Notes: generated by a model not told the origin, from the letters alone. 64,000 bases of DNA from Spirochaetia bacterium (GCA_965203905.1 CBDBDQ010000005.1:6656001-6720000), one strand, 5' to 3'. Positions 1 to 64,000 are shown, numbered from the stretch's first letter. Numbers and translations: made by a program.

Positions 1-1
1 G

Positions 2-1348
2 TTCGCGGGGCTCTACATCCACGACCGTCACGACTGGTCGGAGCGCCATCCGGTGGTGCGGCTGAGCTTTGCCGGCGGCAGCTTCAAGGAGGCGGCGAAG
101 CTGCACGCGAACGTGATGGCACAGTTGGAGGGCGTGGCGGAACAGGAGGGTGTGAGCGCGCGCTACGAGACCGCGCCGGAGCGGTTGGCGTATCTGCTGA
201 GGACGTTGCATGCGCGTGCCGGGCAGCGGGTGGCGGTGCTGGTGGACGAGTACGACAAGCCGATCCTGGACGCACTGGAGATGCCGGAGGTGGCGCTTGC
301 CAACCGCGACTATCTGCGCGGGCTGTACGGGGTGATCAAGGACAGCGACGCGCACGTGCGATTCACGTTCCTGACGGGAGTGAGCAAGTTTACCAAGGTG
401 AGCCTGTTTTCGGACCTGAACAACCTCACCGACATCACCCTCGACCGGCGCTACTCCTCGATCTGCGGCTACACGGAGGATGACCTGGAGGCGGTGTTCG
501 CGCCGGAGCTGGCCGGGCTGGACCGGGAGCGGATCCGGGAGTGGTACAACGGCTACCGGTGGCGTGGTGCGGAGAAGGTGTACAACCCGTACGACGTGCT
601 GCTGCTGTTCGACAGCCGCGAGTTCGCGGCCCACTGGTTCGAGACCGGGACGCCGGCGTTTCTGGTGGACCTGCTGCTCCAGCGCCGGGTGGCGTCGGTG
701 GGGCTGGACCGGATGGTGGGCACGGTGGAGCTGCTGTCGACGTTCGACGTAGGCAAGATCGGTACCGAGGCGCTGCTGTTCCAGACCGGCTACCTGACGA
801 TTACGGGGGAGGAGGAGCTGGGGGGCATGGCGCTGTTCCGGCTGGGCTATCCGAACCGGGAGGTGCGCCAGAGCCTGAATGGGGCTCTGCTGAGTCAACT
901 GGTGCAGGACACGGCGCAGCAGACGGCCAACAGCATGCGTCTGGCGCGGCTGCTGGAGGCGCACGACTGTGCGGGCCTGAAGGACATGTTCCACGCCTTC
1001 TTCGCCAGCATTCCGTACCAATGGTACACCAACAACGACATCGCGCGGTACGAGGGATTCTACGCGAGCGTGGTGTACTCCTACTTTGCGGCGTTGGGGT
1101 ACGAGATCGCGGTGGAGGAGTCGAGCAGCCACGGCCGGCTGGACTTGGCGGTGAGGACCGGCGGGCACGTGTATCTGTTCGAATTCAAGGTGGTCGAGCT
1201 GGCGTCGCCGGGGTCTGCGCTGGTGCAGTTGCGGGAGCGGGACTACGCGGCAAAGTACCGGGGGCGGGGCGAGCCGATCCACCTGATCGGGGTGGAGTTC
1301 AGCCGCGAGACGCGCAACGTGACGGCGTTCGAGGTGGCCGACGGCTGA
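2..1348 (+). CDS. AAA-ATPase-like protein with C-terminal PD-(D/E)XK nuclease domain (5' end outside window)
   Basis: Frame open from base 2; Walker B VLVDEYDKP, FLTGVSKF, YNPYDVL, WFETGTP, GRLDL..FEFK..Y motifs. Confidence 0.9.
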   Translation, partial: FAGLYIHDRHDWSERHPVVRLSFAGGSFKEAAKLHANVMAQLEGVAEQEGVSARYETAPERLAYLLRTLHARAGQRVAVLVDEYDKPILDALEMPEVALANRDYLRGLYGVIKDSDAHVRFTFLTGVSKFTKVSLFSDLNNLTDITLDRRYSSICGYTEDDLEAVFAPELAGLDRERIREWYNGYRWRGAEKVYNPYDVLLLFDSREFAAHWFETGTPAFLVDLLLQRRVASVGLDRMVGTVELLSTFDVGKIGTEALLFQTGYLTITGEEELGGMALFRLGYPNREVRQSLNGALLSQLVQDTAQQTANSMRLARLLEAHDCAGLKDMFHAFFASIPYQWYTNNDIARYEGFYASVVYSYFAALGYEIAVEESSSHGRLDLAVRTGGHVYLFEFKVVELASPGSALVQLRERDYAAKYRGRGEPIHLIGVEFSRETRNVTAFEVADG

Positions 1349-1379
1349 CGCAGCGCCCACACCCACGGCATCCAGGTCT

Positions 1380-1615
1380 GTCTCAGGACAATAGCGCCAC
1401 GGCTCGCGTCTGGGCGCCACGGTAATCGCTTCCGTGACCGCGGCAATCTCCGTCTCGCCGATCCCGGCCCAGGAGCAGGAGGCCGTTCAGCCGGAGATTG
1501 CCGATGGATGGTTTCACCGGGCTGCCGCAGGAAGCATCTACGCGTGGACGCTTTCCGATGCCGGAAGTTCGAATGGACCGCGACCCACACCAGCGTGAGC
1601 AGCATTCCCACCGTC
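1380..1615 (+). pseudogene. Degraded 5' half copy of the secreted-protein gene at 36267-36713
   Basis: Shares ccgtgaccgcggcaatctccgt, caggagcagga, ggaagcatctacgcgtggacg with 36330-36520; frameshifted. Confidence 0.8.
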
Positions 1616-1672
1616 TCGTTCACGCATCGCGCGCGGCTGCCCGCCTCACAGCCGCCCGATCGGCGGGCTGCT

Positions 1673-1999
1673 CTACAGCGACACACCGCGATCGGCGCCG
1701 AGACGGCCGCCACCGCCGCGCAGCCGCGGGTCGAGCAGGTCGCGCACCGCGTCGCCGAACATGTTCAGGCAGTACACGACAACCGTCAGGCACAGCCCCG
1801 GCCACAGCGCCAGCCGCGGCGCCACCTCCATGAACTCGCGCCCTTCCCGGCTCAGCATCCCGCCCCAGCTCGGCACCGAGATCGGCAGTCCGAACCCAAG
1901 AAAGCTCAGCGCAGCCTCGCGGTCTTGAATCTAGTCCCATCGGCGCCGCGAGGATACCCGGCCTCATCAAGCAACGCTTCGGCGCCTTCAGGGTCGTAG
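1673..1999 (-). pseudogene. Fused remnant: dppA internal piece (1921-1999) joined to dppC 3' end (1673-1920)
   Basis: DYDPEGAEALLDEAGYPRGADGTRFKT (cf. 5410-5490) followed by PSWGGMLSREGREFMEVAP..DLLDPRLRGGGG (cf. 13984-14230). Confidence 0.85.
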
Positions 2000-2212
2000 T
2001 CGGCGACGCAGCGAGTCTGAATGACCGGCAACGCCGGCGGTGAGTTGACGGGTGGCGCTACAGGGACCGTCCATGGCTCTACCGTGCGACTGTAGCACGG
2101 ACCCGTGAGTCGGGTCAGGTACGCCAGATCGCATGGATCGCATGGGGCTGCGGGCCGGTTCGTTGGAGAGAAAGGTTGTCCTGAAGACACTTTGAGGATA
2201 TACTTTTGGTGT

Positions 2213-2443
2213 ATGAAGACGATTACAGTCAAGGAACTGAAGGCCCATTGGGCCACCGTCGAGTCGGAGATCCGCTTGGGGGAGACGTTCGAGGTACTCA
2301 ACCGGGGCCGGGTTGCCGCCCACATCGTACCGCCGCGGCCGCGTCCCGTGGTCGCGTGGCCGGATCATCTGAGCACCGCTCTTCAGAACGACGACACCAA
2401 GGGGGCGGACATCGTCGCGTCGCACCGACACGAACGACGTTGA
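2213..2443 (+). CDS. Phd/YefM-family antitoxin
   Basis: MKTITVKELKAH..GETFEVLNRGRVAAHIVP; overlaps the PIN gene (TTGA). Confidence 0.85.
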   Translation: MKTITVKELKAHWATVESEIRLGETFEVLNRGRVAAHIVPPRPRPVVAWPDHLSTALQNDDTKGADIVASHRHERR

Positions 2444-2871
2444 TCTATCTCGACACCAGCGCGTTCATCAAGCTGTACCTGAAGGAAGAGGGGTCCGCTG
2501 CGGTGCATGAAGCGGTGGTCTCCCAGCAGGAGCCGCTGCCGGTGTGGAGTGTGCTCGAGTTGGAACTGTACAACGCGTTGCGGTTCAAGGTGTTCATCAA
2601 TGAGCTGACCGAGCAGGAGGTGGACGGTCTCCTGTCCACCTATCGCACACGCAAGCGCGCCGGCCAGTATCACGTGCCCCTTCTCGACCCGGTTGCACTG
2701 CACGAGCGTGCGATCGAGCTGACCTTGCGCACGCCGACCACTGGCTGCCGGTCGCTGGACATTCTTCATGTCGCTGCCGCCGACCTCCTGGCAGCGGAGC
2801 TGTTCGTGACCGGTGACCGACGCCAAGCCACGCTGGGGGAAGGCGAGGGCCTGCCGGTCAGGCTCGTCTGA
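2440..2871 (+). CDS. vapC: VapC PIN-domain toxin
   Basis: IYLDTSAFIKLY..E..RSLDILHVAAA..FVTGDRRQ. Confidence 0.9.
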   Translation: MIYLDTSAFIKLYLKEEGSAAVHEAVVSQQEPLPVWSVLELELYNALRFKVFINELTEQEVDGLLSTYRTRKRAGQYHVPLLDPVALHERAIELTLRTPTTGCRSLDILHVAAADLLAAELFVTGDRRQATLGEGEGLPVRLV

Positions 2872-2998
2872 CGCTTTGATCGCGTCAGGTTTAGTCGTGG
2901 TTTAGTCGTAACCGGTCTTGGGTGCCATCCCATCCTCCTTTGACGTGCGCGCACCCTCCGTACGGGTTGCCGATCCAGCGGAGTTGTAGACGCGGTTA

Positions 2999-3889
2999 CT
3001 AGCCGCCGGCGCCGAGCCGACCGCCGCCACCGCGGAGGCGCGGGTCGAGCAGGTCGCGCACGGCGTCGCCGAACATGTTCAGACTGTAGACCACGATCGT
3101 CAGGCACAGGCCGGGCCAGAGCGCCAGCCAGGGCGCCTGCTGCATGTACTCACGCCCTTCCCGGCTGAGCATGGCACCCCAGCTCGGCACGCCGACCGGC
3201 AGACCGAAGCCGAGAAAGCTCAGGGAAGCCTCACTGATGATCACCCCACCGACGTTGATGCTGAAGACGATGATGACGACCGGCATGATATTGGGCAGGA
3301 CATGGTGGATGAATGTCCGCCACTTTGAGGCGCCGATCACCTCCGCCGCCTGGAAGTACGCGTTCTCCTTGATGTCGATCACGGCGCCTCGCACCAATCT
3401 CGAACCGCCGATGCCTCCTGATATCCCCAGCACCAGGATGAGCTGTGGCACACCTCGCCCCACGATGGACATGATGGTCAACAACAGCAGCAGTCCCGGA
3501 ATAGCCATCCAGGCATCGACAAATCTCTGCACCACCAGGTCCAACTTGCCGCCAAAGAATCCTGACGTGCCGCCGATCAGGAGAGCAACCACGACATTGA
3601 GCGCGGTCGCTGCCAGACCGACGACCATCGACAGCCGCGCGCCGTAGATGACGCGGCTGAACAGGTCTCGCCCCAAGTGGTCGGTACCGAGCGGATACGC
3701 GGCTGATGAGCCGGTCAGCCGGTCCGCCAAGTGTATTTCAATGTATCCATACGGGGCCAGGACATCGGCCAGGATAGCCACCAGGATCACGAGCACGATG
3801 ATGATCCCGCTGATCGTGCCGAGTGACTTCTCCCGCCACATCCTGACGAAGAAAGAGGCCGTTCCCGGTACCGCGGTGGGGTCGCTCAT
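2999..3889 (-). CDS. DppC/OppC-like ABC permease (operon 1)
   Basis: LGTDHLGRDLFSR, HHVLPN, EASLSFLG, GDAVRDLLDPR; ATG overlaps the dppB stop. Confidence 0.93.
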   Translation of the reverse strand: MSDPTAVPGTASFFVRMWREKSLGTISGIIIVLVILVAILADVLAPYGYIEIHLADRLTGSSAAYPLGTDHLGRDLFSRVIYGARLSMVVGLAATALNVVVALLIGGTSGFFGGKLDLVVQRFVDAWMAIPGLLLLLTIMSIVGRGVPQLILVLGISGGIGGSRLVRGAVIDIKENAYFQAAEVIGASKWRTFIHHVLPNIMPVVIIVFSINVGGVIISEASLSFLGFGLPVGVPSWGAMLSREGREYMQQAPWLALWPGLCLTIVVYSLNMFGDAVRDLLDPRLRGGGGRLGAGG

Positions 3890-4842
3890 TGATAACGGAC
3901 CCGCGGATCCAGGTAGCCATAGAGCAGGTCGACCATGAGATTCACCCCGACCACCGCTGCGCCGAACACCAGGTTTACTCCGGAGACCATCGGGTAATCC
4001 CTGTCGGTGAGCGCGGCCAGCATGAGACGACCCAACCCCGGCAGGTTGAATATGTTCTCCATGATCACCGAACCGCCTACCAGGATCGGCAACTGCAGTC
4101 CAACCAGAGTGACTATCGGGATGAGGGCGTTCTTGATGGCGTGTCTGACAACGACCGCTCTCTCCCTGAGCCCCTTTGACCAGGCCGTGCGGATGTAGTC
4201 CTGCCGCAGCACCTCCAGCATCATGGTGCGCGTTATCCGCATGGTGGCTGCGGACAGGTAGGTGCCCAGAATCAGGCTGGGGATGATGAACACGCCGAGA
4301 CTTCCCAGCGGGTCTTCTGTGAACTGAATCACTTCCATCGGTGGTGCCCAGCCCCACCAGATCACCGGGTACAGCATGACCATCATTGCCAGCCAGAAGT
4401 TCGGCGTGGCCAGGCCGACGATGGCCACCGAGCGTCCCACGTAGTCGGCGGACGTATCCTGCCGAATCGCCGAGTAGATGCCGATTGGCAGGGCGATTAC
4501 CAGCCCGATGACGATCGACATGAGGCCGAGCTGAATCGTTACCGGCAATCGACTTACTATCGTCTCCTCTATCGTGTCCCGGTTGCCAACCAGTGAACGA
4601 CCGAGGCTGCCGCGCAGGAAAATATCGCCTAACCAGCGTACATACTGCACGTAGCCAGGCACGTCCAATCCCAGCATACGCTCGAGCGCCTCCCGGTCTA
4701 CCTCGGCTGAGAAGTCCACCGTGCCCAACATTGCGTCAATGGTATCGCCGGGGATGAAGCGGACCGAAAAGAAGACGATAAGGCTCAAAATGAGCAGGGT
4801 GGGGATAACGAGCAGCAACCGCCTGATGATATAGGCCCGCAT
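3886..4842 (-). CDS. DppB/OppB-like ABC permease (operon 1)
   Basis: YIIRRLL, QDYIRTAWSKGL..RHAIKNA, DPRVRY. Confidence 0.95.
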   Translation of the reverse strand: MRAYIIRRLLLVIPTLLILSLIVFFSVRFIPGDTIDAMLGTVDFSAEVDREALERMLGLDVPGYVQYVRWLGDIFLRGSLGRSLVGNRDTIEETIVSRLPVTIQLGLMSIVIGLVIALPIGIYSAIRQDTSADYVGRSVAIVGLATPNFWLAMMVMLYPVIWWGWAPPMEVIQFTEDPLGSLGVFIIPSLILGTYLSAATMRITRTMMLEVLRQDYIRTAWSKGLRERAVVVRHAIKNALIPIVTLVGLQLPILVGGSVIMENIFNLPGLGRLMLAALTDRDYPMVSGVNLVFGAAVVGVNLMVDLLYGYLDPRVRYQ

Positions 4843-4914
4843 GTCACATGAAATGAACGGCGAGCTGGAAAGAAAGAGCCTCCCAACTCGCCGATAACCG
4901 GGGGGATAAGACCC

Positions 4915-6693
4915 CTAGAATCCCATTTCTTCCTTCAACTGACTATCAATCCAAAGGCGCGAGATAACGAGGCTGTCCTCATTCGGTCCGAGATCGAATT
5001 CACCGCTGTAGCCTGTGACCCACGGCTGGAGTGCCCAAAACTGGGGAGCCTTGGGGCCCCATATTTGATAGTGGTGCTCGATCGCGTACATATCAACCTC
5101 TCTCACCCACTTCTGCTGCTCCTCGAAGGTAGTAGCGGCCAGAGCGGCGTCAACGAGAGCGTCCAACTCAGGCCACTGATGCAAGGGACGGTTCCACTGT
5201 GCGTCCGAGCGATGCCAGCCTACTAGAACTGGAGCGGCATAACTGGCGCCCCCAAGGCTTTGCATCATGCCTTCATAGCTACGCGCGAAGAGGTCCGCGT
5301 GATACAGGGCCCAGTCGCTGTAATCGTTGACCTCCACGTCGACGCCGATTTCGGCCCAGTAGGCGGCAGCGATCTCTGCATAGCTTGACCCACCGAGTGA
5401 CCTCGCGGACGTCTTGAATCGCGTGCCATCCGCGCCGCGCGGATATCCAGCCTCATCAAGGAGCTCCTCGGCACCTTCCGGGTCGTACGTATAGCCCTTC
5501 TTGACCTCTTCGGGCCACTCTTCGAATGGGATGTAAAACCCTTGAGCCCCTACTATCCCCTGAGGCGTCGCACTTGCGTAGCCCTTCCAGTACGTGTCCG
5601 CAATGGTCTCGAGGTCCAGGGCCATTTGCATCGCCTTGCGCACCCGGACGTCGTCAAAGGGCGGCACTCTTACGTTTGCAGCAAAGGTAGCCGTAGACCG
5701 AAAATAATGCGTATGTAGCACGATTTCGGGGTTGGTCTTCTGCAGGCTGTCTACGGCGTCGACAGATTTTAACCAACCACCTGAAGGGCCTCTGAGATCA
5801 ATCGTCCCTGAGATGAGTGCCGCCTGGAGTGTTGCTTCCTCCGGAATAATCAAATAACGTACCTCGTCAACGTAAGGCAGGCGGTTCTCGGGGTACTTTT
5901 CGTCATAGCCCCAGTAATCAGGGTTTCTGGTCCGGGTAGAAGAGCTGCCGTCCACCCAGTCAGTCATCTCAAAGGGCCCGGTGCCGACCAGGTTCCTCCA
6001 ATCCGTGATACCACCGTGTTCCTTGATTACCTCTGGCGGCAATATGTAAACCATCAGATCCTGGGTGATGACCTGAAACGCGGGCAGGTAAGGCCGCTTC
6101 AACTTCATGACAACCGTCGAATCGTCGGACGCAGTCACCGATTCGAATGGCACGCCAAGGAGGTTGGAAGCGCCCCCAAAGGGGGATGGTCCGACGTCGG
6201 CGAAGTCGCCCAGACCTACCATACGGTGAAAGTTGAATTCGACATCCTGCGCCGTCAGCAGACGGCCGTTCATCGGGGCCTTATCGTGCCAGCGAACGCC
6301 GTCGCGGATGTGGAAGATAAAGGTGGTATCGTCAGGCGTTTCCCAGCTTTCGGCCAGCCGCCCCGTTACCACGAACGGCGGGTAGGTGTTCGCCGCTTTC
6401 AAGTCCCACACATCTCTGTCTATTCCCCAGTTGGCGATAGCCAGCTTCTCCAAGACGCCCATGATCGGTGGGTCTGGCCAGCCGGAATAGGGGTCCCAAC
6501 TATTGAGCATGCCCTTGTAACCGACGGTCAGCGTCCCGCCATACTCCGGCGCCACTACCATCTCACCGGTGGTGGGATCGGTCACATACTGCTTGTCGGC
6601 GGCGGCGGCCGGCGCCTCCTCCTCGCCGCTGGCAAACGTAACGGTAGCCACCAGCGCGAGCGCCAGTGCCAATACAAGTGATCGAAGAGCCAT
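4915..6693 (-). CDS. DppA/OppA-like (family 5) solute-binding protein (operon 1)
   Basis: GAGGAG SD then MALRSLVLA signal peptide; LAESWE, GTGPF, DVRVRKAM, YDPEGA. Confidence 0.93.
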   Translation of the reverse strand: MALRSLVLALALALVATVTFASGEEEAPAAAADKQYVTDPTTGEMVVAPEYGGTLTVGYKGMLNSWDPYSGWPDPPIMGVLEKLAIANWGIDRDVWDLKAANTYPPFVVTGRLAESWETPDDTTFIFHIRDGVRWHDKAPMNGRLLTAQDVEFNFHRMVGLGDFADVGPSPFGGASNLLGVPFESVTASDDSTVVMKLKRPYLPAFQVITQDLMVYILPPEVIKEHGGITDWRNLVGTGPFEMTDWVDGSSSTRTRNPDYWGYDEKYPENRLPYVDEVRYLIIPEEATLQAALISGTIDLRGPSGGWLKSVDAVDSLQKTNPEIVLHTHYFRSTATFAANVRVPPFDDVRVRKAMQMALDLETIADTYWKGYASATPQGIVGAQGFYIPFEEWPEEVKKGYTYDPEGAEELLDEAGYPRGADGTRFKTSARSLGGSSYAEIAAAYWAEIGVDVEVNDYSDWALYHADLFARSYEGMMQSLGGASYAAPVLVGWHRSDAQWNRPLHQWPELDALVDAALAATTFEEQQKWVREVDMYAIEHHYQIWGPKAPQFWALQPWVTGYSGEFDLGPNEDSLVISRLWIDSQLKEEMGF

Positions 6694-6706
6694 AATCGTG
6701 CTCCTC

Positions 6707-6767
6707 TTTTTTGCGGAGCGCGAGTCTGCGCCCCGTTTTTTTTGCCGGATACTCCGGCTTTTTTTTT
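6707..6767. promoter_or_regulatory. Two hairpins separated by T6/T8/T9 tracts (A-tracts on the dppA mRNA) directly upstream of the SD
   Basis: cggagcgcgagtctgcgccccg-T8-gccggatactccggc-T9. Confidence 0.55.
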
Positions 6768-7179
6768 CGTGTAGTGTTGCTGTTGGCCGGCCCTGCGATC
6801 CTGCCGCTCGGAACGGAAAGCAGCGAGCAGGCTGCGGTGCTCGAGCGCTGCGCAGGGGCACGGGCGGGCTACCCGCCGCAACCCGCGAGCAGCGTGGTGT
6901 GCTGGGAGTGGAGTTCTGCTGGTCGCCCGGCTGATAGCCGCGACGGGGTGAAAGACTGACGAATTGCGAGTGCCCGGCTGGCGGAGCGGTTAGTGAGCCG
7001 GTCTACTAGGTTGTGTTCATATTCCCCGGGGGGGGGTAGGCGAGGATAGGACGCGCCGGTTGCGTTGCCGCTAGGAGCGTGTCGGCTGCGCCGACGAGGT
7101 CCGAGCGTACCGGTGGGATGGGCCACCCGCTTCGCGGCCCTTCGGGGCGGCGCCTCGGGCGTCGGTTTTGGGGCGCTAG

Positions 7180-9038
7180 GAGTCTGTCGGATTGGCCGCA
7201 CGGAGCAGGCGACGGGGTGCTGGGGCGGTTCCCGGAGTGGATAGCGGCTGCATGAACCCATGCTGTCACAGATCGTTGGATGGTGCTACCCAGTGCCAGA
7301 GAACATGGCCACAGGGAATTAGTGGGCACTCATCAAGAGGCGAACATTGGTTGGCCGATCTCCTGCAGTTGGCTGGACATTGGCTTCTGATTTCGGATAG
7401 TCTTGGAGGTCCATAATCAGTACCTGGGGTGCTCATGGCAGACGACTTTCGCCCACTTGATCGAGACACGCCGATGTTCCTGCCGCCGTCCATTCAGGAG
7501 TGGCTACCGGAACAGCATCTGGCGCGTTTTGTAGTGGATATCGTAGACCAACTCGATCTCGGTGAAATAACCAGTCAGTACGCCGGTAGTGGCGGCAAGC
7601 GAGCCTATCATCCGGCCCTGCTGGTGGCCCTGTTGTTCTACGGCTACGCCACCGGGGTGTTCTCCAGCCGGAAGTTGGAGCAGGCCACGTACGACTCGGT
7701 GGCGGTTCGCTACATCACCGGAGATGAGCATCCTGACCATGACACGATAGCGAACTTTCGGAAACGGTTTCTGGCTGAGTTGGAAGGGCTGTTCAAGCAG
7801 ATCCTGGAGTTGGCGGCAGAGCTGGGAGCGCTCCGGCTGGGGACGGTGAGCCTGGACGGGAGCAAGATGCAGGGGAACGCGAGCAAGCACAAAGCGATGA
7901 GCTGGGGGCATGCGAACAAGCTGGAGCGGCAGTTGCAGGGGGAGGTGGAGAAGCTGCTGAAGCTGGCCGAGCAAGCGGACCAGAACACGGAGCAGGAGCA
8001 GCAGGAGTTGGATATCCCGGAAGAATTGAAGCGCCGGGAGGAGCGGCTGGCGGGGATACGGGAAGCGCAGGAGAAGATCACCGAGCGCGCACGAGAGCGC
8101 CACGAGGGGGAGCGAGCGGAGTACGAAGAGAAGCTGAAGCGGCGCCAGGAACGAGAGGCAAAGACCGGCAAGAAGATGGGAGGGCGACCGCCGAAAGAAC
8201 CGGAAGCAGGACCGGAAGAGAAAGATCAAGTGAACTTCACGGATGAAGAATCGCGGATCATGCGGGGAGCGAACGGGGAATTCGTGCAGGGCTACAACGC
8301 GCAAGCGGTGGTAGACCATGACAGTCATCTGGTAGTAGGGAACCACGTCAGCCAAGCGACCAACGACAAGCAGGAAGTGGAACCGGCACTGACCGAGTTG
8401 GGGAAAGTGGAAGAGGCCCTGGGGAAGCCGGAAGCGGTGGTAGCGGATGCCGGGTACCACAGCAAAGAGAACGTGGAGAAGTGTGTGGAGGAGGGCATCG
8501 AGCCGTATATCGCGGGGAGCCGAGAACGCCACAACCAGGCACTGGAAGAACGCATGCAGGCGCCCCCGGAGTGTCCTGCCGATGCGGATGCGGTGACGGC
8601 GATGCAGCATCGTATGCAGACGCCTGAAGGCAAGGCGATCTACGGCAAGCGCAAGGCCACGGTGGAGACGGTATTCGGGGTAATCAAGGAAGTGCTGGGA
8701 TTTCGGCGCTTCCATCTGCGCGGATTACGCGGCGCCGAGGGCGAATGGTCTCTGGTGTGCACGGCGTGGAATCTGAAGCGGCTGTATGTCCTGGTAGGAG
8801 GATAGCGGAGATAAGTGGGTCCCAGCGAACGAACAGTGGAGCCCGAAAGGGCGTCCAGGCCACCCTGGCGAGCAGTTCTGGCGTCCCGATCACTGACAAA
8901 GGGCCTCAATCACTCTCGGAGGGCCCGCTTGGGCACTCTTGACAGCGCAACCAAGCGCTCGCGCCCCCAGCCGGCAGCTTGCATCGCTCCCCGTGGATCA
9001 GCAGGTCCTCACCCCATGAAGCTGATTCCGACAGACTC
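7180..9038 (+). mobile_element. IS1182-family insertion sequence
   Basis: IRs gagtctgtcgga (7180) and tccgacagactc (ends 9038), flanked by CTAG at 7176-7179 and 9039-9042; contains a transposase. Confidence 0.85.
7429..8805 (+). CDS. IS1182-family DDE transposase
   Basis: YHPALL..YGYATGVFSSRKLE, HPDHDTIANFR, SLDGSK, QGYNAQ, ADAGY, RKATVETVFG. Confidence 0.93.
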   Translation: MLMADDFRPLDRDTPMFLPPSIQEWLPEQHLARFVVDIVDQLDLGEITSQYAGSGGKRAYHPALLVALLFYGYATGVFSSRKLEQATYDSVAVRYITGDEHPDHDTIANFRKRFLAELEGLFKQILELAAELGALRLGTVSLDGSKMQGNASKHKAMSWGHANKLERQLQGEVEKLLKLAEQADQNTEQEQQELDIPEELKRREERLAGIREAQEKITERARERHEGERAEYEEKLKRRQEREAKTGKKMGGRPPKEPEAGPEEKDQVNFTDEESRIMRGANGEFVQGYNAQAVVDHDSHLVVGNHVSQATNDKQEVEPALTELGKVEEALGKPEAVVADAGYHSKENVEKCVEEGIEPYIAGSRERHNQALEERMQAPPECPADADAVTAMQHRMQTPEGKAIYGKRKATVETVFGVIKEVLGFRRFHLRGLRGAEGEWSLVCTAWNLKRLYVLVGG

Positions 9039-9157
9039 CTAGGCAGTTGCTGCGCGGGTATGTGTCGTCAGGTGCCATGCGCATCGTTCGCCATCCCAGG
9101 GCAATCACTATAGCAGACGTTGCAACAGCCGTCAAGCGCCCGCAAGTGCCAGAAAAG

Positions 9158-9507
9158 TGCCAGAATCAGTACTCGCTGGCGCATAGGCAACCCGAGCAGG
9201 ACGGCACCCTGGCCGCCGCCGCGGCGCGGGGACTGGCATTCATCCCTGGAGCCCCCTGGGTGGCATCGCCGACCCGCCGCATGGGGCGCGTGATCTTGCT
9301 CGACGGCACCCCGCGGTTGCCCGCCTGGCCGAGCGCCACGGCGTGAGCCCGCAGCGGCTGGTGGTCGCCTGGCTGCTGAGCAAGGGGCCCCACGTCCTGG
9401 TGATCGTCGGCGCCAGCCGGGCCGCCACCATCGAGGACTCGGCACCCGCTGCCGACCTTGAACTGGATGCCAGCGACCTCGCCCGGCTCGATGCAGCCAC
9501 CCTCTGA
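9158..9507 (+). pseudogene. Aldo/keto reductase 3' fragment (frameshifted)
   Basis: QNQYSL..GLAFIP/WSPLGG..LAERHGVSPQRLVVAWLL..IVGASRAATIEDS..DLARLD*. Confidence 0.75.
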
Positions 9508-9582
9508 CCGAGGTCGTGTACCCTCGCGGCCCGTGCTCGGTTGTCTTCCCGCCGCCCGATGTCGTACCTTTCCAGCGACTTC

Positions 9583-9996
9583 ATGCGTCATACGACGGAA
9601 ATCACGTTAGTCAATCGAGCCGATGAAATCCGGGCTGAGAGTGGAATCATCGAGCGGGGAGAAGTGCGGCGGGTGGTAGTGGGCGATGCGTTGGTCGACA
9701 CAGGTGCAACCATGCTCTCGTTGCCTCAATCCGTTGTCCGGCAGTTGGGGCTCACACCGGTCGGTACGGCACGGTCTTTTACCGCCAACGGCACCGTGGA
9801 ACGGGGCATCTATTCGGAGGTCAGGTTCACGGTCCTGGGGAGGTCCGGGACGCTCGAGGTTACCGAGCTTCCCGACGATGCACCGGTGCTGGTCGGCCAC
9901 ATGGTGATGGAGTTGCTGGACTTGGCCGTCGACATGCAGCGCGGCCTCACCTACAACCCCGCCCACGACGGCCAGCGGACCGTGGAGCAACTCTGA
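9583..9996 (+). CDS. Clan AA (retropepsin-like) aspartyl protease
   Basis: ALVDTGATMLSLP, TANG, VLVGHMVMELLDLAVD. Confidence 0.85.
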   Translation: MRHTTEITLVNRADEIRAESGIIERGEVRRVVVGDALVDTGATMLSLPQSVVRQLGLTPVGTARSFTANGTVERGIYSEVRFTVLGRSGTLEVTELPDDAPVLVGHMVMELLDLAVDMQRGLTYNPAHDGQRTVEQL

Positions 9997-10251
9997 ACCC
10001 CGACGCCATCGTCGTCAAGTGTCGGCGGCGTTTGCGGTACAGTGGTACCTGGGGGCTCAACGCAATCGCGTCTGGGGCAAGGACGCCCGCAAGACGCCCT
10101 ACGTATACCTCGGCCAGGCCACTGCACCGACTTTGTCATAACCACCGTTCCGCACACGCCGGAGACCGAACGCGGTTATCTTGGTGAACACCGTGGCCGT
10201 GGAGACGCCAAAGTCAACCGCAAAGCCGCATGCATTCCGTTCAAGCTTGGT

Positions 10252-11105
10252 TACAGCGCATTGCCGACATTCGCGGGCAGCGGAATCTGGAGCGCGTGAC
10301 CGGTCTTTGACTGGGTAACGGTGATGGTGTCGTTGATCCAGTCTATGTCGGCGAGTCGAAGGCTCAGGATATCTACGGATCGCAATCCGGTTCGCAACGC
10401 CAACAGGATGATGGCCTTGTCTCGAAATTAGAGGGACTCGCCGTGCAGCAGCGTTTCCAGGGTAGCGGTCTCCTGCTCGGAAAGGATCGGTATGATCGGC
10501 TTGTTTCTTACACACCGCGAGGGAACTGCTGATAGCAGACGGTCGGCTTTGCAGAAGCGCAGAAACGAGCGTATGTTCGAGGCAACAGTACGGATACTCG
10601 TGGGGCGATATGTGGCGAGCAGATGCTGGAAGAAAGCAGGTACCAGAGCGACACTGGCGAGCGCCAGCGTAGTGCAGCCGTGGTCTTCTAGAAACAACAG
10701 TAACTGACGGACTGAGTTGGTGCATGACTGAATCGTATTGGCACTCTTGTTAGTGACTTTAAGGTAATCCATGAAGTTCTCATGCAGCAGCAGAAGCTCT
10801 CTCGACTTAGGCATCGGATGGCGCTCGCATGTATAGATGGCCCATCTGATTGCTCCGTTGGCGACATATTCTCGCAGTATCAATGATGCCCGTCTGAAAT
10901 GAGCGTGTCGGCCCCGTCCGACTGTTCCTGCCTTGTGCTGGTTCACCTTATCCTGCAGGAAACTTCGGATCAGGCCGTCACAATAGCGTTCGACGTTCCG
11001 TGCTGTTGCATACTCCTTGAGCCGCTTATATGTTTGTCGATAGTGATTGATCGTTGCCGTGTCAAGACCGAACTTTCCGATCTCCTGAAGAACCGTTCTC
11101 GACAA
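10252..11105 (-). pseudogene. Tyrosine recombinase (RIT-like) pseudogene
   Basis: N-terminal SAM-like part, in-frame TAA at 10428-10430, then RDKAIILLALRTGLRSVDI..DIDW..QSKTG..PLP; truncated before HxxR/Y. Confidence 0.8.
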
Positions 11106-11208
11106 GATCGTCCCACAACAGGTTGGTGTGCATTGAGCACCTCCTTGAATGATCTCCAGATCAGTGTCTGGCTCCTCATCTTGGACGGTGCGCTTGCAAG
11201 TCGCAATG

Positions 11209-11318
11209 TTATGCCGAAGTTTGGAACGCTAACTGCTTGTGCACAAGCAAGTTACCCTCAAAGTTCGGCATTTCATTTCTTTCGGGATAATCCGAAAAAT
11301 GCCGAAATTCGGCATTTT
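11209..11318. repeat. Palindromic putative recombinase-binding end with (T/A)ATGCCG motifs
   Basis: atgccgaagttt..gcttgtgcacaagc..aaagttcggcat (11211-11271) and aaaatgccgaaattcggcatttt (11296-11318). Confidence 0.65.
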
Positions 11319-11320
11319 GG

Positions 11321-11800
11321 CGACAACGGCGGCGAATTCATCAATCTTCATCTGGCGCGCTACTGCGAGGATCACGGCATCACCTTCACTCGGGGGCGCC
11401 CGTATCGCAAGAACGACACCTGCTTCGTCGAGCAGAAAAACGGCCACGTGGTGCGGCGCGCGGTGGCTACCTGCGCTACGACAGCGACGCGCAACTGGCT
11501 GCCCTCAACGCGGTGTATCGCCCCCTCTGCCTGCTGAAGAACTTCTTCTACCCTTCGGTGAAGCTGGTGAAGAAAGTTCGCTCCGGCAGCAAGGTGCGCC
11601 GCATCTATGATGACCCGCAGACCCCGTATCACCGCGTGCTGGACCCAGTCGGTGAGCGACGAGGTGAAGGCCTGCCTCAAGCAGCAGTACGCGACGTTGA
11701 ATCCGGTCGCCCTCAAGCGCGAGCTGACCCGATTGACCGAGCACCTGTTGCGGCTACCTGGGTCCAAGAGCGCGCCTCCAACACGGCCGAGCAACCGCTG
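11321..11800 (+). pseudogene. rve/DDE integrase-core transposase remnant
   Basis: DNGGEFIN..GITFTRGRPYRKND.CFVEQKNG.VVR; frameshifted; NFFYPSVKL..YDDPQTPYHRVL. Confidence 0.8.
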
Positions 11801-11959
11801 AATGTTGCCGCGGCCGGGGGTGGACGTTCTCAGGGGGCGGCTTCGCCCACGCCCGGTCCGTGCTCGGAGCGCCGACCCGCGAGGTTTGCCGACCCGTCTG
11901 TGGGTGCCCAGGGGGCACCCCTGGTACCAGATCGTTTCTGACACGCTGTTTCTGGGCCG

Positions 11960-12190
11960 TGCTCGCGTACCACGGTGCCGCGGCGTACCACTCCTTCACT
12001 CACGGCGGCGGCTTCTACCGCAATTTCTTTGCCACCCTCAAGGGCGGCGCGGACCGTAGCGGCGGCGGTCCGGAGCGGCTGTTCATCACCGGCGTGGCGC
12101 CGATCACCATGGACGACGTGACCAGCGGCTTCAACATCGGCACCAACGTCAGCCTGGAACCGGACTTCAACGAGATGGTCGGCTTCGCCA
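11960..12190 (+). pseudogene. AAA-ATPase-like internal fragment
   Basis: GGGFYRNFFATLK..LFITGVAPITMDDVTSGFNI; similar to 18502-18700 and 26180-26345. Confidence 0.8.
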
Positions 12191-12470
12191 AGGCGGCCGA
12201 GGCGGCCAGGGTGATCCCATGCTGACGGATGTGATGGACGGACCAGTGCCGGCTCGGTGAGCAAGTGAGTTCGTGACGGGGAATTCGTCGGGCCTCGGGC
12301 AGATCGCGACCGGCAGTCTGCGATTTGGCGAGCGCCGCCAGCCACCGGTGCGCGGCCCGGCAACCGCCCTCCGGGTGCGGCGGCTGACCGCTCGTGTGCC
12401 GGCGCCGACCGCACGGAAGCTGCACCGGTCCACCCGAGCGGCCCGCGCACGTCTCGCCTGCGCACGGCGG

Positions 12471-13529
12471 TCACCCCGACAGCACGCGCCGCACCTCGTC
12501 CGCATCCACTGCCAGCGCCGCGGCGATCGCCTCGGCATCCTGCCCCAGGCCATGCAGGCGGCGGATCGCCTGCGCGAGCAGCACGCGCTGCGCCTGCTCC
12601 GCCTGCAGCCGCTCCTGCTCCGCCTGCCGCTGCGCCCGCTCCGCCTGCAGCCGCTCCTGCTCCGCCTGCCGCTGCTCCTGCTCCGCCTGCCGTTGCGCCC
12701 GCTCCGCTCGCTGCGCCCGCTGCCGCTCCTGTGCTATCAGGCGGTCGCGATGCTCCACCTGCCGCGCCAGCAGCATCGAGTCGCGCAACAGCAGGTCCTC
12801 CCCCTCCATCGTGCGCCGCACCTCCTCCTCCGCCATCGCCTCCCGTAACTGCCGCAGCACGAACCCGCACTCCGCCGGATACTCCCCTTCCTCGATCGTC
12901 AGCACGTGCGCGTCACCCCGCCCGTTGCCCTTCACCAGACCCTGGTCGAAGATCGCCAGCACCCGCTCCAACTCGTCCCGCCGCCGGCTCGCCAGCCGCG
13001 GTATCTGGATGATGTGGCTGCGGTGATGGATCCCCTCCACCAGCGGATGGCTCGCCGCAAGTTCCCGCCCCGTGCGCCGCTCGGTCACCCGCGGGCAGAC
13101 GTCGATCACCGTCTCCTCCGACAGATCATCCAGGGCGTAGCCCAGAAGGTAGATCGTCACGATCGGCACCGCCTCGGTGCGGCCTGACGGATGGGTCAGG
13201 ATGTTGTCTCGGCTGCCGATCTGCTGGCCCAGGTAGCGCCGGAAACGCTCGATCACGGTCGGCGCATTGGCCTTCTGAATCTCGATCAGCACCTGCCGCT
13301 CGCCGCCGTCGGCGGTGCGCACGCGGGCTGCGAAGTCCATGCGCAGCAGCGTCAGCGGCAGGTCGCGCTCCGCGGCGCCGGCGGTGCGGCGCACGGCGGT
13401 CTCCTGCGGGCTGACGGTGAGCGACTGCACCGCCAGGCCGGTGATCCTGCCGATCAGCAGGCGGGCGACGCGCTGGTTCTGCATCAGGTACTTGAACACC
13501 ACGTCGTAGATGGGGTTGGCGACGTCCAC
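12471..13529 (-). CDS. Rpn-like PD-(D/E)XK nuclease (putative transposase family) with C-terminal heptad repeats
   Basis: ANPIYDVVFKYLM, RMDFAARV, VLIEIQKA; AEQERLQ/AERAQRQ repeats and HTH-like tail. Confidence 0.75.
   Translation of the reverse strand: MDVANPIYDVVFKYLMQNQRVARLLIGRITGLAVQSLTVSPQETAVRRTAGAAERDLPLTLLRMDFAARVRTADGGERQVLIEIQKANAPTVIERFRRYLGQQIGSRDNILTHPSGRTEAVPIVTIYLLGYALDDLSEETVIDVCPRVTERRTGRELAASHPLVEGIHHRSHIIQIPRLASRRRDELERVLAIFDQGLVKGNGRGDAHVLTIEEGEYPAECGFVLRQLREAMAEEEVRRTMEGEDLLLRDSMLLARQVEHRDRLIAQERQRAQRAERAQRQAEQEQRQAEQERLQAERAQRQAEQERLQAEQAQRVLLAQAIRRLHGLGQDAEAIAAALAVDADEVRRVLSG
12590..12730 (-). repeat. Imperfect 21-bp tandem repeats encoding a coiled coil
   Basis: ctccgcctgc(a/c)gc units; AERAQRQ-AEQEQRQ-AEQERLQ-AERAQRQ-AEQERLQ. 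Confidence 0.85.
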
Positions 13530-13744
13530 GCCGGCATTGAACCTGCGGTCCGCGCGGCGGGTCAATCGCCTTGCCGGTGTTGCGAATGATCGGTGCGGCG
13601 GCGCCTCACTGAGGGGGCGTGCTCCCTGGTGTCTGTTGCCGGGGCAGGCGGCGCCGGACGCCGGCGCAGGCTCCTGGCGCGCTTCACGAGCCGGCGGCGG
13701 CGCGGTGGGCGGCTCCGGGCGCCACGGCCCCAACACCGCTCCTT

Positions 13745-13880
13745 CAAGTACCTCAATCGCCGTGGGCGCTTGCAGCGCTCTGAGCGCCCTCAGGGCGGCG
13801 AGTCGGCGGACGCCGCCGGCGTGGCAGCGGCGGTGCGAGAGGCGACTGCGCAGCTCGAGCGGTACCTGGCGGACGAGCGG
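13745..13880 (+). pseudogene. C-terminal fragment of AAA-ATPase/PD-(D/E)XK gene
   Basis: KYL..ESADAAGVAAAVREATAQLERYLADE resembles 27165-27260. Confidence 0.6.
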
Positions 13881-13983
13881 CAAGACCTGGGGCACCACGG
13901 CGCTACGTTCGACCAGACCGGCTTCCTGGTTCACGCACCGCGCGCGGCTGCCCGTCGCACAGCCGCCCGATCAACGGGTTGCT

Positions 13984-14860
13984 CTACACCGGCGCAGCGC
14001 GATCGGCGCCGAGACGGCCGCCACCGCCCCGCAGCCGCGGGTCGAGCAGGTCGCGCACCGCGTCGCCGAACATGTTCAGGCAGTACACGACAACCGTCAG
14101 GCACAGCCCCGGCCACAGCGCCAGCCGCGGCGCCACCTCCATGAACTCGCGCCCTTCCCGGCTCAGCATCCCGCCCCAGCTCGGCACCGAGATCGGCAGT
14201 CCGAATCCAAGAAAGCTCAGCGCAGCCTCGCTGATGATCACGCCACCCACGTTGATGGTGAAAATGATGATCACCGGAGCCGCGATGTTGGGCAGGACGT
14301 GGTGGATGAGGGTTCTCCAGCGGGTGCCGCCGATCGCCTCGGCCGCCTGAAAGTAGGCGTTCTCCTTGACCCCGATCACCGCGCCGCGGACCACTCGCGA
14401 ACCGCCGATGCCGCCCGTCACCCCCAGCACCACGATGATCTGCGGCAACCCCCGCCCCACCAGCGACATGATGGTGAGCAACAGCAGCAGCCCCGGAAAC
14501 GCCATCCAGGCGTCGACGAAGCGCTGCATCGCCAGGTCGAGTCGACCGCCGAAGAACCCCGAGACGCCGCCGATCAGCACCGCCACCACGACGTTGACGG
14601 TGGTCGCCGCCAGACCGACGGTCAGCGATATCCGGGCCCCGAACACGAGGCGGCTCAGCAGGTCTCGTCCCAGTTGGTCGGTCCCCAACAGGTACCGGTT
14701 GGACGGGGCCTGCATCCGGTCCACGATGTTGACTTCATCATGCGGGTAAAGGCGCCAGCACATCGGCAAAGATCGCCACCAGGATCAACAGCAGGATGAC
14801 GACCCCGGCGATGATGCTCAGTGGCTTCTCCTTGACCAGCCTGCGAAAGAACTCAGTCAT
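13984..14860 (-). CDS. DppC-like permease (operon 2), +1 frameshift near 14748 (real or sequencing error)
   Basis: MTEFFRRLVKEKP start; gggtaaaggcg here versus gggtaaggcg in the paralog at 23811. Confidence 0.85.
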
Positions 14861-15815
14861 AGCGAACCCTGGGGTCCAGGACCGCGTAGATCAGGTCGAT
14901 GAGCAGATTGATCACCACGACCCCAGTGGCGAAGAACAGGTTGATGCCGGAGACCATCGGGTAGTCCCGGTCATCGAGCGCATTCAGCAACAGGCGCCCG
15001 AGCCCCGGCAGGTTGAAGATGTTCTCCATGATCACGGCGCCCCCGACCAGGATCGGCAACTGCAGGCCGATCAGGGACACCACCGGGATGAGAGCATTCT
15101 TGACGGCGTGTCGGATCACCACCGCCCGCTCCTTGAGCCCCTTGGACCAGGCGGTGCGGATATAGTCCTGCCGGAGCACCTCCAGCATCATGGTACGGGT
15201 CATCCGCATGGTCGCGGCCGCGGCGGCGGTGCCCAGAATCAGGCTGGGAACGATGAACACCGCCAGATTGCCCAGCGGGTCTTCGGTGAAGGCAACCAGC
15301 TCCAGCGGCGGCGCCCAGCCCCACCAGATGGCCGGGTAGATCATGACCATGATGCCCAGCCAGAAGTTGGGCGTGGCCAAGCCGATGATGGCGACCGAGC
15401 GCCCCAGGAAGTCGGTGGCCGAATCCTGGCGAACCGCCGAGTAGATGCCGATCGGGAGGGCTATCACCAGACCGATCATGATCGCCAGGAGGCCAAGCTC
15501 GATGGTCACCGGCAGTCTGGTTATGATCTGCTCCCCCACCGCCCCACGGCCCATCAGCGATTCGCCAAGGCTGCCACGCAGGAGAATCCCTCCCAACCAA
15601 CGGCCGTACTGCACCCACACCGGCACGTCCAGTCCCAGCCTGCGCTCCAGCGCTTCCCGGTCGACCGACCCAACGGCCACCGTGTATCCCAGCCTCGCTT
15701 GGATTGCGTCGATTACGTCGCCGGGGATGAAGCGGACCGAGAGAAACACCAGGACCGTCACGACGAACAGGGTAGGGATGATCAGCAACAACCGCCGAAC
15801 GAGATAGGCTGTCAC
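14853..15815 (-). CDS. DppB-like permease (operon 2)
   Basis: YLVRRLL, QDYIRTAWSKGL, DPRVRYD. Confidence 0.95.
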   Translation of the reverse strand: MTAYLVRRLLLIIPTLFVVTVLVFLSVRFIPGDVIDAIQARLGYTVAVGSVDREALERRLGLDVPVWVQYGRWLGGILLRGSLGESLMGRGAVGEQIITRLPVTIELGLLAIMIGLVIALPIGIYSAVRQDSATDFLGRSVAIIGLATPNFWLGIMVMIYPAIWWGWAPPLELVAFTEDPLGNLAVFIVPSLILGTAAAAATMRMTRTMMLEVLRQDYIRTAWSKGLKERAVVIRHAVKNALIPVVSLIGLQLPILVGGAVIMENIFNLPGLGRLLLNALDDRDYPMVSGINLFFATGVVVINLLIDLIYAVLDPRVRYD

Positions 15816-15904
15816 GGTGGCACCTTGCTCATCGATGAGTAAGGGAGCCGAAAGGCCCGAGCCTCCCAGCCCCCGTTCTCACTTGAGTCGGTGTGGGTTA
15901 CGCC

Positions 15905-17667
15905 TCAGAAACCCATTTCTCTCTTTAGATCCTCGTCAATCCAGACGCGGGTAAAGACGGCGTTATAGCGACCGTCTCCCAACCGGTGCTCGCCGTTATA
16001 GCCGATGACCCACGGCTGGATTACGGCAAACTGTGGGGCCACGGGACCAAATATCGTCCAGAACTGCTCTACGCCATACAACTGCAACTCTTTGACCAGG
16101 CTGTTGAGCTCCTCCACGCTGGAAGCGCCCTTGGCCTCCTCGAACTTGGCGTTATACCACGGATCGTCAACATTGGAGGAGTTGTGTCCGGTGGTCGTCA
16201 AGTAGCGCGCGGACCACCCCAAGGGCTGTCCCTTCCCGGCCGCTTCCGCATTCGTCATGACGAAATCTCGCGCACTTCGTTTGGCCGCGTGGGACGGCGG
16301 CGAATGGACATCTATCTCGACCTCGACGCCAATCTCTTTCCAGTATGACGCGAGTAATTGTATGTAGTTCACATCGTAGCGTTCGAGATGGATCATCGTG
16401 GTCTTGAAGCCATCGGGATAGCCCGCTTCAGCCAACAGCTCTTTGGCTCCTTCGGGGTCGTACGTAAAGACCTTCCTGACCTCTTCCGGCCAATCTTCAA
16501 ACTGGATGACCGCCTTTGAAGTCCGGCTCAGTTGCCCCTGAGGTATTATATCGGCGTAGCCCTTGTAGTAGGCGTCGTTGATCTCCTCCAGGTTCAAGGC
16601 CATCTGCATCGCCTTGCGCACGCGGATGTCGTCAAACGGTTTCACCTGGACATTCATGCCGACGCCGTTGTCCGACCGACGGATATAGGGCCATATTACC
16701 AGCTCGGGGTTGGTCCGCTGAAGGCCCTCTATCTGCTCAAGCGTCCTCAGTTGACGCTCATAATCGACGCGACCCGTGCGCAGTGCCGCCATACGGGTCG
16801 CCGGTTCGATCATGATCAGGGCCCGCAACTCGTCAATGTAGGGCAACCGGTTCTGCGGGTACTTCTCGTCATGGCCCCAGTAATCGGGGTTCTTCACCCA
16901 CGTGACTGAGCTGCCTTCGACCCGGTCGGTCAGCAGCATCGGTCCGGTGCCGACCAGGTTCTGCCAATCGCCCGCGTCTCCGTGTTCCTCGATGACCTCC
17001 GGCGGGTACATCCAGCCCATGAAACTGTTCAAGACAGCCGGCAGAATTGTGAGGGTCAGTTTTTCCAGCTTGAATACCACCGTCGATTCATCGGTTGCCG
17101 TTACCGAAGCTATGTTCGCGCCCGCGAGCAGTTCCCATGGCATGATCGTGCGCTCGGTGAACCCACTGCCGAGTCCCAACAGACGGTGATAGTTGTACTC
17201 GATATCCTGAGCCGTCAGCACCCGTCCGTTCATCGGTGGCTTGTCATGCCAGTGAACGCCCTGGCGCACATTGACGACCACCGTCGTTGGGTCGGGCTGC
17301 GACCAGCTTTCCGCCAGTGCCCCGCTCGTGTGGTCTGGCGGGAACAGAAACACAAAGTCGAATTTGTCCCTTGGCGCCGCCCAGTCTGCCATACCCAGCT
17401 TTTCGAGCACGGGATCAATCAGGGCTTCCGCCCAGCCGCCTGGAACGACGATGTCGGCACTTGCCGACGTGCCGGTTTTGACGAAGGTCAATGTCCCACC
17501 ATACCGCGGTGCCGTCACCATCTCGCCGGTACTCGGGTCGAGCACCATTTCCTTCTCTGTGGCGGCTGCCGGCTCCTCTTCGCCGGCTGGACTTGCCCAG
17601 AGACCGGTGGTAGTCAGGACCAGGACCAACGCAACCGGAAGGTCAGTCGGATTATTGCAATATTCAT
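15905..17667 (-). CDS. DppA-like solute-binding protein (operon 2); ATG at 17667 is out of frame with the body (indel in signal peptide)
   Basis: GLWASPAGEEE, PRYGGTLT, LAESW, GTGP, DIRVRKAM. Confidence 0.88.
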
Positions 17668-18177
17668 GCGTATCTCCGTATGTCGGGTTTTGAGAGTATC
17701 GCGTAGCGGATCCCTGGCTACTCTCTGCCAGGCCGAGTCAGATTCCTGAAGCGCGCGGCGTGTGACTCACCGGGTTCACGCCGCGCGCGGGTGCGGTTCT
17801 TTGAGTATCACTCGCATCTCGTGTGCGCCGGGAACACCGCCACGGTGTTTGCCGGCGACCCACGAGGTCCCGGAGTCATGCAGCGCAGCCGGTAGAGACG
17901 CGGCAAAGTGTTGACGGGAGGGGGGGACGATTGGATGCACCGGTTGCGTCATCGCCATCCGGTTACTCTGCAGATGGTCGTGATGGTGCATTATCCGCAT
18001 CCGTTCGATCCTGAAGTTTCGTAGCATTTCACGCTCGCTTGGTGGTGTCAAGCGTGCGCAGACTCGACAGTGACTCGACAGACTCGACTTGACCATCGTC
18101 TTCCGGGTCACGGACTGACCGTGCCGAATCCGTTGCGCCTCGCACCTTGGAGACGATAGATTTCAGTGCGGTACGTA

Positions 18178-18835
18178 ATGAGCACGCCACCCACGCAGCC
18201 GCGCATTCCCTACGGCGAGGCCGACTTCAGGCGCATCCGCCTCAACCGGTGGCGGTGCGTCGACAAGACCCGCTTCCTGCAGCGTCTGGAGGAGGAGCGC
18301 TACGCCTTTCTCATCCGTCCGCGCCGCTTCGGCAAGTCGCTCGGGGCGTCGGTCTTGGAGAACTACTACGACCGCTTCTGGCGGACGGCTTCGCCGGCAC
18401 CGACATCGGGCAGGACCCGACCGGGGAACAGAGCCGCTACGTCACCCTGCGCTTCGACTTTTCAAACGTCAACGACGCGCTCGACACCTGCAGCGGGAGT
18501 TCACTCCTTCACCCACGGCGGCGGCTTCTACCGCACCTTCTTCGCCACCCTGAAGTCCGGGGCGGGACGCACGGGCGGCGGTCTGGACGGCTGTTCATCA
18601 CCGGGGTGTCACCGGTGACCATGGACGACGTGACCAGCGGCTTGAACATCGGCACCAACATCAGCCTGGAACCGGACTTCAACGAGATGGTCGGCTTCAC
18701 CGAGCTGGAAGTGCGACACCTGGTGGAGACCTACCTGGCCGCCTATCTGAGCGTGACCGACTATCGGGAAAGGGGACACGCGGACATCGCGCTGGAACCG
18801 CACGTGGCCCGCTATCCGAACCTGCAGCGCGGTAT
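18178..18835 (+). pseudogene. Collapsed AAA-ATPase-like gene (multiple internal deletions)
   Basis: IPYGEADF..VDKT..RPRRFGKS, then jumps to FITGVSP..., LAAYLSVTDY, GHADIALEP. Confidence 0.85.
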
Positions 18836-18869
18836 ACGACGCCGGCACCGGCGGGAATCGCCCGCGTGC

Positions 18870-19086
18870 AACCCGATTCTCGGACGAGCGGGTGCGCACG
18901 CGGGACGTGGAGGCGGCCCGCAATGAGGCGATCAGCTACGTCGCTATCGGATGCTGCTCCATCGCTACCGCGAGTCGCCGGGGGCGAAGGAGTCGTTGCC
19001 GAGCTTCGACGCGCTGCTGGCCGCGGTCGGTAACCGCGCGGCGTTGCGCGTGATCGAGCACGGCCTGGCCGACGGCGACGAGCTCG
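18870..19086 (+). pseudogene. Collapsed internal fragment of the vanadium haloperoxidase-like gene
   Basis: ccatcgctaccgcgagtcgccggggg..agtcgttgccgagcttcgacgcgctgctggccg matches 30725-30790. Confidence 0.85.
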
Positions 19087-19310
19087 GAGGAGTGAGCGCC
19101 GCCACATCCCACCGTATGGTTCACGCACAGCGCGCGGCTGCCCGCCGCGCAGCCGCCGATCAGCGGGCTGCTCTACAGCGACGCGCCGCGATCGGCGCCG
19201 AGGCACCGCCGGACCAGGAGCGTGGTTGCGCCGCGCGATTCCGCATTGTAATCGTATTTGCATGAAGGTAGCTTTTCTAAACTCTTTGGAAGGAGCGGAA
19301 CCGATTCTGC

Positions 19311-20191
19311 ATGACTATTCCCGTCAGCAACGAGGGCGGCAACCCCACCGGCCACGCTTGGCTCAGGCGTGAGTTGAAGTTGGCGGTCCCGCCGCCGGCG
19401 GTCGAGAGCTACGTCGTGGCAGGGACGCGGCGCACCGAGGTGCGCGGTCGGCGAGTCGTGGAACAGTATCCCCGGCAATATGCCACGGAGGAATCGATCG
19501 TGGCACATATCAGGTTCGCACTGCGCCATGAACCGATCGACCTCGGCGTGCTGGTTGCCACCTTCAAGGCAATCGAAGCCGACCTGGAAGCCTGGGTGAG
19601 AGCAGAGCCCACGGGTGCGTTCAGCCGCCGCACGTGGTTCTTCTACGAGACGTTCACCGGCCGGATGTTGGATCCATCGCTTCCTGATACACCACGTGGC
19701 TTTCCAGACGAGGCTACAGCCCGCCCGGCGTCATCTTCCCGGTGTCGGCAGCGATTCTCCGCGACCGGCGGAGTTACGATGAAACCCTCGAAACTTTTTC
19801 GCGGGCGACGCTCGGACTGATCCGATGGAGGTGGACGGGTGCGCGAGAAATCGTGGTCGACAATGAGACCGCCGATCTCTATCGGTACTTCGACGCGACC
19901 GCATTCGCGGAGTACCTGCACGACCGCGTTGCCGATACGGTTCGCCGCGATCTCACGGAAGAGCTTGCATTCATCGCGGTGTTCGACCGGGCGTTTGCCG
20001 CGGTACGTGAGATCGTCGATATGCCGGACCGTCGGGTGGCGTTGTTCGTGCGGCTCTGCATGCAAAACAGCGGCCGGCTTTCCGCGACGAAACGGCGCCT
20101 TTTCGCAGAACTGAACGACGTCAAAGTCGCCGCGATGCAGGCATCGGTCGGGGAAGCGCTCGCCGACCCCGTTTCAGGCCCATCAGCTTGA
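19311..20191 (+). pseudogene. Fic-family gene with central catalytic region deleted
   Basis: FALRHEPIDL..EPTG..RR.WFFYE N-terminus and YRYFDAT..VDMPDR..QN.GRLS C-terminus; no HPFxDGNGR. Confidence 0.75.
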
Positions 20192-20336
20192 CCGCGGGGT
20201 AGCTCGCTGCGCCACACACGGACCACATGGACGTGGGCCGTGCCCGGCGATAGACAATACGAAACGGTGGCTGGATGAGTTCCCGAAGAGCAGGCTGATC
20301 GAACTCGGGCACGACTCGTCCGCTGTCGGGAAACTG
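20190..20336 (-). pseudogene. RelE/ParE toxin C-terminal half
   Basis: QFPDSGRVVPEFDQPALRELIQPPFRIVYR..VVRVWRSE. Confidence 0.8.
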
Positions 20337-20385
20337 AACGTTGGTTGTCGGGACCGTGGCGGCTACCATCGCACCATCGTGTGCT

Positions 20386-20582
20386 AGTTTCCTCGGCTAC
20401 GGTCTGCCGCCCGGCACTCCCGACTGGGGCGCCATGCTGAGCTGGGAAGGGCGCAAGTACATGGAGGTGGCCCCCTGGCTGGCGCTCTGGCCCGGCCTCT
20501 GCCTCACGATCGTCGTGTACAGCCTGAACATGCTCGGCGACGCGCTCAGGGACCTGCTCGATCCGAGGTTGCGCGGCGCCGC
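20386..20582 (+). pseudogene. dppC 3'-end remnant (inverted relative to the operons)
   Basis: SFLGYGLPPGTPDWGAMLS..GDALRDLLDPRLRG. Confidence 0.85.
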
Positions 20583-20702
20583 GCCACCACCCTCAGGGGC
20601 CGCAGCGGTCGTCTCGGCGCTGAGCACGCCGCGTCGGCGTGACGACGCGAGCCACCGGCGCCTCGCCCGCGCCCGGGTGTCCGCTCAGCAGGGCGCGCGC
20701 CA

Positions 20703-20993
20703 TCAGACCTCGGCGTGGACCGGATGCACCTGGCTGGAGATCTCGGCACCGCGTTCACGTTCGACGGTCGCCAAATCGTATTGCCCCTGGAGATCGAGCC
20801 AGAAGCGGGGGCTGTTGCCAAAGTAGCGCCCGAGGCGCAGCGCGGTGTCGGCGGTGATGGAACGGCGTCCATTCAGGATGTCGGTGATGCGGCCGGACGG
20901 AACAGCAAGGTCGAGCGCCAAGCGGTTGGCGCTCAGGCGACGGGCTTCAAGCTCACGCTTGAGCAACCGGCCGGGGTGCGAAATCGGGGCCAT
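20703..20993 (-). CDS. higA: HigA antitoxin
   Basis: HPGRLLKREL..ITADTALRLGRYFGNSPRFWLDLQ. Confidence 0.92.
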   Translation of the reverse strand: MAPISHPGRLLKRELEARRLSANRLALDLAVPSGRITDILNGRRSITADTALRLGRYFGNSPRFWLDLQGQYDLATVERERGAEISSQVHPVHAEV

Positions 20994-21012
20994 AACTTGT
21001 ACCTCCTACCCG

Positions 21013-21295
21013 CTAATGGTAGTCGACGATCTCAACCTCATGAGCGTCACCTCTGCGGAACTCGAAGCAAATGCGCCATGGTCCGTTTACCGTCATCGCC
21101 CATTGGTCCTTACGGTCGCCCTTGAGTTTGTGTAACCCGACGCTCTTGAGTGGGCTCAGGTCGTGGAGCCTCTGAGCCACGTTCAGAGCCAACAACAGAT
21201 CGACTGCAGCAGCGAAGTCCAGACCGGCGAAACGGTTCGGCTGTTCACCGAGCCAAACCTTCTCGCTTGCTGCGTTACGCCCAGGAGCGGATCAC
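21013..21295 (-). pseudogene. higB: HigB toxin with +1 frameshift near 21281
   Basis: GTG ATC CGC TCC TGG (G) CGT AAC..; LHKLKGDRKDQWAMTVNGPWRICF..EIVDYH. Confidence 0.8.
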
Positions 21296-21488
21296 GGATA
21301 AACATACTACGAGACACAGTAAAGTGGCACGGCTTCATTTGGCGTGTTCCACCGTGGCGGCGAACGCTTCCACTTCGTGGGCCGAGATTAGCCGCACGAA
21401 CCGGATGTGCGACCAGCGCGGGTCCGACCGGTACTTCACCGACAGCCGTTGCCGGCTTGCCCGGCATGAGGCTTGCCGGCTTGCCTCC

Positions 21489-21646
21489 TGGGGAATCTCG
21501 GAATGTTCCTCCTCCCCAGCCTGATTCTGGGCACGTCCTCTTCGGCCGCCGCCATACGGATATTGCCGATCGCCACCGGGGTCGTGTGGATCAATCTGAT
21601 GATCGACCTGCTCTATGCCTATCTGGGTCCGAGGTTGCGCGACGCC
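21489..21646 (+). pseudogene. Collapsed dppB remnant
   Basis: LGNLGMFLLPSLILGT joined to ATGVVWINLMIDLLYAYLGPRLR. Confidence 0.75.
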
Positions 21647-21835
21647 AGCACGCTCAGGGGCCGGGTCGGTCGTCTCGGCCGCCGAGCGCGCCGCGGCGGC
21701 CGGTCCGACGACGCGAGCCACCGCAGGCCACGTCCATCGCGTCCATCGGCACGCCGCGTAGGTGCACGCAGGTGCTGCAGGTGCTAGGCCAGGTTGACAG
21801 GCGCCGCGCTGGGGGGACACTCACAGAGAGAAACG

Positions 21836-22243
21836 CTTCTTCAACACCTCGGGGCCGGTGGTTGCCGCCGACCACTACTGCGTGCCGGCGCTCGAACGAC
21901 TCGATCTGAGCGAGGTCCTCTCGCTGATCGGCACCAAGCGCTACTTCGTGCTGCACGCGCCGCGCCAGACCGGCAAGACCTCGGCGCTGCTGGCACTCCG
22001 CGATCTGCTGAACGCGGGCGCCCACGGCAGGTACCGTTGCGTCTACGTGAACGTGGAGGCCGGCCAGGCGGCACGGGAAAACCAGGCGGAGGCGATGCGC
22101 GCCACCCTCAGCGAACTGGAAGTCGAGGCGGAGGCGACGCTCGACGACCCGTTGCCCGCCACCCTGTGGCCGAGGCTGCTGGATCGCGCCGGCCCGCTGG
22201 GAGTGTTGCGAGTGTTGCGCCAGGTGTTGACGCGGTGGGCCCA
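21836..22243 (+). pseudogene. ATP-binding (AAA) protein N-terminal fragment
   Basis: FNT.GPVVAADHYC.P..YFVLHAPRQTGKTS. Confidence 0.8.
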
Positions 22244-22250
22244 GGCCACT

Positions 22251-23012
22251 CGACGGTCCGGCATGTCGACGATCTCCCGTACCGCGGCACACACCCGGTC
22301 GAACACCGCGATGAACGCAAGCTCTTCGGTGAGATCACGGCGCACCGTATCGGCAACGCGGTCGTGCAGGTCGATCGGTTCATGGCGCAAGTGCGAAACT
22401 GAGATGTGCCACGATCGATTGCTCCGTGGCATATTGCCGGGGATACTGTTCCACGATTCGCCGGCCGCGCACCTCGGTGCGCCGCGCCCCTGCCACGACG
22501 TAGCTCTCGACCGCCGGCGGCGGGACCGCCAACTTCAGCTCACGCCTGAGCCAAGCGTGGCCGGTCGGGCTGCCGTCCTGGTTGCTGACGGGAATAGTCA
22601 TGCAGAATCGATTCCGCTCCTTCCAATGAGTTTAGACAAAGCTATCTTTATGCCGGACTGTCGGGTGGCGCTGTTCGTGCGGCTCTGCATGGAAAACGGC
22701 GGCCGGCTTTCCGCGACGAAAAGACGCATTTTCGCAGAACTGAACGACGTCGAAGTCGCCGCGATGCAGGCATCGATCGGGGAAGCGCTCGCCGACTCCG
22801 TTTCAGGCCCATCAGCTTGACCGCGGGGTAGCTCGCTGCGCCACACGCGGACCACATGGACGTGGGCCGTGCCCCGGCGATAGACAATACGAAACGGTGG
22901 CTGGATGAGTTCCCGAAGAGCAGGCTGATCGAACTCGGGCACGACTCGTCCGCTGTCGGGAAATTGAACGTTGGTTGTCGGGACCGTGGCGGCTACCATC
23001 GCACCATCGTGT
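22251..23012. repeat. Second copy of the Fic/ParE block: 22251-22653 inverted and further deleted, 22650-23012 direct copy of 20021-20383
   Basis: Near-identical sequence by visual alignment. Confidence 0.9.
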
Positions 23013-23050
23013 GCAAGTGGCGCAAGTGGTTCAGTGATCGGCGGGCTGCC

Positions 23051-23928
23051 CTACCGCGACGCAGCGCGATCGGCGCCGAGACGGCCGCCACCGCCGCGCA
23101 GCCGCGGGTCGAGCAGGTCGCGCACCGCGTCGCCGAACATGTTCAGGCAGTACACGACAACCGTCAGACACAGCCCCGGCCACAGCGCCAGCCGCGGCGC
23201 CACCTCCATGAACTCGCGCCCTTCCCGGCTCAGCATCCCGCCCCAGCTCGGCACCGAGATCGGCAGTCCGAACCCCAGGAAGCTCAGCGCAGCCTCGCTG
23301 ATGATCACGCCACCCACGTTGATCGTGAAAATGATGATCACCGGAGCCGCGATGTTGGGCAGGACGTGGTGGATGAGGGTTCTCCACCGGGTGCCGCCGA
23401 TCGCCTCGGCCGCCTGAAAGTAGGCATTCTCCTTGACGCCGATCACCGCGCCGCGGACCACTCGCGAACCGCCGATGCCGCCTGTTACCCCCAGCACCAC
23501 GATGATCTGCGGCAAACCCCGACCTACCAGCGACATGATGGTGAGCAACAGCAGCAGCCCCGGAAACGCCATCCAGGCGTCGACGAAGCGCTGCATCGCC
23601 AGGTCGAGTCGACCGCCGAAGAATCCCGATATGCCGCCGACCAGCACCGCCACCACGACGTTGACCATGGTCGCCGCCAGACCCACGGTCAGCGAAATCC
23701 GGGCGCCGAACACCAGGCGGCTCAGCAGGTCGCGCCCCAACTGGTCGGTCCCCAACAGGTACCGGTTGGAGGGCGCCTGCATCCGGTCCACGATGTTGAC
23801 TTCATCATGCGGGTAAGGCGCCAGCACATCGGCAAAGATCGCCACCAGAATCAACAGCAGGATGACCACCCCGGCGATGATGCTCAGCGGCTTCTTTCCT
23901 TGACCAGCGTGTGAAAGAACTCAGTCAT
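23051..23928 (-). CDS. DppC-like permease (partial operon 3), frameshift near 23895; close paralog of operon 2 dppC
   Basis: Protein nearly identical to 13984-14860. Confidence 0.85.
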
Positions 23929-24316
23929 AGCGCACCCTCGGGTCCAGGACGGCGTAGATCAGGTCGATGAGTTAGATTGATCACCACCACCCCGGTGGCG
24001 AACAACAGGTTAATGCCGGAGACCATCGGGTAGTCTCTGTCATTGAGGGCATGGAGCAAGAGGCGACCGAGCCCCGGCAGGTTGAAGATGTTCTCCATGA
24101 TCACCGCACGCCCCACCAGAATCGGCAACTGCAGGCCGATCAGGGACACCACCGGGATGAGGGCGTTCTTGACGGCGTGTCGGACCACCACGGCCCGCTC
24201 CTTCAGCCCCTTGGACCAGGCGGTGCGGATATAGTCCTGCCTCAGCACCTCCAGCATCATGGTACGCGTCATCCGCATGGTGGCGGCAGCCGCGGCGGTG
24301 CCCGGAATCAGGCTGG
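23921..24316 (-). pseudogene. dppB 3' part, truncated and frameshifted
   Basis: MRMTRTMMLEVLRQDYIRTAWSKGL..; 5' part replaced by an AAA fragment. Confidence 0.85.
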
Positions 24317-24326
24317 TGGCCGCGGT

Positions 24327-24971
24327 CTACTGCGCCAGCAGTGCCCGTATCTCCTGCTCCGAGAATTCGCCCAGGCGCAGCGACTCGGACTTGATGTTGA
24401 AAGCGCTGCCGCCGAGCACCAGCCGATTCTCGGCCGCGCGAGTGGATGCCGTAGCGCGCACGTCGCCGCTGCGCAACTGCCGCAGCACCGCCAGCAGGGT
24501 GTCGCCCACCAGCGCGTCGATCTCATCGATCAGCAGCACCAGCGGCCGCGGATCGGCCATGCTCCAGCGCGCCAGTGCCTGGCGCAGTGCTGTGCCAGGC
24601 ACTACCCGCTCCAGCAGGCCGGGCCAGAGTTCCTCCAGGGTGTCGTCGCCCAGCGTCACGCTCGCCTGGAGCGCCAGTTCGGCAAGCACGGTGCGCACGC
24701 GCTCGGCCACGTTCTCACGCATCGCATGGCCATCCTCCACGTTGGCGTACATGCAACGGAAATCGCCGGCAGCGCCGCCGTTCAGCAGATCCCGCAGTTC
24801 CAGCAGCGCCGAGGTCTTGCCGGTCTGCCGCGGTGCGTGCAGCACGAAGTACTTCTTGTCCCGGACCAAGCCGAGCACCGCATCGAGATCGATCCGCTCC
24901 AGCGGTGGGATGCAGTAGTGGTCCGCGGCCACTACGGAACCCGCGGTGTTGAACTGGCGCACGGTCGCCAT
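24327..24971 (-). pseudogene. ATP-binding (AAA) protein, truncated and internally deleted
   Basis: RQFNTAG..HAPRQTGKTS..LLIDEID..GGSAFNIKSESLRLG. Confidence 0.8.
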
Positions 24972-25132
24972 CGTCGCAGAGTACGGCTCGGCTGTCATCC
25001 TCGCCAACAACCCGCTACCCGGAGCCCGACCACCGAACAAGCTGCATCTCGTCCTCGTGGGTCACTCCGCCGTGGTCCTCGACCAACCACTACCGCCAGC
25101 CGTCGTGAGCAGGGATGATGTTTCGCGCTGAC

Positions 25133-25254
25133 TCAGCCCGTCCGCGGGACGCGGAGGCCACGGCGGCCGATACCGTGCTTGGCGCCGCCGAACCGCCTCA
25201 TGTGCCCGCGCAGCCGCAGATCGAGCAGGTCGCGCAGCGCGTCGCCGAACATGT
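25133..25254 (-). pseudogene. dppC 3'-end remnant
   Basis: MFGDALRDLLDLRLRG. Confidence 0.8.
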
Positions 25255-25292
25255 CTGGGAAAAAGAAAAGCGCATAGAACACCTCCTTTGTT

Positions 25293-25706
25293 TTACGCGG
25301 CCACTGAGGCCACTTCAAGGCGCAATCCGATGGCACCTAAAGCAGCATCCATCTGATCCAACCGAGAATGGTGATTGACGTTCAACACACGATCTACTTG
25401 TGGGAGATGCCAGCCCAAGCGCCGTGCCAACTCGGCCTTGCCGATGTTCTGATCACGCATGCCTTGGTACAGGATCACTTTGACGGCGGTAAGGGTCGGC
25501 AGTTGGACGGTGATATCGCCTGGGGATGGCATGGGAATATCTCTCCGATCGTGGATACGAGCGGCGACCGCTTCTTCTAACGCATCGACCGCCCTCACCA
25601 ACGCTTCATCATGATCTTCACCGAATGTAGTCAGTTCTGGAAAATCAGGAGACGTTACGAGTAAAGTATCGTCGTCTTCTTCAAGAATAATTGTGTAACA
25701 CAACAT
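25293..25706 (-). CDS. hicB: HicB antitoxin
   Basis: LVTSPDFPELTTFGED..EAL..DAL plus HTH KAELARRLGWHLPQVDR. Confidence 0.9.
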   Translation of the reverse strand: MLCYTIILEEDDDTLLVTSPDFPELTTFGEDHDEALVRAVDALEEAVAARIHDRRDIPMPSPGDITVQLPTLTAVKVILYQGMRDQNIGKAELARRLGWHLPQVDRVLNVNHHSRLDQMDAALGAIGLRLEVASVAA

Positions 25707-25776
25707 GTCATTGAGTTCCAAGAAATAGTTTTGATATCGCAACTTCAAGAGTCGCCGCGTTTAACCAAGCCCTTTG

Positions 25777-25965
25777 TTAATCCAGGCCTAGATCCTTCTT
25801 AATCTTGGCAACAAGGCCCTTCCCCAGATCCTTATCTGAGCCGTGCACAGGAAACTGAGATACGAGACCATCGCGTCGAACGGTCACATGCCCTCCTCCA
25901 CCCTTGTGGGCTTCGAAGGTGCACCCTCTTTTCTTCAACCATCGTCGTAGTTCGGAACCTTTCAC
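25777..25965 (-). CDS. hicA: HicA toxin
   Basis: ELRRWLKKRGC..GGGH..PVHG.KDLGKGLV.KIKKDLGL. Confidence 0.9.
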   Translation of the reverse strand: MKGSELRRWLKKRGCTFEAHKGGGGHVTVRRDGLVSQFPVHGSDKDLGKGLVAKIKKDLGLD

Positions 25966-26179
25966 CTATCCCTCTAGCTTCCGGGGGACCTGCCCCGCCG
26001 ATTTTTTGACCCTTTCTCATTTGGATGACTCCTCCGTAGGGAGAAGTATACACAACAGATCTGTTTATAGGCAACCAGGAGGCTCTCACGGCCAGACTGA
26101 CTGGGCTTTGCCGAGTTGACGTCGGTCGGGCGTCCCATCGAACGGGAAGCGGCCCCGTTGATGATTGGGCGTACCAATG

Positions 26180-27262
26180 GCGTACCACGGCGCCGCGGCG
26201 TACCACTCCTTCACCCGCGGCGGCGGTCAGGAGCCGCTGTTCATCACCGGCGCGTCGCCGATCACCATGGACGACGTGACCAGCGGCTTCAGCATCGGCA
26301 CCAACATAACCTGGAACCGGACTTCAACGAGATGGTCGGCTTCACCGCGGTGGAGGTGCGGCGCTTGGTGGAGAAGTACCGCGACCTGGGCGTGTTCAGC
26401 CAGGAGGTCGTGACCGCCATGGGCATCATGGGCGAGTGGTACAACGGCTACCCGGTTTGCCGAGGAAGCGGAAACCGATCTGTACAACACCGACATGGTA
26501 CTCTACTACCTGAAGCACTCGATGCCGAACCGAGACGTGCCAACGTACCTGATCGACACCAACGTGCGCATCGACTACGGCAAGCTGCGCCACCTGCTGG
26601 TGGTTGGCCGGCAGCTCAACGGCAACTTCGACCTGCTGCGCAACATCATCGGCGAGGAGCGGGTGGACGTGCTGCGCATCCAGCCGAGCTTCCCGCTGAA
26701 ACAGCTCACCGACGAGGAGAACTTCCTGTCCCTGCTGCACTACTTCGGGCTCCTGAGCATCCGTGAGGTGACAGGCGGTGCGCTACGGCTGGGGATTCCC
26801 AACCAGACCGTGAAGCGGCTGATGTACGGGTATCTGCGCGATGCCCACCGCGACGTGGAGGTGTTCCGGATCAGCCTGTTCCGGTTCGAGCAGTCGCTGA
26901 TGCGGATGGCCAACAAGGGCGAGTGGCGGCCGGCTTTCGAGTTCCTGGGCGAGGCAATCGCCCGGCAGACCCGGATTCGCGACTACATCGCCGGGGAGAA
27001 GGTAATGGCGCCCCGTGCCGGGGCGCTGGGTTTTCTGGCGGCGTATCTGAGCCTGGCCGACTACTACGTGTTGCGGTCGGAGGTGGGGAAGGGACACGCG
27101 GACATCGCCCTGGAGCCGCTGGTCGCCCGCCACCCGCACTTGCAGCGCGGCTACCTGATCGAGCTCAAGTATCGAGCGCGTTCCGAGCCGGCGGATCAGG
27201 CCGCGGTCACGACGGTGGTCGAGGAGGCGCAGGCGCAGCTCCTGCGGTATCTGGCGGACGAA
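26180..27262 (+). pseudogene. AAA-ATPase-like/PD-(D/E)XK gene lacking its N-terminus, frameshifted
   Basis: FITG.SP, WYNGY, YNTDMVLYY, IDTNVRIDYGKLR, IPNQ, GHADI..IELKY. Confidence 0.85.
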
Positions 27263-27383
27263 CCAGGATCTCCGCTACGATCCGGCTCCCGATGTGCCGG
27301 ATGCCCTGGCTCTGGTACCAGCCCACAAGGTCCTGCAGGTCCGCGAGAGCAGACTCCGAGAAGCGGATCGGTGTGTCAGGCAC
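27257..27383 (-). pseudogene. ParE/RelE toxin N-terminal half
   Basis: IRFSESALADLQDLVGWY..SRIVAEIL directly after the antitoxin. Confidence 0.7.
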
Positions 27384-27387
27384 CCGG

Positions 27388-27658
27388 CTACCCGAGTCCG
27401 AGCCGTTCCTTCACCTCAGTCAGGGACCACTCCCGGCCGGCTTCCAGATCTGCAAGCCCGGCTACCACGGCCCGCATGAAGTCCCGCTCATCCTCGGCTG
27501 CCTCGAAGTCGGCCACCGACTGAACGACGGCTACGCCGCGGCCGCGGCTGGTCAGCAACACCGGCCGGTGCGCCTCCGACGCGTGCCCGACCACCCGACC
27601 CGGATTCACCTTCAAGTCGGTGAGGGGGGACGATATCTTGCGAGAACTTGATACCCAT
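27388..27658 (-). CDS. Phd/YefM antitoxin, +1 frameshift in G6 run at 27624-27629
   Basis: MGIKFSQDIVP/LTDLKVNPG..RPVLLTSRGRGVAVVQS. Confidence 0.75.
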
Positions 27659-27711
27659 GACTTGGTCCGACAATAGCACCAGATAAGAGGTCCTGTCGAC
27701 GCCCACCACGG

Positions 27712-27932
27712 CGGCGACCATTGCACCATCGTGCAGTGGCGTAAGTGATTTCGCGTCGGTACCGTGGCCGCCGTCATGGCCCTGATCCCGGTACATGCAT
27801 CCGGTGAAGAGCTGCCCGTGGCGATGGGACGCGTGGTCGGCACACGACGCCGGCACGGGCGGGGATCCCCTCCTGGCGGCGCCGATCCTGGCGGAGGGCG
27901 CCGACGAGCTGGCCGATCCGAACCGCTGGCAG
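27712..27932 (+). pseudogene. Collapsed 5' fragment of the haloperoxidase-like gene
   Basis: gtcatggccctg..acatgcatccggtgaaga (cf. 30432-30469) and gagctggccgatccgaaccgctggcag (cf. 30977-31004). Confidence 0.8.
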
Positions 27933-27978
27933 CTTGGCCGGCGTTGACAAGGATCCGCACATACATGACAGTTCATTT

Positions 27979-28221
27979 ATGAAGACCATTACGATAAATG
28001 TATCGGAGCCGGTCTATCGGGACTTCCAGCGCATCGCCAAGGCGCAGGATCGGACGGCGTCCGAGCTGATTCGGCAGGCGATGGAGGAATTCCGCGAACG
28101 GCGGATCGTCCGCTCCACCACGCTGGCCGATCTGAGCCCGGTATCCGTGGGCCGGGTGCTGGCGCCGTTGCGCCGCGGGGATGACCTGCTGGCCGAACTG
28201 CTCGACGATGATCGGGATTGA
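27979..28221 (+). CDS. CopG/RHH antitoxin
   Basis: MKTITINVSE..RTASELIRQAMEEF; overlaps the PIN gene. Confidence 0.85.
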   Translation: MKTITINVSEPVYRDFQRIAKAQDRTASELIRQAMEEFRERRIVRSTTLADLSPVSVGRVLAPLRRGDDLLAELLDDDRD

Positions 28222-28669
28222 TACGACGTTCCTGGTTCAGCTTGAGATTCGGGAGTCCGAGTCGCATGTCGCAGCGCTTGAGGTGCTGCGCGACCGGATT
28301 CTGGGCCGTGACCGCGAAGCGGCGCTCGCGCCGCAGGTGCTCACCGAATTCGTGCACATCGCGACCGACCCGCGTCGCTTCAAGCGGCCGCTCTCCATGG
28401 ATCTGGCGGTCGGGAAGGCTGCTTTCTGGTGGAACGCTCGGGAAGTGGCGAGGGTATTCCCGGATGAGGAGTGCGTGGCGCAGTTCCTGGCCTGGATGAG
28501 GGACCACGGGCTCGGTCGCAAACGACTGCTCGATACGATGCTCGCCGCTACCTACTACGGGTGCGGCATCACCACGATCGCGACATCGAACGCCCGCGAC
28601 TATCGGACATTCGGCGTATTCGAGCTGATCGAGATCTCAGAAGGAGCCGATACGCGCCGACCTACCTGA
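28208..28669 (+). CDS. vapC: VapC PIN-domain toxin
   Basis: IDTTFLV..QVLTEF..RLLDTMLAAT..TSNARDY. Confidence 0.88.
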   Translation: MIGIDTTFLVQLEIRESESHVAALEVLRDRILGRDREAALAPQVLTEFVHIATDPRRFKRPLSMDLAVGKAAFWWNAREVARVFPDEECVAQFLAWMRDHGLGRKRLLDTMLAATYYGCGITTIATSNARDYRTFGVFELIEISEGADTRRPT

Positions 28670-28740
28670 TCGACACCCAACGTGTATCGACTACCGCCGC
28701 CTCGCGGCGTCGCTGTCGGCCCAGCCCCGCCTCCCATACG

Positions 28741-28787
28741 GAGTCCTGTCGGATCTGCCGCTGACGCGCCAATCCGACAGACTCCTA
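28741..28787. mobile_element. Minimal IS-end remnant: two IRs resembling those of the IS1182 element, about 16 bp apart
   Basis: gagtcctgtcggat..aatccgacagactccta versus IS ends at 7180 and 9038. Confidence 0.65.
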
Positions 28788-29210
28788 ATGCGCCTGTGAC
28801 AGCTCGATGGTGACGTTGTCGGGGGCTTGCAGGAAGCAGATCACGTGACCCGGGCTGAACTCGAACGGTTCGGCGGCGAAGGTGGCGCCCTTGGCGCGGA
28901 TCTCCTCGCAGAACGCAGGCAGGTCGCCGTGGTAATCGTAGCCGAAGTGGTCGGCACCCCACCCGTCGTGGCTCACATAGCCGGCGAACTGCCGCATCGG
29001 CTTGGTGTCGATCTCCGGCGACTCGCCCGGCCGGCGGCCGCGGATCAGCAGCCGCATGCCGCCGAGATGGACGGTGAACTGCGGCGCCCCCAGCAGCTCC
29101 GACTGGTCGGCGATGCTGCCGCCGAGGATCTCCTCGTACCAGCGCGCCGCGGCCTGCGGATCCTCGCTGATCAGATGAATGTGGTCGAACCTGACTCCCG
29201 TACTGCCCAT
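28785..29210 (-). CDS. VOC/glyoxalase family protein
   Basis: FDHIHL..AARWYE, DHFG, FLQAPDNVTIEL; GGAGG SD. Confidence 0.88.
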   Translation of the reverse strand: MGSTGVRFDHIHLISEDPQAAARWYEEILGGSIADQSELLGAPQFTVHLGGMRLLIRGRRPGESPEIDTKPMRQFAGYVSHDGWGADHFGYDYHGDLPAFCEEIRAKGATFAAEPFEFSPGHVICFLQAPDNVTIELSQAH

Positions 29211-29220
29211 GATTCCTCCT

Positions 29221-30165
29221 TCAAACCGGCATCGCGCGCTTGGTGTGGGCGCGCCCGATGCGGGCTATCTCCTGGTCCGGCGCGGTGATCACCAGTGCCC
29301 CGGCGTCGATCAACGCGGGAAAGTCGGCCGGCGCGGCATACCCGGTGAACGGGTGGAAGTATACCCCGCCCGCCTCACACGCCTCCTTGACCCGCTGTTC
29401 GATCTCCACCATCTCCTGCGGCCAGGGATCGGAAAGCGAGCGGATCCCGAGCGTCAGCGCCATGTCGCCCGGGCCCACCTCCGCGAACCCCACCCCCGGC
29501 ACCTGCATGATCTCCTCGACGTACGGCAGCGCCGCCTTCGATTCGATCTTGATGCCCAGGAACAGCTCGCCGTCGGGATTCAGCGGCCACGGATCCGCCT
29601 TTTCGATGTAGGTGTCGGCGTCCACGCCCCACACGTGGCCGGCGCTGTCCTCCGAGGCGATGCCGCGCATGCCGGTGCCGAGGCCGGTGCCGACGCCGAG
29701 ACGGTTGATCGGGTAGCGGCACGCCTCCACGAACGCCGCCACCGCGTCCGGCGTGTTGGCCTTGCACAGGATGATGCCGTGCACGCCGCGCGCCAGAAGC
29801 TGCTGGCACTGCCAGGCGTTGGCCTCCACCACCGCGCGCGAGGTGCCGTTGACCGGCGCCTCGACGATGATGGTCGGCGTGCGGTGGCCACTGCGCGTCG
29901 GCCCGGCGTCCACCATGCCGTGCAGGTAGTCGTCGAGCCCCGCCACGTTGAACGACCCGTGCTCGAAGCCCACGTTGATGTAGTCGGCCCAGTGCCCGGC
30001 GTCGGTCTGCCCCTGCTCGTAGGTGAGGACCGGGGTGTGGCTTGCGGTGAGCGCGCCCTTGGGCCTCCGGTGAAAGGTGCCGGCAAGCCCGGTGTGCCCA
30101 CCCACGTAGTAGATCGGCTGCCCGCACTCCAGCAACTCGATAGTCCGATTGATCCGGGTTCCCAT
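29221..30165 (-). CDS. HpcH/HpaI aldolase/citrate lyase family protein
   Basis: FEHG, LARGVHGI, ACRYP, GIKIES, EVGPGDM. Confidence 0.85.
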   Translation of the reverse strand: MGTRINRTIELLECGQPIYYVGGHTGLAGTFHRRPKGALTASHTPVLTYEQGQTDAGHWADYINVGFEHGSFNVAGLDDYLHGMVDAGPTRSGHRTPTIIVEAPVNGTSRAVVEANAWQCQQLLARGVHGIILCKANTPDAVAAFVEACRYPINRLGVGTGLGTGMRGIASEDSAGHVWGVDADTYIEKADPWPLNPDGELFLGIKIESKAALPYVEEIMQVPGVGFAEVGPGDMALTLGIRSLSDPWPQEMVEIEQRVKEACEAGGVYFHPFTGYAAPADFPALIDAGALVITAPDQEIARIGRAHTKRAMPV

Positions 30166-30386
30166 GCTCCGCGTCGATGCCACCTCAGGGACACTGTAGC
30201 CTGATCCTGAAATCGCGACCAGCCAGCAATCAACAAACAAGCCGCGATGCTCGGTGAACCGCACCGGAAACCCACAGATTGCCGGCGCTCGCTTCCCCTC
30301 CCATTGCGTAGGGACCGGCAGCGGCCGTGCACCGCGGCGTCGGGCACTTTGAACGTCGGGACCGCGGCGGCTACCATTTCACCACT

Positions 30387-32324
30387 ATGTACAAGTGGCG
30401 TGAGTGCCTCCGCGCCGGTACCGCGGCGGCCGTCATGGCCCTGGTCTCGGCACATGCATCCGGTGAAGAACCATCCGTGGCTCGCCGCTGGAACGAGGTG
30501 ACCCTGGAAGCGATCCGCAACGACTTCGCCCGCCCGCCGCTGCACGCGCGCAACCTCTACCACCTGTCGGTGGCGATGTGGGACGCATGGGCGGTATACG
30601 ACACGGGCGCGGGCGGGAATCGCCCCCTGGCCCGGCCGATTCTGGCGGAGGAACGGGTGCGGACCGGCGACGTGGCGGCGTCCCGCAACGAGGCGATCAG
30701 CTACGCCGCCTACCGCGTGCTGGTCCATCGCTACCGCGAGTCGCCGGGGGCGGAGGAGTCGTTGCCGAGCTTCGACGCGCTGCTGGCCGAGCTCGGCTAC
30801 CACGCATCCAACGAAACCACTCGGGGAAACAGCGCCGCCGCAGTCGGCAACCGCGCGGCGTTGCGGGTGATCAGGCACGGCCTTGTCGACGGTGCCGACG
30901 AGCTCGGCGACTACGCGTTCGACAACGGCTACGAGCCGGTCAATCCCCCGCTCTTCGTAGCCCTGCCGGGCGCCGGCGAGCTGGCCGATCCGAACCGCTG
31001 GCAGCCGCTGTCGCTGCTGGAGTTCATCGATCAGGCCGGCCGGCGCCAAGCGGGCAACGTGCAGCGCTTCATCGGCTCCCACTGGGGGGAGGTGACGCCG
31101 TTCGCGCTGCCCCGCGCCGCGCTGGCGGCTCCCGGCGTCTACCACGACCCCGGAGCACCGCCGTACCTCCGCAGCGACCGGTCAGCCGAATATCGCGACG
31201 CGTTCGCGGAGGTCGTGCGCTTCAGCGCGACGCTCGATCCCGACGACGGCGTCCTCATGGACATCGGGCCGGGTGCGCTCGGCGGCAACTCGCTCGGGGC
31301 CAACGACGGCCGGGGTTACGCACGCAATCCGGTCACCGGCCGCCCATACGCCGCCAACGTCGTCAAGCGCGGCGACTGGACGCGCGTCATCGCCGAGTTC
31401 TGGGCCGACGGGCCCGACTCCGAGACGCCGCCCGGCCACTGGAACACGCTGGCCAACTACGTCACCGATCACCCGCAGCAGCGCCGCCTGCTGCGCGGCG
31501 CCGGTGCCGAGCTCGCCCCGCTGGAGTGGGACGTCAAGCTGTACCTGGCTCTGAACGGGGCGTTGCACGACGCCGCGGTCGCGGCCTGGGGCATCAAGGG
31601 CCACTACGACTACGTGCGGCCGATCACCGCGATTCGGTTCATGGCGCAACTCGGCCAGTCCTCCGACCCCTCCGGACCCGCCTACCACCCGCACGGACTG
31701 CCGCTGGAGCCCGGACTGATCGAGGTAATCACGCCGGAGTCCGCGGCGGCCGGCGAGCGCCACGCTCACCTCGCCGACCACGTCGGCGAGATCGCCGTGT
31801 ACGCGTGGCGCGGCCGGGCGCCGTCGGTAGTGCAGCGCACGTTCAACCGCCAGCAGATGGCGGCCAGCGTGATCCCGGAAGTTCCCGTGATCAAGCGAAC
31901 GCCGCCGCGCGAGCTGACCGGCAACGACTACTGGGGCGCCGGTTGGATCCGCGCCACCGAGTGGCTGCCCTATCAGCGCGACAGCTTCGTCACGCCGCCG
32001 TTCGCCGGCTACGTCTCCGGGCACAGCACGTTCAGCCGCGCCGCGGCCGAGGTGCTGGCGCGCTTTACCGGCAGCGCGTTCTTTCCCGGCGGACTGGGCG
32101 AGTTCACGGCGCCGGCCAACGAGTTCCTGGTATTCGAGACCGGCCCCAGCGAGACGATCCGCCTGCAGTGGGCCACCTACTACGACGCCGCGGACGAGGC
32201 CGCAATCTCCCGCCTGTACGGCGGCATCCACCCCAGCGTCGACGACCTTCCGGGGCGGATCCTCGGAGCCCGGGTCGGCAGCGCGGCGTTCAACCACGTC
32301 CTTGCCTTGTTCGGCGACAACTGA
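30387..32324 (+). CDS. Secreted vanadium-dependent haloperoxidase-like (PAP2 superfamily) protein
   Basis: Signal peptide ..AHASGEE; K..YDYVRP, PPFAGYVSGHS, SRLYGGIH. Confidence 0.85.
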   Translation: MYKWRECLRAGTAAAVMALVSAHASGEEPSVARRWNEVTLEAIRNDFARPPLHARNLYHLSVAMWDAWAVYDTGAGGNRPLARPILAEERVRTGDVAASRNEAISYAAYRVLVHRYRESPGAEESLPSFDALLAELGYHASNETTRGNSAAAVGNRAALRVIRHGLVDGADELGDYAFDNGYEPVNPPLFVALPGAGELADPNRWQPLSLLEFIDQAGRRQAGNVQRFIGSHWGEVTPFALPRAALAAPGVYHDPGAPPYLRSDRSAEYRDAFAEVVRFSATLDPDDGVLMDIGPGALGGNSLGANDGRGYARNPVTGRPYAANVVKRGDWTRVIAEFWADGPDSETPPGHWNTLANYVTDHPQQRRLLRGAGAELAPLEWDVKLYLALNGALHDAAVAAWGIKGHYDYVRPITAIRFMAQLGQSSDPSGPAYHPHGLPLEPGLIEVITPESAAAGERHAHLADHVGEIAVYAWRGRAPSVVQRTFNRQQMAASVIPEVPVIKRTPPRELTGNDYWGAGWIRATEWLPYQRDSFVTPPFAGYVSGHSTFSRAAAEVLARFTGSAFFPGGLGEFTAPANEFLVFETGPSETIRLQWATYYDAADEAAISRLYGGIHPSVDDLPGRILGARVGSAAFNHVLALFGDN

Positions 32325-32364
32325 TCTCGAGTACTCACGTTCCCTTGGCAGCCTGAGCAGTCGC

Positions 32365-33306
32365 TCACTGCGCCGGCCTGGCGCGCCGCGTGGTTCCGAA
32401 ACGTCCCGCGCCGCCGCGCAGGCGCGGATCCAGCAGATCGCGCAGCGCGTCGCCGAACATGTTGGCGCCGTACACGACGAGGGCCAGGCACAGACCCGGC
32501 CAGAACGCCAGCCACGGCGCCTGCAGCATGTACTGGCGGCCCTCGATGCTGAGCATGCCGCCCCAGCTCGGCTGCGGCGGCGGGATGCCATAGCCGAGAA
32601 AGCTCAGCGTCGCCTCGGCGATGATGTTGCCGCCCAGGGACACCGTGAACAGCACGATCATCGGCGCGATCAGTTCCGGCGCGATGTGACGCCACAGGAT
32701 CCTGAAGGTGGCCGCGCCGACCGCTCGCGCAGACTGCACGTACATCGCTTCCCTCACGCTCAGCACCACGCTGCGCACGGTACGGGTATTGCCGATCCCG
32801 GACGAGATGCCCAGCACCAGGATCACCTGCAGCAGGCCGGGACCGAGAATCGACATCACCGTCAGCACGATGAACAACCAGGGGAACGTCAGCCAGGCAT
32901 CGACGAAGCGTTGCACGATGAGATCGAACGCCCCGCCCCAATAGCCGCACAGCAGTCCAAGCGCCATCGCCACGACGATCGTGAGCGCGCTGGAGGCGAT
33001 GCCCACTACCATCGACACCCGTGCGCCATGGATAACGCGGCTCAACTGGTCTCTGCCGAACTGGTCGGTTCCCAGCGGCCACTCGGCCGACGGCGGCAGC
33101 AACCGGCGCGAGAGCTCCTGGTCGCGCAGGCCGTAGGGCGCGAGCAGGTCGGCGAAGATGCCCACGAGCAGGAACAGAAGCACGAGGATGCCACTGATCG
33201 CGCCGATGCACTTCTCGCGGGCAAATCGGCGCAGCAACTCCCAGATTCGGTGCTGTCTCGTGGCCGCGCCTGTCCCGACCCCCGTTATTTCCTCCGGCTG
33301 ACTCAC
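32365..33306 (-). CDS. DppC-like permease (operon 4)
   Basis: LGTDQFGRD, EATLSFLG, GDALRDLLDPR. Confidence 0.93.
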   Translation of the reverse strand: MSQPEEITGVGTGAATRQHRIWELLRRFAREKCIGAISGILVLLFLLVGIFADLLAPYGLRDQELSRRLLPPSAEWPLGTDQFGRDQLSRVIHGARVSMVVGIASSALTIVVAMALGLLCGYWGGAFDLIVQRFVDAWLTFPWLFIVLTVMSILGPGLLQVILVLGISSGIGNTRTVRSVVLSVREAMYVQSARAVGAATFRILWRHIAPELIAPMIVLFTVSLGGNIIAEATLSFLGYGIPPPQPSWGGMLSIEGRQYMLQAPWLAFWPGLCLALVVYGANMFGDALRDLLDPRLRGGAGRFGTTRRARPAQ

Positions 33307-34262
33307 TAGTCGTACCGAATGCGGGGGTCGAGGAAGCTGTAGGTCAGGTCGATCAGCAGGTTGACGATCAGCACGAAGCCGGCCACTACCAGGTTGATGC
33401 CGGACACCACGATGTAGTCGCGCCGTTCGATGGCGAACACCAAGAGGCTCCCCAGGCCGGGAAGCTGGAACAGCGTCTCCACGATCACGGCGCCGCCGAC
33501 CATAACCGGCAGCATGAGACCGACCATGGTGACCACCGGCAGCATCGCGTTGCGCAACACGTGACGGACCACCACCACCGGTTCCTGCAGCCCCTTGGAC
33601 CACGCGGTACGGACGTAGTCCTGGCGCAGCACCTCCAGCATCATGGTGCGCGTCAACCGCATCGTCACGCCGGACAGCCACATGCCGAGGATGCTCGCGG
33701 GGATGATCAGCGACGTGAGGTTGCGGATCGGGTTCATCGAGAACCGGGTGTAGATCATCGGCGGCGCCCAGCCCCACCAGAGCGCGGGATACACCCACAC
33801 CATGAGCGCGATCCAGAACCCGGGCACGGTGATCAGCAGGATCGCGAAGCTGCGTAGCAGGTAGTCCCCGACGGTGTCGGGCCGTATGCCGGAGTAGATG
33901 CCGACCGGCAGCGCAATGGCCAGCGATATGAGGATCGCCAGCGCGCCAACCTCGAGGGAGACCGGGAGACGGTTCAGGACCAGGTTGGTGACGGACTCAC
34001 GGCTTACCAGCGCGTCGCCGAGGTCGCCGCGCAGCACGTCCGTCACCCACGTCACGTATTGCGCCACCAGGGGCCGATCCAGCCCGAGCTTGGCCCGGAT
34101 CAGCTCCCTCGGATCCTCTACGCCGGCGCCGCGCGCCATCCCCATCACCATCATGTCCACCACGTCGCCCGGAATCAGCCGAACCGAGAAGAACACGATG
34201 ACGGTTACGATGAAGACCGTCGGCACGATGAGCAGCAGCCGGCGGATGATGTAGGTCTGCAT
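33306..34262 (-). CDS. DppB-like permease (operon 4)
   Basis: YIIRRLL, QDYVRTAWSKGL, DPRIRYD. Confidence 0.95.
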   Translation of the reverse strand: MQTYIIRRLLLIVPTVFIVTVIVFFSVRLIPGDVVDMMVMGMARGAGVEDPRELIRAKLGLDRPLVAQYVTWVTDVLRGDLGDALVSRESVTNLVLNRLPVSLEVGALAILISLAIALPVGIYSGIRPDTVGDYLLRSFAILLITVPGFWIALMVWVYPALWWGWAPPMIYTRFSMNPIRNLTSLIIPASILGMWLSGVTMRLTRTMMLEVLRQDYVRTAWSKGLQEPVVVVRHVLRNAMLPVVTMVGLMLPVMVGGAVIVETLFQLPGLGSLLVFAIERRDYIVVSGINLVVAGFVLIVNLLIDLTYSFLDPRIRYD

Positions 34263-34350
34263 CAATGCAGAACGGGGGCGCGTGTGCGGTGCCGCTCGCG
34301 CGACACCACACTAAAGCGCCGCCCCCGCGCTAGGCTAGTCGTGGGCCGGG

Positions 34351-36186
34351 TTACTCGTTTGGTCCGCGCCCGGACATCTGCTGCTTCATGTCGGTATCGA
34401 CCCAGTAGAACCGGGACAAGGCCAGCCAGCGGTCGACCGCGACGCCCTTCTCGCCGTTGTAGCCCTTGATCCACGGCTGCCAGAACAGGAAGGTCGGCTC
34501 GGCAACCACCGGGATGGTGTCGGAGCGTTCCAGCGCGTACACGAAATACTCGTTGTAGCGCGCGATCCCCTCGGCCGGCGGCAGGCCGGCAATCTCGGCG
34601 CGGAACTGGTCGTACACCGGCGTGGCGGCGCGCGAGTAGTTCCACGAGCTGTTGATGTCGTAGTAGTGGACCAGCGTCGAGAACGCGCTCGGGCCGTTAC
34701 CCCAGTCGTTGGCGACCATCTCCTGATGCTCGCCGTTCACCATGATGGTGGAGTAGACCCCCGACTCCTGCACGTTGATGTTGGCGATCAGGCCGATGTC
34801 GTCCCAGTAGCCGGAGTACAGCTCGGTGAAGTGCTGGAACTCCGGCGGCGTGATCACCTCGAATTCGAAGCCGTCGGGATAGCCGGCGTCCGCCAGCAGC
34901 TTGCGCGCCTTGTCGAGATCGCGACCGATCAATGACTGGGCGCTCGTTCCCGACCCCTCGTGCGCGAGCAGCGGTTCGGTGGGCAGGTCCTCCAGCGGGA
35001 CGAAGAAGGCTCCCGTGGTCGGATACGCCGGCCACGCGTAGGTGAGCCCGTTGCCGGCGTAGAACTGGTCGTTCACCTCCTGGTGCGGAATGGCGAGCAT
35101 GAACGCCTGCCGCACCCGCATGTCGGCGAACTTGCTGCCCGGCAGGTCCTGGCGCATGTGGAATATCGCCTGGCGCCACTGGCCCACGCGGGAGTTGAGC
35201 TCGGGGTTGGTCTCGGCGAGCGACTCTTGCCAGCGCTCCGGGAGGAACGCGAACAAACTGCCGTTGCGGTCGATCTGACCGGTACGCATGCCCGCGCCGA
35301 CCGCCTCGATCTCGGCGAACGGAATCATGCGGAACCCGTCGAGGTACGGTTGCTGATTCTCGGGAAACAGCGGGTCCGTGCCCCAGTAGTTGGGGTTCTT
35401 GACGTACTCGGCGACGCTGCCGTCGACGTAGTTGGACCAGATGAAGGGCCCGGTGCCGAGCGCGTTGCGCCAGTCGACCATGTCCACGCCCTCGGCTTCC
35501 ACCGGACGCAGGGTCATATTGCCCAACAGCCGAAAGTTCTCCCAGGTATAGTCCGCCCCGTGGCCGGCCCAGTCGACGTCCACGGTCCAGTCGTCGCGCG
35601 CGGTCCAGGTGAAGTTGGGCCAGGCGCCCGAGGCCGGGTTCTCCTTCTGCGAGTTGGCCGAGTACACCACGTCGTGGGCGTTCGCCTCCCGCCCGTACGC
35701 CGACTCCAGCTCGGGCACGGGGTTCACGACGTTCTCCTTGTCCCAGAAGTGAATGCCGCGCCGGATTTGGAATACGACGTGGGTGGGGCCGGTCTGCTCG
35801 AAGCTCTCGGCTGCGTCGCCGATCCACCAGACCTGCGGTACGTCGCCCGGCGTGCTGAACTCGCCGGTGCCCGAGACTCCGCGCGCCCAGTCGACCACTA
35901 CGAGTCGATCGTAGGGCGGTTGCGATGGCCAGGCCAGGTGGCTCGGACCGGTCGGGTCGGTGGTAGTGCCACCCAGGACGGCCTCCGTCGCCCAGCCGCC
36001 GTAGCGCGGCTTCTCCACCTCTATGCTCATGGTGGTGCCGTCGGTGCGCGTAAGCTCCACGGTCACCATCTCGACCTCGGCCGCCATCGTCTCGCTGGCC
36101 GGTGACGCCCACAGGGTGGCCGCCGCCAGCGCGAAGGCCAGCGCGAGCGCCAAGGCTCCTAATTTATTAGGGAATGAAAATCTCAC
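34351..36186 (-). CDS. DppA-like solute-binding protein (operon 4)
   Basis: Signal peptide, PRYGG, GTGPF, KNPNYW, DMRVRQA, AGYPDGF. Confidence 0.92.
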   Translation of the reverse strand: MRFSFPNKLGALALALAFALAAATLWASPASETMAAEVEMVTVELTRTDGTTMSIEVEKPRYGGWATEAVLGGTTTDPTGPSHLAWPSQPPYDRLVVVDWARGVSGTGEFSTPGDVPQVWWIGDAAESFEQTGPTHVVFQIRRGIHFWDKENVVNPVPELESAYGREANAHDVVYSANSQKENPASGAWPNFTWTARDDWTVDVDWAGHGADYTWENFRLLGNMTLRPVEAEGVDMVDWRNALGTGPFIWSNYVDGSVAEYVKNPNYWGTDPLFPENQQPYLDGFRMIPFAEIEAVGAGMRTGQIDRNGSLFAFLPERWQESLAETNPELNSRVGQWRQAIFHMRQDLPGSKFADMRVRQAFMLAIPHQEVNDQFYAGNGLTYAWPAYPTTGAFFVPLEDLPTEPLLAHEGSGTSAQSLIGRDLDKARKLLADAGYPDGFEFEVITPPEFQHFTELYSGYWDDIGLIANINVQESGVYSTIMVNGEHQEMVANDWGNGPSAFSTLVHYYDINSSWNYSRAATPVYDQFRAEIAGLPPAEGIARYNEYFVYALERSDTIPVVAEPTFLFWQPWIKGYNGEKGVAVDRWLALSRFYWVDTDMKQQMSGRGPNE

Positions 36187-36266
36187 TCGGTTCCTCCCAA
36201 ACTGCCGGATTTGATTTAATGTGGTGACTACCCGCCGGGCATGTCAACCATTCGGATGGCGTTCAG

Positions 36267-36713
36267 ATGACTTCGTACTCAAGAGGACACGCAACAACGG
36301 CCCGCGTCGTGGTCGCCGTGGTAATTGCGTCCGTGACCGCGGCAATCTCCGTATCCGCCGACGTGCCGGCGCAGGAGCAGGACGCCGCTCCGCCGGAAAT
36401 TGCCGGTGAATGGTTTTATCGGCACGCGGGTGGAAGCATCTACGCGTGGACGTTTACCGACTCCGGAGAGTTCGAGTGGACCGTGACCCACGCCGGCGTG
36501 AGCACCATCCCCACCGTGCTCGGACGCGGGAACTACGAGGCCACGGGCGACGATCAGCTCATACTCGTGTTCGTGGGAAAGGACGGTGCCGCGGAGGCTC
36601 CGCAGACGCGCACTTGGCGCAGGTGCGGGGACACGCTGACGTTGTGGCGCGGTGAGTCGGAACGGAGCTACACCAGAACGCGTGACGGGACCTTCGAACA
36701 CTGCGAGGAGTGA
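36267..36713 (+). CDS. Secreted hypothetical protein (possibly lipocalin-like beta fold)
   Basis: Signal peptide; IAGEW..WTFTDSGEF..GNYE..DTLTL; homologous relic at 1380. Confidence 0.6.
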   Translation: MTSYSRGHATTARVVVAVVIASVTAAISVSADVPAQEQDAAPPEIAGEWFYRHAGGSIYAWTFTDSGEFEWTVTHAGVSTIPTVLGRGNYEATGDDQLILVFVGKDGAAEAPQTRTWRRCGDTLTLWRGESERSYTRTRDGTFEHCEE

Positions 36714-36789
36714 GCACCGCCACCCCCCACCGTCTCGTTCACGCAAAGCGCAGCGGCTGCCCGCCTTTCAGCCGCCCGATCAGCGGGTT

Positions 36790-36901
36790 GCTCTATACCG
36801 ACGCACCGCGAATCGGCGTCGAGACGGCCGCCACCGCCGCGCAGCCGCGGGTCGAGCAGGTCGCGCACCGCGGCGCCGAACATGTTCAGGCAGTACACGA
36901 C
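36790..36901 (-). pseudogene. dppC 3'-end remnant
   Basis: VVYCLNMFGAAVRDLLDPRLRGGGGRL. Confidence 0.85.
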
Positions 36902-36945
36902 TTGTATTGAACATGGGCGGCGACCAGCGCCACCACACCGCCGAA

Positions 36946-37252
36946 GCCCACCTCCGCGAACCCGACCCCCGCGCCTGCATGATCTCCTCGACGAGGGCAG
37001 CGCCGCCTTCGATTCGATCTTGATGCCCGGAACAACTCGCCGTCGGGATTCCACGGCCACGGGGCGGCCTTCTCGATGCAGGTATCGGCGTCCACACCCC
37101 ACACGTGGACCACGCTGTGCTCCGAGGCGATGCCGCGCAGGCCGGCGCCCATGCCGGTGCCGACGCCGAGACGGTTGATCGGGTAGCGGCTCGCCTCCAC
37201 GAACGCCGCCACCGCGTCGGGCGCTCGTCGGGCGTGTTGGCCTTGCACAGGA
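36946..37252 (-). pseudogene. Internal fragment of the HpcH-like aldolase gene
   Basis: Diverged copy of 29473-29771 (PDAVAAFVEASRYPINRLGVG..). Confidence 0.88.
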
Positions 37253-37259
37253 ACTGCCG

Positions 37260-37538
37260 CTACGATCCATAGTGGTATCGTGCCGCGATGAATCGCACGC
37301 TCGCTGTTTCGACTCGATAGACCAGACGGTGTTCCTGGTCGATACGCCGGGACCAGGCGCCGGCGAGCTGTCCTCGGAGCGGTTCCGGTTTACCCGGTCC
37401 GCCGAAGGGATCCCGGAGCACAGCCTCGATCAGTGATAGGATGCGTAGCGCGCGCCGCCGGTCGGTGCGGACCCAGTGCTCCAGGTCGTGCAGACAGTTC
37501 CGGTCGAAGAGCGCATTCCGGCGGCGGCCTTCCTTCAC
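37260..37538 (-). CDS. yoeB: Txe/YoeB toxin
   Basis: DPFGGPGKPEPLRG.L.GAWSRRIDQEHRLVY..ARYHY. Confidence 0.92.
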   Translation of the reverse strand: MKEGRRRNALFDRNCLHDLEHWVRTDRRRALRILSLIEAVLRDPFGGPGKPEPLRGQLAGAWSRRIDQEHRLVYRVETASVRFIAARYHYGS

Positions 37539-37819
37539 GTGCCATCGAGGCCGAGTCGTTCGCGGAGTTGTTCGATGCTCAGCGGCATGCCTTCCCCTGC
37601 GGCGGCGCGGCGGTTGCCGTCCAACAGGCGCTGCGCATTCCTGGGAGAGCGAAGCAGGTAAGCCGTCTCCATCCACCCCGCGAGATCATCGGCTGCGACC
37701 ATCGCGACCGGTGCCGCTCCGCGCCGGCGAATGAGGATCGGCTCGCGGGTGTCCGTTACCTGGTCCATGAGCGCCGCCAAGTGGGCACGCGCGTTGCTGT
37801 AGGTGGTTTCGTAGATCAT
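37535..37819 (-). CDS. yefM: YefM antitoxin
   Basis: TYSNARAHLAALMDQV..ETAYLLRSPRNAQRL. Confidence 0.92.
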   Translation of the reverse strand: MIYETTYSNARAHLAALMDQVTDTREPILIRRRGAAPVAMVAADDLAGWMETAYLLRSPRNAQRLLDGNRRAAAGEGMPLSIEQLRERLGLDGT

Positions 37820-37832
37820 CGCGATTTCTTCC

Positions 37833-37851
37833 TGTACAGCAAAACGGTACA
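37833..37851. promoter_or_regulatory. Putative YefM operator (TGTACA/GGTACA pair)
   Basis: tgtaca 37833-37838 and ggtaca 37846-37851 upstream of yefM; TGTACA is the known E. coli yefM operator core. Confidence 0.6.
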
Positions 37852-37907
37852 AGTAACCGGCCTGTTCGTCAACGACTACCATTGATCCCGTTCGAGGAGG
37901 CATCGAA

Positions 37908-38237
37908 ATGACCCGACTCGATCCGGTTCACCCTGGCGAAGTCCTCAAGCATGACTTTATGGAGCCTCTTGGCTTGTCGGCCACCATGCTTGCGAAGGCG
38001 CTCGGCGTGACGCCGGCGCGAATCAACGAGATCGTGCGCGGACGCCGCGGCATCACGGCCGAGACCGCGCTGCGCCTGGCGCGTTATTTCAACACCGATG
38101 CCCGGAGCTGGATGAACCTTCACGACCGCTACGAGCTCGAAATTGCGGCGCGGGACAAGGCCGAAGCGCTGCGCGCCATCCGTCCGCACGAAGTGGCCGC
38201 GCGCGGGAGCCGGGCGCCTGCTACGCGCCAGGTTTGA
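37908..38237 (+). CDS. higA: Orphan HigA antitoxin (only a ..DYH* tail of higB remains at about 37870-37885)
   Basis: PVHPGEVLKHDFMEPLGLS..ITAETALRLARYF..WMNL. Confidence 0.9.
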   Translation: MTRLDPVHPGEVLKHDFMEPLGLSATMLAKALGVTPARINEIVRGRRGITAETALRLARYFNTDARSWMNLHDRYELEIAARDKAEALRAIRPHEVAARGSRAPATRQV

Positions 38238-38336
38238 GGTAGCCGGTCAGCTCATGGGCTCTTGTGTGCCGGCTCGGCGTCGCCGCGGTTGTCGGTCAGC
38301 AGTGGCTGAATCAGCGCCAGCTCGTCCGCCGGCAGC
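38231..38336 (-). pseudogene. Displaced 3' end of the PhyH gene
   Basis: Diverged copy of 51791-51896. Confidence 0.85.
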
Positions 38337-38376
38337 AACTAAAACTAAACCCTCGCCCCTTGTGCTGAACCATGGG

Positions 38377-38736
38377 CTAAACGAGAAGGTCGAGATCCAC
38401 GTCCAATGCTTTTGCAATCGCCGCCAGGGTGGCGACAGATCCGTTACGGTTCCCGCGCTCGATCTGCGAAAGATAGAGCGAGCTGACGCCGACAGTCTGC
38501 GCGAGCTGCTTCTGCGTCATCCCACGGTACTCTCGAAACACCCGAATCGGGTTTTCTCCATCGACTATCTGGTCAGCCACTTCGCTCGGGAACATCTCCT
38601 GAGCCTTTGCACGATCACAGAGAGCTGCATCTTCGGCGTCCTCATCGATTGCGGCGAGGCGCTCATAGTCGCTCCACGGAATCACCGCAAACGTTGGGCG
38701 GCCGGTTTCGTCGACGATCACCTGCGGTTCGTTCAT
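38377..38736 (-). CDS. XRE-family HTH antitoxin-like protein
   Basis: GRPTFAVIPW.DYE..GENPIRVFREYRGMTQKQLA..YLSQIERG. Confidence 0.88.
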   Translation of the reverse strand: MNEPQVIVDETGRPTFAVIPWSDYERLAAIDEDAEDAALCDRAKAQEMFPSEVADQIVDGENPIRVFREYRGMTQKQLAQTVGVSSLYLSQIERGNRNGSVATLAAIAKALDVDLDLLV

Positions 38737-39010
38737 GTCATCCTCCTACTTCCGATGGCCAGCACATCGATCAAGCGGGCAGGGTCGTCCCGTATGAGAA
38801 GCACGCGACGGTTACCAACCCTCAGGCGGGGGTCGAGCAGACATCAGCGTTGGGCGGCCGGTTTCGTCGACGATCACCTGCGGTTCGTTCATGTCATCCT
38901 CCTACTTCCGATGGCCAGCACATCGATCAAGCGGGCAGGGTCGTCCCGTATGAGAAGCACGCGACGGTTACCAACCCTCAGGCGGGGGTCGAGCAGACAT
39001 CAGCGTTGGG
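38692..39010. repeat. Exact 156-bp tandem duplication containing a RelE 3' remnant and an 18-bp dppC piece
   Basis: Units start at 38692 and 38848; bounded by cgttggg. Confidence 0.92.
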
Positions 39011-39365
39011 TGTCCGGTATCGCACGCATCCGAATGCGACGTTCGCTGATGACCGAGAAGTGTCCCTCCCACTCCACGTGCGACGCAAGGCTGTCGGCCA
39101 CAAATTGTGGCAGGGTGTCTTTCGACATGCCGGCGAGACGGAATAGCACAATGCCATGAGCCGCCGGCATACGCGCCCGGAACGCCAAGTCTCCGAAATC
39201 CTTGTCGAAGGTCACCAGGAGACGGGACTCTTCCGTAGCGCGGCTCAGTATGTTGGTGTCTGCAGTACCCGGTTCCCCTTCGGACACCCATGCCACGTCG
39301 TGTCCTGCGCTACGCAGCATCTCTACCGCGGCACCCGGCACATTTTCATCGGCGAGTATCCTCAT
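39000..39365 (-). CDS. DUF5615 PIN-like toxin
   Basis: MRILADENVP..GHDV..LVTFDKDFG. Confidence 0.88.
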   Translation of the reverse strand: MRILADENVPGAAVEMLRSAGHDVAWVSEGEPGTADTNILSRATEESRLLVTFDKDFGDLAFRARMPAAHGIVLFRLAGMSKDTLPQFVADSLASHVEWEGHFSVISERRIRMRAIPDTQR

Positions 39366-39377
39366 GCCCACTGAGGG

Positions 39378-39611
39378 TTATGCGATTCCGACTGGAAACA
39401 CCTTCTCCGAACGCAACACATCGCCGGCGTACTGGAGGCAGGCCCTGATGTCATCGGTGCTGAGGCGCGGGTAGTTCGCAAGGATATCGGCTTCGCTCCA
39501 TCCCTGTGCCAGCAGGTCGATGATGAACTCCACGGCGAGCCGGGTTCCCCGTACCACCGGCTTGCCCGTCAGCACAGCCTCGTCAGCGACGATCCGTTCT
39601 TGCCAATTCAT
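39378..39611 (-). CDS. DUF433 antitoxin
   Basis: GKPVVRGTRLAVEFIIDLLAQG..YPRLS.DDIRACL.YA. Confidence 0.92.
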   Translation of the reverse strand: MNWQERIVADEAVLTGKPVVRGTRLAVEFIIDLLAQGWSEADILANYPRLSTDDIRACLQYAGDVLRSEKVFPVGIA

Positions 39612-39737
39612 GTTCCGGTCCTCCCCGCTCTCCTTCAGAACTGCCTCGTGCCGGGACAAAATACCGCGAGTCTGTCGGTGTCACAACAGCCGCCGAAAGG
39701 CGGAGCGGGCTCGATGATTGGCTCCCCAGGGGAGTCG

Positions 39738-39829
39738 TCACTTGCGGGCCGCGGACGGGTGCCTCGGCGCCGAAGCGGCCGATGCCGCCGCGCGGGTGGG
39801 GGTCGAGCAGGTCGCGCAGCGCGTCGCCG
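39738..39829 (-). pseudogene. dppC 3'-end remnant (most similar to operon 6 dppC)
   Basis: GDALRDLLDPHPRGGIGRFGA. Confidence 0.85.
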
Positions 39830-39831
39830 GG

Positions 39832-39960
39832 TACTGATATACGATGCAACGCGATGATCCGCTTGTTGACAGGGCTGGGGTTCTCCGTACGGGACGGCAG
39901 GAAGCAGGCGCACAAAGTTGTCACCCACCCCGGGCTCGCGGCGTTCACGTCCGCGCCATC
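39832..39960 (+). pseudogene. Possible HicA-like toxin fragment
   Basis: LLTGLGFSVRDGRKQAHKVVTHPGL. Confidence 0.5.
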
Positions 39961-40004
39961 ACTAGTGAACACGAAGTGGCGTGAGACGTCTGCCGCGGCC
40001 GCGG

Positions 40005-40928
40005 TTACTTGCGGCCGGCGGGCGGGGCCTCTGCTGCCTGCTTCACGTTGGCTGCGCCGATGCGGCCGGCGCCGCCGGTCAGCCTGGGGTCGAGCAGGTC
40101 GCGCAGCGCGTCGCCGAACATGTTGATGCCGTACACCACGATGGCGAGGGACAGGCCGGGCCAGATCGCCAGCAACGGCGCCCGCTCCATGTACCGGCGG
40201 CCCTCGAGGCTCAGCATCCCGCCCCAGCTCGGCTGTGGTGGCGGAATGCCGAAGCCGAGGAAGCTGATGGTCGACTCGCTCAGAATCACCGCACCCAGGG
40301 AGATGGTGAAGACCACGATGATGGGCGGCCACACCTGCGGCAGGACGTGGTTGAGGAGGATCCTCCAGGTGGGGCAGCCGACGGCCCGCGCCGCCTCCAC
40401 GTACGGGTTCTGCTTGGTGCTCAACACCACGCCCCGTACGGTCCGGACGTTGCCGATGCCCGTGAACGCGCCGAGGACGACGATCATGGGCACCATGCCC
40501 TGTCCCAGGAGCGACATCACGGTCAGCACGATGAACAGCCACGGGAAGGTGAGCCAGGCATCGACGAATCGTTGGACGACCAGGTCGAACGTACCACCCC
40601 AGTAACCGGACAACAGACCGAAGAACAGGGCGATGACCAGGCCGATGGCGACGGCTCCCACTCCCACGATCATGGAGACGCGCGCCCCGTGAATGACGCG
40701 AGTCAGCAGGTCGCGGCCAAACTGGTCGGTGCCCAGCGGAAACTCGGCCGATGGTCCTTCGAGCGCGCGCCTGAGATTTTGGTCTCTGAGGTCGTGGGTG
40801 GCGAGCAGGTCGGCAAACACGCCCACCAGGAAGAACACCAGTACGATGATCAAACCGACGGCGCCGAGCTTCTTTTCCCGGAACAGCCGCGGCAGCAGGT
40901 CGCGAAGCGACCCCTTTCTGGCGCTCAC
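40005..40928 (-). CDS. DppC-like permease (operon 5)
   Basis: LGTDQFGRD, YVEAARAVG, GDALRDLLDPR. Confidence 0.93.
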   Translation of the reverse strand: MSARKGSLRDLLPRLFREKKLGAVGLIIVLVFFLVGVFADLLATHDLRDQNLRRALEGPSAEFPLGTDQFGRDLLTRVIHGARVSMIVGVGAVAIGLVIALFFGLLSGYWGGTFDLVVQRFVDAWLTFPWLFIVLTVMSLLGQGMVPMIVVLGAFTGIGNVRTVRGVVLSTKQNPYVEAARAVGCPTWRILLNHVLPQVWPPIIVVFTISLGAVILSESTISFLGFGIPPPQPSWGGMLSLEGRRYMERAPLLAIWPGLSLAIVVYGINMFGDALRDLLDPRLTGGAGRIGAANVKQAAEAPPAGRK

Positions 40929-41872
40929 TTGTACTGGATCCGCGGGTCGAGCCAGGCGTAGCTGATGTCGACGATGACGTTCACGAGCAACACGAATCCC
41001 GCCATCATCATATTCAGCCCCGCCAGCAGGGGATAGTCGCGCTGCTCCAGCGTTCTTACCACCAGCGAGCCGATACCGGGTATGTTGAATATGTGTTCCA
41101 CCACGACCGCGCCGCCGATCAGGACCGGAAGCTGCAGTCCGATCGTGGTAAGCACCGGGTTCAGCGCATTCTTCAGCGCGTGCCGTAACACGACCGCCCG
41201 CTCCCTGAGCCCCTTCGCCCACGCGGTGCGGATATAGTCCTGCCGCAGCACCTCCAGCATCATCGTGCGGGTCAAGCGCATGGTCACGCCGGACAGCCAC
41301 ATTCCCAGAACGATGGCGGGGATGATGAACATGGCCAGGTTGCCGAGCGGATCCTCCCAGAAGGAGACCCAGTACATGGGCGGCGACCACCGCCACCAGA
41401 CCGCCGGCAGGACCAGGATCATCGTCCCCAGCCAGAAGCTGGGGATGCAGATGAAAGCAATGGCGACGCTGCGCAGTATCTGGTCACCGGCAGACTCCGG
41501 CTTCAGACCGGAGTAGATGCCCACGGGAAGCGCTATCACCAGCGCGAACACCAGGGACAGGGCACCCAGCTCCAGCGACCTCGGCAGCCGCTCCAGGATG
41601 ACCTCTTCGACCGCGAGGTTGGTGAGCAGCGTCTCACCGAAGTCGCCCTGAAAGACGCCGGAAATCCAGCGTCCGTATTGGACGTGAGCGGGCAGATTCA
41701 GGCCAAGCTGCTCCCGCAGAGCCTCCATGGCTCCCGCGGACATGTATCTGAGTGAGACCATGTAATCGAGCACGTCCCCGGGGATGAGGCGCATCGAGAG
41801 GAACACGATAAGACTGACGATCAGCATCGTCGGCACGATCAGCAGCAGTCTTCTGACGATGTAGGCTTGCAT
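40925..41872 (-). CDS. DppB-like permease (operon 5)
   Basis: YIVRRLL, QDYIRTAWAKGL, DPRIQY. Confidence 0.95.
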   Translation of the reverse strand: MQAYIVRRLLLIVPTMLIVSLIVFLSMRLIPGDVLDYMVSLRYMSAGAMEALREQLGLNLPAHVQYGRWISGVFQGDFGETLLTNLAVEEVILERLPRSLELGALSLVFALVIALPVGIYSGLKPESAGDQILRSVAIAFICIPSFWLGTMILVLPAVWWRWSPPMYWVSFWEDPLGNLAMFIIPAIVLGMWLSGVTMRLTRTMMLEVLRQDYIRTAWAKGLRERAVVLRHALKNALNPVLTTIGLQLPVLIGGAVVVEHIFNIPGIGSLVVRTLEQRDYPLLAGLNMMMAGFVLLVNVIVDISYAWLDPRIQYK

Positions 41873-41941
41873 ACGCGAAAGCGGGGGCCAGACCAGCCGG
41901 CCCAGCCCCCGCGAACGGTCAGATCAGATCAGAGAGGGACG

Positions 41942-43759
41942 CTATTCGTCCGCGTCGCGCCCGCTGAGCTCCTTCTTCAGGGCCGCGTCGATCCAGAAGT
42001 ACTTGGTGAAGTGGTACTGGTAGGTCTGCAACCCGCTCATGCCCTCCATTCCCTTCACCCACGGCTGCCATGCCATGTACTCGTGGACGGCGCCGAAGTC
42101 CAGGAACCACAACTGCTCCTGCCAGTAGAAGACCAGGTCCAGAAGCGCCGCGGTCCACTCGGGAGTGTTGGCCTCCAGCAAGTTGACCGCTTCGAACAAT
42201 CGCTCCACCTCCAGGGCCTCGGGAGAACCCTGGATTCGACCCATGCTGTAGAACGGCCGATACGGTGCGTTCCAGAAGTGTGTGGCCAAGACCGAGAAGC
42301 TCGTGCCGCCGGCATTATGAAACGCCAGGCCGGTAAAGTGCTCGTCGTTCGGCCCGTCCGCACCGCCGATCATGCCCCAGTGGCCGCCATTCGGGATCGG
42401 GTCCATGTTGACCCGGATGCCGACATCCTCGAAGTACGCAAAATACGCCGGGTAGTTCTCATCGAGCCCGGAGTCCGTAATGAAGGTCGTCTCGAAACGG
42501 ATGCCGTCCTCGCCACGCGGGTAGCCGGCCTCGTCGAGCAGCCGCTCGGCCTCGTCGGGATGGTATTCGTACAACCGGGCGAGGTCAGGACGCACCGTGG
42601 CCAGCTCCGCCTTGGTATGGTACTGGGGCTTCCCAGCCGACCGCTTCACCGGGAACCCCGGGTAGTGGTAGTGCTCGGGCGTGAAGAATTCCCGGAGCGC
42701 CTCGTGGTCGACGGCCAGCATTGCTGCCTGACGCACGCGGATGTCGTTCCACGGCGCCAGGTCGGCGCGCAACGCAGCATACTGTCCGTGGGCCCACGTC
42801 TCGTTGGTTCGTATCTCCGGGTTGCTCCGCCTCAGATCGTCTATCTGCGTGGGGGTAAGGCCGTTTTGCACCTGGCGGTCGAGCTTGCCGCTACGCAGCG
42901 CCGCGATCCGCGCCGCGCCATCGGCGAAGGAGATGATCTGCATGGTGTCCAGATACGGCAGCTGGTTACCCGGATTCAGAGGATCCTCCATCCAGTAGTT
43001 GGGGTTCCTGGTGTAGGTAATGTGGCTGCCCTCGACGACGTCGATGGGCCAGAACGGCCCCGATCCCATGTGGCTGCGCCAGTCTTCCCGGTTGATGGAG
43101 TCATCCCGCCACCACTCGGCCGGCAGAACGCCGTTCAGGGCACTGGTGAGATAGACCCACAGACCCAGGCTGTCGGGCGCCGCAAGTTCGACGTTGATCG
43201 CCCAGGGGTCGTTCGGATCGGCCGTCATCTTGAGGAGCTCGTCGCCCTTGTACATCAGGCCGGATCTTGGCTCCGCGGTGACGTGCTCCCACGTGACGAG
43301 CACGTCTTCCACGGTCATCTCTCTGCCGTTGGCCGGCGGCCGGTCGTGGTAGTGGATGCCTCTGCGAATCTTCCACCGCAACTGGGTCGGGCTGATGACT
43401 TCGTTGGACTCGATGACCTGGAACGTGATCACATTTGGATTCTGCCAGTTGAAGTCGTTCAACCCCCACTCGCCGGTGCCCCGAGGCCCCTGGGTGATGT
43501 CGTACTCGAACAACTGATCGTAGATGGCCGGCACCACCTGGATGCCGTGAATCAGCACCGTCGGGTCCCAGACGCTGGACCAAGTGTTGTCGGCGGTGGT
43601 GAGATTGCCGCCGTACACCGGCTTGGTGTCGATGTCCGAGGGCGACATGGCGGCCCCGGAGGACCCTTCCTCTTCTTCTCCGGTGGCCCAGGCGCCGGTT
43701 GCCGCCAGCAACACGGCCGTCACCACGACGAATACTGTCTTCCATTTGCAGATAGTCAC
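41942..43759 (-). CDS. DppA-like solute-binding protein (operon 5)
   Basis: GGAGG SD, AWATGEEEE, PVYGG, GSGPF, RNPNYW, DIRVRQA. Confidence 0.92.
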   Translation of the reverse strand: MTICKWKTVFVVVTAVLLAATGAWATGEEEEGSSGAAMSPSDIDTKPVYGGNLTTADNTWSSVWDPTVLIHGIQVVPAIYDQLFEYDITQGPRGTGEWGLNDFNWQNPNVITFQVIESNEVISPTQLRWKIRRGIHYHDRPPANGREMTVEDVLVTWEHVTAEPRSGLMYKGDELLKMTADPNDPWAINVELAAPDSLGLWVYLTSALNGVLPAEWWRDDSINREDWRSHMGSGPFWPIDVVEGSHITYTRNPNYWMEDPLNPGNQLPYLDTMQIISFADGAARIAALRSGKLDRQVQNGLTPTQIDDLRRSNPEIRTNETWAHGQYAALRADLAPWNDIRVRQAAMLAVDHEALREFFTPEHYHYPGFPVKRSAGKPQYHTKAELATVRPDLARLYEYHPDEAERLLDEAGYPRGEDGIRFETTFITDSGLDENYPAYFAYFEDVGIRVNMDPIPNGGHWGMIGGADGPNDEHFTGLAFHNAGGTSFSVLATHFWNAPYRPFYSMGRIQGSPEALEVERLFEAVNLLEANTPEWTAALLDLVFYWQEQLWFLDFGAVHEYMAWQPWVKGMEGMSGLQTYQYHFTKYFWIDAALKKELSGRDADE

Positions 43760-43921
43760 GCTATCCACCTCCTGTTCACTCGGGTTTCCGACCCGAAATG
43801 TTAGCTTGAATTGTCTCACGGCCTACAACTCGGGTCAACCAGCCGCACCGAAATGGACCGAAATGACGGTGCTGCGGCGGCTCAGCCAAGTAGCGTGAGA
43901 ACGTCTGCCGCGGCCGCGCGC

Positions 43922-44863
43922 TTACTTGCGGTCGGCGGGCGGGGCCTTGGCGCCGAAGCGGCCGATGCCGCCGCGCAGGCGGGGGTCGAGCAGGTCGCGC
44001 AGCGCGTCGCCGAACATGTTGATGCCGAACACCACGATCGCCAGGCACAAGCCGGGCCAGAACGCCAACAGCGGCGCCTCCAGCATGTAGGAGCGGCCCT
44101 CTATGCTCAGCATGCTGCCCCAGCTCGGCTGCGGTGGCGGTATGCCGAAGCCGAGGAAGCTCACCGACGCCTCGGCGAGGATGTTGCCGCCCACCGAAAC
44201 GGTGAACAGGACGATCATCGGCGCCACGAGCTGCGGCGCGATGTGGCGCGCGAGGATGCGCAGGGTGCCGCCGCCGGTGGCCCGGGCCGCCTCCACGTAG
44301 GGCAGCTCCTTCACGCTCAGCACGACGCTGCGCACGGTCCTGATGTTGACGATGCCCCAGGGTACGCCGAGGACGATGATCACCTGCGGGATGCCCGGTC
44401 CGAGCAGCGACATGACCGTGATGATCAGGAACAGCCACGGGAACGCCTGCACCGCATCCACCACCCGCTGCCCGATCAGATCCGCCACACCGCCGAAGTA
44501 TCCCAGCAGGAGTCCGAACACGGTCGCGACCGCCACCGCAACCAGGCTGGCGGCGATGCCGACCAGCATCGAGATGCGGGCACCCTGCATCACCCGGCTG
44601 TACACGTCGCGCCCGAACTGATCGGTACCCAGGGGATAGTCGGAGGATGGCCCCTCCAGACGCCGCGGCACGTTCTGCTCGAACATGTCGTGGGTGGCAA
44701 GCACGTCGGCGAAGATGCCGACCAGCAGGAACAGCACCACGATGATCAGCCCGACGGCGCCCAGCTTCTTCTCCCGGAACAACCGGGAGAGGGTCTGACG
44801 CAGGAGTGACGTACGCGCGTGCTGCGCTGCGGCCGGCGCCTTGGGTGCCACGGAGTCAGCCAT
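43922..44863 (-). CDS. DppC-like permease (operon 6)
   Basis: LGTDQFGRD, YVEAARATG, GDALRDLLDPR. Confidence 0.94.
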   Translation of the reverse strand: MADSVAPKAPAAAQHARTSLLRQTLSRLFREKKLGAVGLIIVVLFLLVGIFADVLATHDMFEQNVPRRLEGPSSDYPLGTDQFGRDVYSRVMQGARISMLVGIAASLVAVAVATVFGLLLGYFGGVADLIGQRVVDAVQAFPWLFLIITVMSLLGPGIPQVIIVLGVPWGIVNIRTVRSVVLSVKELPYVEAARATGGGTLRILARHIAPQLVAPMIVLFTVSVGGNILAEASVSFLGFGIPPPQPSWGSMLSIEGRSYMLEAPLLAFWPGLCLAIVVFGINMFGDALRDLLDPRLRGGIGRFGAKAPPADRK

Positions 44864-45864
44864 CAGTCGTAGCGGATCCGTGGGTCGAGCCAGGCGTAAC
44901 TGATGTCGATCACGACGTTGACGACGAGCACGACCCCCGCCATGAGCAGGTTTATGGCGGTGACGATGGGGTAGTCACGTTTCTCGAGCGCTTCGATTAT
45001 CAGCGATCCGAGGCCCGGTATGTTGAAGATCTTCTCCACGATCACGGCGCCGCCAATCAGGACCGGCAACTGCAGTCCGATCATCGTGATCACCGGAATC
45101 GTGGCATTCTTGAGGACGTGGCGCATCACCAGCACCCGCTCCCGGAGCCCCTTCGCCCAGGCGGTGCGGACGTAGTCCTGGCGCAGCACCTCCAGCATCA
45201 TGGTGCGCGTAAATCGCATTATGATTCCCGACAGCAGCATCCCCTGGATGAGTGACGGCACGAACATCTGCGCCAGGTTGCCGAGCGGATCGTCGCCGAA
45301 TCGGACGAAGAACAAGGGCGGCGCCCAACGCCACCACAGCGCCGGGTAGACCACCACCATGGTGCCCAGCCAGAAGGCGGGAACGGTGACCAGCAGAATG
45401 GCAAAGCTGCGCAAAACCTGGTCGATGCCCGAGTCAGGCCGGATCCCGGAAATGATGCCCACCGGCAGCGCAATCAACAGCGAGAAGATGATTGCCATCA
45501 GACCGAGCTGGAGAGATATCGGCAGGCGGAACAGGATGTCCGTTCCGACCGGCTGCCTGGTCCACAGCGAATCTCCGAGCCGGCCCTGGAACAGTTCTCC
45601 GAGCCAGCGCACGTACTGAACGTGCGCCGGGACATCCAGTCCAAGCTGTGCGCGTAGCGTCTGCGCCAGTTGCTCCACAACCTCCTCGCTGCTCCCCACC
45701 AGATCCGTGGTCGTGGTTCCAAGGGACACGTACTGCTGCATGATCGCCACCATCAGGTCGATGACGTCCCCGGGAATCCAGCGAATCAGGAAGAACGCCA
45801 GCAGCGAGACGATGAATAGCGTGGGGATGATCAGAACGACCCGTCTGATGATGTAGGCAGTCAT
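44863..45864 (-). CDS. DppB-like permease (operon 6)
   Basis: YIIRRV, QDYVRTAWAKGL, DPRIRYD. Confidence 0.95.
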   Translation of the reverse strand: MTAYIIRRVVLIIPTLFIVSLLAFFLIRWIPGDVIDLMVAIMQQYVSLGTTTTDLVGSSEEVVEQLAQTLRAQLGLDVPAHVQYVRWLGELFQGRLGDSLWTRQPVGTDILFRLPISLQLGLMAIIFSLLIALPVGIISGIRPDSGIDQVLRSFAILLVTVPAFWLGTMVVVYPALWWRWAPPLFFVRFGDDPLGNLAQMFVPSLIQGMLLSGIIMRFTRTMMLEVLRQDYVRTAWAKGLRERVLVMRHVLKNATIPVITMIGLQLPVLIGGAVIVEKIFNIPGLGSLIIEALEKRDYPIVTAINLLMAGVVLVVNVVIDISYAWLDPRIRYD

Positions 45865-45962
45865 CGAGCTATGGTTGCTGCTTCAAAGAAAGGGGCTGGC
45901 GACGGTCCCCGAAGGAAACTTCGCCAACCCCGTGACAGCTTATCGCGGTGCCAATTAGGCCG

Positions 45963-47786
45963 CTACGGCTGCATGTTCGTGTCGATCCAGATGTTCTTGG
46001 CCACCGAGTGCCAGCCCTGGATGCCGACGTTGCTCATCTCTCCGCTGTAGCCCTTCACCCATGGGTTCCAGAACGTCAGCTTATCGAACGCGACGCCGTG
46101 CGGATACGCGCTATCCTCCAGCGCCTTCGGAAAGAACTCCCGATACGCCGCGATCCGCTTCTGTTCGTCGAACTCGGTAGTCACAACCGCGGCGATCGCA
46201 TCGTACATCGGTTCGGTCGTCCGCGCGCTGTTGACCGTGGCGTTGGTGGTCAGCTGATTGAAAAGCAGCTCGTAATGGTGCTGCCACATGCCCGGCGTCC
46301 AACTCGTCAGCCCGAGGTGGTCCTCCCGGTCTTTGACCGACTGCCAGACCGCGCCCTCGACCACCTTGAGGTTGGCGCGGATGCCCACCTCGTTCCAGTA
46401 ACCCTGGTAGAGCTCGTTGAACTCGGCCTCACCCGGGGGACTCCACAGGTCGAACTCGAACCCATCGGGGTACCCGGCTGCGGCGAGACACTCGCGCGCC
46501 TTGTCGGGAAGGTACGTCACCACGTCGCGAGCGCTGGCGCACGAACCGGGTAGCGTGGGCTCGGTCGGCAGATCCTCGTACTCGACAAAGTAATCCGGGA
46601 ACGTCGGAAACGTCGGATACGAGTACTGAAGCGCGAATCCGCCGTAGAAGTCATTGACGACCTCGTCGCGCGGAATGGACATCATCAGCGCCTGCCGCAC
46701 CTTGATGTCACTGAACGGGCTGTCTGGCAGGTCCACGCGTGGCACCCAGACCGTGGGGGTCGGGGCGGCGGGCGCCTGGCCAATCTCGGGGTTCGTGTCC
46801 TTGAGCTGCAGCCCCCACTTGCCCGACGAGCCGAGGCCGTTGGTCAGGTCGATCTGACCAGCCCGCAACGCGGCGACGATCGACGCCTCGTCGTCGAAGT
46901 CGACGATGCGCAGGTTGTCAGCGTAGGGCAGCCGATTCTCGGGGTGAATCGGATCGTTCTCCCAGTAGTTGGGATTGCGCTTGTAGGTGACCGTGCTGCC
47001 AGGTACGTAGTCGGTGGGGATGTAGGCGCCGGTACCGAGTGCGTTTTGCCAGTCCCCCCATTCGCCTTCCGGGATGTTCGCCATCCCGCTGTTGAAGGTG
47101 AACAGGTACATCGATAGTTGGAAAGCCGCCAGGAGTGGGTCCGGCGTGGGCCACGACACCTCCAGGGTGTAGTCGTCGAGGGCGGTATAGGTGGAAACGC
47201 CGGGCAGGCCCTGCTGGTACCAGTTCGACGTGTTCTTGGAGAAGACCACGTCATGGGCAGTCAGCTCGCGCCCGTAGTCAGCCTGCAGCCCGGGATTCGC
47301 CTGCGCTACGTCCTCTTCCTCCCAGAAGTGGATGCCTCTGCGAATCTTGAACACCATCGACGTCTGGTTGGGGATTGTCCAGCTCTCCGCCAGCATGGGA
47401 ACAGCCAGGGCTGGTGGGTTCGCCGCTGTATACTGCCGCACGTCGTATTCACCGGTACCGGACGGACCATGCGCCCAGTCCAGCTGCGAGAGGCGCTGGT
47501 TGGTTATCTGGACATTCGCCAACTCGTGCGGTCCGCCGCCGCTCCGTGGATCCCAGAGCGAGAACGAGACCAGCAGGATCTCGCGGTTCATGGTGATCGT
47601 GCCACCATAGCGCGGTTTCTCGTACTGTCTGGTCATGGTCGTGCCGTCGAGCCTGGTGAGCTCCACGTCGACGAACTCTGCCTCGGCGGCGGCTTCCTCT
47701 GCGGCCGAGGCCCACAGGGCAGTCGACGTCAGCACGAGTCCGAGCCCGAGCATGACTGCCGCCGCCCTCCTGATGGAAAGAATCAA
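45963..47786 (-). CDS. DppA-like solute-binding protein (operon 6)
   Basis: AAGGAG SD plus TTG; LWASAAEE, PRYGG, LAESW, RNPNYW, DIKVRQAL. Confidence 0.92.
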   Translation of the reverse strand: MILSIRRAAAVMLGLGLVLTSTALWASAAEEAAAEAEFVDVELTRLDGTTMTRQYEKPRYGGTITMNREILLVSFSLWDPRSGGGPHELANVQITNQRLSQLDWAHGPSGTGEYDVRQYTAANPPALAVPMLAESWTIPNQTSMVFKIRRGIHFWEEEDVAQANPGLQADYGRELTAHDVVFSKNTSNWYQQGLPGVSTYTALDDYTLEVSWPTPDPLLAAFQLSMYLFTFNSGMANIPEGEWGDWQNALGTGAYIPTDYVPGSTVTYKRNPNYWENDPIHPENRLPYADNLRIVDFDDEASIVAALRAGQIDLTNGLGSSGKWGLQLKDTNPEIGQAPAAPTPTVWVPRVDLPDSPFSDIKVRQALMMSIPRDEVVNDFYGGFALQYSYPTFPTFPDYFVEYEDLPTEPTLPGSCASARDVVTYLPDKARECLAAAGYPDGFEFDLWSPPGEAEFNELYQGYWNEVGIRANLKVVEGAVWQSVKDREDHLGLTSWTPGMWQHHYELLFNQLTTNATVNSARTTEPMYDAIAAVVTTEFDEQKRIAAYREFFPKALEDSAYPHGVAFDKLTFWNPWVKGYSGEMSNVGIQGWHSVAKNIWIDTNMQP

Positions 47787-48055
47787 TTCTGACTCCTTTT
47801 CATTCCGCGCATGTTCGACAGTTTCCGTCCCACGCCTGCGCGTCAGCCTGCGCGACCGCCAAGTTCGGACAGTCGGCACCGGGGACGGCAACCTGATTGC
47901 ACCCTGTACTGTAGCTCTCGGCACAGTCCTTGGTCAATGTGGGGCGGGGCCGGCCTGGGCCGGCCGACGTCCTCGCGCGGCATCGGATAGCGCCCCGAAA
48001 CCGTCGCCTGGTGGCGTCGCTCTCGGCACAGCCCCGCCTATGGTACTGCCACGAG

Positions 48056-49228
48056 TCACTGCGCTCGCTCGTTGAGAATCTCACCGTCCCACAGGGCGGT
48101 AAGGAATTCCGTCACCGGGAGCAGTTCGATGCCATCGACGATTCGCGGCACCGACTCGCCGCACACCACGATGCGCCTCCGCAGCGGCACTTCCTCGGCC
48201 AGCCGGCGGAGTCCGGTCAGGGCGCGCGGTGCAACGGCGCCGCTGGCCTTCACCTCGATCGCCACGCTGTCACCGACCACGAAGTCGACCTCCGAGCCAT
48301 CGATCGTGCGCCAGAACGTGAGTGCACGGGCGTCACGGCTGTATCCGAGCCGGGCTCGCAGCTCGCAGAAGACGAGGTGCTCCAGGGCACGACCGAACGC
48401 GGCGCTGCCTGCCTCGATCCGCGTAATCCCGGCCAGGACGTTGGCTACCCCGACGTCGAACAGGTAGAACTTGGCGTGCGACACGGGCTTGCGGCTCGCA
48501 CGCTTCGGAGTGAACGGCTGCAGCAGCGACCCCAGCAACGTGTCTTCCAGCACCTGGAAATACTCGCGGACCGTGCGCGCCGGCACGGCCGCATCGGAGG
48601 CCAGCCGCTCGAATACCACCTGCTGACCGCAGGCGAGCGCTGCAGCGGTCAGGAAACGCGAGAACGGCTCCACACCGCGCACCAGACCTTCCGCCTGGAT
48701 CTCCAGCTGCAGATAGTTCCCGCAGTAGGCCCGCAGATCCTCGATCGGGTCGTCGGAGAAGTAGATCGAAGGGATACCCCCAACATTGATGGCCCGCATC
48801 AACTCCCAGTTTGGGACTTCCGCCGATACGAACGGGAACAGGCGGCGTGTCCGGGCGCGGCCGCCGAGCAGGTTGACTCCGCCTCGGCGCAGCTTGGCCG
48901 GGCTGCTGGCAGCCAGTATGAACTGCAGGCCCCGGGATTCGATGAGATCGTGCACGTCATCGAGCAGACTGGGCAGTTTCTGAATCTCGTCGATAATCAC
49001 CGGTGCCGAGGTACGAGAGACCGTGGCCAACTCCTGCCGCAGCCGTCCCGGCTCGCGGGACAGCCGGAGGAACACCTCGCCGCGGAGCAGATTGAACACC
49101 GGAGAGTGCGGAAAAAGCGTGCTCAGATAGGTTGTCTTTCCGGTCTGCCGAGGGCCGAACAGGAACACGGACCGGAAGCGAAGGTCGGGAGCGAGATCAA
49201 GACGGCGACGAACGGTCGGCTCGGTCAT
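48056..49228 (-). CDS. AAA_14 ATPase with DUF4143-type C-terminus
   Basis: GPRQTGKT, IIDEIQK, KFYLFDVG, EVDFV..IEVK. Confidence 0.9.
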   Translation of the reverse strand: MTEPTVRRRLDLAPDLRFRSVFLFGPRQTGKTTYLSTLFPHSPVFNLLRGEVFLRLSREPGRLRQELATVSRTSAPVIIDEIQKLPSLLDDVHDLIESRGLQFILAASSPAKLRRGGVNLLGGRARTRRLFPFVSAEVPNWELMRAINVGGIPSIYFSDDPIEDLRAYCGNYLQLEIQAEGLVRGVEPFSRFLTAAALACGQQVVFERLASDAAVPARTVREYFQVLEDTLLGSLLQPFTPKRASRKPVSHAKFYLFDVGVANVLAGITRIEAGSAAFGRALEHLVFCELRARLGYSRDARALTFWRTIDGSEVDFVVGDSVAIEVKASGAVAPRALTGLRRLAEEVPLRRRIVVCGESVPRIVDGIELLPVTEFLTALWDGEILNERAQ

Positions 49229-49337
49229 ATCTCCGAGTCTACTCTCTCGCTTGAACAATCGCAACTATTCTGCGGGAAATATTTATTTTTCCGCAACAGA
49301 GTTGCGGATAATACTCATCAACCCGCATTCGGAGTGC

Positions 49338-49479
49338 CTACCACATCACCTAGGCCGCCGGGGGTGTTGACGTCCTGGCCGGTGAAGCTGCCGGCCTCCT
49401 CGGAGGCGATGAACACCGCCATGGCGGCGGCTTCGTCGGGGGTGCCGTGGTCCTGCACGGAGCCCTCGGTCTGCAGCCA
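49338..49479 (-). pseudogene. Displaced copy of the SDR gene 3' end
   Basis: Matches 50896-51036 with 7 substitutions and 1 insertion by my count. Confidence 0.92.
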
Positions 49480-49519
49480 CCGGTGCGACGGTTGGCGGAG
49501 CCGCCTCGGCGACGATACG

Positions 49520-50758
49520 TCACCGTAGCCTCCCAAGCAGGAAATCGACGAGATTCCGCCATCGAATGCCGTCACGGTTCGCCGGCTGTGCGGTATCGAG
49601 CGACAGAACCAGCTTGGGATGGTTATCGGGCATCTGCCAGAGTGACCGGTATTCCCGCTCGACCGTCTCCTCGTTCGACAGCGAGTAACACACCTGGACG
49701 TAGAGTCGTTCGGTCCGCCGCTCGGCGACGAAGTCGATTTCGTAGTGCCGGAACTTGCCAACGCTGACCGTGTATCCACGGGCGAGCAGTTCCAGGAAGA
49801 CAACGTTCTCGAGTAACCCGGCAATATCGTTGTCCCGGTAGCCAATCAGGCCGTGACGGATACCGATGTCGGTCATATAGAACTTGTCGTAGAGTTCCAG
49901 GCGGCGCATGCCCTTCAGGTCGTACCTCCGGCAGCGGAATACGAGGTAAGCCTCCTCCAGATATGAGAGGTAGTTCTGAACCCGCGATAGAGAAACGCTC
50001 AGTCCCTGCGCCTTCAGGTAGTCCGTCATGCGCTTGGCCGTCGTGATGTTGCCGCAGTTGTCGAACAGGAAGCGCGTGATGCTGTCCAGTTGAGCCGGCT
50101 CTCTGACTTCGTGCCGATTGACCACGTCCTTCAACACGATCGTATGGTAGAGCGAGTTGAGATAGGTGAATACCGGCTCATCTTCCAGACTCAGGTAGTG
50201 AATGCCGGGGAACCCGCCATAGCGCAGGAAGCTGGTCCAGGCCCCCAAGACGTCCGGTGAGCTCCGTTCTATCCCCTGGAATTCGATGAACTCCGAGAAC
50301 AGCAACGGATACACTGGGATCTCGACATACCGCCCCGTGAGCCGCGTTGCAAGGTCGGACGAAAGCAAGCGCGCGTTCGACCCACTGATCGTGACATCCG
50401 CCAACCCATCGGCAACAACCGACGCGATCGCCCGCTCCCACTCGAAGACATTCTGCACCTCATCCACGAACAGGTAGGACTCTGCGCTGCCTCGAAGGTG
50501 GTGGCGAACATAGTCATAGAGCTTGCGGTAGTCGGCGAGGGCCTCGAACTGCAGCGACTCCATGTTGATGCTCAGAATGTTGGCGGGAGACACCCCGCCT
50601 GCAATGAGCCGGTCGATCAGCAGTTGAATGAGCGCGCTCTTGCCGGCTCTCCTGACCCCGGTAATCACCTTGACGAGAGGCTTGTTCATGAAGGGGAGGA
50701 TGCGTTCGGTATACAGGGGTCGCGGGATCAGCTCCAGAATGGCGCTCCTATATGGCAA
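49520..50758 (-). CDS. AAA_14 ATPase with DUF4143-type C-terminus
   Basis: GVRRAGKS, FVDEVQ, GGFP, KFYMTDIG, EIDFVA..YVQV. Confidence 0.9.
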   Translation of the reverse strand: MPYRSAILELIPRPLYTERILPFMNKPLVKVITGVRRAGKSALIQLLIDRLIAGGVSPANILSINMESLQFEALADYRKLYDYVRHHLRGSAESYLFVDEVQNVFEWERAIASVVADGLADVTISGSNARLLSSDLATRLTGRYVEIPVYPLLFSEFIEFQGIERSSPDVLGAWTSFLRYGGFPGIHYLSLEDEPVFTYLNSLYHTIVLKDVVNRHEVREPAQLDSITRFLFDNCGNITTAKRMTDYLKAQGLSVSLSRVQNYLSYLEEAYLVFRCRRYDLKGMRRLELYDKFYMTDIGIRHGLIGYRDNDIAGLLENVVFLELLARGYTVSVGKFRHYEIDFVAERRTERLYVQVCYSLSNEETVEREYRSLWQMPDNHPKLVLSLDTAQPANRDGIRWRNLVDFLLGRLR

Positions 50759-50895
50759 TCTTATTCATGCCGGAAGGAAAGATTGTGTCATACAGGTATC
50801 TTTTCGCATAGCCCCGGGGCTCCGGCAGGCGGCCGAACGCGGAGGCCTCTCGACCGGCGTGAGTCAGCCGAGCCGGCCCGGCGGCGCGGTTGCGG

Positions 50896-51732
50896 CTACC
50901 ACATGACGTAGCCGCCGGGGGTGTTGACGTCCTGGCCGGTGAAGCTGCCGGCCTCGTCGGAGGCGATGAACACCGCCATGGCGGCGGCATCGTCGGAGGT
51001 GCCGTGGTCCTGCACGTAGCCCTCGGCCTGCAGCCAGTGGCCGCACAGCACCTTGTTGGCCGGCTTGGGGCCGGGCCGGTAGTTGATGTAGGTATTCTCG
51101 TCGAACGGCTCGCCGACGTACTCCGCGAACGCCTTGGCGAGTTCGTGGTCGCGCGCGCTGTGGCCGCCGGGGCAGATGGCGTTGACGGTGATGTTGTAGC
51201 GGCCCACCTCCGCCGCCAGCGTGCGGGTGAGGCCGATCACCGCCATCTTGCTGGTGGCGTAGGACGAGCGATGCGCCAGCGGCTGCTTGCCGGTGGGCGA
51301 GCTGAACATGATGATCCGGCCCCGCCGCCGTTCGATCATCGATGGCAGCGCCGCCTTGCAGCACAGGAAAATCGAGTCGAGATTGACCGCCAGCACCTGC
51401 TTCCACTCGGCCAGCGAGAGGTCCCACAGGTCCTTGGTCGGGCCGGCGATGCCGACCACCGGTGCGACGATGTCGATGTGACCGTACTCGGCGAGCGTGC
51501 GCTCCACCATCTCGTTCACCTGCCGTTCGTCCGACACGTCGGTCCGGAAGCACAGCGCGCGGCTGCCCGCCTCCCGGACCTGCGCCCCGGTGGTTGCGTC
51601 CAGCTCCTCGGGCGGAATCAGGTCGCAGATGGCCAGCAGCGCGCCCTCGGCGGCGAACCGCCTGGCCATGGCCTCCGCGTGGCCGCGCGCCGCGCCGGTT
51701 ATCAGCGCCACCTTGTCTTGCAAGCGTCCCAT
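50896..51732 (-). CDS. SDR family oxidoreductase
   Basis: ITGAARG, YATSK, VNAICPG. Confidence 0.92.
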   Translation of the reverse strand: MGRLQDKVALITGAARGHAEAMARRFAAEGALLAICDLIPPEELDATTGAQVREAGSRALCFRTDVSDERQVNEMVERTLAEYGHIDIVAPVVGIAGPTKDLWDLSLAEWKQVLAVNLDSIFLCCKAALPSMIERRRGRIIMFSSPTGKQPLAHRSSYATSKMAVIGLTRTLAAEVGRYNITVNAICPGGHSARDHELAKAFAEYVGEPFDENTYINYRPGPKPANKVLCGHWLQAEGYVQDHGTSDDAAAMAVFIASDEAGSFTGQDVNTPGGYVMW

Positions 51733-51774
51733 GGTCTCTCCTCCTTGTCGGTTCCGTTCGTGTCCGCGTGTCGG

Positions 51775-52626
51775 TTACCCGCGCGCGGCGGGTTTGAGGT
51801 AGCCGCTCAGTTCATAGCTCTTGTACGCCGGCTCGGCGTCGCCGCGGTAGTCGGTCAGCAGCGGCTGAATCAGCGCCAGGTCGTCCGCCGGCAGCGACGC
51901 CGACGGCGGCTGGACAGCCATCTGATAGGAGGCGCGCAGCCGCTCGCTCAGCTCGTCGTAGCGCGGCAGGTACCACGTGGTGAGCACGGTGCGCCGACGG
52001 CCGGTGGTGTTGGCGTGCGCCGCGTGCAGCACGCGCGAGTCGCCGACCACCAGGTCGCCCGCCGTCACCGGCACGTCGACCTCGCCGGGCAGCGTCTGGT
52101 AGCCGGCCGTGGTGGCGGGGTCGCGGTGGCGGATGCCGTCGTCGTGGCTGCCGATCAGGTCGTGGGCCTCCAGGCGGCGCCGGTGCGACTGCGGCAGCAC
52201 CCGCAGGCACCCATTCTCGCGCCGCGTGTCGGTGAGGTACCACATCAGAAACAACTGGTGCGGCACTGGGTCGGCGCTCTCCGGCTCCCTCCACCACACC
52301 CAGTCCTGGTGCCAGTACAGCGACGTGGAGTGCGCCTCCTTGCAGATCACCGAACCGGACCAGTAGCGCGCGCCATCGAAGCCCAGCTCGCGCAACGCGG
52401 CCCAGGTGGGCGGCCAGGCAATCAGCTCGACGAACGCCCGATCCTGGAAGCGGATCGACACCACGCTGCCCTGGTTGCCGCGGCGCTGTCTCTCCTCCTC
52501 CGGGTAGGCGTCGAGCAGCCGGTCGCTTGCCAGCCGCAGGCGTGCCAGCAGGTCGCCGTCGAGCAGTCCGGGAAACACGCAGAATCCGTCGTCCAGCAGT
52601 TGCTGCCGCTTGCTCCGCTCGTTCAT
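51775..52626 (-). CDS. Phytanoyl-CoA dioxygenase (PhyH) family protein
   Basis: WHQD, ENGCLRVLPQSH, HAAHAN..RR. Confidence 0.92.
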   Translation of the reverse strand: MNERSKRQQLLDDGFCVFPGLLDGDLLARLRLASDRLLDAYPEEERQRRGNQGSVVSIRFQDRAFVELIAWPPTWAALRELGFDGARYWSGSVICKEAHSTSLYWHQDWVWWREPESADPVPHQLFLMWYLTDTRRENGCLRVLPQSHRRRLEAHDLIGSHDDGIRHRDPATTAGYQTLPGEVDVPVTAGDLVVGDSRVLHAAHANTTGRRRTVLTTWYLPRYDELSERLRASYQMAVQPPSASLPADDLALIQPLLTDYRGDAEPAYKSYELSGYLKPAARG

Positions 52627-52649
52627 CGCGCGCTCCTCACTCCATTCCC

Positions 52650-53705
52650 CTATTCGTATTCCAGGATGGCGCGGCCCATGATCTCGCCCGCCTTGAGCGC
52701 CGCGCACGCCTCGTTGATCTGCTCCAGGCGGAAGCGGTCGGTCACCAGCTTGTCGAGGGGGAACAGACCCTCGCGGTACCAGCGCAGGAAGATCGGGAAG
52801 TCGCGGTCGGGATGGGAGGCGCCGAAGCTGGTGACGTAGCGGCGGTGTGACGACAGCATGTTGCGCGGATCCAGGGTCATCTCGTTTCCGGGCACCCCGA
52901 TCAGGACCGCGGTGCCGCCCTCGTTGTTGGCGCCCATGGCCCCGGGGCGGGTGACCTGGTTGATGATCTCGGTGGTCTGGCGCACGCCGATCGCGTCGAA
53001 CGCGTAGTCGACGCCGCCGCCGCTCAGATCCACGACCGCCTCCACCGGGTCGACCGCGCTCGCGTTCACGGAGTGCGTGGCACCGAACTCACGGGCCAGC
53101 TCCAGCTTGTCGGCGCGCAGGTCCACCGCGATGATCGGATCGGCGCCCCGGATCGAAGCCGCCCGCACCGCCGAGAGCCCCACCCCGCCGACGCCGAACA
53201 CCGCCACCGACTCACCCGGCTGCACCCGCGTGGTGTGGATCACCGCCCCGGCGCCGGTCAGCACCGCGCAGCCGATGATCGAGCACAGGTCGGCCGGCTC
53301 GTCGGCGCCGACCGGCACCAGGTACTGTTCCGAAACCAGGGCGTGCTCGCTCCAGGTGAACACCGGCCACGGGATGAGGCTGTCCCGGTACGTGGCCCCG
53401 CAGGCCCGGTCGTCCCGCCCGAACGGCAACGCCTGGCGCCGCACCCAGGTGACGATGGCATGGTCGCCCTCCCGTACCCGTGTCACGGCGCTTCCAGTGC
53501 GTAGCACCACGCCGGTGGCCTCGTGGCCGAACGCGGTCGGCCGCGCCCGCGCATCGTGCAACTCGTGGACCTGCGAGTGGCAAATGCCGCTGGCGAGCAG
53601 CTTGACGATTGCCTGGTCGGGACGCGGATCGGCAAGCTGCACCTCGTCGATAATCAGCGGCTCGCCGCTGGCCACCTGGATGGCGGCGCGCGTGGTCATG
53701 GGCAT
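52650..53705 (-). CDS. Zinc-binding (MDR) dehydrogenase
   Basis: GICHS, GHEATG, GCAVLTG, GVGGVG. Confidence 0.92.
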   Translation of the reverse strand: MPMTTRAAIQVASGEPLIIDEVQLADPRPDQAIVKLLASGICHSQVHELHDARARPTAFGHEATGVVLRTGSAVTRVREGDHAIVTWVRRQALPFGRDDRACGATYRDSLIPWPVFTWSEHALVSEQYLVPVGADEPADLCSIIGCAVLTGAGAVIHTTRVQPGESVAVFGVGGVGLSAVRAASIRGADPIIAVDLRADKLELAREFGATHSVNASAVDPVEAVVDLSGGGVDYAFDAIGVRQTTEIINQVTRPGAMGANNEGGTAVLIGVPGNEMTLDPRNMLSSHRRYVTSFGASHPDRDFPIFLRWYREGLFPLDKLVTDRFRLEQINEACAALKAGEIMGRAILEYE

Positions 53706-54146
53706 GGCGGACTCGCCCCTACCTAACCGCCGACCGCGCAATCCGTCAACCCTCCTCTGCAAGGCCCCAGCAAGGCCCGCACGGCGGAGTTCGACTCGGC
53801 CTCTCGCTCGATGGAACACTGAGGTTGCGGTGCCACCGTCCCGGTCTTGCCGGCGACCACCGGAAGCGGTCTCGCCTGGTGGACGATCGGGACCGGCAGG
53901 GCGACCCGGAGCGAAAGCGAAAATAGTTGAGGAGAGTCGCGATTTTTCCGTCCAGATGGGTTGACAAGATTTCTGCCGGCAAGTCGCGGTTGACGCCGGA
54001 CCCCGCCTGAATCGGTCGCGTTTCCGCCCTCAGTGCCCGCTCCCGGCCCGCCACGACCGAATTGCGTCAGAAACCGCCAAACCAGTCCCAACGGCCAGCC
54101 CAGGGGCCAGGAGGGGGCCTCCGAAAACCGGGTGTACCATGCCCCT

Positions 54147-55847
54147 ATGGCATCCGACACGAGCACCTTGCCACGCCAGCCGACCCCGGCGGCGTGCCCC
54201 GAGCCGCCGATCATCCCGCACCCCGCTCCGCCGCTGGCCGGCGCGCTGGGGGCGTCCGGCGCGGGCGAAACCGAGGCCGCCGCGCCGCCCGACCTGGACC
54301 TGCTCGGCAACCGCATCGCCGAGCGCTCCGCCCGCATCCAGGCCGCCAACTACGAGCTGCTCTGCGACCTGCGCGTGTTCGATCGCCGCCACGGCTGGGA
54401 GGGGTTCCGCTCCTGCGCCCACTGGCTCAACTGGCGCATCGGTCTCGACCTCGGCGCCGCGCGCGAGAAGCTGCGCGTGGCGGCGGCGCTCGCGGACCTG
54501 AACCATCTCAGCGCCGCCATGGCCTGCGGGCGGCTGTCCTACTCGATCGTACGCGCCCTCACGAGGGTGGCGACGCCGGCCACCGAGGCACGCCTGATCG
54601 CGGTCGCCTGTGGTGCCACCGCGGCGCAGGTGGAGCGGCTGGTGCGGGCATGGCGCGAGGCCGACCGGGCGGCGCAGCCCGATGCCGAGAAGCTGCGCCT
54701 GGCGCGGCGCATGCTGAGCACGCGGGTGGATGACGACGGCATGCTGGTGCTGCGCGCGCGGCTGACGCCGGAGGTGGGTGCGGTGGTGCTGCGCGCCCTG
54801 GAGGCGGCGCTGGAGCAGGTGCCGGCGTCCGCGGACGACCAGGACAGCGGCATCGGGCAGCGGCGCGCGGACGCACTGGGGCTGGTGGCCGAGAGTGCGC
54901 TGGCCGGCGGCCTCGATCCGGGCACTGCCGGCGACCGCTTCCAGGTGACGGTGCACGTGGACGCGGCCGGGCTTTCCTCCCCCGAGGCGGCCGCTGGCGC
55001 GCGACACGTTTCAGCGGAAACTGCGCCTGGCAACGAAGCCGCCTCCGAACCCGACGAGCCGGCGGCGGACGCCGCGGACCAGGCACCGATCGAGCGCTCC
55101 GGCGATCCCCACGGCCCGACGACGCACGGTCGCGACCAAGTGGCCTCGGCGGCCGACCTCAATGCCGGTCAGGCGCTGATCGAGCCCACTGGCGGTCTCC
55201 ACCGTGCCGAGGCGACGTGCGGGTGCGACCGGGCCGCCCCGGTGTCCGATCCCGAAGCCGGCCAAGCGGTGATCGAGCAGGCCGGTGGGCTCCACGTCGG
55301 CGCGCGGGCGGCGCGCCGGGTCGCCTGCGATGCGGGCCTCGTGGTGCTGCGCCACAGCGCCGACGGTGAGGTGCTCGACGTGGGCCGGCGCACGCGCACC
55401 ATCCCGACCGCGCTGCGCCGTGCCCTCGAGAGCAGGGATCGCAACCAGTGCCAGTTCCCCGGCTGCACCTCCCGGCACTGCGACGCCCATCACGTCGTGC
55501 ATTGGGCGGACGGCGGAGAGACGAAGCTCGGTAATCTGGTCCAGGTGTGTCGATTCCACCACCGCGCGCTGCACGAGGAGGGCTTTCGGGTGGTCGCTGA
55601 CGGTGCAGGGCAGTTCCAGTTCCTGCGCCCGGATGGCGAGCCAGTGCCGGCGGTGGCGCCGGCGCCGCGCTGGGAGGGAGCCGGGGAGCCGCTGGCGCCG
55701 ACCGTGGCGCGCCTGGAGGCGGACGGCATCAGCATCGGGCCGCACACCGCTACCCCCGATTGGTATGGCGAGCCGCTGGACGTGACGGCGGCGCTCGACG
55801 TGTTGTGGGAGCCGCCGGACCGGGAAGGCCCGGTCGTCGCGGGGTAG
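54147..55847 (+). CDS. DUF222-domain HNH endonuclease
   Basis: SCAHWL, QRRADAL, RRVACDA, RD..CQFPGC..DAHHVVHWADGGET.L.NL..CRFHH..LH. Confidence 0.9.
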   Translation: MASDTSTLPRQPTPAACPEPPIIPHPAPPLAGALGASGAGETEAAAPPDLDLLGNRIAERSARIQAANYELLCDLRVFDRRHGWEGFRSCAHWLNWRIGLDLGAAREKLRVAAALADLNHLSAAMACGRLSYSIVRALTRVATPATEARLIAVACGATAAQVERLVRAWREADRAAQPDAEKLRLARRMLSTRVDDDGMLVLRARLTPEVGAVVLRALEAALEQVPASADDQDSGIGQRRADALGLVAESALAGGLDPGTAGDRFQVTVHVDAAGLSSPEAAAGARHVSAETAPGNEAASEPDEPAADAADQAPIERSGDPHGPTTHGRDQVASAADLNAGQALIEPTGGLHRAEATCGCDRAAPVSDPEAGQAVIEQAGGLHVGARAARRVACDAGLVVLRHSADGEVLDVGRRTRTIPTALRRALESRDRNQCQFPGCTSRHCDAHHVVHWADGGETKLGNLVQVCRFHHRALHEEGFRVVADGAGQFQFLRPDGEPVPAVAPAPRWEGAGEPLAPTVARLEADGISIGPHTATPDWYGEPLDVTAALDVLWEPPDREGPVVAG

Positions 55848-55858
55848 TGAGGTGGGCG

Positions 55859-56875
55859 CTACAACCGGTAGACGCGGCGCGCGGTGCCGCTGAAGAGGGC
55901 GTTCTTGTCGGCTTCGGAGAAGTCGGCGACCATCAGCTTGAACGCGTTGTAGAGTTCGCGATAGGTTACCGAGACCCGGTCCACCGGAAAGTTGCTCTCG
56001 AACATGCAGCGCTCCGGCCCGAAGCAGTCGATCGCGTGCAGGTAGTAGCAGCGCTGGGCATCCACCAGCTCGCGGGCGGTGGCCGGCACGCCGCGCTCCG
56101 CCCACGGGAAGCCGTTGTCCCACATCGCCAAGCCGCCGAGCTTGGCAACCACGTTGGGACAGGCGGCGGCCGCCGTCATGCTCTCGTTCAGCCGTGCGAA
56201 GACCTCGGCCCGCCGGGAGCGGTAGCGGCCGACCCCGACCGGGGTGCCGAAGTGGTCCAATACCATCACTGTCTCGGGTGCGCTCCGTGCAAGGGCGATG
56301 AACTCGTCCATCTGGTAGTGGAAGTGCCAGCTCTCGTAGGGCAGGCCGCGGCGCCCGAGCAGCCGCACGCCGGCCCGAAACGCGTCATCCTGCGCCAGGC
56401 CGGGTGGCGCAGGGCCAGGGGCCTGCTCCGTGCCCGGGCGATGGTCGCCGTATGCCAGACTGTCGCGGATGCAGCAGAAGCATCCGTCACCGGCCTCCTC
56501 GTGGGCGTCGAGCACCTCTTCCAGCGCCGGGCCGAGCGTCAGGTCGGCGTAGGCGATGATGCCGGCGATTTCCGGCCCGGGGCCGGCCCGCGACTGCCGC
56601 GCGATCCGCGCCACCCACTCGGTTTCGCCGACCGGCCGCAGATGCTCCGGGCCTTCGGTGCGGTAGTGCGCCCCGCACTGGGCGAAGACCGTCTGCACCA
56701 CGTTGTGCCCCGTCCACAGGTCGGCGTACAGCTCCTCGAGCCGGTACCCGTCCGGACCTCCCCCACTGCCCGGCCAGTCCTCCGGCATCCGCGCATGCGG
56801 CCACAGATGATGATGCGGCTCCACGATCTCGCGGCCGGGATCGATGATTTCCGCGCCTGCCTCGGTCTCTTGCAT
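55859..56875 (-). CDS. Amidohydrolase family protein
   Basis: EPHHHLW, PVGETE, LDHFG, FGPERCMFESNFPVD. Confidence 0.92.
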   Translation of the reverse strand: MQETEAGAEIIDPGREIVEPHHHLWPHARMPEDWPGSGGGPDGYRLEELYADLWTGHNVVQTVFAQCGAHYRTEGPEHLRPVGETEWVARIARQSRAGPGPEIAGIIAYADLTLGPALEEVLDAHEEAGDGCFCCIRDSLAYGDHRPGTEQAPGPAPPGLAQDDAFRAGVRLLGRRGLPYESWHFHYQMDEFIALARSAPETVMVLDHFGTPVGVGRYRSRRAEVFARLNESMTAAAACPNVVAKLGGLAMWDNGFPWAERGVPATARELVDAQRCYYLHAIDCFGPERCMFESNFPVDRVSVTYRELYNAFKLMVADFSEADKNALFSGTARRVYRL

Positions 56876-57094
56876 GGGAGACAGATAGCGCGAATCCTCA
56901 CCGGCGGCAAAGCGGGTGGTCAGGAAGCGCGTCTCCACCGCGGACGGCCCGGCAGCGGTGCGTCCGCACCCCCTCGCCGCACGTGGGCGGGAGACGCGGC
57001 TCGGCCGACTCGGCCGGCTGGTTTCGGTTGCTCCGTCGGTTCGATCCCGCTTACCATCCCTCACCCGCCCCGCGTCAGGAGGATTGGTCACAAA

Positions 57095-57628
57095 TTGTCC
57101 GGGAAGAGATCGGCATCCACGTTCACCGTCGTCGTGCTTGCCGTAGCGCTGGTAATCACGGCGTCGATTCTGGTCCACGTGATGTTTGCCAGCGAGGTCA
57201 CCGATCTGACGGTCGAGTTGCTCGCCGCGATCATCGCCGTCGTTCTCGTGGTCGCCTCGGTCGGCGTGACGATTCACTTTCAAGTTCGCTCCGAGACCGA
57301 GCGCGAGTATCGCGTCGAGCTGTTTCGGCAGAAGCTCGAGCTGTACAAGGACACCATCGCGTGCGTCACGCGGGCCGACGACGACGGCGTGATCGACGCT
57401 CACGAGATCGAGGAGATGCGCAACTACGCGCGCATGACCGCCCTGGTAGGCAATCGCGAGCTGGTAAGCTCGCTGGCCGAGTTCGTTGCGGCGGTGGAGC
57501 AGAGCCGCAGCATCACCCGCGACGAAGAGCAGGGTTCCTTCCGCGCCGTGCTGCAGGAGATGCGCAACGACCTGGGGGTGGTGGAAGGAGACGTACGCGA
57601 GGACGTCAAGCGATTGATGAAGAGCTGA
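57095..57628 (+). CDS. Hypothetical two-TM membrane protein
   Basis: AGGAGG SD, two hydrophobic helices, helical C-terminus. Confidence 0.7.
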   Translation: MSGKRSASTFTVVVLAVALVITASILVHVMFASEVTDLTVELLAAIIAVVLVVASVGVTIHFQVRSETEREYRVELFRQKLELYKDTIACVTRADDDGVIDAHEIEEMRNYARMTALVGNRELVSSLAEFVAAVEQSRSITRDEEQGSFRAVLQEMRNDLGVVEGDVREDVKRLMKS

Positions 57629-57653
57629 GCCGGGTCGCGCGCCGCCGCGGTCG

Positions 57654-59096
57654 CTACACGCCGAGGTCGAGGTAGGTGTTGGCGATCTTGCTCAGGGCCA
57701 CCACGTAGGCGGCGGTGCGGTAGTCGTCGATCGCGTCGTTGCGGTGGAAGGTCTCGCTGATCTCGTCGTAGGCCTGCCGCATGGTGTCGTCCAGGCCGGA
57801 GCGGACCAGGGTCAGCTCGTCGGCGCCGGAGATCAGGTCGGCGCGCAACGAGGCGTCGGCCGAGCGGCTGGTCATCACCTCAAGTGCGCGCACGATCCGC
57901 TCGCCCCGGCCCTCGTCCAGGCGGCGGTCCATGCGGCCGAAGCGGATGTGCGACAGGTTCTTGATCCACTCGAAGTAGGAGACGGTCACGCCGCCGGCGT
58001 TCACGTACAGGTCGGGCAGCACCGGGATGCCACGCTGCCGCAGGATCTCGTCGCCGCCGTAGGTGACCGGGCCGTTGGCCGCCTCCACCACCAGCCCGGC
58101 CTGCACGGCGGCGGCGTTGCCGCGGTGGATCTGCCCCTCGATCGCGGCCGGGACCAGCAGGTCGCAGGGGGTCGCCAGAAACTCGTCCGCGTCGAGATCC
58201 GTGCGCCCGCCCGGATATCCCTCCACGCCGCCGTTCTGGTCCAGATGATCGCGCAGCCCGACCACGTCGATGCCGCCGTCATCGAGCACCGCGCCCTCGC
58301 GCGTCATCACGCCGACGATCAGCGCACCGTCCTCCTCGGACAGGTACCGGGCCAGGTGGTAGCCGACGTTGCCGAGCCCCTGCACCACGATCCGCTTGCC
58401 CTCCAGCCCCCCTTCGAGGCCGGCCAGCGCCAGATCCTCCGGGCGGCGGAACAGCTCGCGCACCGCGAACTGCACGCCGCGCCCGGTCGCCTCGGTGCGG
58501 CCCGGGATGCCGCCGATGGTGACCGGCTTGCCGGTCACACACGCCAGCGCGTTGATCTCCTCCGGGTGCATGATCCGGTAGATGTCGGCGATCCAGCCCA
58601 TCTCGCGCGCGCCGGTGCCCATGTCGGGGGCCGGCACGTTGCCGCCGGGGCTGAGATAGCCCCGGGAGATCAGCTCGCGGGCGAAGCGCCGGGTGATCGC
58701 CTCCAGCTCGCGCTCCGAGTAGTCTCCCGGTTCAAGGTTCACGCCGCCCTTCGAGCCGCCGAACGGCACGTCCACCAGCGCGCACTTGTAGGTCATCAGC
58801 GCGGCCAGCGCCTCCACCTCGTCCTGGTCGACGCAGCAGGCATAGCGAATGCCGCCCTTTGCCGGCAGCAGGTGCGAGCTGTGCGTGGCGCGCCAGCCGC
58901 GGAAGATGTGGATCACGCCGTCGTCGAGCCGCACCGGGAAGTGCAGCTGCAGCACCGAGTCGCACGCCTTGATCTGCTCCGGCAACCCGGGCGGCAGGTC
59001 GAGGTGCCGCAGCGCCCGGTCCACGGTCAGCGACAGCCCTTCGTTGAAGCTCGGCTCGGCCTCGGCAGCGACGGTCCGTGTGTCGAGAGTGCTCAT
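57654..59096 (-). CDS. gdhA: Glu/Leu/Phe/Val (glutamate) dehydrogenase
   Basis: KGGIRY, MTYKCA, GGSKGG, VPAPD, GLGNVG, EAANGP, GGVTVSYFEW. Confidence 0.93.
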   Translation of the reverse strand: MSTLDTRTVAAEAEPSFNEGLSLTVDRALRHLDLPPGLPEQIKACDSVLQLHFPVRLDDGVIHIFRGWRATHSSHLLPAKGGIRYACCVDQDEVEALAALMTYKCALVDVPFGGSKGGVNLEPGDYSERELEAITRRFARELISRGYLSPGGNVPAPDMGTGAREMGWIADIYRIMHPEEINALACVTGKPVTIGGIPGRTEATGRGVQFAVRELFRRPEDLALAGLEGGLEGKRIVVQGLGNVGYHLARYLSEEDGALIVGVMTREGAVLDDGGIDVVGLRDHLDQNGGVEGYPGGRTDLDADEFLATPCDLLVPAAIEGQIHRGNAAAVQAGLVVEAANGPVTYGGDEILRQRGIPVLPDLYVNAGGVTVSYFEWIKNLSHIRFGRMDRRLDEGRGERIVRALEVMTSRSADASLRADLISGADELTLVRSGLDDTMRQAYDEISETFHRNDAIDDYRTAAYVVALSKIANTYLDLGV

Positions 59097-59225
59097 TCCA
59101 CTGCTCCTACTGTCAACGTACCGTCACCCGTTGGGGGAGAGAAGTCCGCCAGGTTGCCGGGCGCATCCGGCGCATCGGGCACGCCGGCTTGACCGGCGCG
59201 CCGCGTCGGTCGAGTATCGGCTTCC

Positions 59226-60404
59226 ATGGCGAAGACCTATCGCGCCGCATTGCTGGGCTGCGGCAAACGGGGCACACACGCCTCGCGCGCTTATCGCTTC
59301 CACCCGCGCACCGAGGTGGTCGGACTGTGCGACCTGGACCGGGAGCGGCTGCGCCGGCTGGGCGACGAGCTGGGCGTCGACGCCCGCTTCGAGGATGTCG
59401 AGGCGATGCTCGCGGCCGTGGAACCGGATATCGTCATCGTGCCGGTGCAGACCGACCTGCACTTCCCGCTGGCGATGAGGGTGCTGGATTCGCGCGCCTG
59501 TCACCTGGACGTCGAGAAGCCGATGACGGTCGACCTGGCGCAGGCCGACGCGCTGCTGGCGCGGGCCGAGGAGCTCGGCAGGCAGATCGCCGTGCACCAC
59601 CAGGGCGGCTCGCGGCGCTCGCTCGGCGCCGTCAAGCAGGCGCTGGACTCGGGGCGCATCGGCGTGCCGCTGCACGTCACCTGCAACGGCAAGGGCTACT
59701 ACGGTGGCTACGAGCTGATGAACATAGGCACCCACATGCTCAACGCGTTGCTGGCCGTGACCGGGCCGTGCCGGCGGGTCACCGCCTCCCTGCTCACGGA
59801 CGGCCGCCCGATCACCGCGGAGGACGTGGTGCAGTCCCCCGCCGGCATGGGCACCATCGCCGGCCAGCAGATCACTGCCACCCTGGAGTTCGACGAAATG
59901 CTGACCGGCACGCTGCTCCAGCACATGTTCCCCGCCATCGACAAGGTGGCGATGGGCTTCGAGATCGCCGGCACCGAGGGGCGGCTGCGCTGGCACTACG
60001 GCGGCGGCTGGATCCAGCAGGTGCCGTGGGCGCTGCCGGACCGCGCCCGGTGGGAGGCGCTGCCAGAGCAACGCCTTCCGGCACGGTTGCCAAAGGGTGT
60101 CTCGGACGATGAGTACTGGTACGTGGACGACTACGTGAACGCGCTGGACACCGGCGGCAGCCATCCCAGCGACGGACACCGCGGGCGCCACATCATGGAG
60201 ATCATCCTCGCGATCTTCGAATCGGGCGCCTACCGGCGGCCGGTCACGCTGCCGCAGGCCGAACGCGACCACCCGCTGCTGCGCCTGCGCCGCGAAGCCG
60301 GCCTGGGCGCTCCCGACCCCGCCCCGCGGAAGTACCGGGACTGGCTCGCCGTGCAGGCCGCCAGGCATGGCTGGCCCGTCGAGCGCACGGGGGCGCTGCC
60401 ATGA
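59226..60404 (+). CDS. Gfo/Idh/MocA oxidoreductase
   Basis: LGCGKRG..H, VEKPM, NIGTH. Confidence 0.9.
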   Translation: MAKTYRAALLGCGKRGTHASRAYRFHPRTEVVGLCDLDRERLRRLGDELGVDARFEDVEAMLAAVEPDIVIVPVQTDLHFPLAMRVLDSRACHLDVEKPMTVDLAQADALLARAEELGRQIAVHHQGGSRRSLGAVKQALDSGRIGVPLHVTCNGKGYYGGYELMNIGTHMLNALLAVTGPCRRVTASLLTDGRPITAEDVVQSPAGMGTIAGQQITATLEFDEMLTGTLLQHMFPAIDKVAMGFEIAGTEGRLRWHYGGGWIQQVPWALPDRARWEALPEQRLPARLPKGVSDDEYWYVDDYVNALDTGGSHPSDGHRGRHIMEIILAIFESGAYRRPVTLPQAERDHPLLRLRREAGLGAPDPAPRKYRDWLAVQAARHGWPVERTGALP

Positions 60405-60465
60405 TCGTGGGGTGACCGGACCCCGTGCCTTGTGCGAAACGCCGCCTTCATGTGAAACTGTATAT

Positions 60466-60708
60466 GTGAAAAATATCACAGTAGCGGTGGATGACGAGGT
60501 CCATCGCCGGGCCCGGATCAAGGCAGCCGAACGTGCAACGTCCGTGTCGGCGGTAGTTCGAGAGTTCCTCATCAACTGGTCCGGCGAGGAGACCGAGTTC
60601 GAGCGCCGCAAGCGATTGCAGGACGAAACGGTTGCCGCCATCGACACGTTCAGCGCCGGCGATCGGCTGCCGCGAGAGCAGGTGCACCGGGATGCCGGCT
60701 TTCGTTGA
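60466..60708 (+). CDS. RHH-type antitoxin
   Basis: KNITVAVDDEVHRRARIKAAE..SVSAVVREFL. Confidence 0.85.
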   Translation: MKNITVAVDDEVHRRARIKAAERATSVSAVVREFLINWSGEETEFERRKRLQDETVAAIDTFSAGDRLPREQVHRDAGFR

Positions 60709-61024
60709 CACCAACGTGCTCCTGTACTTCGTGAGCACGACGGCGAGCCAGGCGAACAAGCGTTCGACCGCACGCGCCATCCTGGATCGAGACGATCTGG
60801 TGTTGTCGGCGCAGGTGCTGCGGGAGTTCTACGTGCAGGCTACCAGAACGACGAAACCAGACCGCCTCGCGCACTCGCCCGCTGCCGCGCTCATCGAGTC
60901 ATGGCTGCGTTTCCGGATCATCGAAACGACCGTGCCGCTGGTGCAACACGCGCTGGCGACGGCGGAGCGGTCGCAGATCTCCTACTCTGATCCGGCAGTA
61001 GTGGAGGCCGCCCGAACCGGGTAG
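60692..61024 (+). pseudogene. vapC: VapC PIN toxin, C-terminally truncated
   Basis: FVDTNVLLY..QVLREF..ISYSD; stop before the expected SED motif. Confidence 0.75.
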
Positions 61025-61548
61025 TTGCTCGACCCATTATTCAGAGTACCTGCACCCGCAACGTTCTCCACAGGACGGAGAGTGACCCGCAGCTCGCAGG
61101 TCTCGCCCTCCAGATCCCCGCGCAGGATGTAGGTGTCGGCTTCGCGCAGCCCGGGTAGGCCTCGTGGTCAATCGTTACGTCGGACCGGATGCGGGACGAC
61201 GACTTGATCCGCCGGCGGCCATGGACACGGACTCTGCCCCAGCCGCGGAAGAGCTGCCCGTGGTCGCAGGACAATATCCCACGCGACGACCATGGCACCG
61301 CCGAACCTCTCGGCACCCCGCAGTCACCCAAAGAGACCCCTCCCACCCTACACGGGCAATGTGGCACCGTGGACAACCGCAGCAGGTTAACGACAATGCG
61401 ATGCATTGCCACCAACATCGACGGTGTCAACGGTCTCAAACGACGGTGCGTTGACAACCGACGGAATACCGCTTAGTCTACGACCCGCAACAAGCAGCCG
61501 AGACATCTCGTGAAGTGCGTATTCGCAGAGACAACATAGGCACCTAAA

Positions 61549-62544
61549 ATGAAGCTCAGCAGATATGTACTAGTACGATTTGGCCAAATGCTGCTACTAA
61601 TTATTGTTGTTTCCATATTGAGCTTTTTGATAATCCAACTACCGCCCGGCGATTATCTTACCGTGCTTAAGTCGCAGCTACAAATGGAGTATATGGATGA
61701 GGAAACGATCCAGCGAACCCTTGCGGCAATTAATGAACGATTTTCACTAGATGAACCTCCATACATGCAGTATATCAAGTGGGTCAGCGGGATTCTCAAG
61801 GGAGATCTTGGTTATTCTTTCGCATTACGCGATAAAGTAGGCAAGTTGATCGGGGAAAGGATTGGACTAACCATCCTCATCTCTTTTTGTACCATGCTCT
61901 TCACTTGGTTCGTCGCGATACCAATCGGTGTATACTCTTCGATTCGCCAGTACTCGATTGGTGATTCCATCTTTACATTCATTGGATTCATCGGCCTAGC
62001 TACTCCAAATTTCCTACTTGCTCTGATACTTATGTACATCGCTGTCACGGTATTCGACGCAGCTGGCATAGGAGGACTTTTTTCCAGGGAGTTTGCGCTT
62101 TCACCGTGGTCGATCGCAAAGTTCTGGGACCTGCTCAAACATCTGTGGCTACCGGTAGTAATCGTTGGGACCGCCGGCACCGCAGAAATGATCAGGGTAA
62201 TTAGAGCTAGGATGCTCGATGTTCTCGGCGAGCCCTACATCAACACCGCTCGTATGAAGGGTATTAGCGAACACAAAGTAATCCTGAAACATGCGCTTCG
62301 GGTAGCCTTTAATCCAGTTATAAGCAGAGCCGGAATGAGTCTGCGAGATATCATAAGTGGAGAGCTGATCACCGCTGTGGTTCTTGCTCTACCTACGATA
62401 GGTCCTTTGCTGCTTAGATCTCTACTAGCTGAAGATATGTATCTGGCTTGCACCATTCTAATGATTTTGGCGATTGCTCTTGTGGTGGGCAACTTTGTTG
62501 CTGATCTGCTTCTAGTTTGGTTAGATCCGCGAATACGTTTTTGA
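61549..62544 (+). CDS. DppB-like permease (lower-GC block)
   Basis: LPPGD, YINTARMKG..KHALR, DPRIRF. Confidence 0.93.
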   Translation: MKLSRYVLVRFGQMLLLIIVVSILSFLIIQLPPGDYLTVLKSQLQMEYMDEETIQRTLAAINERFSLDEPPYMQYIKWVSGILKGDLGYSFALRDKVGKLIGERIGLTILISFCTMLFTWFVAIPIGVYSSIRQYSIGDSIFTFIGFIGLATPNFLLALILMYIAVTVFDAAGIGGLFSREFALSPWSIAKFWDLLKHLWLPVVIVGTAGTAEMIRVIRARMLDVLGEPYINTARMKGISEHKVILKHALRVAFNPVISRAGMSLRDIISGELITAVVLALPTIGPLLLRSLLAEDMYLACTILMILAIALVVGNFVADLLLVWLDPRIRF

Positions 62545-62578
62545 TTAGTTGAGAGGTCGGTTAGTCTGTGGAGGCTTG

Positions 62579-63664
62579 ATGAGCTCACGAATTGCGGCTA
62601 TTGACACTACCCAGACTGTATCCTATTGGAGCTTGATCCGACAGAAGTTCCTTAGAAATAGAGCTGCTGTCGCGGGAATCTCAATCATGACGCTTTTCTA
62701 TCTCATAGTGCTCCCCGCTGAGTTCACAGCTCCATACCATCTTCAAGCAAGACATCGTGACCTTGTTGCCGCTCCACCGCAGAAGGTGCACTTCATAGAC
62801 ATGGAGAATGGTTTTAGTCTCCGCCCGTTTGTATATGGATTGAACAAAGCTCGCGATCCTAAGAGCTTTCGGAGAGTTTATACCGTAGATACAAGCCTTA
62901 AGTTTGATATTCGGCTTCTTCATCATGACAGTAAAGGTGTTCTACATTTGTTTGGGGTGAGAGATGGATATGTCTTCCTACTTGGGACCGATCTGCAAGG
63001 ACGCGATATGTTGTCGCGGGTCATATATGGCGGAAGAATATCGCTCACAGTTGGCTTATTGGGTGTTCTTATTTCTTTGACGATCGGCACGGTAATTGGT
63101 TTAGTATCTGGATATTTTGGTGGCCACGTCGATAGCATTATTCAGCGTTCCATCGAGATCTTAATGAGTTTTCCGAGCATCCCATTATGGCTCGCATTAT
63201 CGGCGGCGCTTCCGGCTGAGTGGAATCCAATTAAGGTCTTTTTTGCTGTCACCATAATACTATCGGTGATCGGCTGGGGAGGCTTGGGTCGAGTTGTAAG
63301 AGGCATCACACTAGCTATGAAAACTGAGGAATATGTCGAGGCAGCGAGAATGAATGGTGCTACTACCTGGTGGATCCTGTGGCGACACCTGTTACCTGGC
63401 AACCTCAGCTATATAATCGTGCAAGCTACACTCGCCGTACCTAGCATGATACTCGGCGAGACCGCCCTGAGCTTCTTGGGATTGGGAATCCGGCCTCCCA
63501 TGACAAGTTGGGGAGTGCTGCTTAAGCAGGCTCAGGATACTACGGTCATCGCCCACCAACCTTGGCTGATCCTTCCTGTAGTTTTGGTCGTAATAAGTGT
63601 TCTTTGCCTGAATTTCATCGGAGACGGGATGAGAGATGCGGCGGATCCGTTTTCCCGTCACTAG
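62579..63664 (+). CDS. DppC-like permease (lower-GC block)
   Basis: LGTDLQGRD, YVEAARMNG, ETALSFLGLG, GDGMRDAADP. Confidence 0.93.
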   Translation: MSSRIAAIDTTQTVSYWSLIRQKFLRNRAAVAGISIMTLFYLIVLPAEFTAPYHLQARHRDLVAAPPQKVHFIDMENGFSLRPFVYGLNKARDPKSFRRVYTVDTSLKFDIRLLHHDSKGVLHLFGVRDGYVFLLGTDLQGRDMLSRVIYGGRISLTVGLLGVLISLTIGTVIGLVSGYFGGHVDSIIQRSIEILMSFPSIPLWLALSAALPAEWNPIKVFFAVTIILSVIGWGGLGRVVRGITLAMKTEEYVEAARMNGATTWWILWRHLLPGNLSYIIVQATLAVPSMILGETALSFLGLGIRPPMTSWGVLLKQAQDTTVIAHQPWLILPVVLVVISVLCLNFIGDGMRDAADPFSRH

Positions 63665-63748
63665 TGAAAGCGCAGGAGGGATGTGTAGGCGCCCATTGGC
63701 GATTCGTCTACATCGCGTACCACCGCCAAAATCGAATTCGGAGCAACT

Positions 63749-64000
63749 ATGAATATCACAAAATGCCACGACAGCCAGTACGGAAGGCTCGACGTCACGC
63801 CAACTGGACCGATCCCGGCTGGAGTGAACGAAAAATTCCAGTTCAAATACACTGCAGGGCCTGCCGGGATTTCCGAGGGTGGGAAGATTCACATTCTTGA
63901 GCGTCATGCCAGTGACTGGGGAACCCCTCAAATGGACAACCCGGAAGCGCCCAACTACATGTGGGTAAGCGCTCCTGACGGCCGCGAGTGTGAATTGGAT
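63749..64000 (+). CDS. Probable DUF3604-type protein, N-terminus (runs off window)
   Basis: YTAGPAGISEGG..RHASDWGTPQMDNPEAPNY. Confidence 0.55.
   Translation, partial: MNITKCHDSQYGRLDVTPTGPIPAGVNEKFQFKYTAGPAGISEGGKIHILERHASDWGTPQMDNPEAPNYMWVSAPDGRECELD

Follow-up and report, generated by a model that had tools for sequence, protein, structure and literature searches.

Stranded dppC 3' ends in a sponge-associated Spirochaetia genome are probably scars of general processes

The orphan 3' ends of dppC genes (tails) found in the genome of a sponge-associated Spirochaetia bacterium (G000; relatives of the same genus are labelled G001–G010) are probably the scars of two general processes, capture and erosion, in a highly plastic genome rather than the products of a dedicated system. 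A cassette system is not supported for these tails, and they are not a new integron-like machine. Their origins are mixed, and stranded 3' ends represent a genome-wide habit that is not specific to dppC.

Positions given below are those of the window, i.e. the whole 64,000-nt stretch of DNA that was analysed. As stated in the preliminary description of this stretch, six resident dppC genes are present:

2999–6861, minus strand: intact unit dppA1-B1-C1
13984–17629, minus strand: unit dppA2-B2-C2, in which the C2 frame is short
23051–24316, minus strand: intact dppC3; dppB reduced to its 3' part, dppA missing
32365–36186, minus strand: intact unit dppA4-B4-C4
40005–43819, minus strand: intact unit dppA5-B5-C5, between dppC6 and tail t7
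43922–47924, minus strand: intact unit dppA6-B6-C6

The open frame of C2 comprises 266 codons from stop to stop, versus 289 for C3, and the orthologue of the dppA2-B2-C2 unit in G007 is reduced to a tail. Among the eight orphan dppC 3' ends that had been listed, five are clear tails at the places given for them, whereas one consists of just 29 nt and an 18-nt snippet had been listed twice; t3b (21488–21723, plus strand) had been overlooked. The tails and associated segments are as follows:

1607–1672, minus strand: flank common to dppC genes of the C2/C3 clade
1673–1920, minus strand: t1, the last 248 nt of a C2/C3-clade dppC, 96–97% identical to the clade
1921–2001, minus strand: internal dppA piece joined to t1, 91% identical to dppA of an intact unit in G004
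2000–2047, minus strand: conserved leader motif, normally located upstream of dppA
19173–19202, minus strand: t2, the last 29 nt of a C2/C3-clade dppC plus flank, without DPRLR, repeating the C3 end
20386–20632, plus strand: t3, inverted, from a clade without an intact copy in the window
21488–21723, plus strand: t3b, two dppB pieces joined at LDPR to a dppC end, a collapsed unit
25133–25254, minus strand: t4 (dppC match at 25178–25254), with the motif decayed to DLLDLRLR
36793–36901, minus strand: t5, C2/C3 clade, with flank
38692–39022, minus strand: 156-bp tandem duplication that contains the 18-nt dppC snippet twice (38823–38840 and 38979–38996)
39738–39829, minus strand: t7, 92% identical to dppC6, with the motif decayed to DLLDPHPR

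The t1 sequence shares 94.9% identity with an intact dppABC unit in G004 (C6:810000 region). It is what deletion has left of a complete dppABC unit, one still intact in that relative; the arrangement of dppC1, phd-vapC and tail, given as the first example, contains the relic of another unit. The strand of t3 is opposite to that of every resident dpp gene. The 18-nt snippet lacks the gene end and runs into a RelE-like half gene (family judged by eye); it is probably real, because its 18-mer class occurs at only four places in the chromosome outside the mapped dpp pieces, but represents one event, not two. The DLLDPRLR codons, thought to be retained by nearly all tails, are intact in three of the eight listed (those at 1673, 20386 and 36790). 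The derivation of the tails from different dppC paralogs was upheld to the extent that four sources were recognized, but three tails share one clade.

Toxin–antitoxin (TA) modules, ATPase genes and other features in the window are located as follows:

53–1348, plus strand: 3' part of an AAA-ATPase_like/PDDEXK_9 gene, convergent on t1
2213–2871, plus strand: phd-vapC module (Phd match weak, E 0.015; PIN, E 1.6e-7)
10255–11329, minus strand: broken tyrosine-recombinase gene with two stops, 69% identical to a cluster of three integrases at another genomic site
19260–20388: pieces of a Fic-like gene and a ParE-like half gene, the cargo between dppC and t2
20703–21195, minus strand: higA-like HTH gene with a piece of higB, accompanying t3
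22245–23018: the ParE/Fic-like cargo in a second copy, inverted in part
24327–25040, minus strand: AAA ATPase relic
25293–25965, minus strand: hicA-hicB module
37260–37903, minus strand: yefM-yoeB module
38224–38339, minus strand: stranded duplicate of the PhyH 3' end (gene at 51775–52707)
39000–39659, minus strand: DUF433/DUF5615 module
39830–39959, plus strand: hicA-like piece (family judged by eye), with an 86% DNA match in G004
49338–49479, minus strand: stranded duplicate of the short-chain dehydrogenase 3' end (gene at 50896–51732)

An AAA_14/DUF4143 ATPase gene (49520–50758) is bracketed by the short-chain dehydrogenase gene and the stranded copy of its 3' end. The Fic label of the cargo at 19260–20388 has a score of 0.93, Pfam and NCBIfam gave no match to it, and the Fic-like frame is whole in G007. 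Cargo in the window is encoded on both strands. All eight measured tails lie within 0–555 nt of a TA module or ATPase gene, as had been described, but such neighbours are common in the local background too, being found near 53% (500 nt) to 60% (1000 nt) of the non-dpp positions in window 1–40200.

At the genome scale, the proposed enrichment near TA and ATPase genes was confirmed. G000 contains 23 orphan dppC 3' ends, 13 of which lie within 2.5 kb of a PIN, Phd, ParE, HicB or PDDEXK_9 match, versus 23% for the local background (p = 0.0005). The corresponding fraction is 9 of 18 (p = 0.011) for tails outside the window; in the controls, it is 15 of 67 for intact ends of the subfamily, 8 of 108 for canonical dppC ends, and 10% for random positions. 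Another 104 orphan ends were identified in five relatives, a count that is biased because the regions were chosen around the DLLDPRL motif. A clade-specific pattern had no match in the two collections searched.

The expected excess of 3' remnants was also borne out. Remnant pieces are not evenly spread along dppC, numbering 6, 9, 11, 9, 8, 8, 7, 17, 18, and 26 in successive tenths from 5' to 3'; each tenth of dppB contains 1–6 pieces and each tenth of dppA 1–7, dppA fragments being under-detected (5–35 of 62 at 70 nt). Detection bias is too small to have caused the gradient within dppC: 70-nt pieces were recovered from the 3' end in 51–54 of 64 cases versus 21–26 of 64 from the 5' end, i.e. 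an approximately two-fold difference, and recovery was nearly equal at 150 nt. Special conservation of the 3' third of dppC was likewise rejected as an explanation (0.69–0.71, compared with 0.65–0.78 over the last four tenths of dppB). In G000, orphans account for 5 of 23 dppA leader motifs, a proportion similar to that among dppC ends (23 of 91), and the 3' asymmetry is therefore weaker at the level of the unit.

The breakpoints do not cluster as had been predicted: counted from DPR, 97 of them span positions -685 to -9, with no more than eight in any 3-nt window. Breakpoint pairs within 2 nt are in mild excess (90 versus 63, p = 0.003), an excess that includes shared ancestral deletions and a detection edge. 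One breakpoint (-188/-189) is shared by t1 and a tail in G007, with different partners, and this coincidence does not exceed chance expectation for approximately 100 breakpoints. Overlaps at the junctions range from -5 to +7 nt, with 1–2 nt in 20 of 44 and small inserts in 13 of 44; an overlap of at least 3 nt was found in 10 of 44 (6% expected by chance) and less in 34 of 44. In sequence, these junctions look end-joined. By eye, no common motif was found upstream of 98 listed junctions, and deletions made by IS elements were rejected because the junctions have no common sequence. Ku is encoded in 10 of 11 genomes of the genus and LigD in G000, and a ComEC domain is present in 11 of 11 genomes of the genus as well as in 10 of 14 controls. 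Loss of mismatch repair was considered and rejected, since 9 of 11 genomes, G000 among them, have mutS matches above the cut-off.

Among intact dppC genes of the subfamily, 34 of 262 have their own 3' end repeated within 6 kb downstream, and several of the direct repeats around cargo reach 95–99% identity; the same test gave 0 of 224 for dppA 5' ends, 4 of 259 for dppB 3' ends, and 1 of 108 for canonical dppC. Bracketing of cargo by a dppC gene and a tail is nevertheless not the rule it was taken to be: for only 23 of 89 orphan tails is the nearest dpp feature upstream, over a distance of 6 kb, an intact dppC, and the clade is the same in 9 of these 23 pairs. Thirty-three of 89 tails lie downstream of an intact dppC on the same strand; of the 55 orphan tails that have an intact dppC no more than 6 kb away, 7 are on the opposite strand. 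Displacement, i.e. a tail that is closer to the lineage of the upstream gene than is that gene's own end, was scored in 20 of the 23, a close parent being available for 19. The idea that a tail is the displaced end of its upstream gene was contradicted by 15 of 19 and favoured by 2 of 19, same-clade pairs being undecided, and the same test at the level of dppB agrees. A deletion-triad scan flagged eight cases, two of which are self-matches, and the G007 tail at model position 655 is a deletion relic. In the 32 of 34 bracketed intervals analysed (two in the window excluded, one repeat each), TA or ATPase genes occur in 11, nuclease-like genes in 6 others, and other dpp pieces in 19.

Between genomes, variable cargo does occur behind orthologous dppC genes, as had been anticipated. 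The G005 orthologue of dppA1-B1-C1 is followed by different DNA after the stop, and the DUF433/DUF5615 module follows dppC5 in G006 and dppC6 in G007. Filled and empty sites were also found, at least one pair of them with a 44-nt repeat of the gene end. In the filled unit of G007, whose dppA-B is 91–92% identical to the G004 and G006 units, dppC is followed by 1.5 kb of cargo, a gene-end repeat, the flank, and an ATPase gene, whereas the empty G004 and G006 units run from dppC directly into the flank and ATPase gene. The gene-end repeat at locus L029 consists of 44 identical nucleotides, and the cargo bracketed by t2 is missing from two relatives. The filled/empty dppC pair could also be explained by deletion in a tandem array.

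The same pattern is seen at other genes. In G000, a 3' end is repeated downstream in 41 cases (7 dppC and 34 other), and the three other configurations of gene-end repeats number 11, 14, and 15; for single-copy genes, the respective numbers are 24 versus 9, 9, and 7. The differences between single-copy genes and their copies fall on the three codon positions in numbers of 67, 71, and 190, a third-position excess from which it follows that the stranded copies diverged as working alleles. Four single-copy genes were checked for empty sites, of which three were uninformative and one is filled in G000 and cleanly empty in G001, G007, G009, and G010, with 36–93 nt to the next conserved piece.

From the scars and their spread, the filled and empty pairs, the deletion relics, the form of the junctions, and the presence of ku, ligD, and comEC, we infer a recombination step, a role of Ku/LigD, a donor, a selective filter, and the shares of two routes. 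In capture, DNA originating in a related strain or at a paralogous locus would recombine into the chromosome through homology with a gene, bringing a complete gene end together with whatever follows it, i.e. a TA module, ATPase, nuclease, enzyme, or whole dppABC unit. The far end would be sealed without homology, most likely by Ku/LigD end-joining, and a seal inside the old gene would strand its 3' end downstream. Events that preserve the promoter and reading frame would be those that survive, which may be why 3' tails rather than 5' heads are found. In erosion, redundant tandem dppABC units would be lost piecemeal through end-joining, leaving tails joined to dppA, dppB, or dppC pieces or to unrelated DNA. 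The most frequent target is dppC, struck about 15-fold more per gene than other genes, presumably owing to the dozens of similar copies present and to its terminal position in the unit. Between about a quarter and a third of the dppC tails would be capture-like, the remainder being relics or ambiguous.

It is conceivable, though not probable, that every dppC tail is a deletion relic. Tandem arrays would then lose units by end-joined deletions that halt before selected neighbours such as TA modules, leaving the non-coding leader as the 5' remnant and the dppC end as the 3' one, and capture would be unneeded. This accords with the relic status of t1, t3b, and the G007 tail, with the 38 of 127 tails that are joined to other dpp pieces, with the lack of displacement in most scored pairs, with the orphaned leaders, and with the trimming of t5, which is shortened in three of four runs. 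It leaves unexplained the 24 single-copy genes with downstream 3' copies and their third-position excess, as well as the empty sites of the single-copy gene in four relatives. The ratio of dppC to dppB breakpoints (about four to one; 52 versus 13 pieces) also speaks against it, as does the report in PMC13617665 that TA systems do not conserve their neighbourhoods.

Use of the tails as reusable landing pads, as proposed in the preliminary description, is unlikely, and reuse was not observed. Cargo and tail would be excised as a circle by RecA acting between dppC and tail and would re-enter other paralogs, i.e. integron-like shuffling without an integrase. Substrates are abundant, with 47–158 copies of DLLDPRLR-type motifs per genome and the direct end repeats noted above, and a phd gene lies beside different dppC units in G000 and G005 (the antitoxin part of the 2213–2871 module matches, at 98% identity, a G005 copy with a dppC tail on either side). 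Re-integration would, however, copy cargo–tail junctions, and just 5 of 89 recur, four of them one block present twice in G005 and the fifth a shared ancestral locus; cassettes thus do not appear to move as units. Upstream genes are not mosaic (1 of 19 versus 18% of 195 controls), and no dppC-to-tail excision or circle joint was found among the 15 of 71 joints that were listed, which come from contigs that drop rare variants and exclude joints between dpp paralogs with sides shorter than 30 nt.

Homing by cargo nucleases of the PD-(D/E)XK type (PDDEXK_9, YhgA/Rpn-like, Uma2, and Hjc-like), which would cut dppC ends at cargo-free loci and spread by repair, is very improbable: end-joined junctions imply breaks and nuclease-like genes occur in the six additional intervals, but there is no common cut site, a PDDEXK_9 gene lies within 1.5 kb of only 2 of 67 intact dppC ends, and the cargo is of many kinds. 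Still less credible is a site-specific element or integron-type recombinase aimed at the DLLDPRLR codons and leaving att-like tails. The 44-nt repeat at t2 is of att-core size, G000 contains 28 tyrosine-recombinase matches, and close breakpoint pairs are in mild excess, but the spread of breakpoints largely refutes this reading. None of 35 TIGR02249 matches in G000 exceeds the cut-off for an integron integrase, no integrase was found among 60 frames from the 32 bracketed intervals, and the local tyrosine-recombinase gene is broken and is not an integron integrase.

An assembly artefact from collapsed repeats is a negligible prospect despite a contamination estimate of 7.9%, a G005 block present twice at 99.9%, and the single copy of the 156-bp duplication in one contig of run X1, since the tails differ from all intact genes and show decay, t3b is bridged by contigs of all four runs, from four studies, t2 recurs in G007, and the pattern is present in five other genomes. 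Among the contig pieces listed, which were compared with the window beyond position 21000, none covers the whole stretch. Tail t5 is missing from metagenome locus L021, which was rejected as an empty site because dppC6 keeps its own end there and t5 is merely absent.

Integrons and att-site elements resemble the loci described here in their TA-rich cargo arrays and, in some cases, in a repeated gene end around the cargo. A gene-end repeat around an insert, with an empty site in relatives, is found at the t2 locus and at one single-copy gene; unlike those elements, the present loci have no integron integrase, no fixed crossover, mixed orientation, and unique junctions. Homology-facilitated illegitimate recombination uses GC-rich microhomologies of 3–10 nt, longer than the overlaps here, which are mostly 1–2 nt or give way to small inserts. 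It shares with our reading a one-sided homology, as outlined in PMC5361080, and a competence gene is present here.

The closest likeness appears to be the C-terminal displacement of Rhs, CDI, and Vibrio cholerae T6SS effector loci, where, according to PMC5361080, orphan 3' modules occur and no integrase takes part. A homologous anchor with an illegitimate far junction has been proposed for them, arrays of older 3' ends build up downstream, and the authors draw a comparison with integrons. What varies in those systems is the toxin tip of the gene itself, together with an immunity gene (PMC5361080), whereas here the gene end is conserved and the cargo unrelated, dozens of transporter paralogs and many single-copy genes are targeted, and displacement is favoured for only two of the scored dppC pairs. 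Ku/LigD end-joining in Sinorhizobium meliloti captures foreign DNA with small untemplated inserts (PMC6379672), matching the junction form here, where ku and ligD are present; an engineered break with both ends joined was used there, while a hybrid of homologous and end-joined sides is suggested here. TA islets, as described in passages of PMC13617665, are TA modules without mobility genes in small, variable, eroding, high-turnover spots, and recombination at the genes beside them accounts for their spread; those passages do not mention stranded ends of the neighbouring genes, which are a feature here. In the literature covered (open full texts, judged by title or abstract beginning), nothing describing dppC or ABC-permease tails was found.

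In a broader scenario, which we regard as doubtful, the 50–150 similar dppC ends per genome would form a distributed, recombinase-free capture array, in which homologous invasion at one dppC plus Ku/LigD sealing would add TA modules and dppABC units serially, stranded tails would serve again as entry or exit points, and the transporter repertoire of these sponge symbionts would grow and turn over by sequential displacement. If only deletion acts, the tails represent ordinary decay in plastic islands. If capture is true, the more than 100 junctions from six genomes constitute a large natural data set that bears on the old question of how chromosomes acquire TA modules and other cargo lacking mobility genes; the junctions would point to homologous recombination paired with Ku/LigD end-joining, and capture would explain the very large SBP-transporter arrays of sponge symbionts.

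The window corresponds to G000:C5 6656001–6720000. The genome under study, G000 (8.0 Mb in 5 contigs), contains one dppABC subfamily with 64 intact dppC, 64 dppB, and 62 dppA genes, in addition to 108 distant (canonical) dppC genes. The DLLDPRL codon pattern occurs 47–158 times per genome in all five relatives and 0 times in the reversed control. The dppC pattern was found in 11 genome records, 9 of which bear the title Spirochaetia or Spirochaetaceae, and window positions 30400–40300 are present in runs whose labels read sponge, coral, or marine metagenome or give coded host names; from these labels and titles, we infer that the host of the window is a sponge-associated spirochaete. One dppC clade (window 13984–17629 and 23051–23920; G000:C5 2244211, 6630772, and 6638972) is 91–98% alike behind dppA genes only 50–80% alike (protein), and binding proteins appear to have been swapped or diversified ahead of a constant permease in this clade. 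A 41-nt leader motif is conserved upstream of 62 of 238 dppA genes (window copy at 2000–2047), and about nine tandem copies of the dppB/dppC junction, each ~82 nt long, occur at two other loci (L029:3472–4201 and L183 near 9800–10560). In locus L033 (record titled Aggregatilineales), dppABC units score like the G000 subfamily and a dppC end with its flank is 86% like tail t4, possibly because of inter-phylum exchange or incorrect binning.

The six resident dppC genes (dppC1–dppC6) and the TA and ATPase labels of the preliminary description were upheld, and alignment to intact genes confirmed five of its orphan dppC 3' ends (tails). The tail near 19190 is a dppC end of just 29 nt, and the two proposed at 38823 and 38979 are really one 18-nt snippet within a 156-bp duplication. 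The DLLDPRLR motif, said to be kept by nearly all tails, is intact in three of the eight listed. The features are as follows:

1673–1920: tail t1
near 19190: t2, last 29 nt of dppC
20386–20632, plus strand: tail t3
21488–21723: t3b, a newly recognized relic of dppB pieces joined to a dppC end at common LDPR codons
25178–25254: tail t4
36793–36901: tail t5
39738–39829: tail t7
49338–49479 and 38224–38339: stranded non-dpp 3' tails

The window also carries an insertion sequence (DUF772 and DDE_Tnp_1; 7176–9043, 95% to a copy at G000:C5 6296225–6298094), a vanadium haloperoxidase-like gene (DUF6851, VCPO, PAP2; 30327–32324) with fragments at 18829–19087 and 27705–27933, and a DUF222/HNH gene of a multicopy family (54033–55847), a related piece of which (12420–13570) has many copies in relatives.

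On the G000 chromosome, a DNA profile identified 23 dppC tails, 5 heads, and 11 internal pieces. Remnant pieces per gene tenth reach 26 at the dppC 3' end versus 1–6 in dppB and 1–7 in dppA, in agreement with the proposed 3' enrichment; in a held-out fragment test, detection bias within dppC was at most twofold and dppA was recovered poorly. The dppA leader is orphaned about as often (5/23) as the dppC end (23/91). Of the 23 tails, 13 have a TA or PDDEXK_9 gene no more than 2.5 kb away; among intact ends, 15 of 67 do (Fisher p = 0.004), as do 16 of 51 other dpp remnants (local background, 23%). An enrichment near TA/ATPase genes is thus supported genome-wide, but closeness inside the window says little, because 53–60% of the non-dpp positions in 1–40200 are within 0.5–1 kb of such a gene. 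The TA/AAA-nuclease load of G000 is very large (74 PIN, 41 Phd, 19 HicB-like, 14 ParE, and 44 PDDEXK_9 matches).

Regions totalling 2.58 Mb from five relatives, picked around the motif and hence biased towards tails, contain 104 further tails, giving 127 with G000, of which 38 are fusions with other dpp fragments and 89 are orphans. Upstream of 23 of these orphans, the nearest dpp feature (within 6 kb) is an intact dppC, which belongs to the same clade as the tail in 9 cases. TA or ATPase genes are present in 11 of 32 bracketed intervals, nuclease-like genes in 6 more, and enzymes in others.

Some tails arose by loss. Tail t1 consists of a leader motif, a dppA piece, and a dppC end from one unit, whose intact counterpart lies in G004 ahead of the same flank and ATPase gene, and one tail in G007 is what is left of the unit kept in G000 as dppA2-B2-C2; both tails are deletion products. 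Further dpp pieces also occur inside 19 of the 32 bracketed intervals. That deletion explains all tails, a main rival reading, is unlikely. At the t2 locus, the anticipated pair of filled and empty sites was found: G007 has dppC, a 1.5-kb Fic-like cargo, a gene-end repeat (44 identical nt in L029), the flank, and an ATPase gene, whereas the orthologous units in G004 and G006 have neither cargo nor repeat. The G000 copy of this cargo is interrupted by an inverted block (t3, higBA, t3b) of another clade. A downstream repeat of the gene's own end accompanies 34 of 262 intact dppC genes (5/68 in G000), compared with 0/224 dppA starts, 4/259 dppB ends, and 1/108 canonical dppC genes. In only 2 of 19 pairs, however, is the tail closer to the lineage of the upstream gene than the gene's present end is; the reverse holds in 15. 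Tail t7 may be the old dppC6 end, displaced by unit 5, but at no locus was the t7 flank found next to a gene of dppC6 type.

Reusable circular cassettes, the other main rival, are a considerably poorer prospect. Cargo behind orthologous dppC genes does vary, as foreseen: dppC5 is followed by an aldolase gene in G001 and G004, whereas G006 has a DUF433 module there and G000 an additional 10 kb. Contigs of four runs also vary (t5 shortened in three, the 156-bp repeat single in one), and no excision joints were present among the joints listed from them. Only 5 of 89 cargo–tail junctions recur at another locus, four of them from a block doubled in G005. The two copies of that block (G005:C1 1–16600 and G005:C4 near 1723000–1740000; 99–99.9% identity) are probably an assembly duplicate.

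A site-specific system is nearly excluded: the breakpoints, set against parents of ≥92% identity, are not clustered as predicted but cover positions −685 to −9 relative to DPR, with a higher density near the gene end and at most 8 of 97 in any 3 nt. Breakpoint pairs within 2 nt show a mild excess (90 observed vs 63 expected, p = 0.003), due in part to shared ancestry and the detection edge. No integron integrase match above the cut-off was found in G000, and no integrase among 60 frames of the 32 bracketed intervals. With the spread breakpoints and few recurring junctions, this lends no support to the suggested integron-like array, and the dppC-tail system is not an integron. The window's tyrosine recombinase gene carries two stops, consistent with the claim that no intact integrase is local. 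This broken gene, in the region 10255–11959, has relatives in a cluster of three integrases (G000:C5 2711398–2714704); the region also holds a 73-nt palindrome (11205–11277) and a 640-nt segment that is 95% identical to G000:C5 878697–879336.

At the 44 junctions with both parents known, overlap ranges from −5 to +7 nt (20 with 1–2 nt, 10 with ≥3 nt, 13 with small inserts, and 1 blunt), a form that fits Ku/LigD repair as described in PMC6379672. Ku is present in 10 of 11 genomes, LigD in G000, ComEC in all 11, and MutS above the cut-off in 9.

Local gene-end repeats were counted over all called G000 genes (6382 calls, own codon model). The 3' end is repeated downstream in 41 genes, 7 of them dppC, versus 11, 14, and 15 in the other three configurations; for single-copy genes, the numbers are 24 versus 9, 9, and 7 (p = 0.014 vs 5' upstream). 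Differences in single-copy gene repeats by codon position (67, 71, and 190 at positions 1, 2, and 3) indicate that the spare 3' copies diverged as working alleles, which points to a foreign donor. Empty sites are clean in four relatives for one of four single-copy genes compared. The per-gene rate of dppC is ~15 times that of others (6/68 vs 32/5103), a value inflated by tandem paralogs. At 49338–51732 in the window, the last 141 nt of a short-chain dehydrogenase gene recur in decayed form 1.4 kb downstream of it, with an AAA_14/DUF4143 gene bracketed in between; in compared relatives, the match ends at, or a few bases from, the stop codon.

The most likely reading, which we hold with moderate confidence, is that tails reflect capture via one homologous end and end-joining, plus erosion of redundant units. 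In capture, one end would enter by homology and the other would be sealed by end-joining; redundant dppABC units would be lost through the same end-joining. The process operates in the manner of the displacement that PMC5361080 proposes at Rhs, CDI, and T6SS loci, although the dppC-tail system does not belong to those families. PMC13617665 describes TA islets that lack mobility genes. The literature search found no paper on permease tails, judging by titles and abstract starts; the novelty here lies in scale, in a multicopy target, and in the statistics on junctions.
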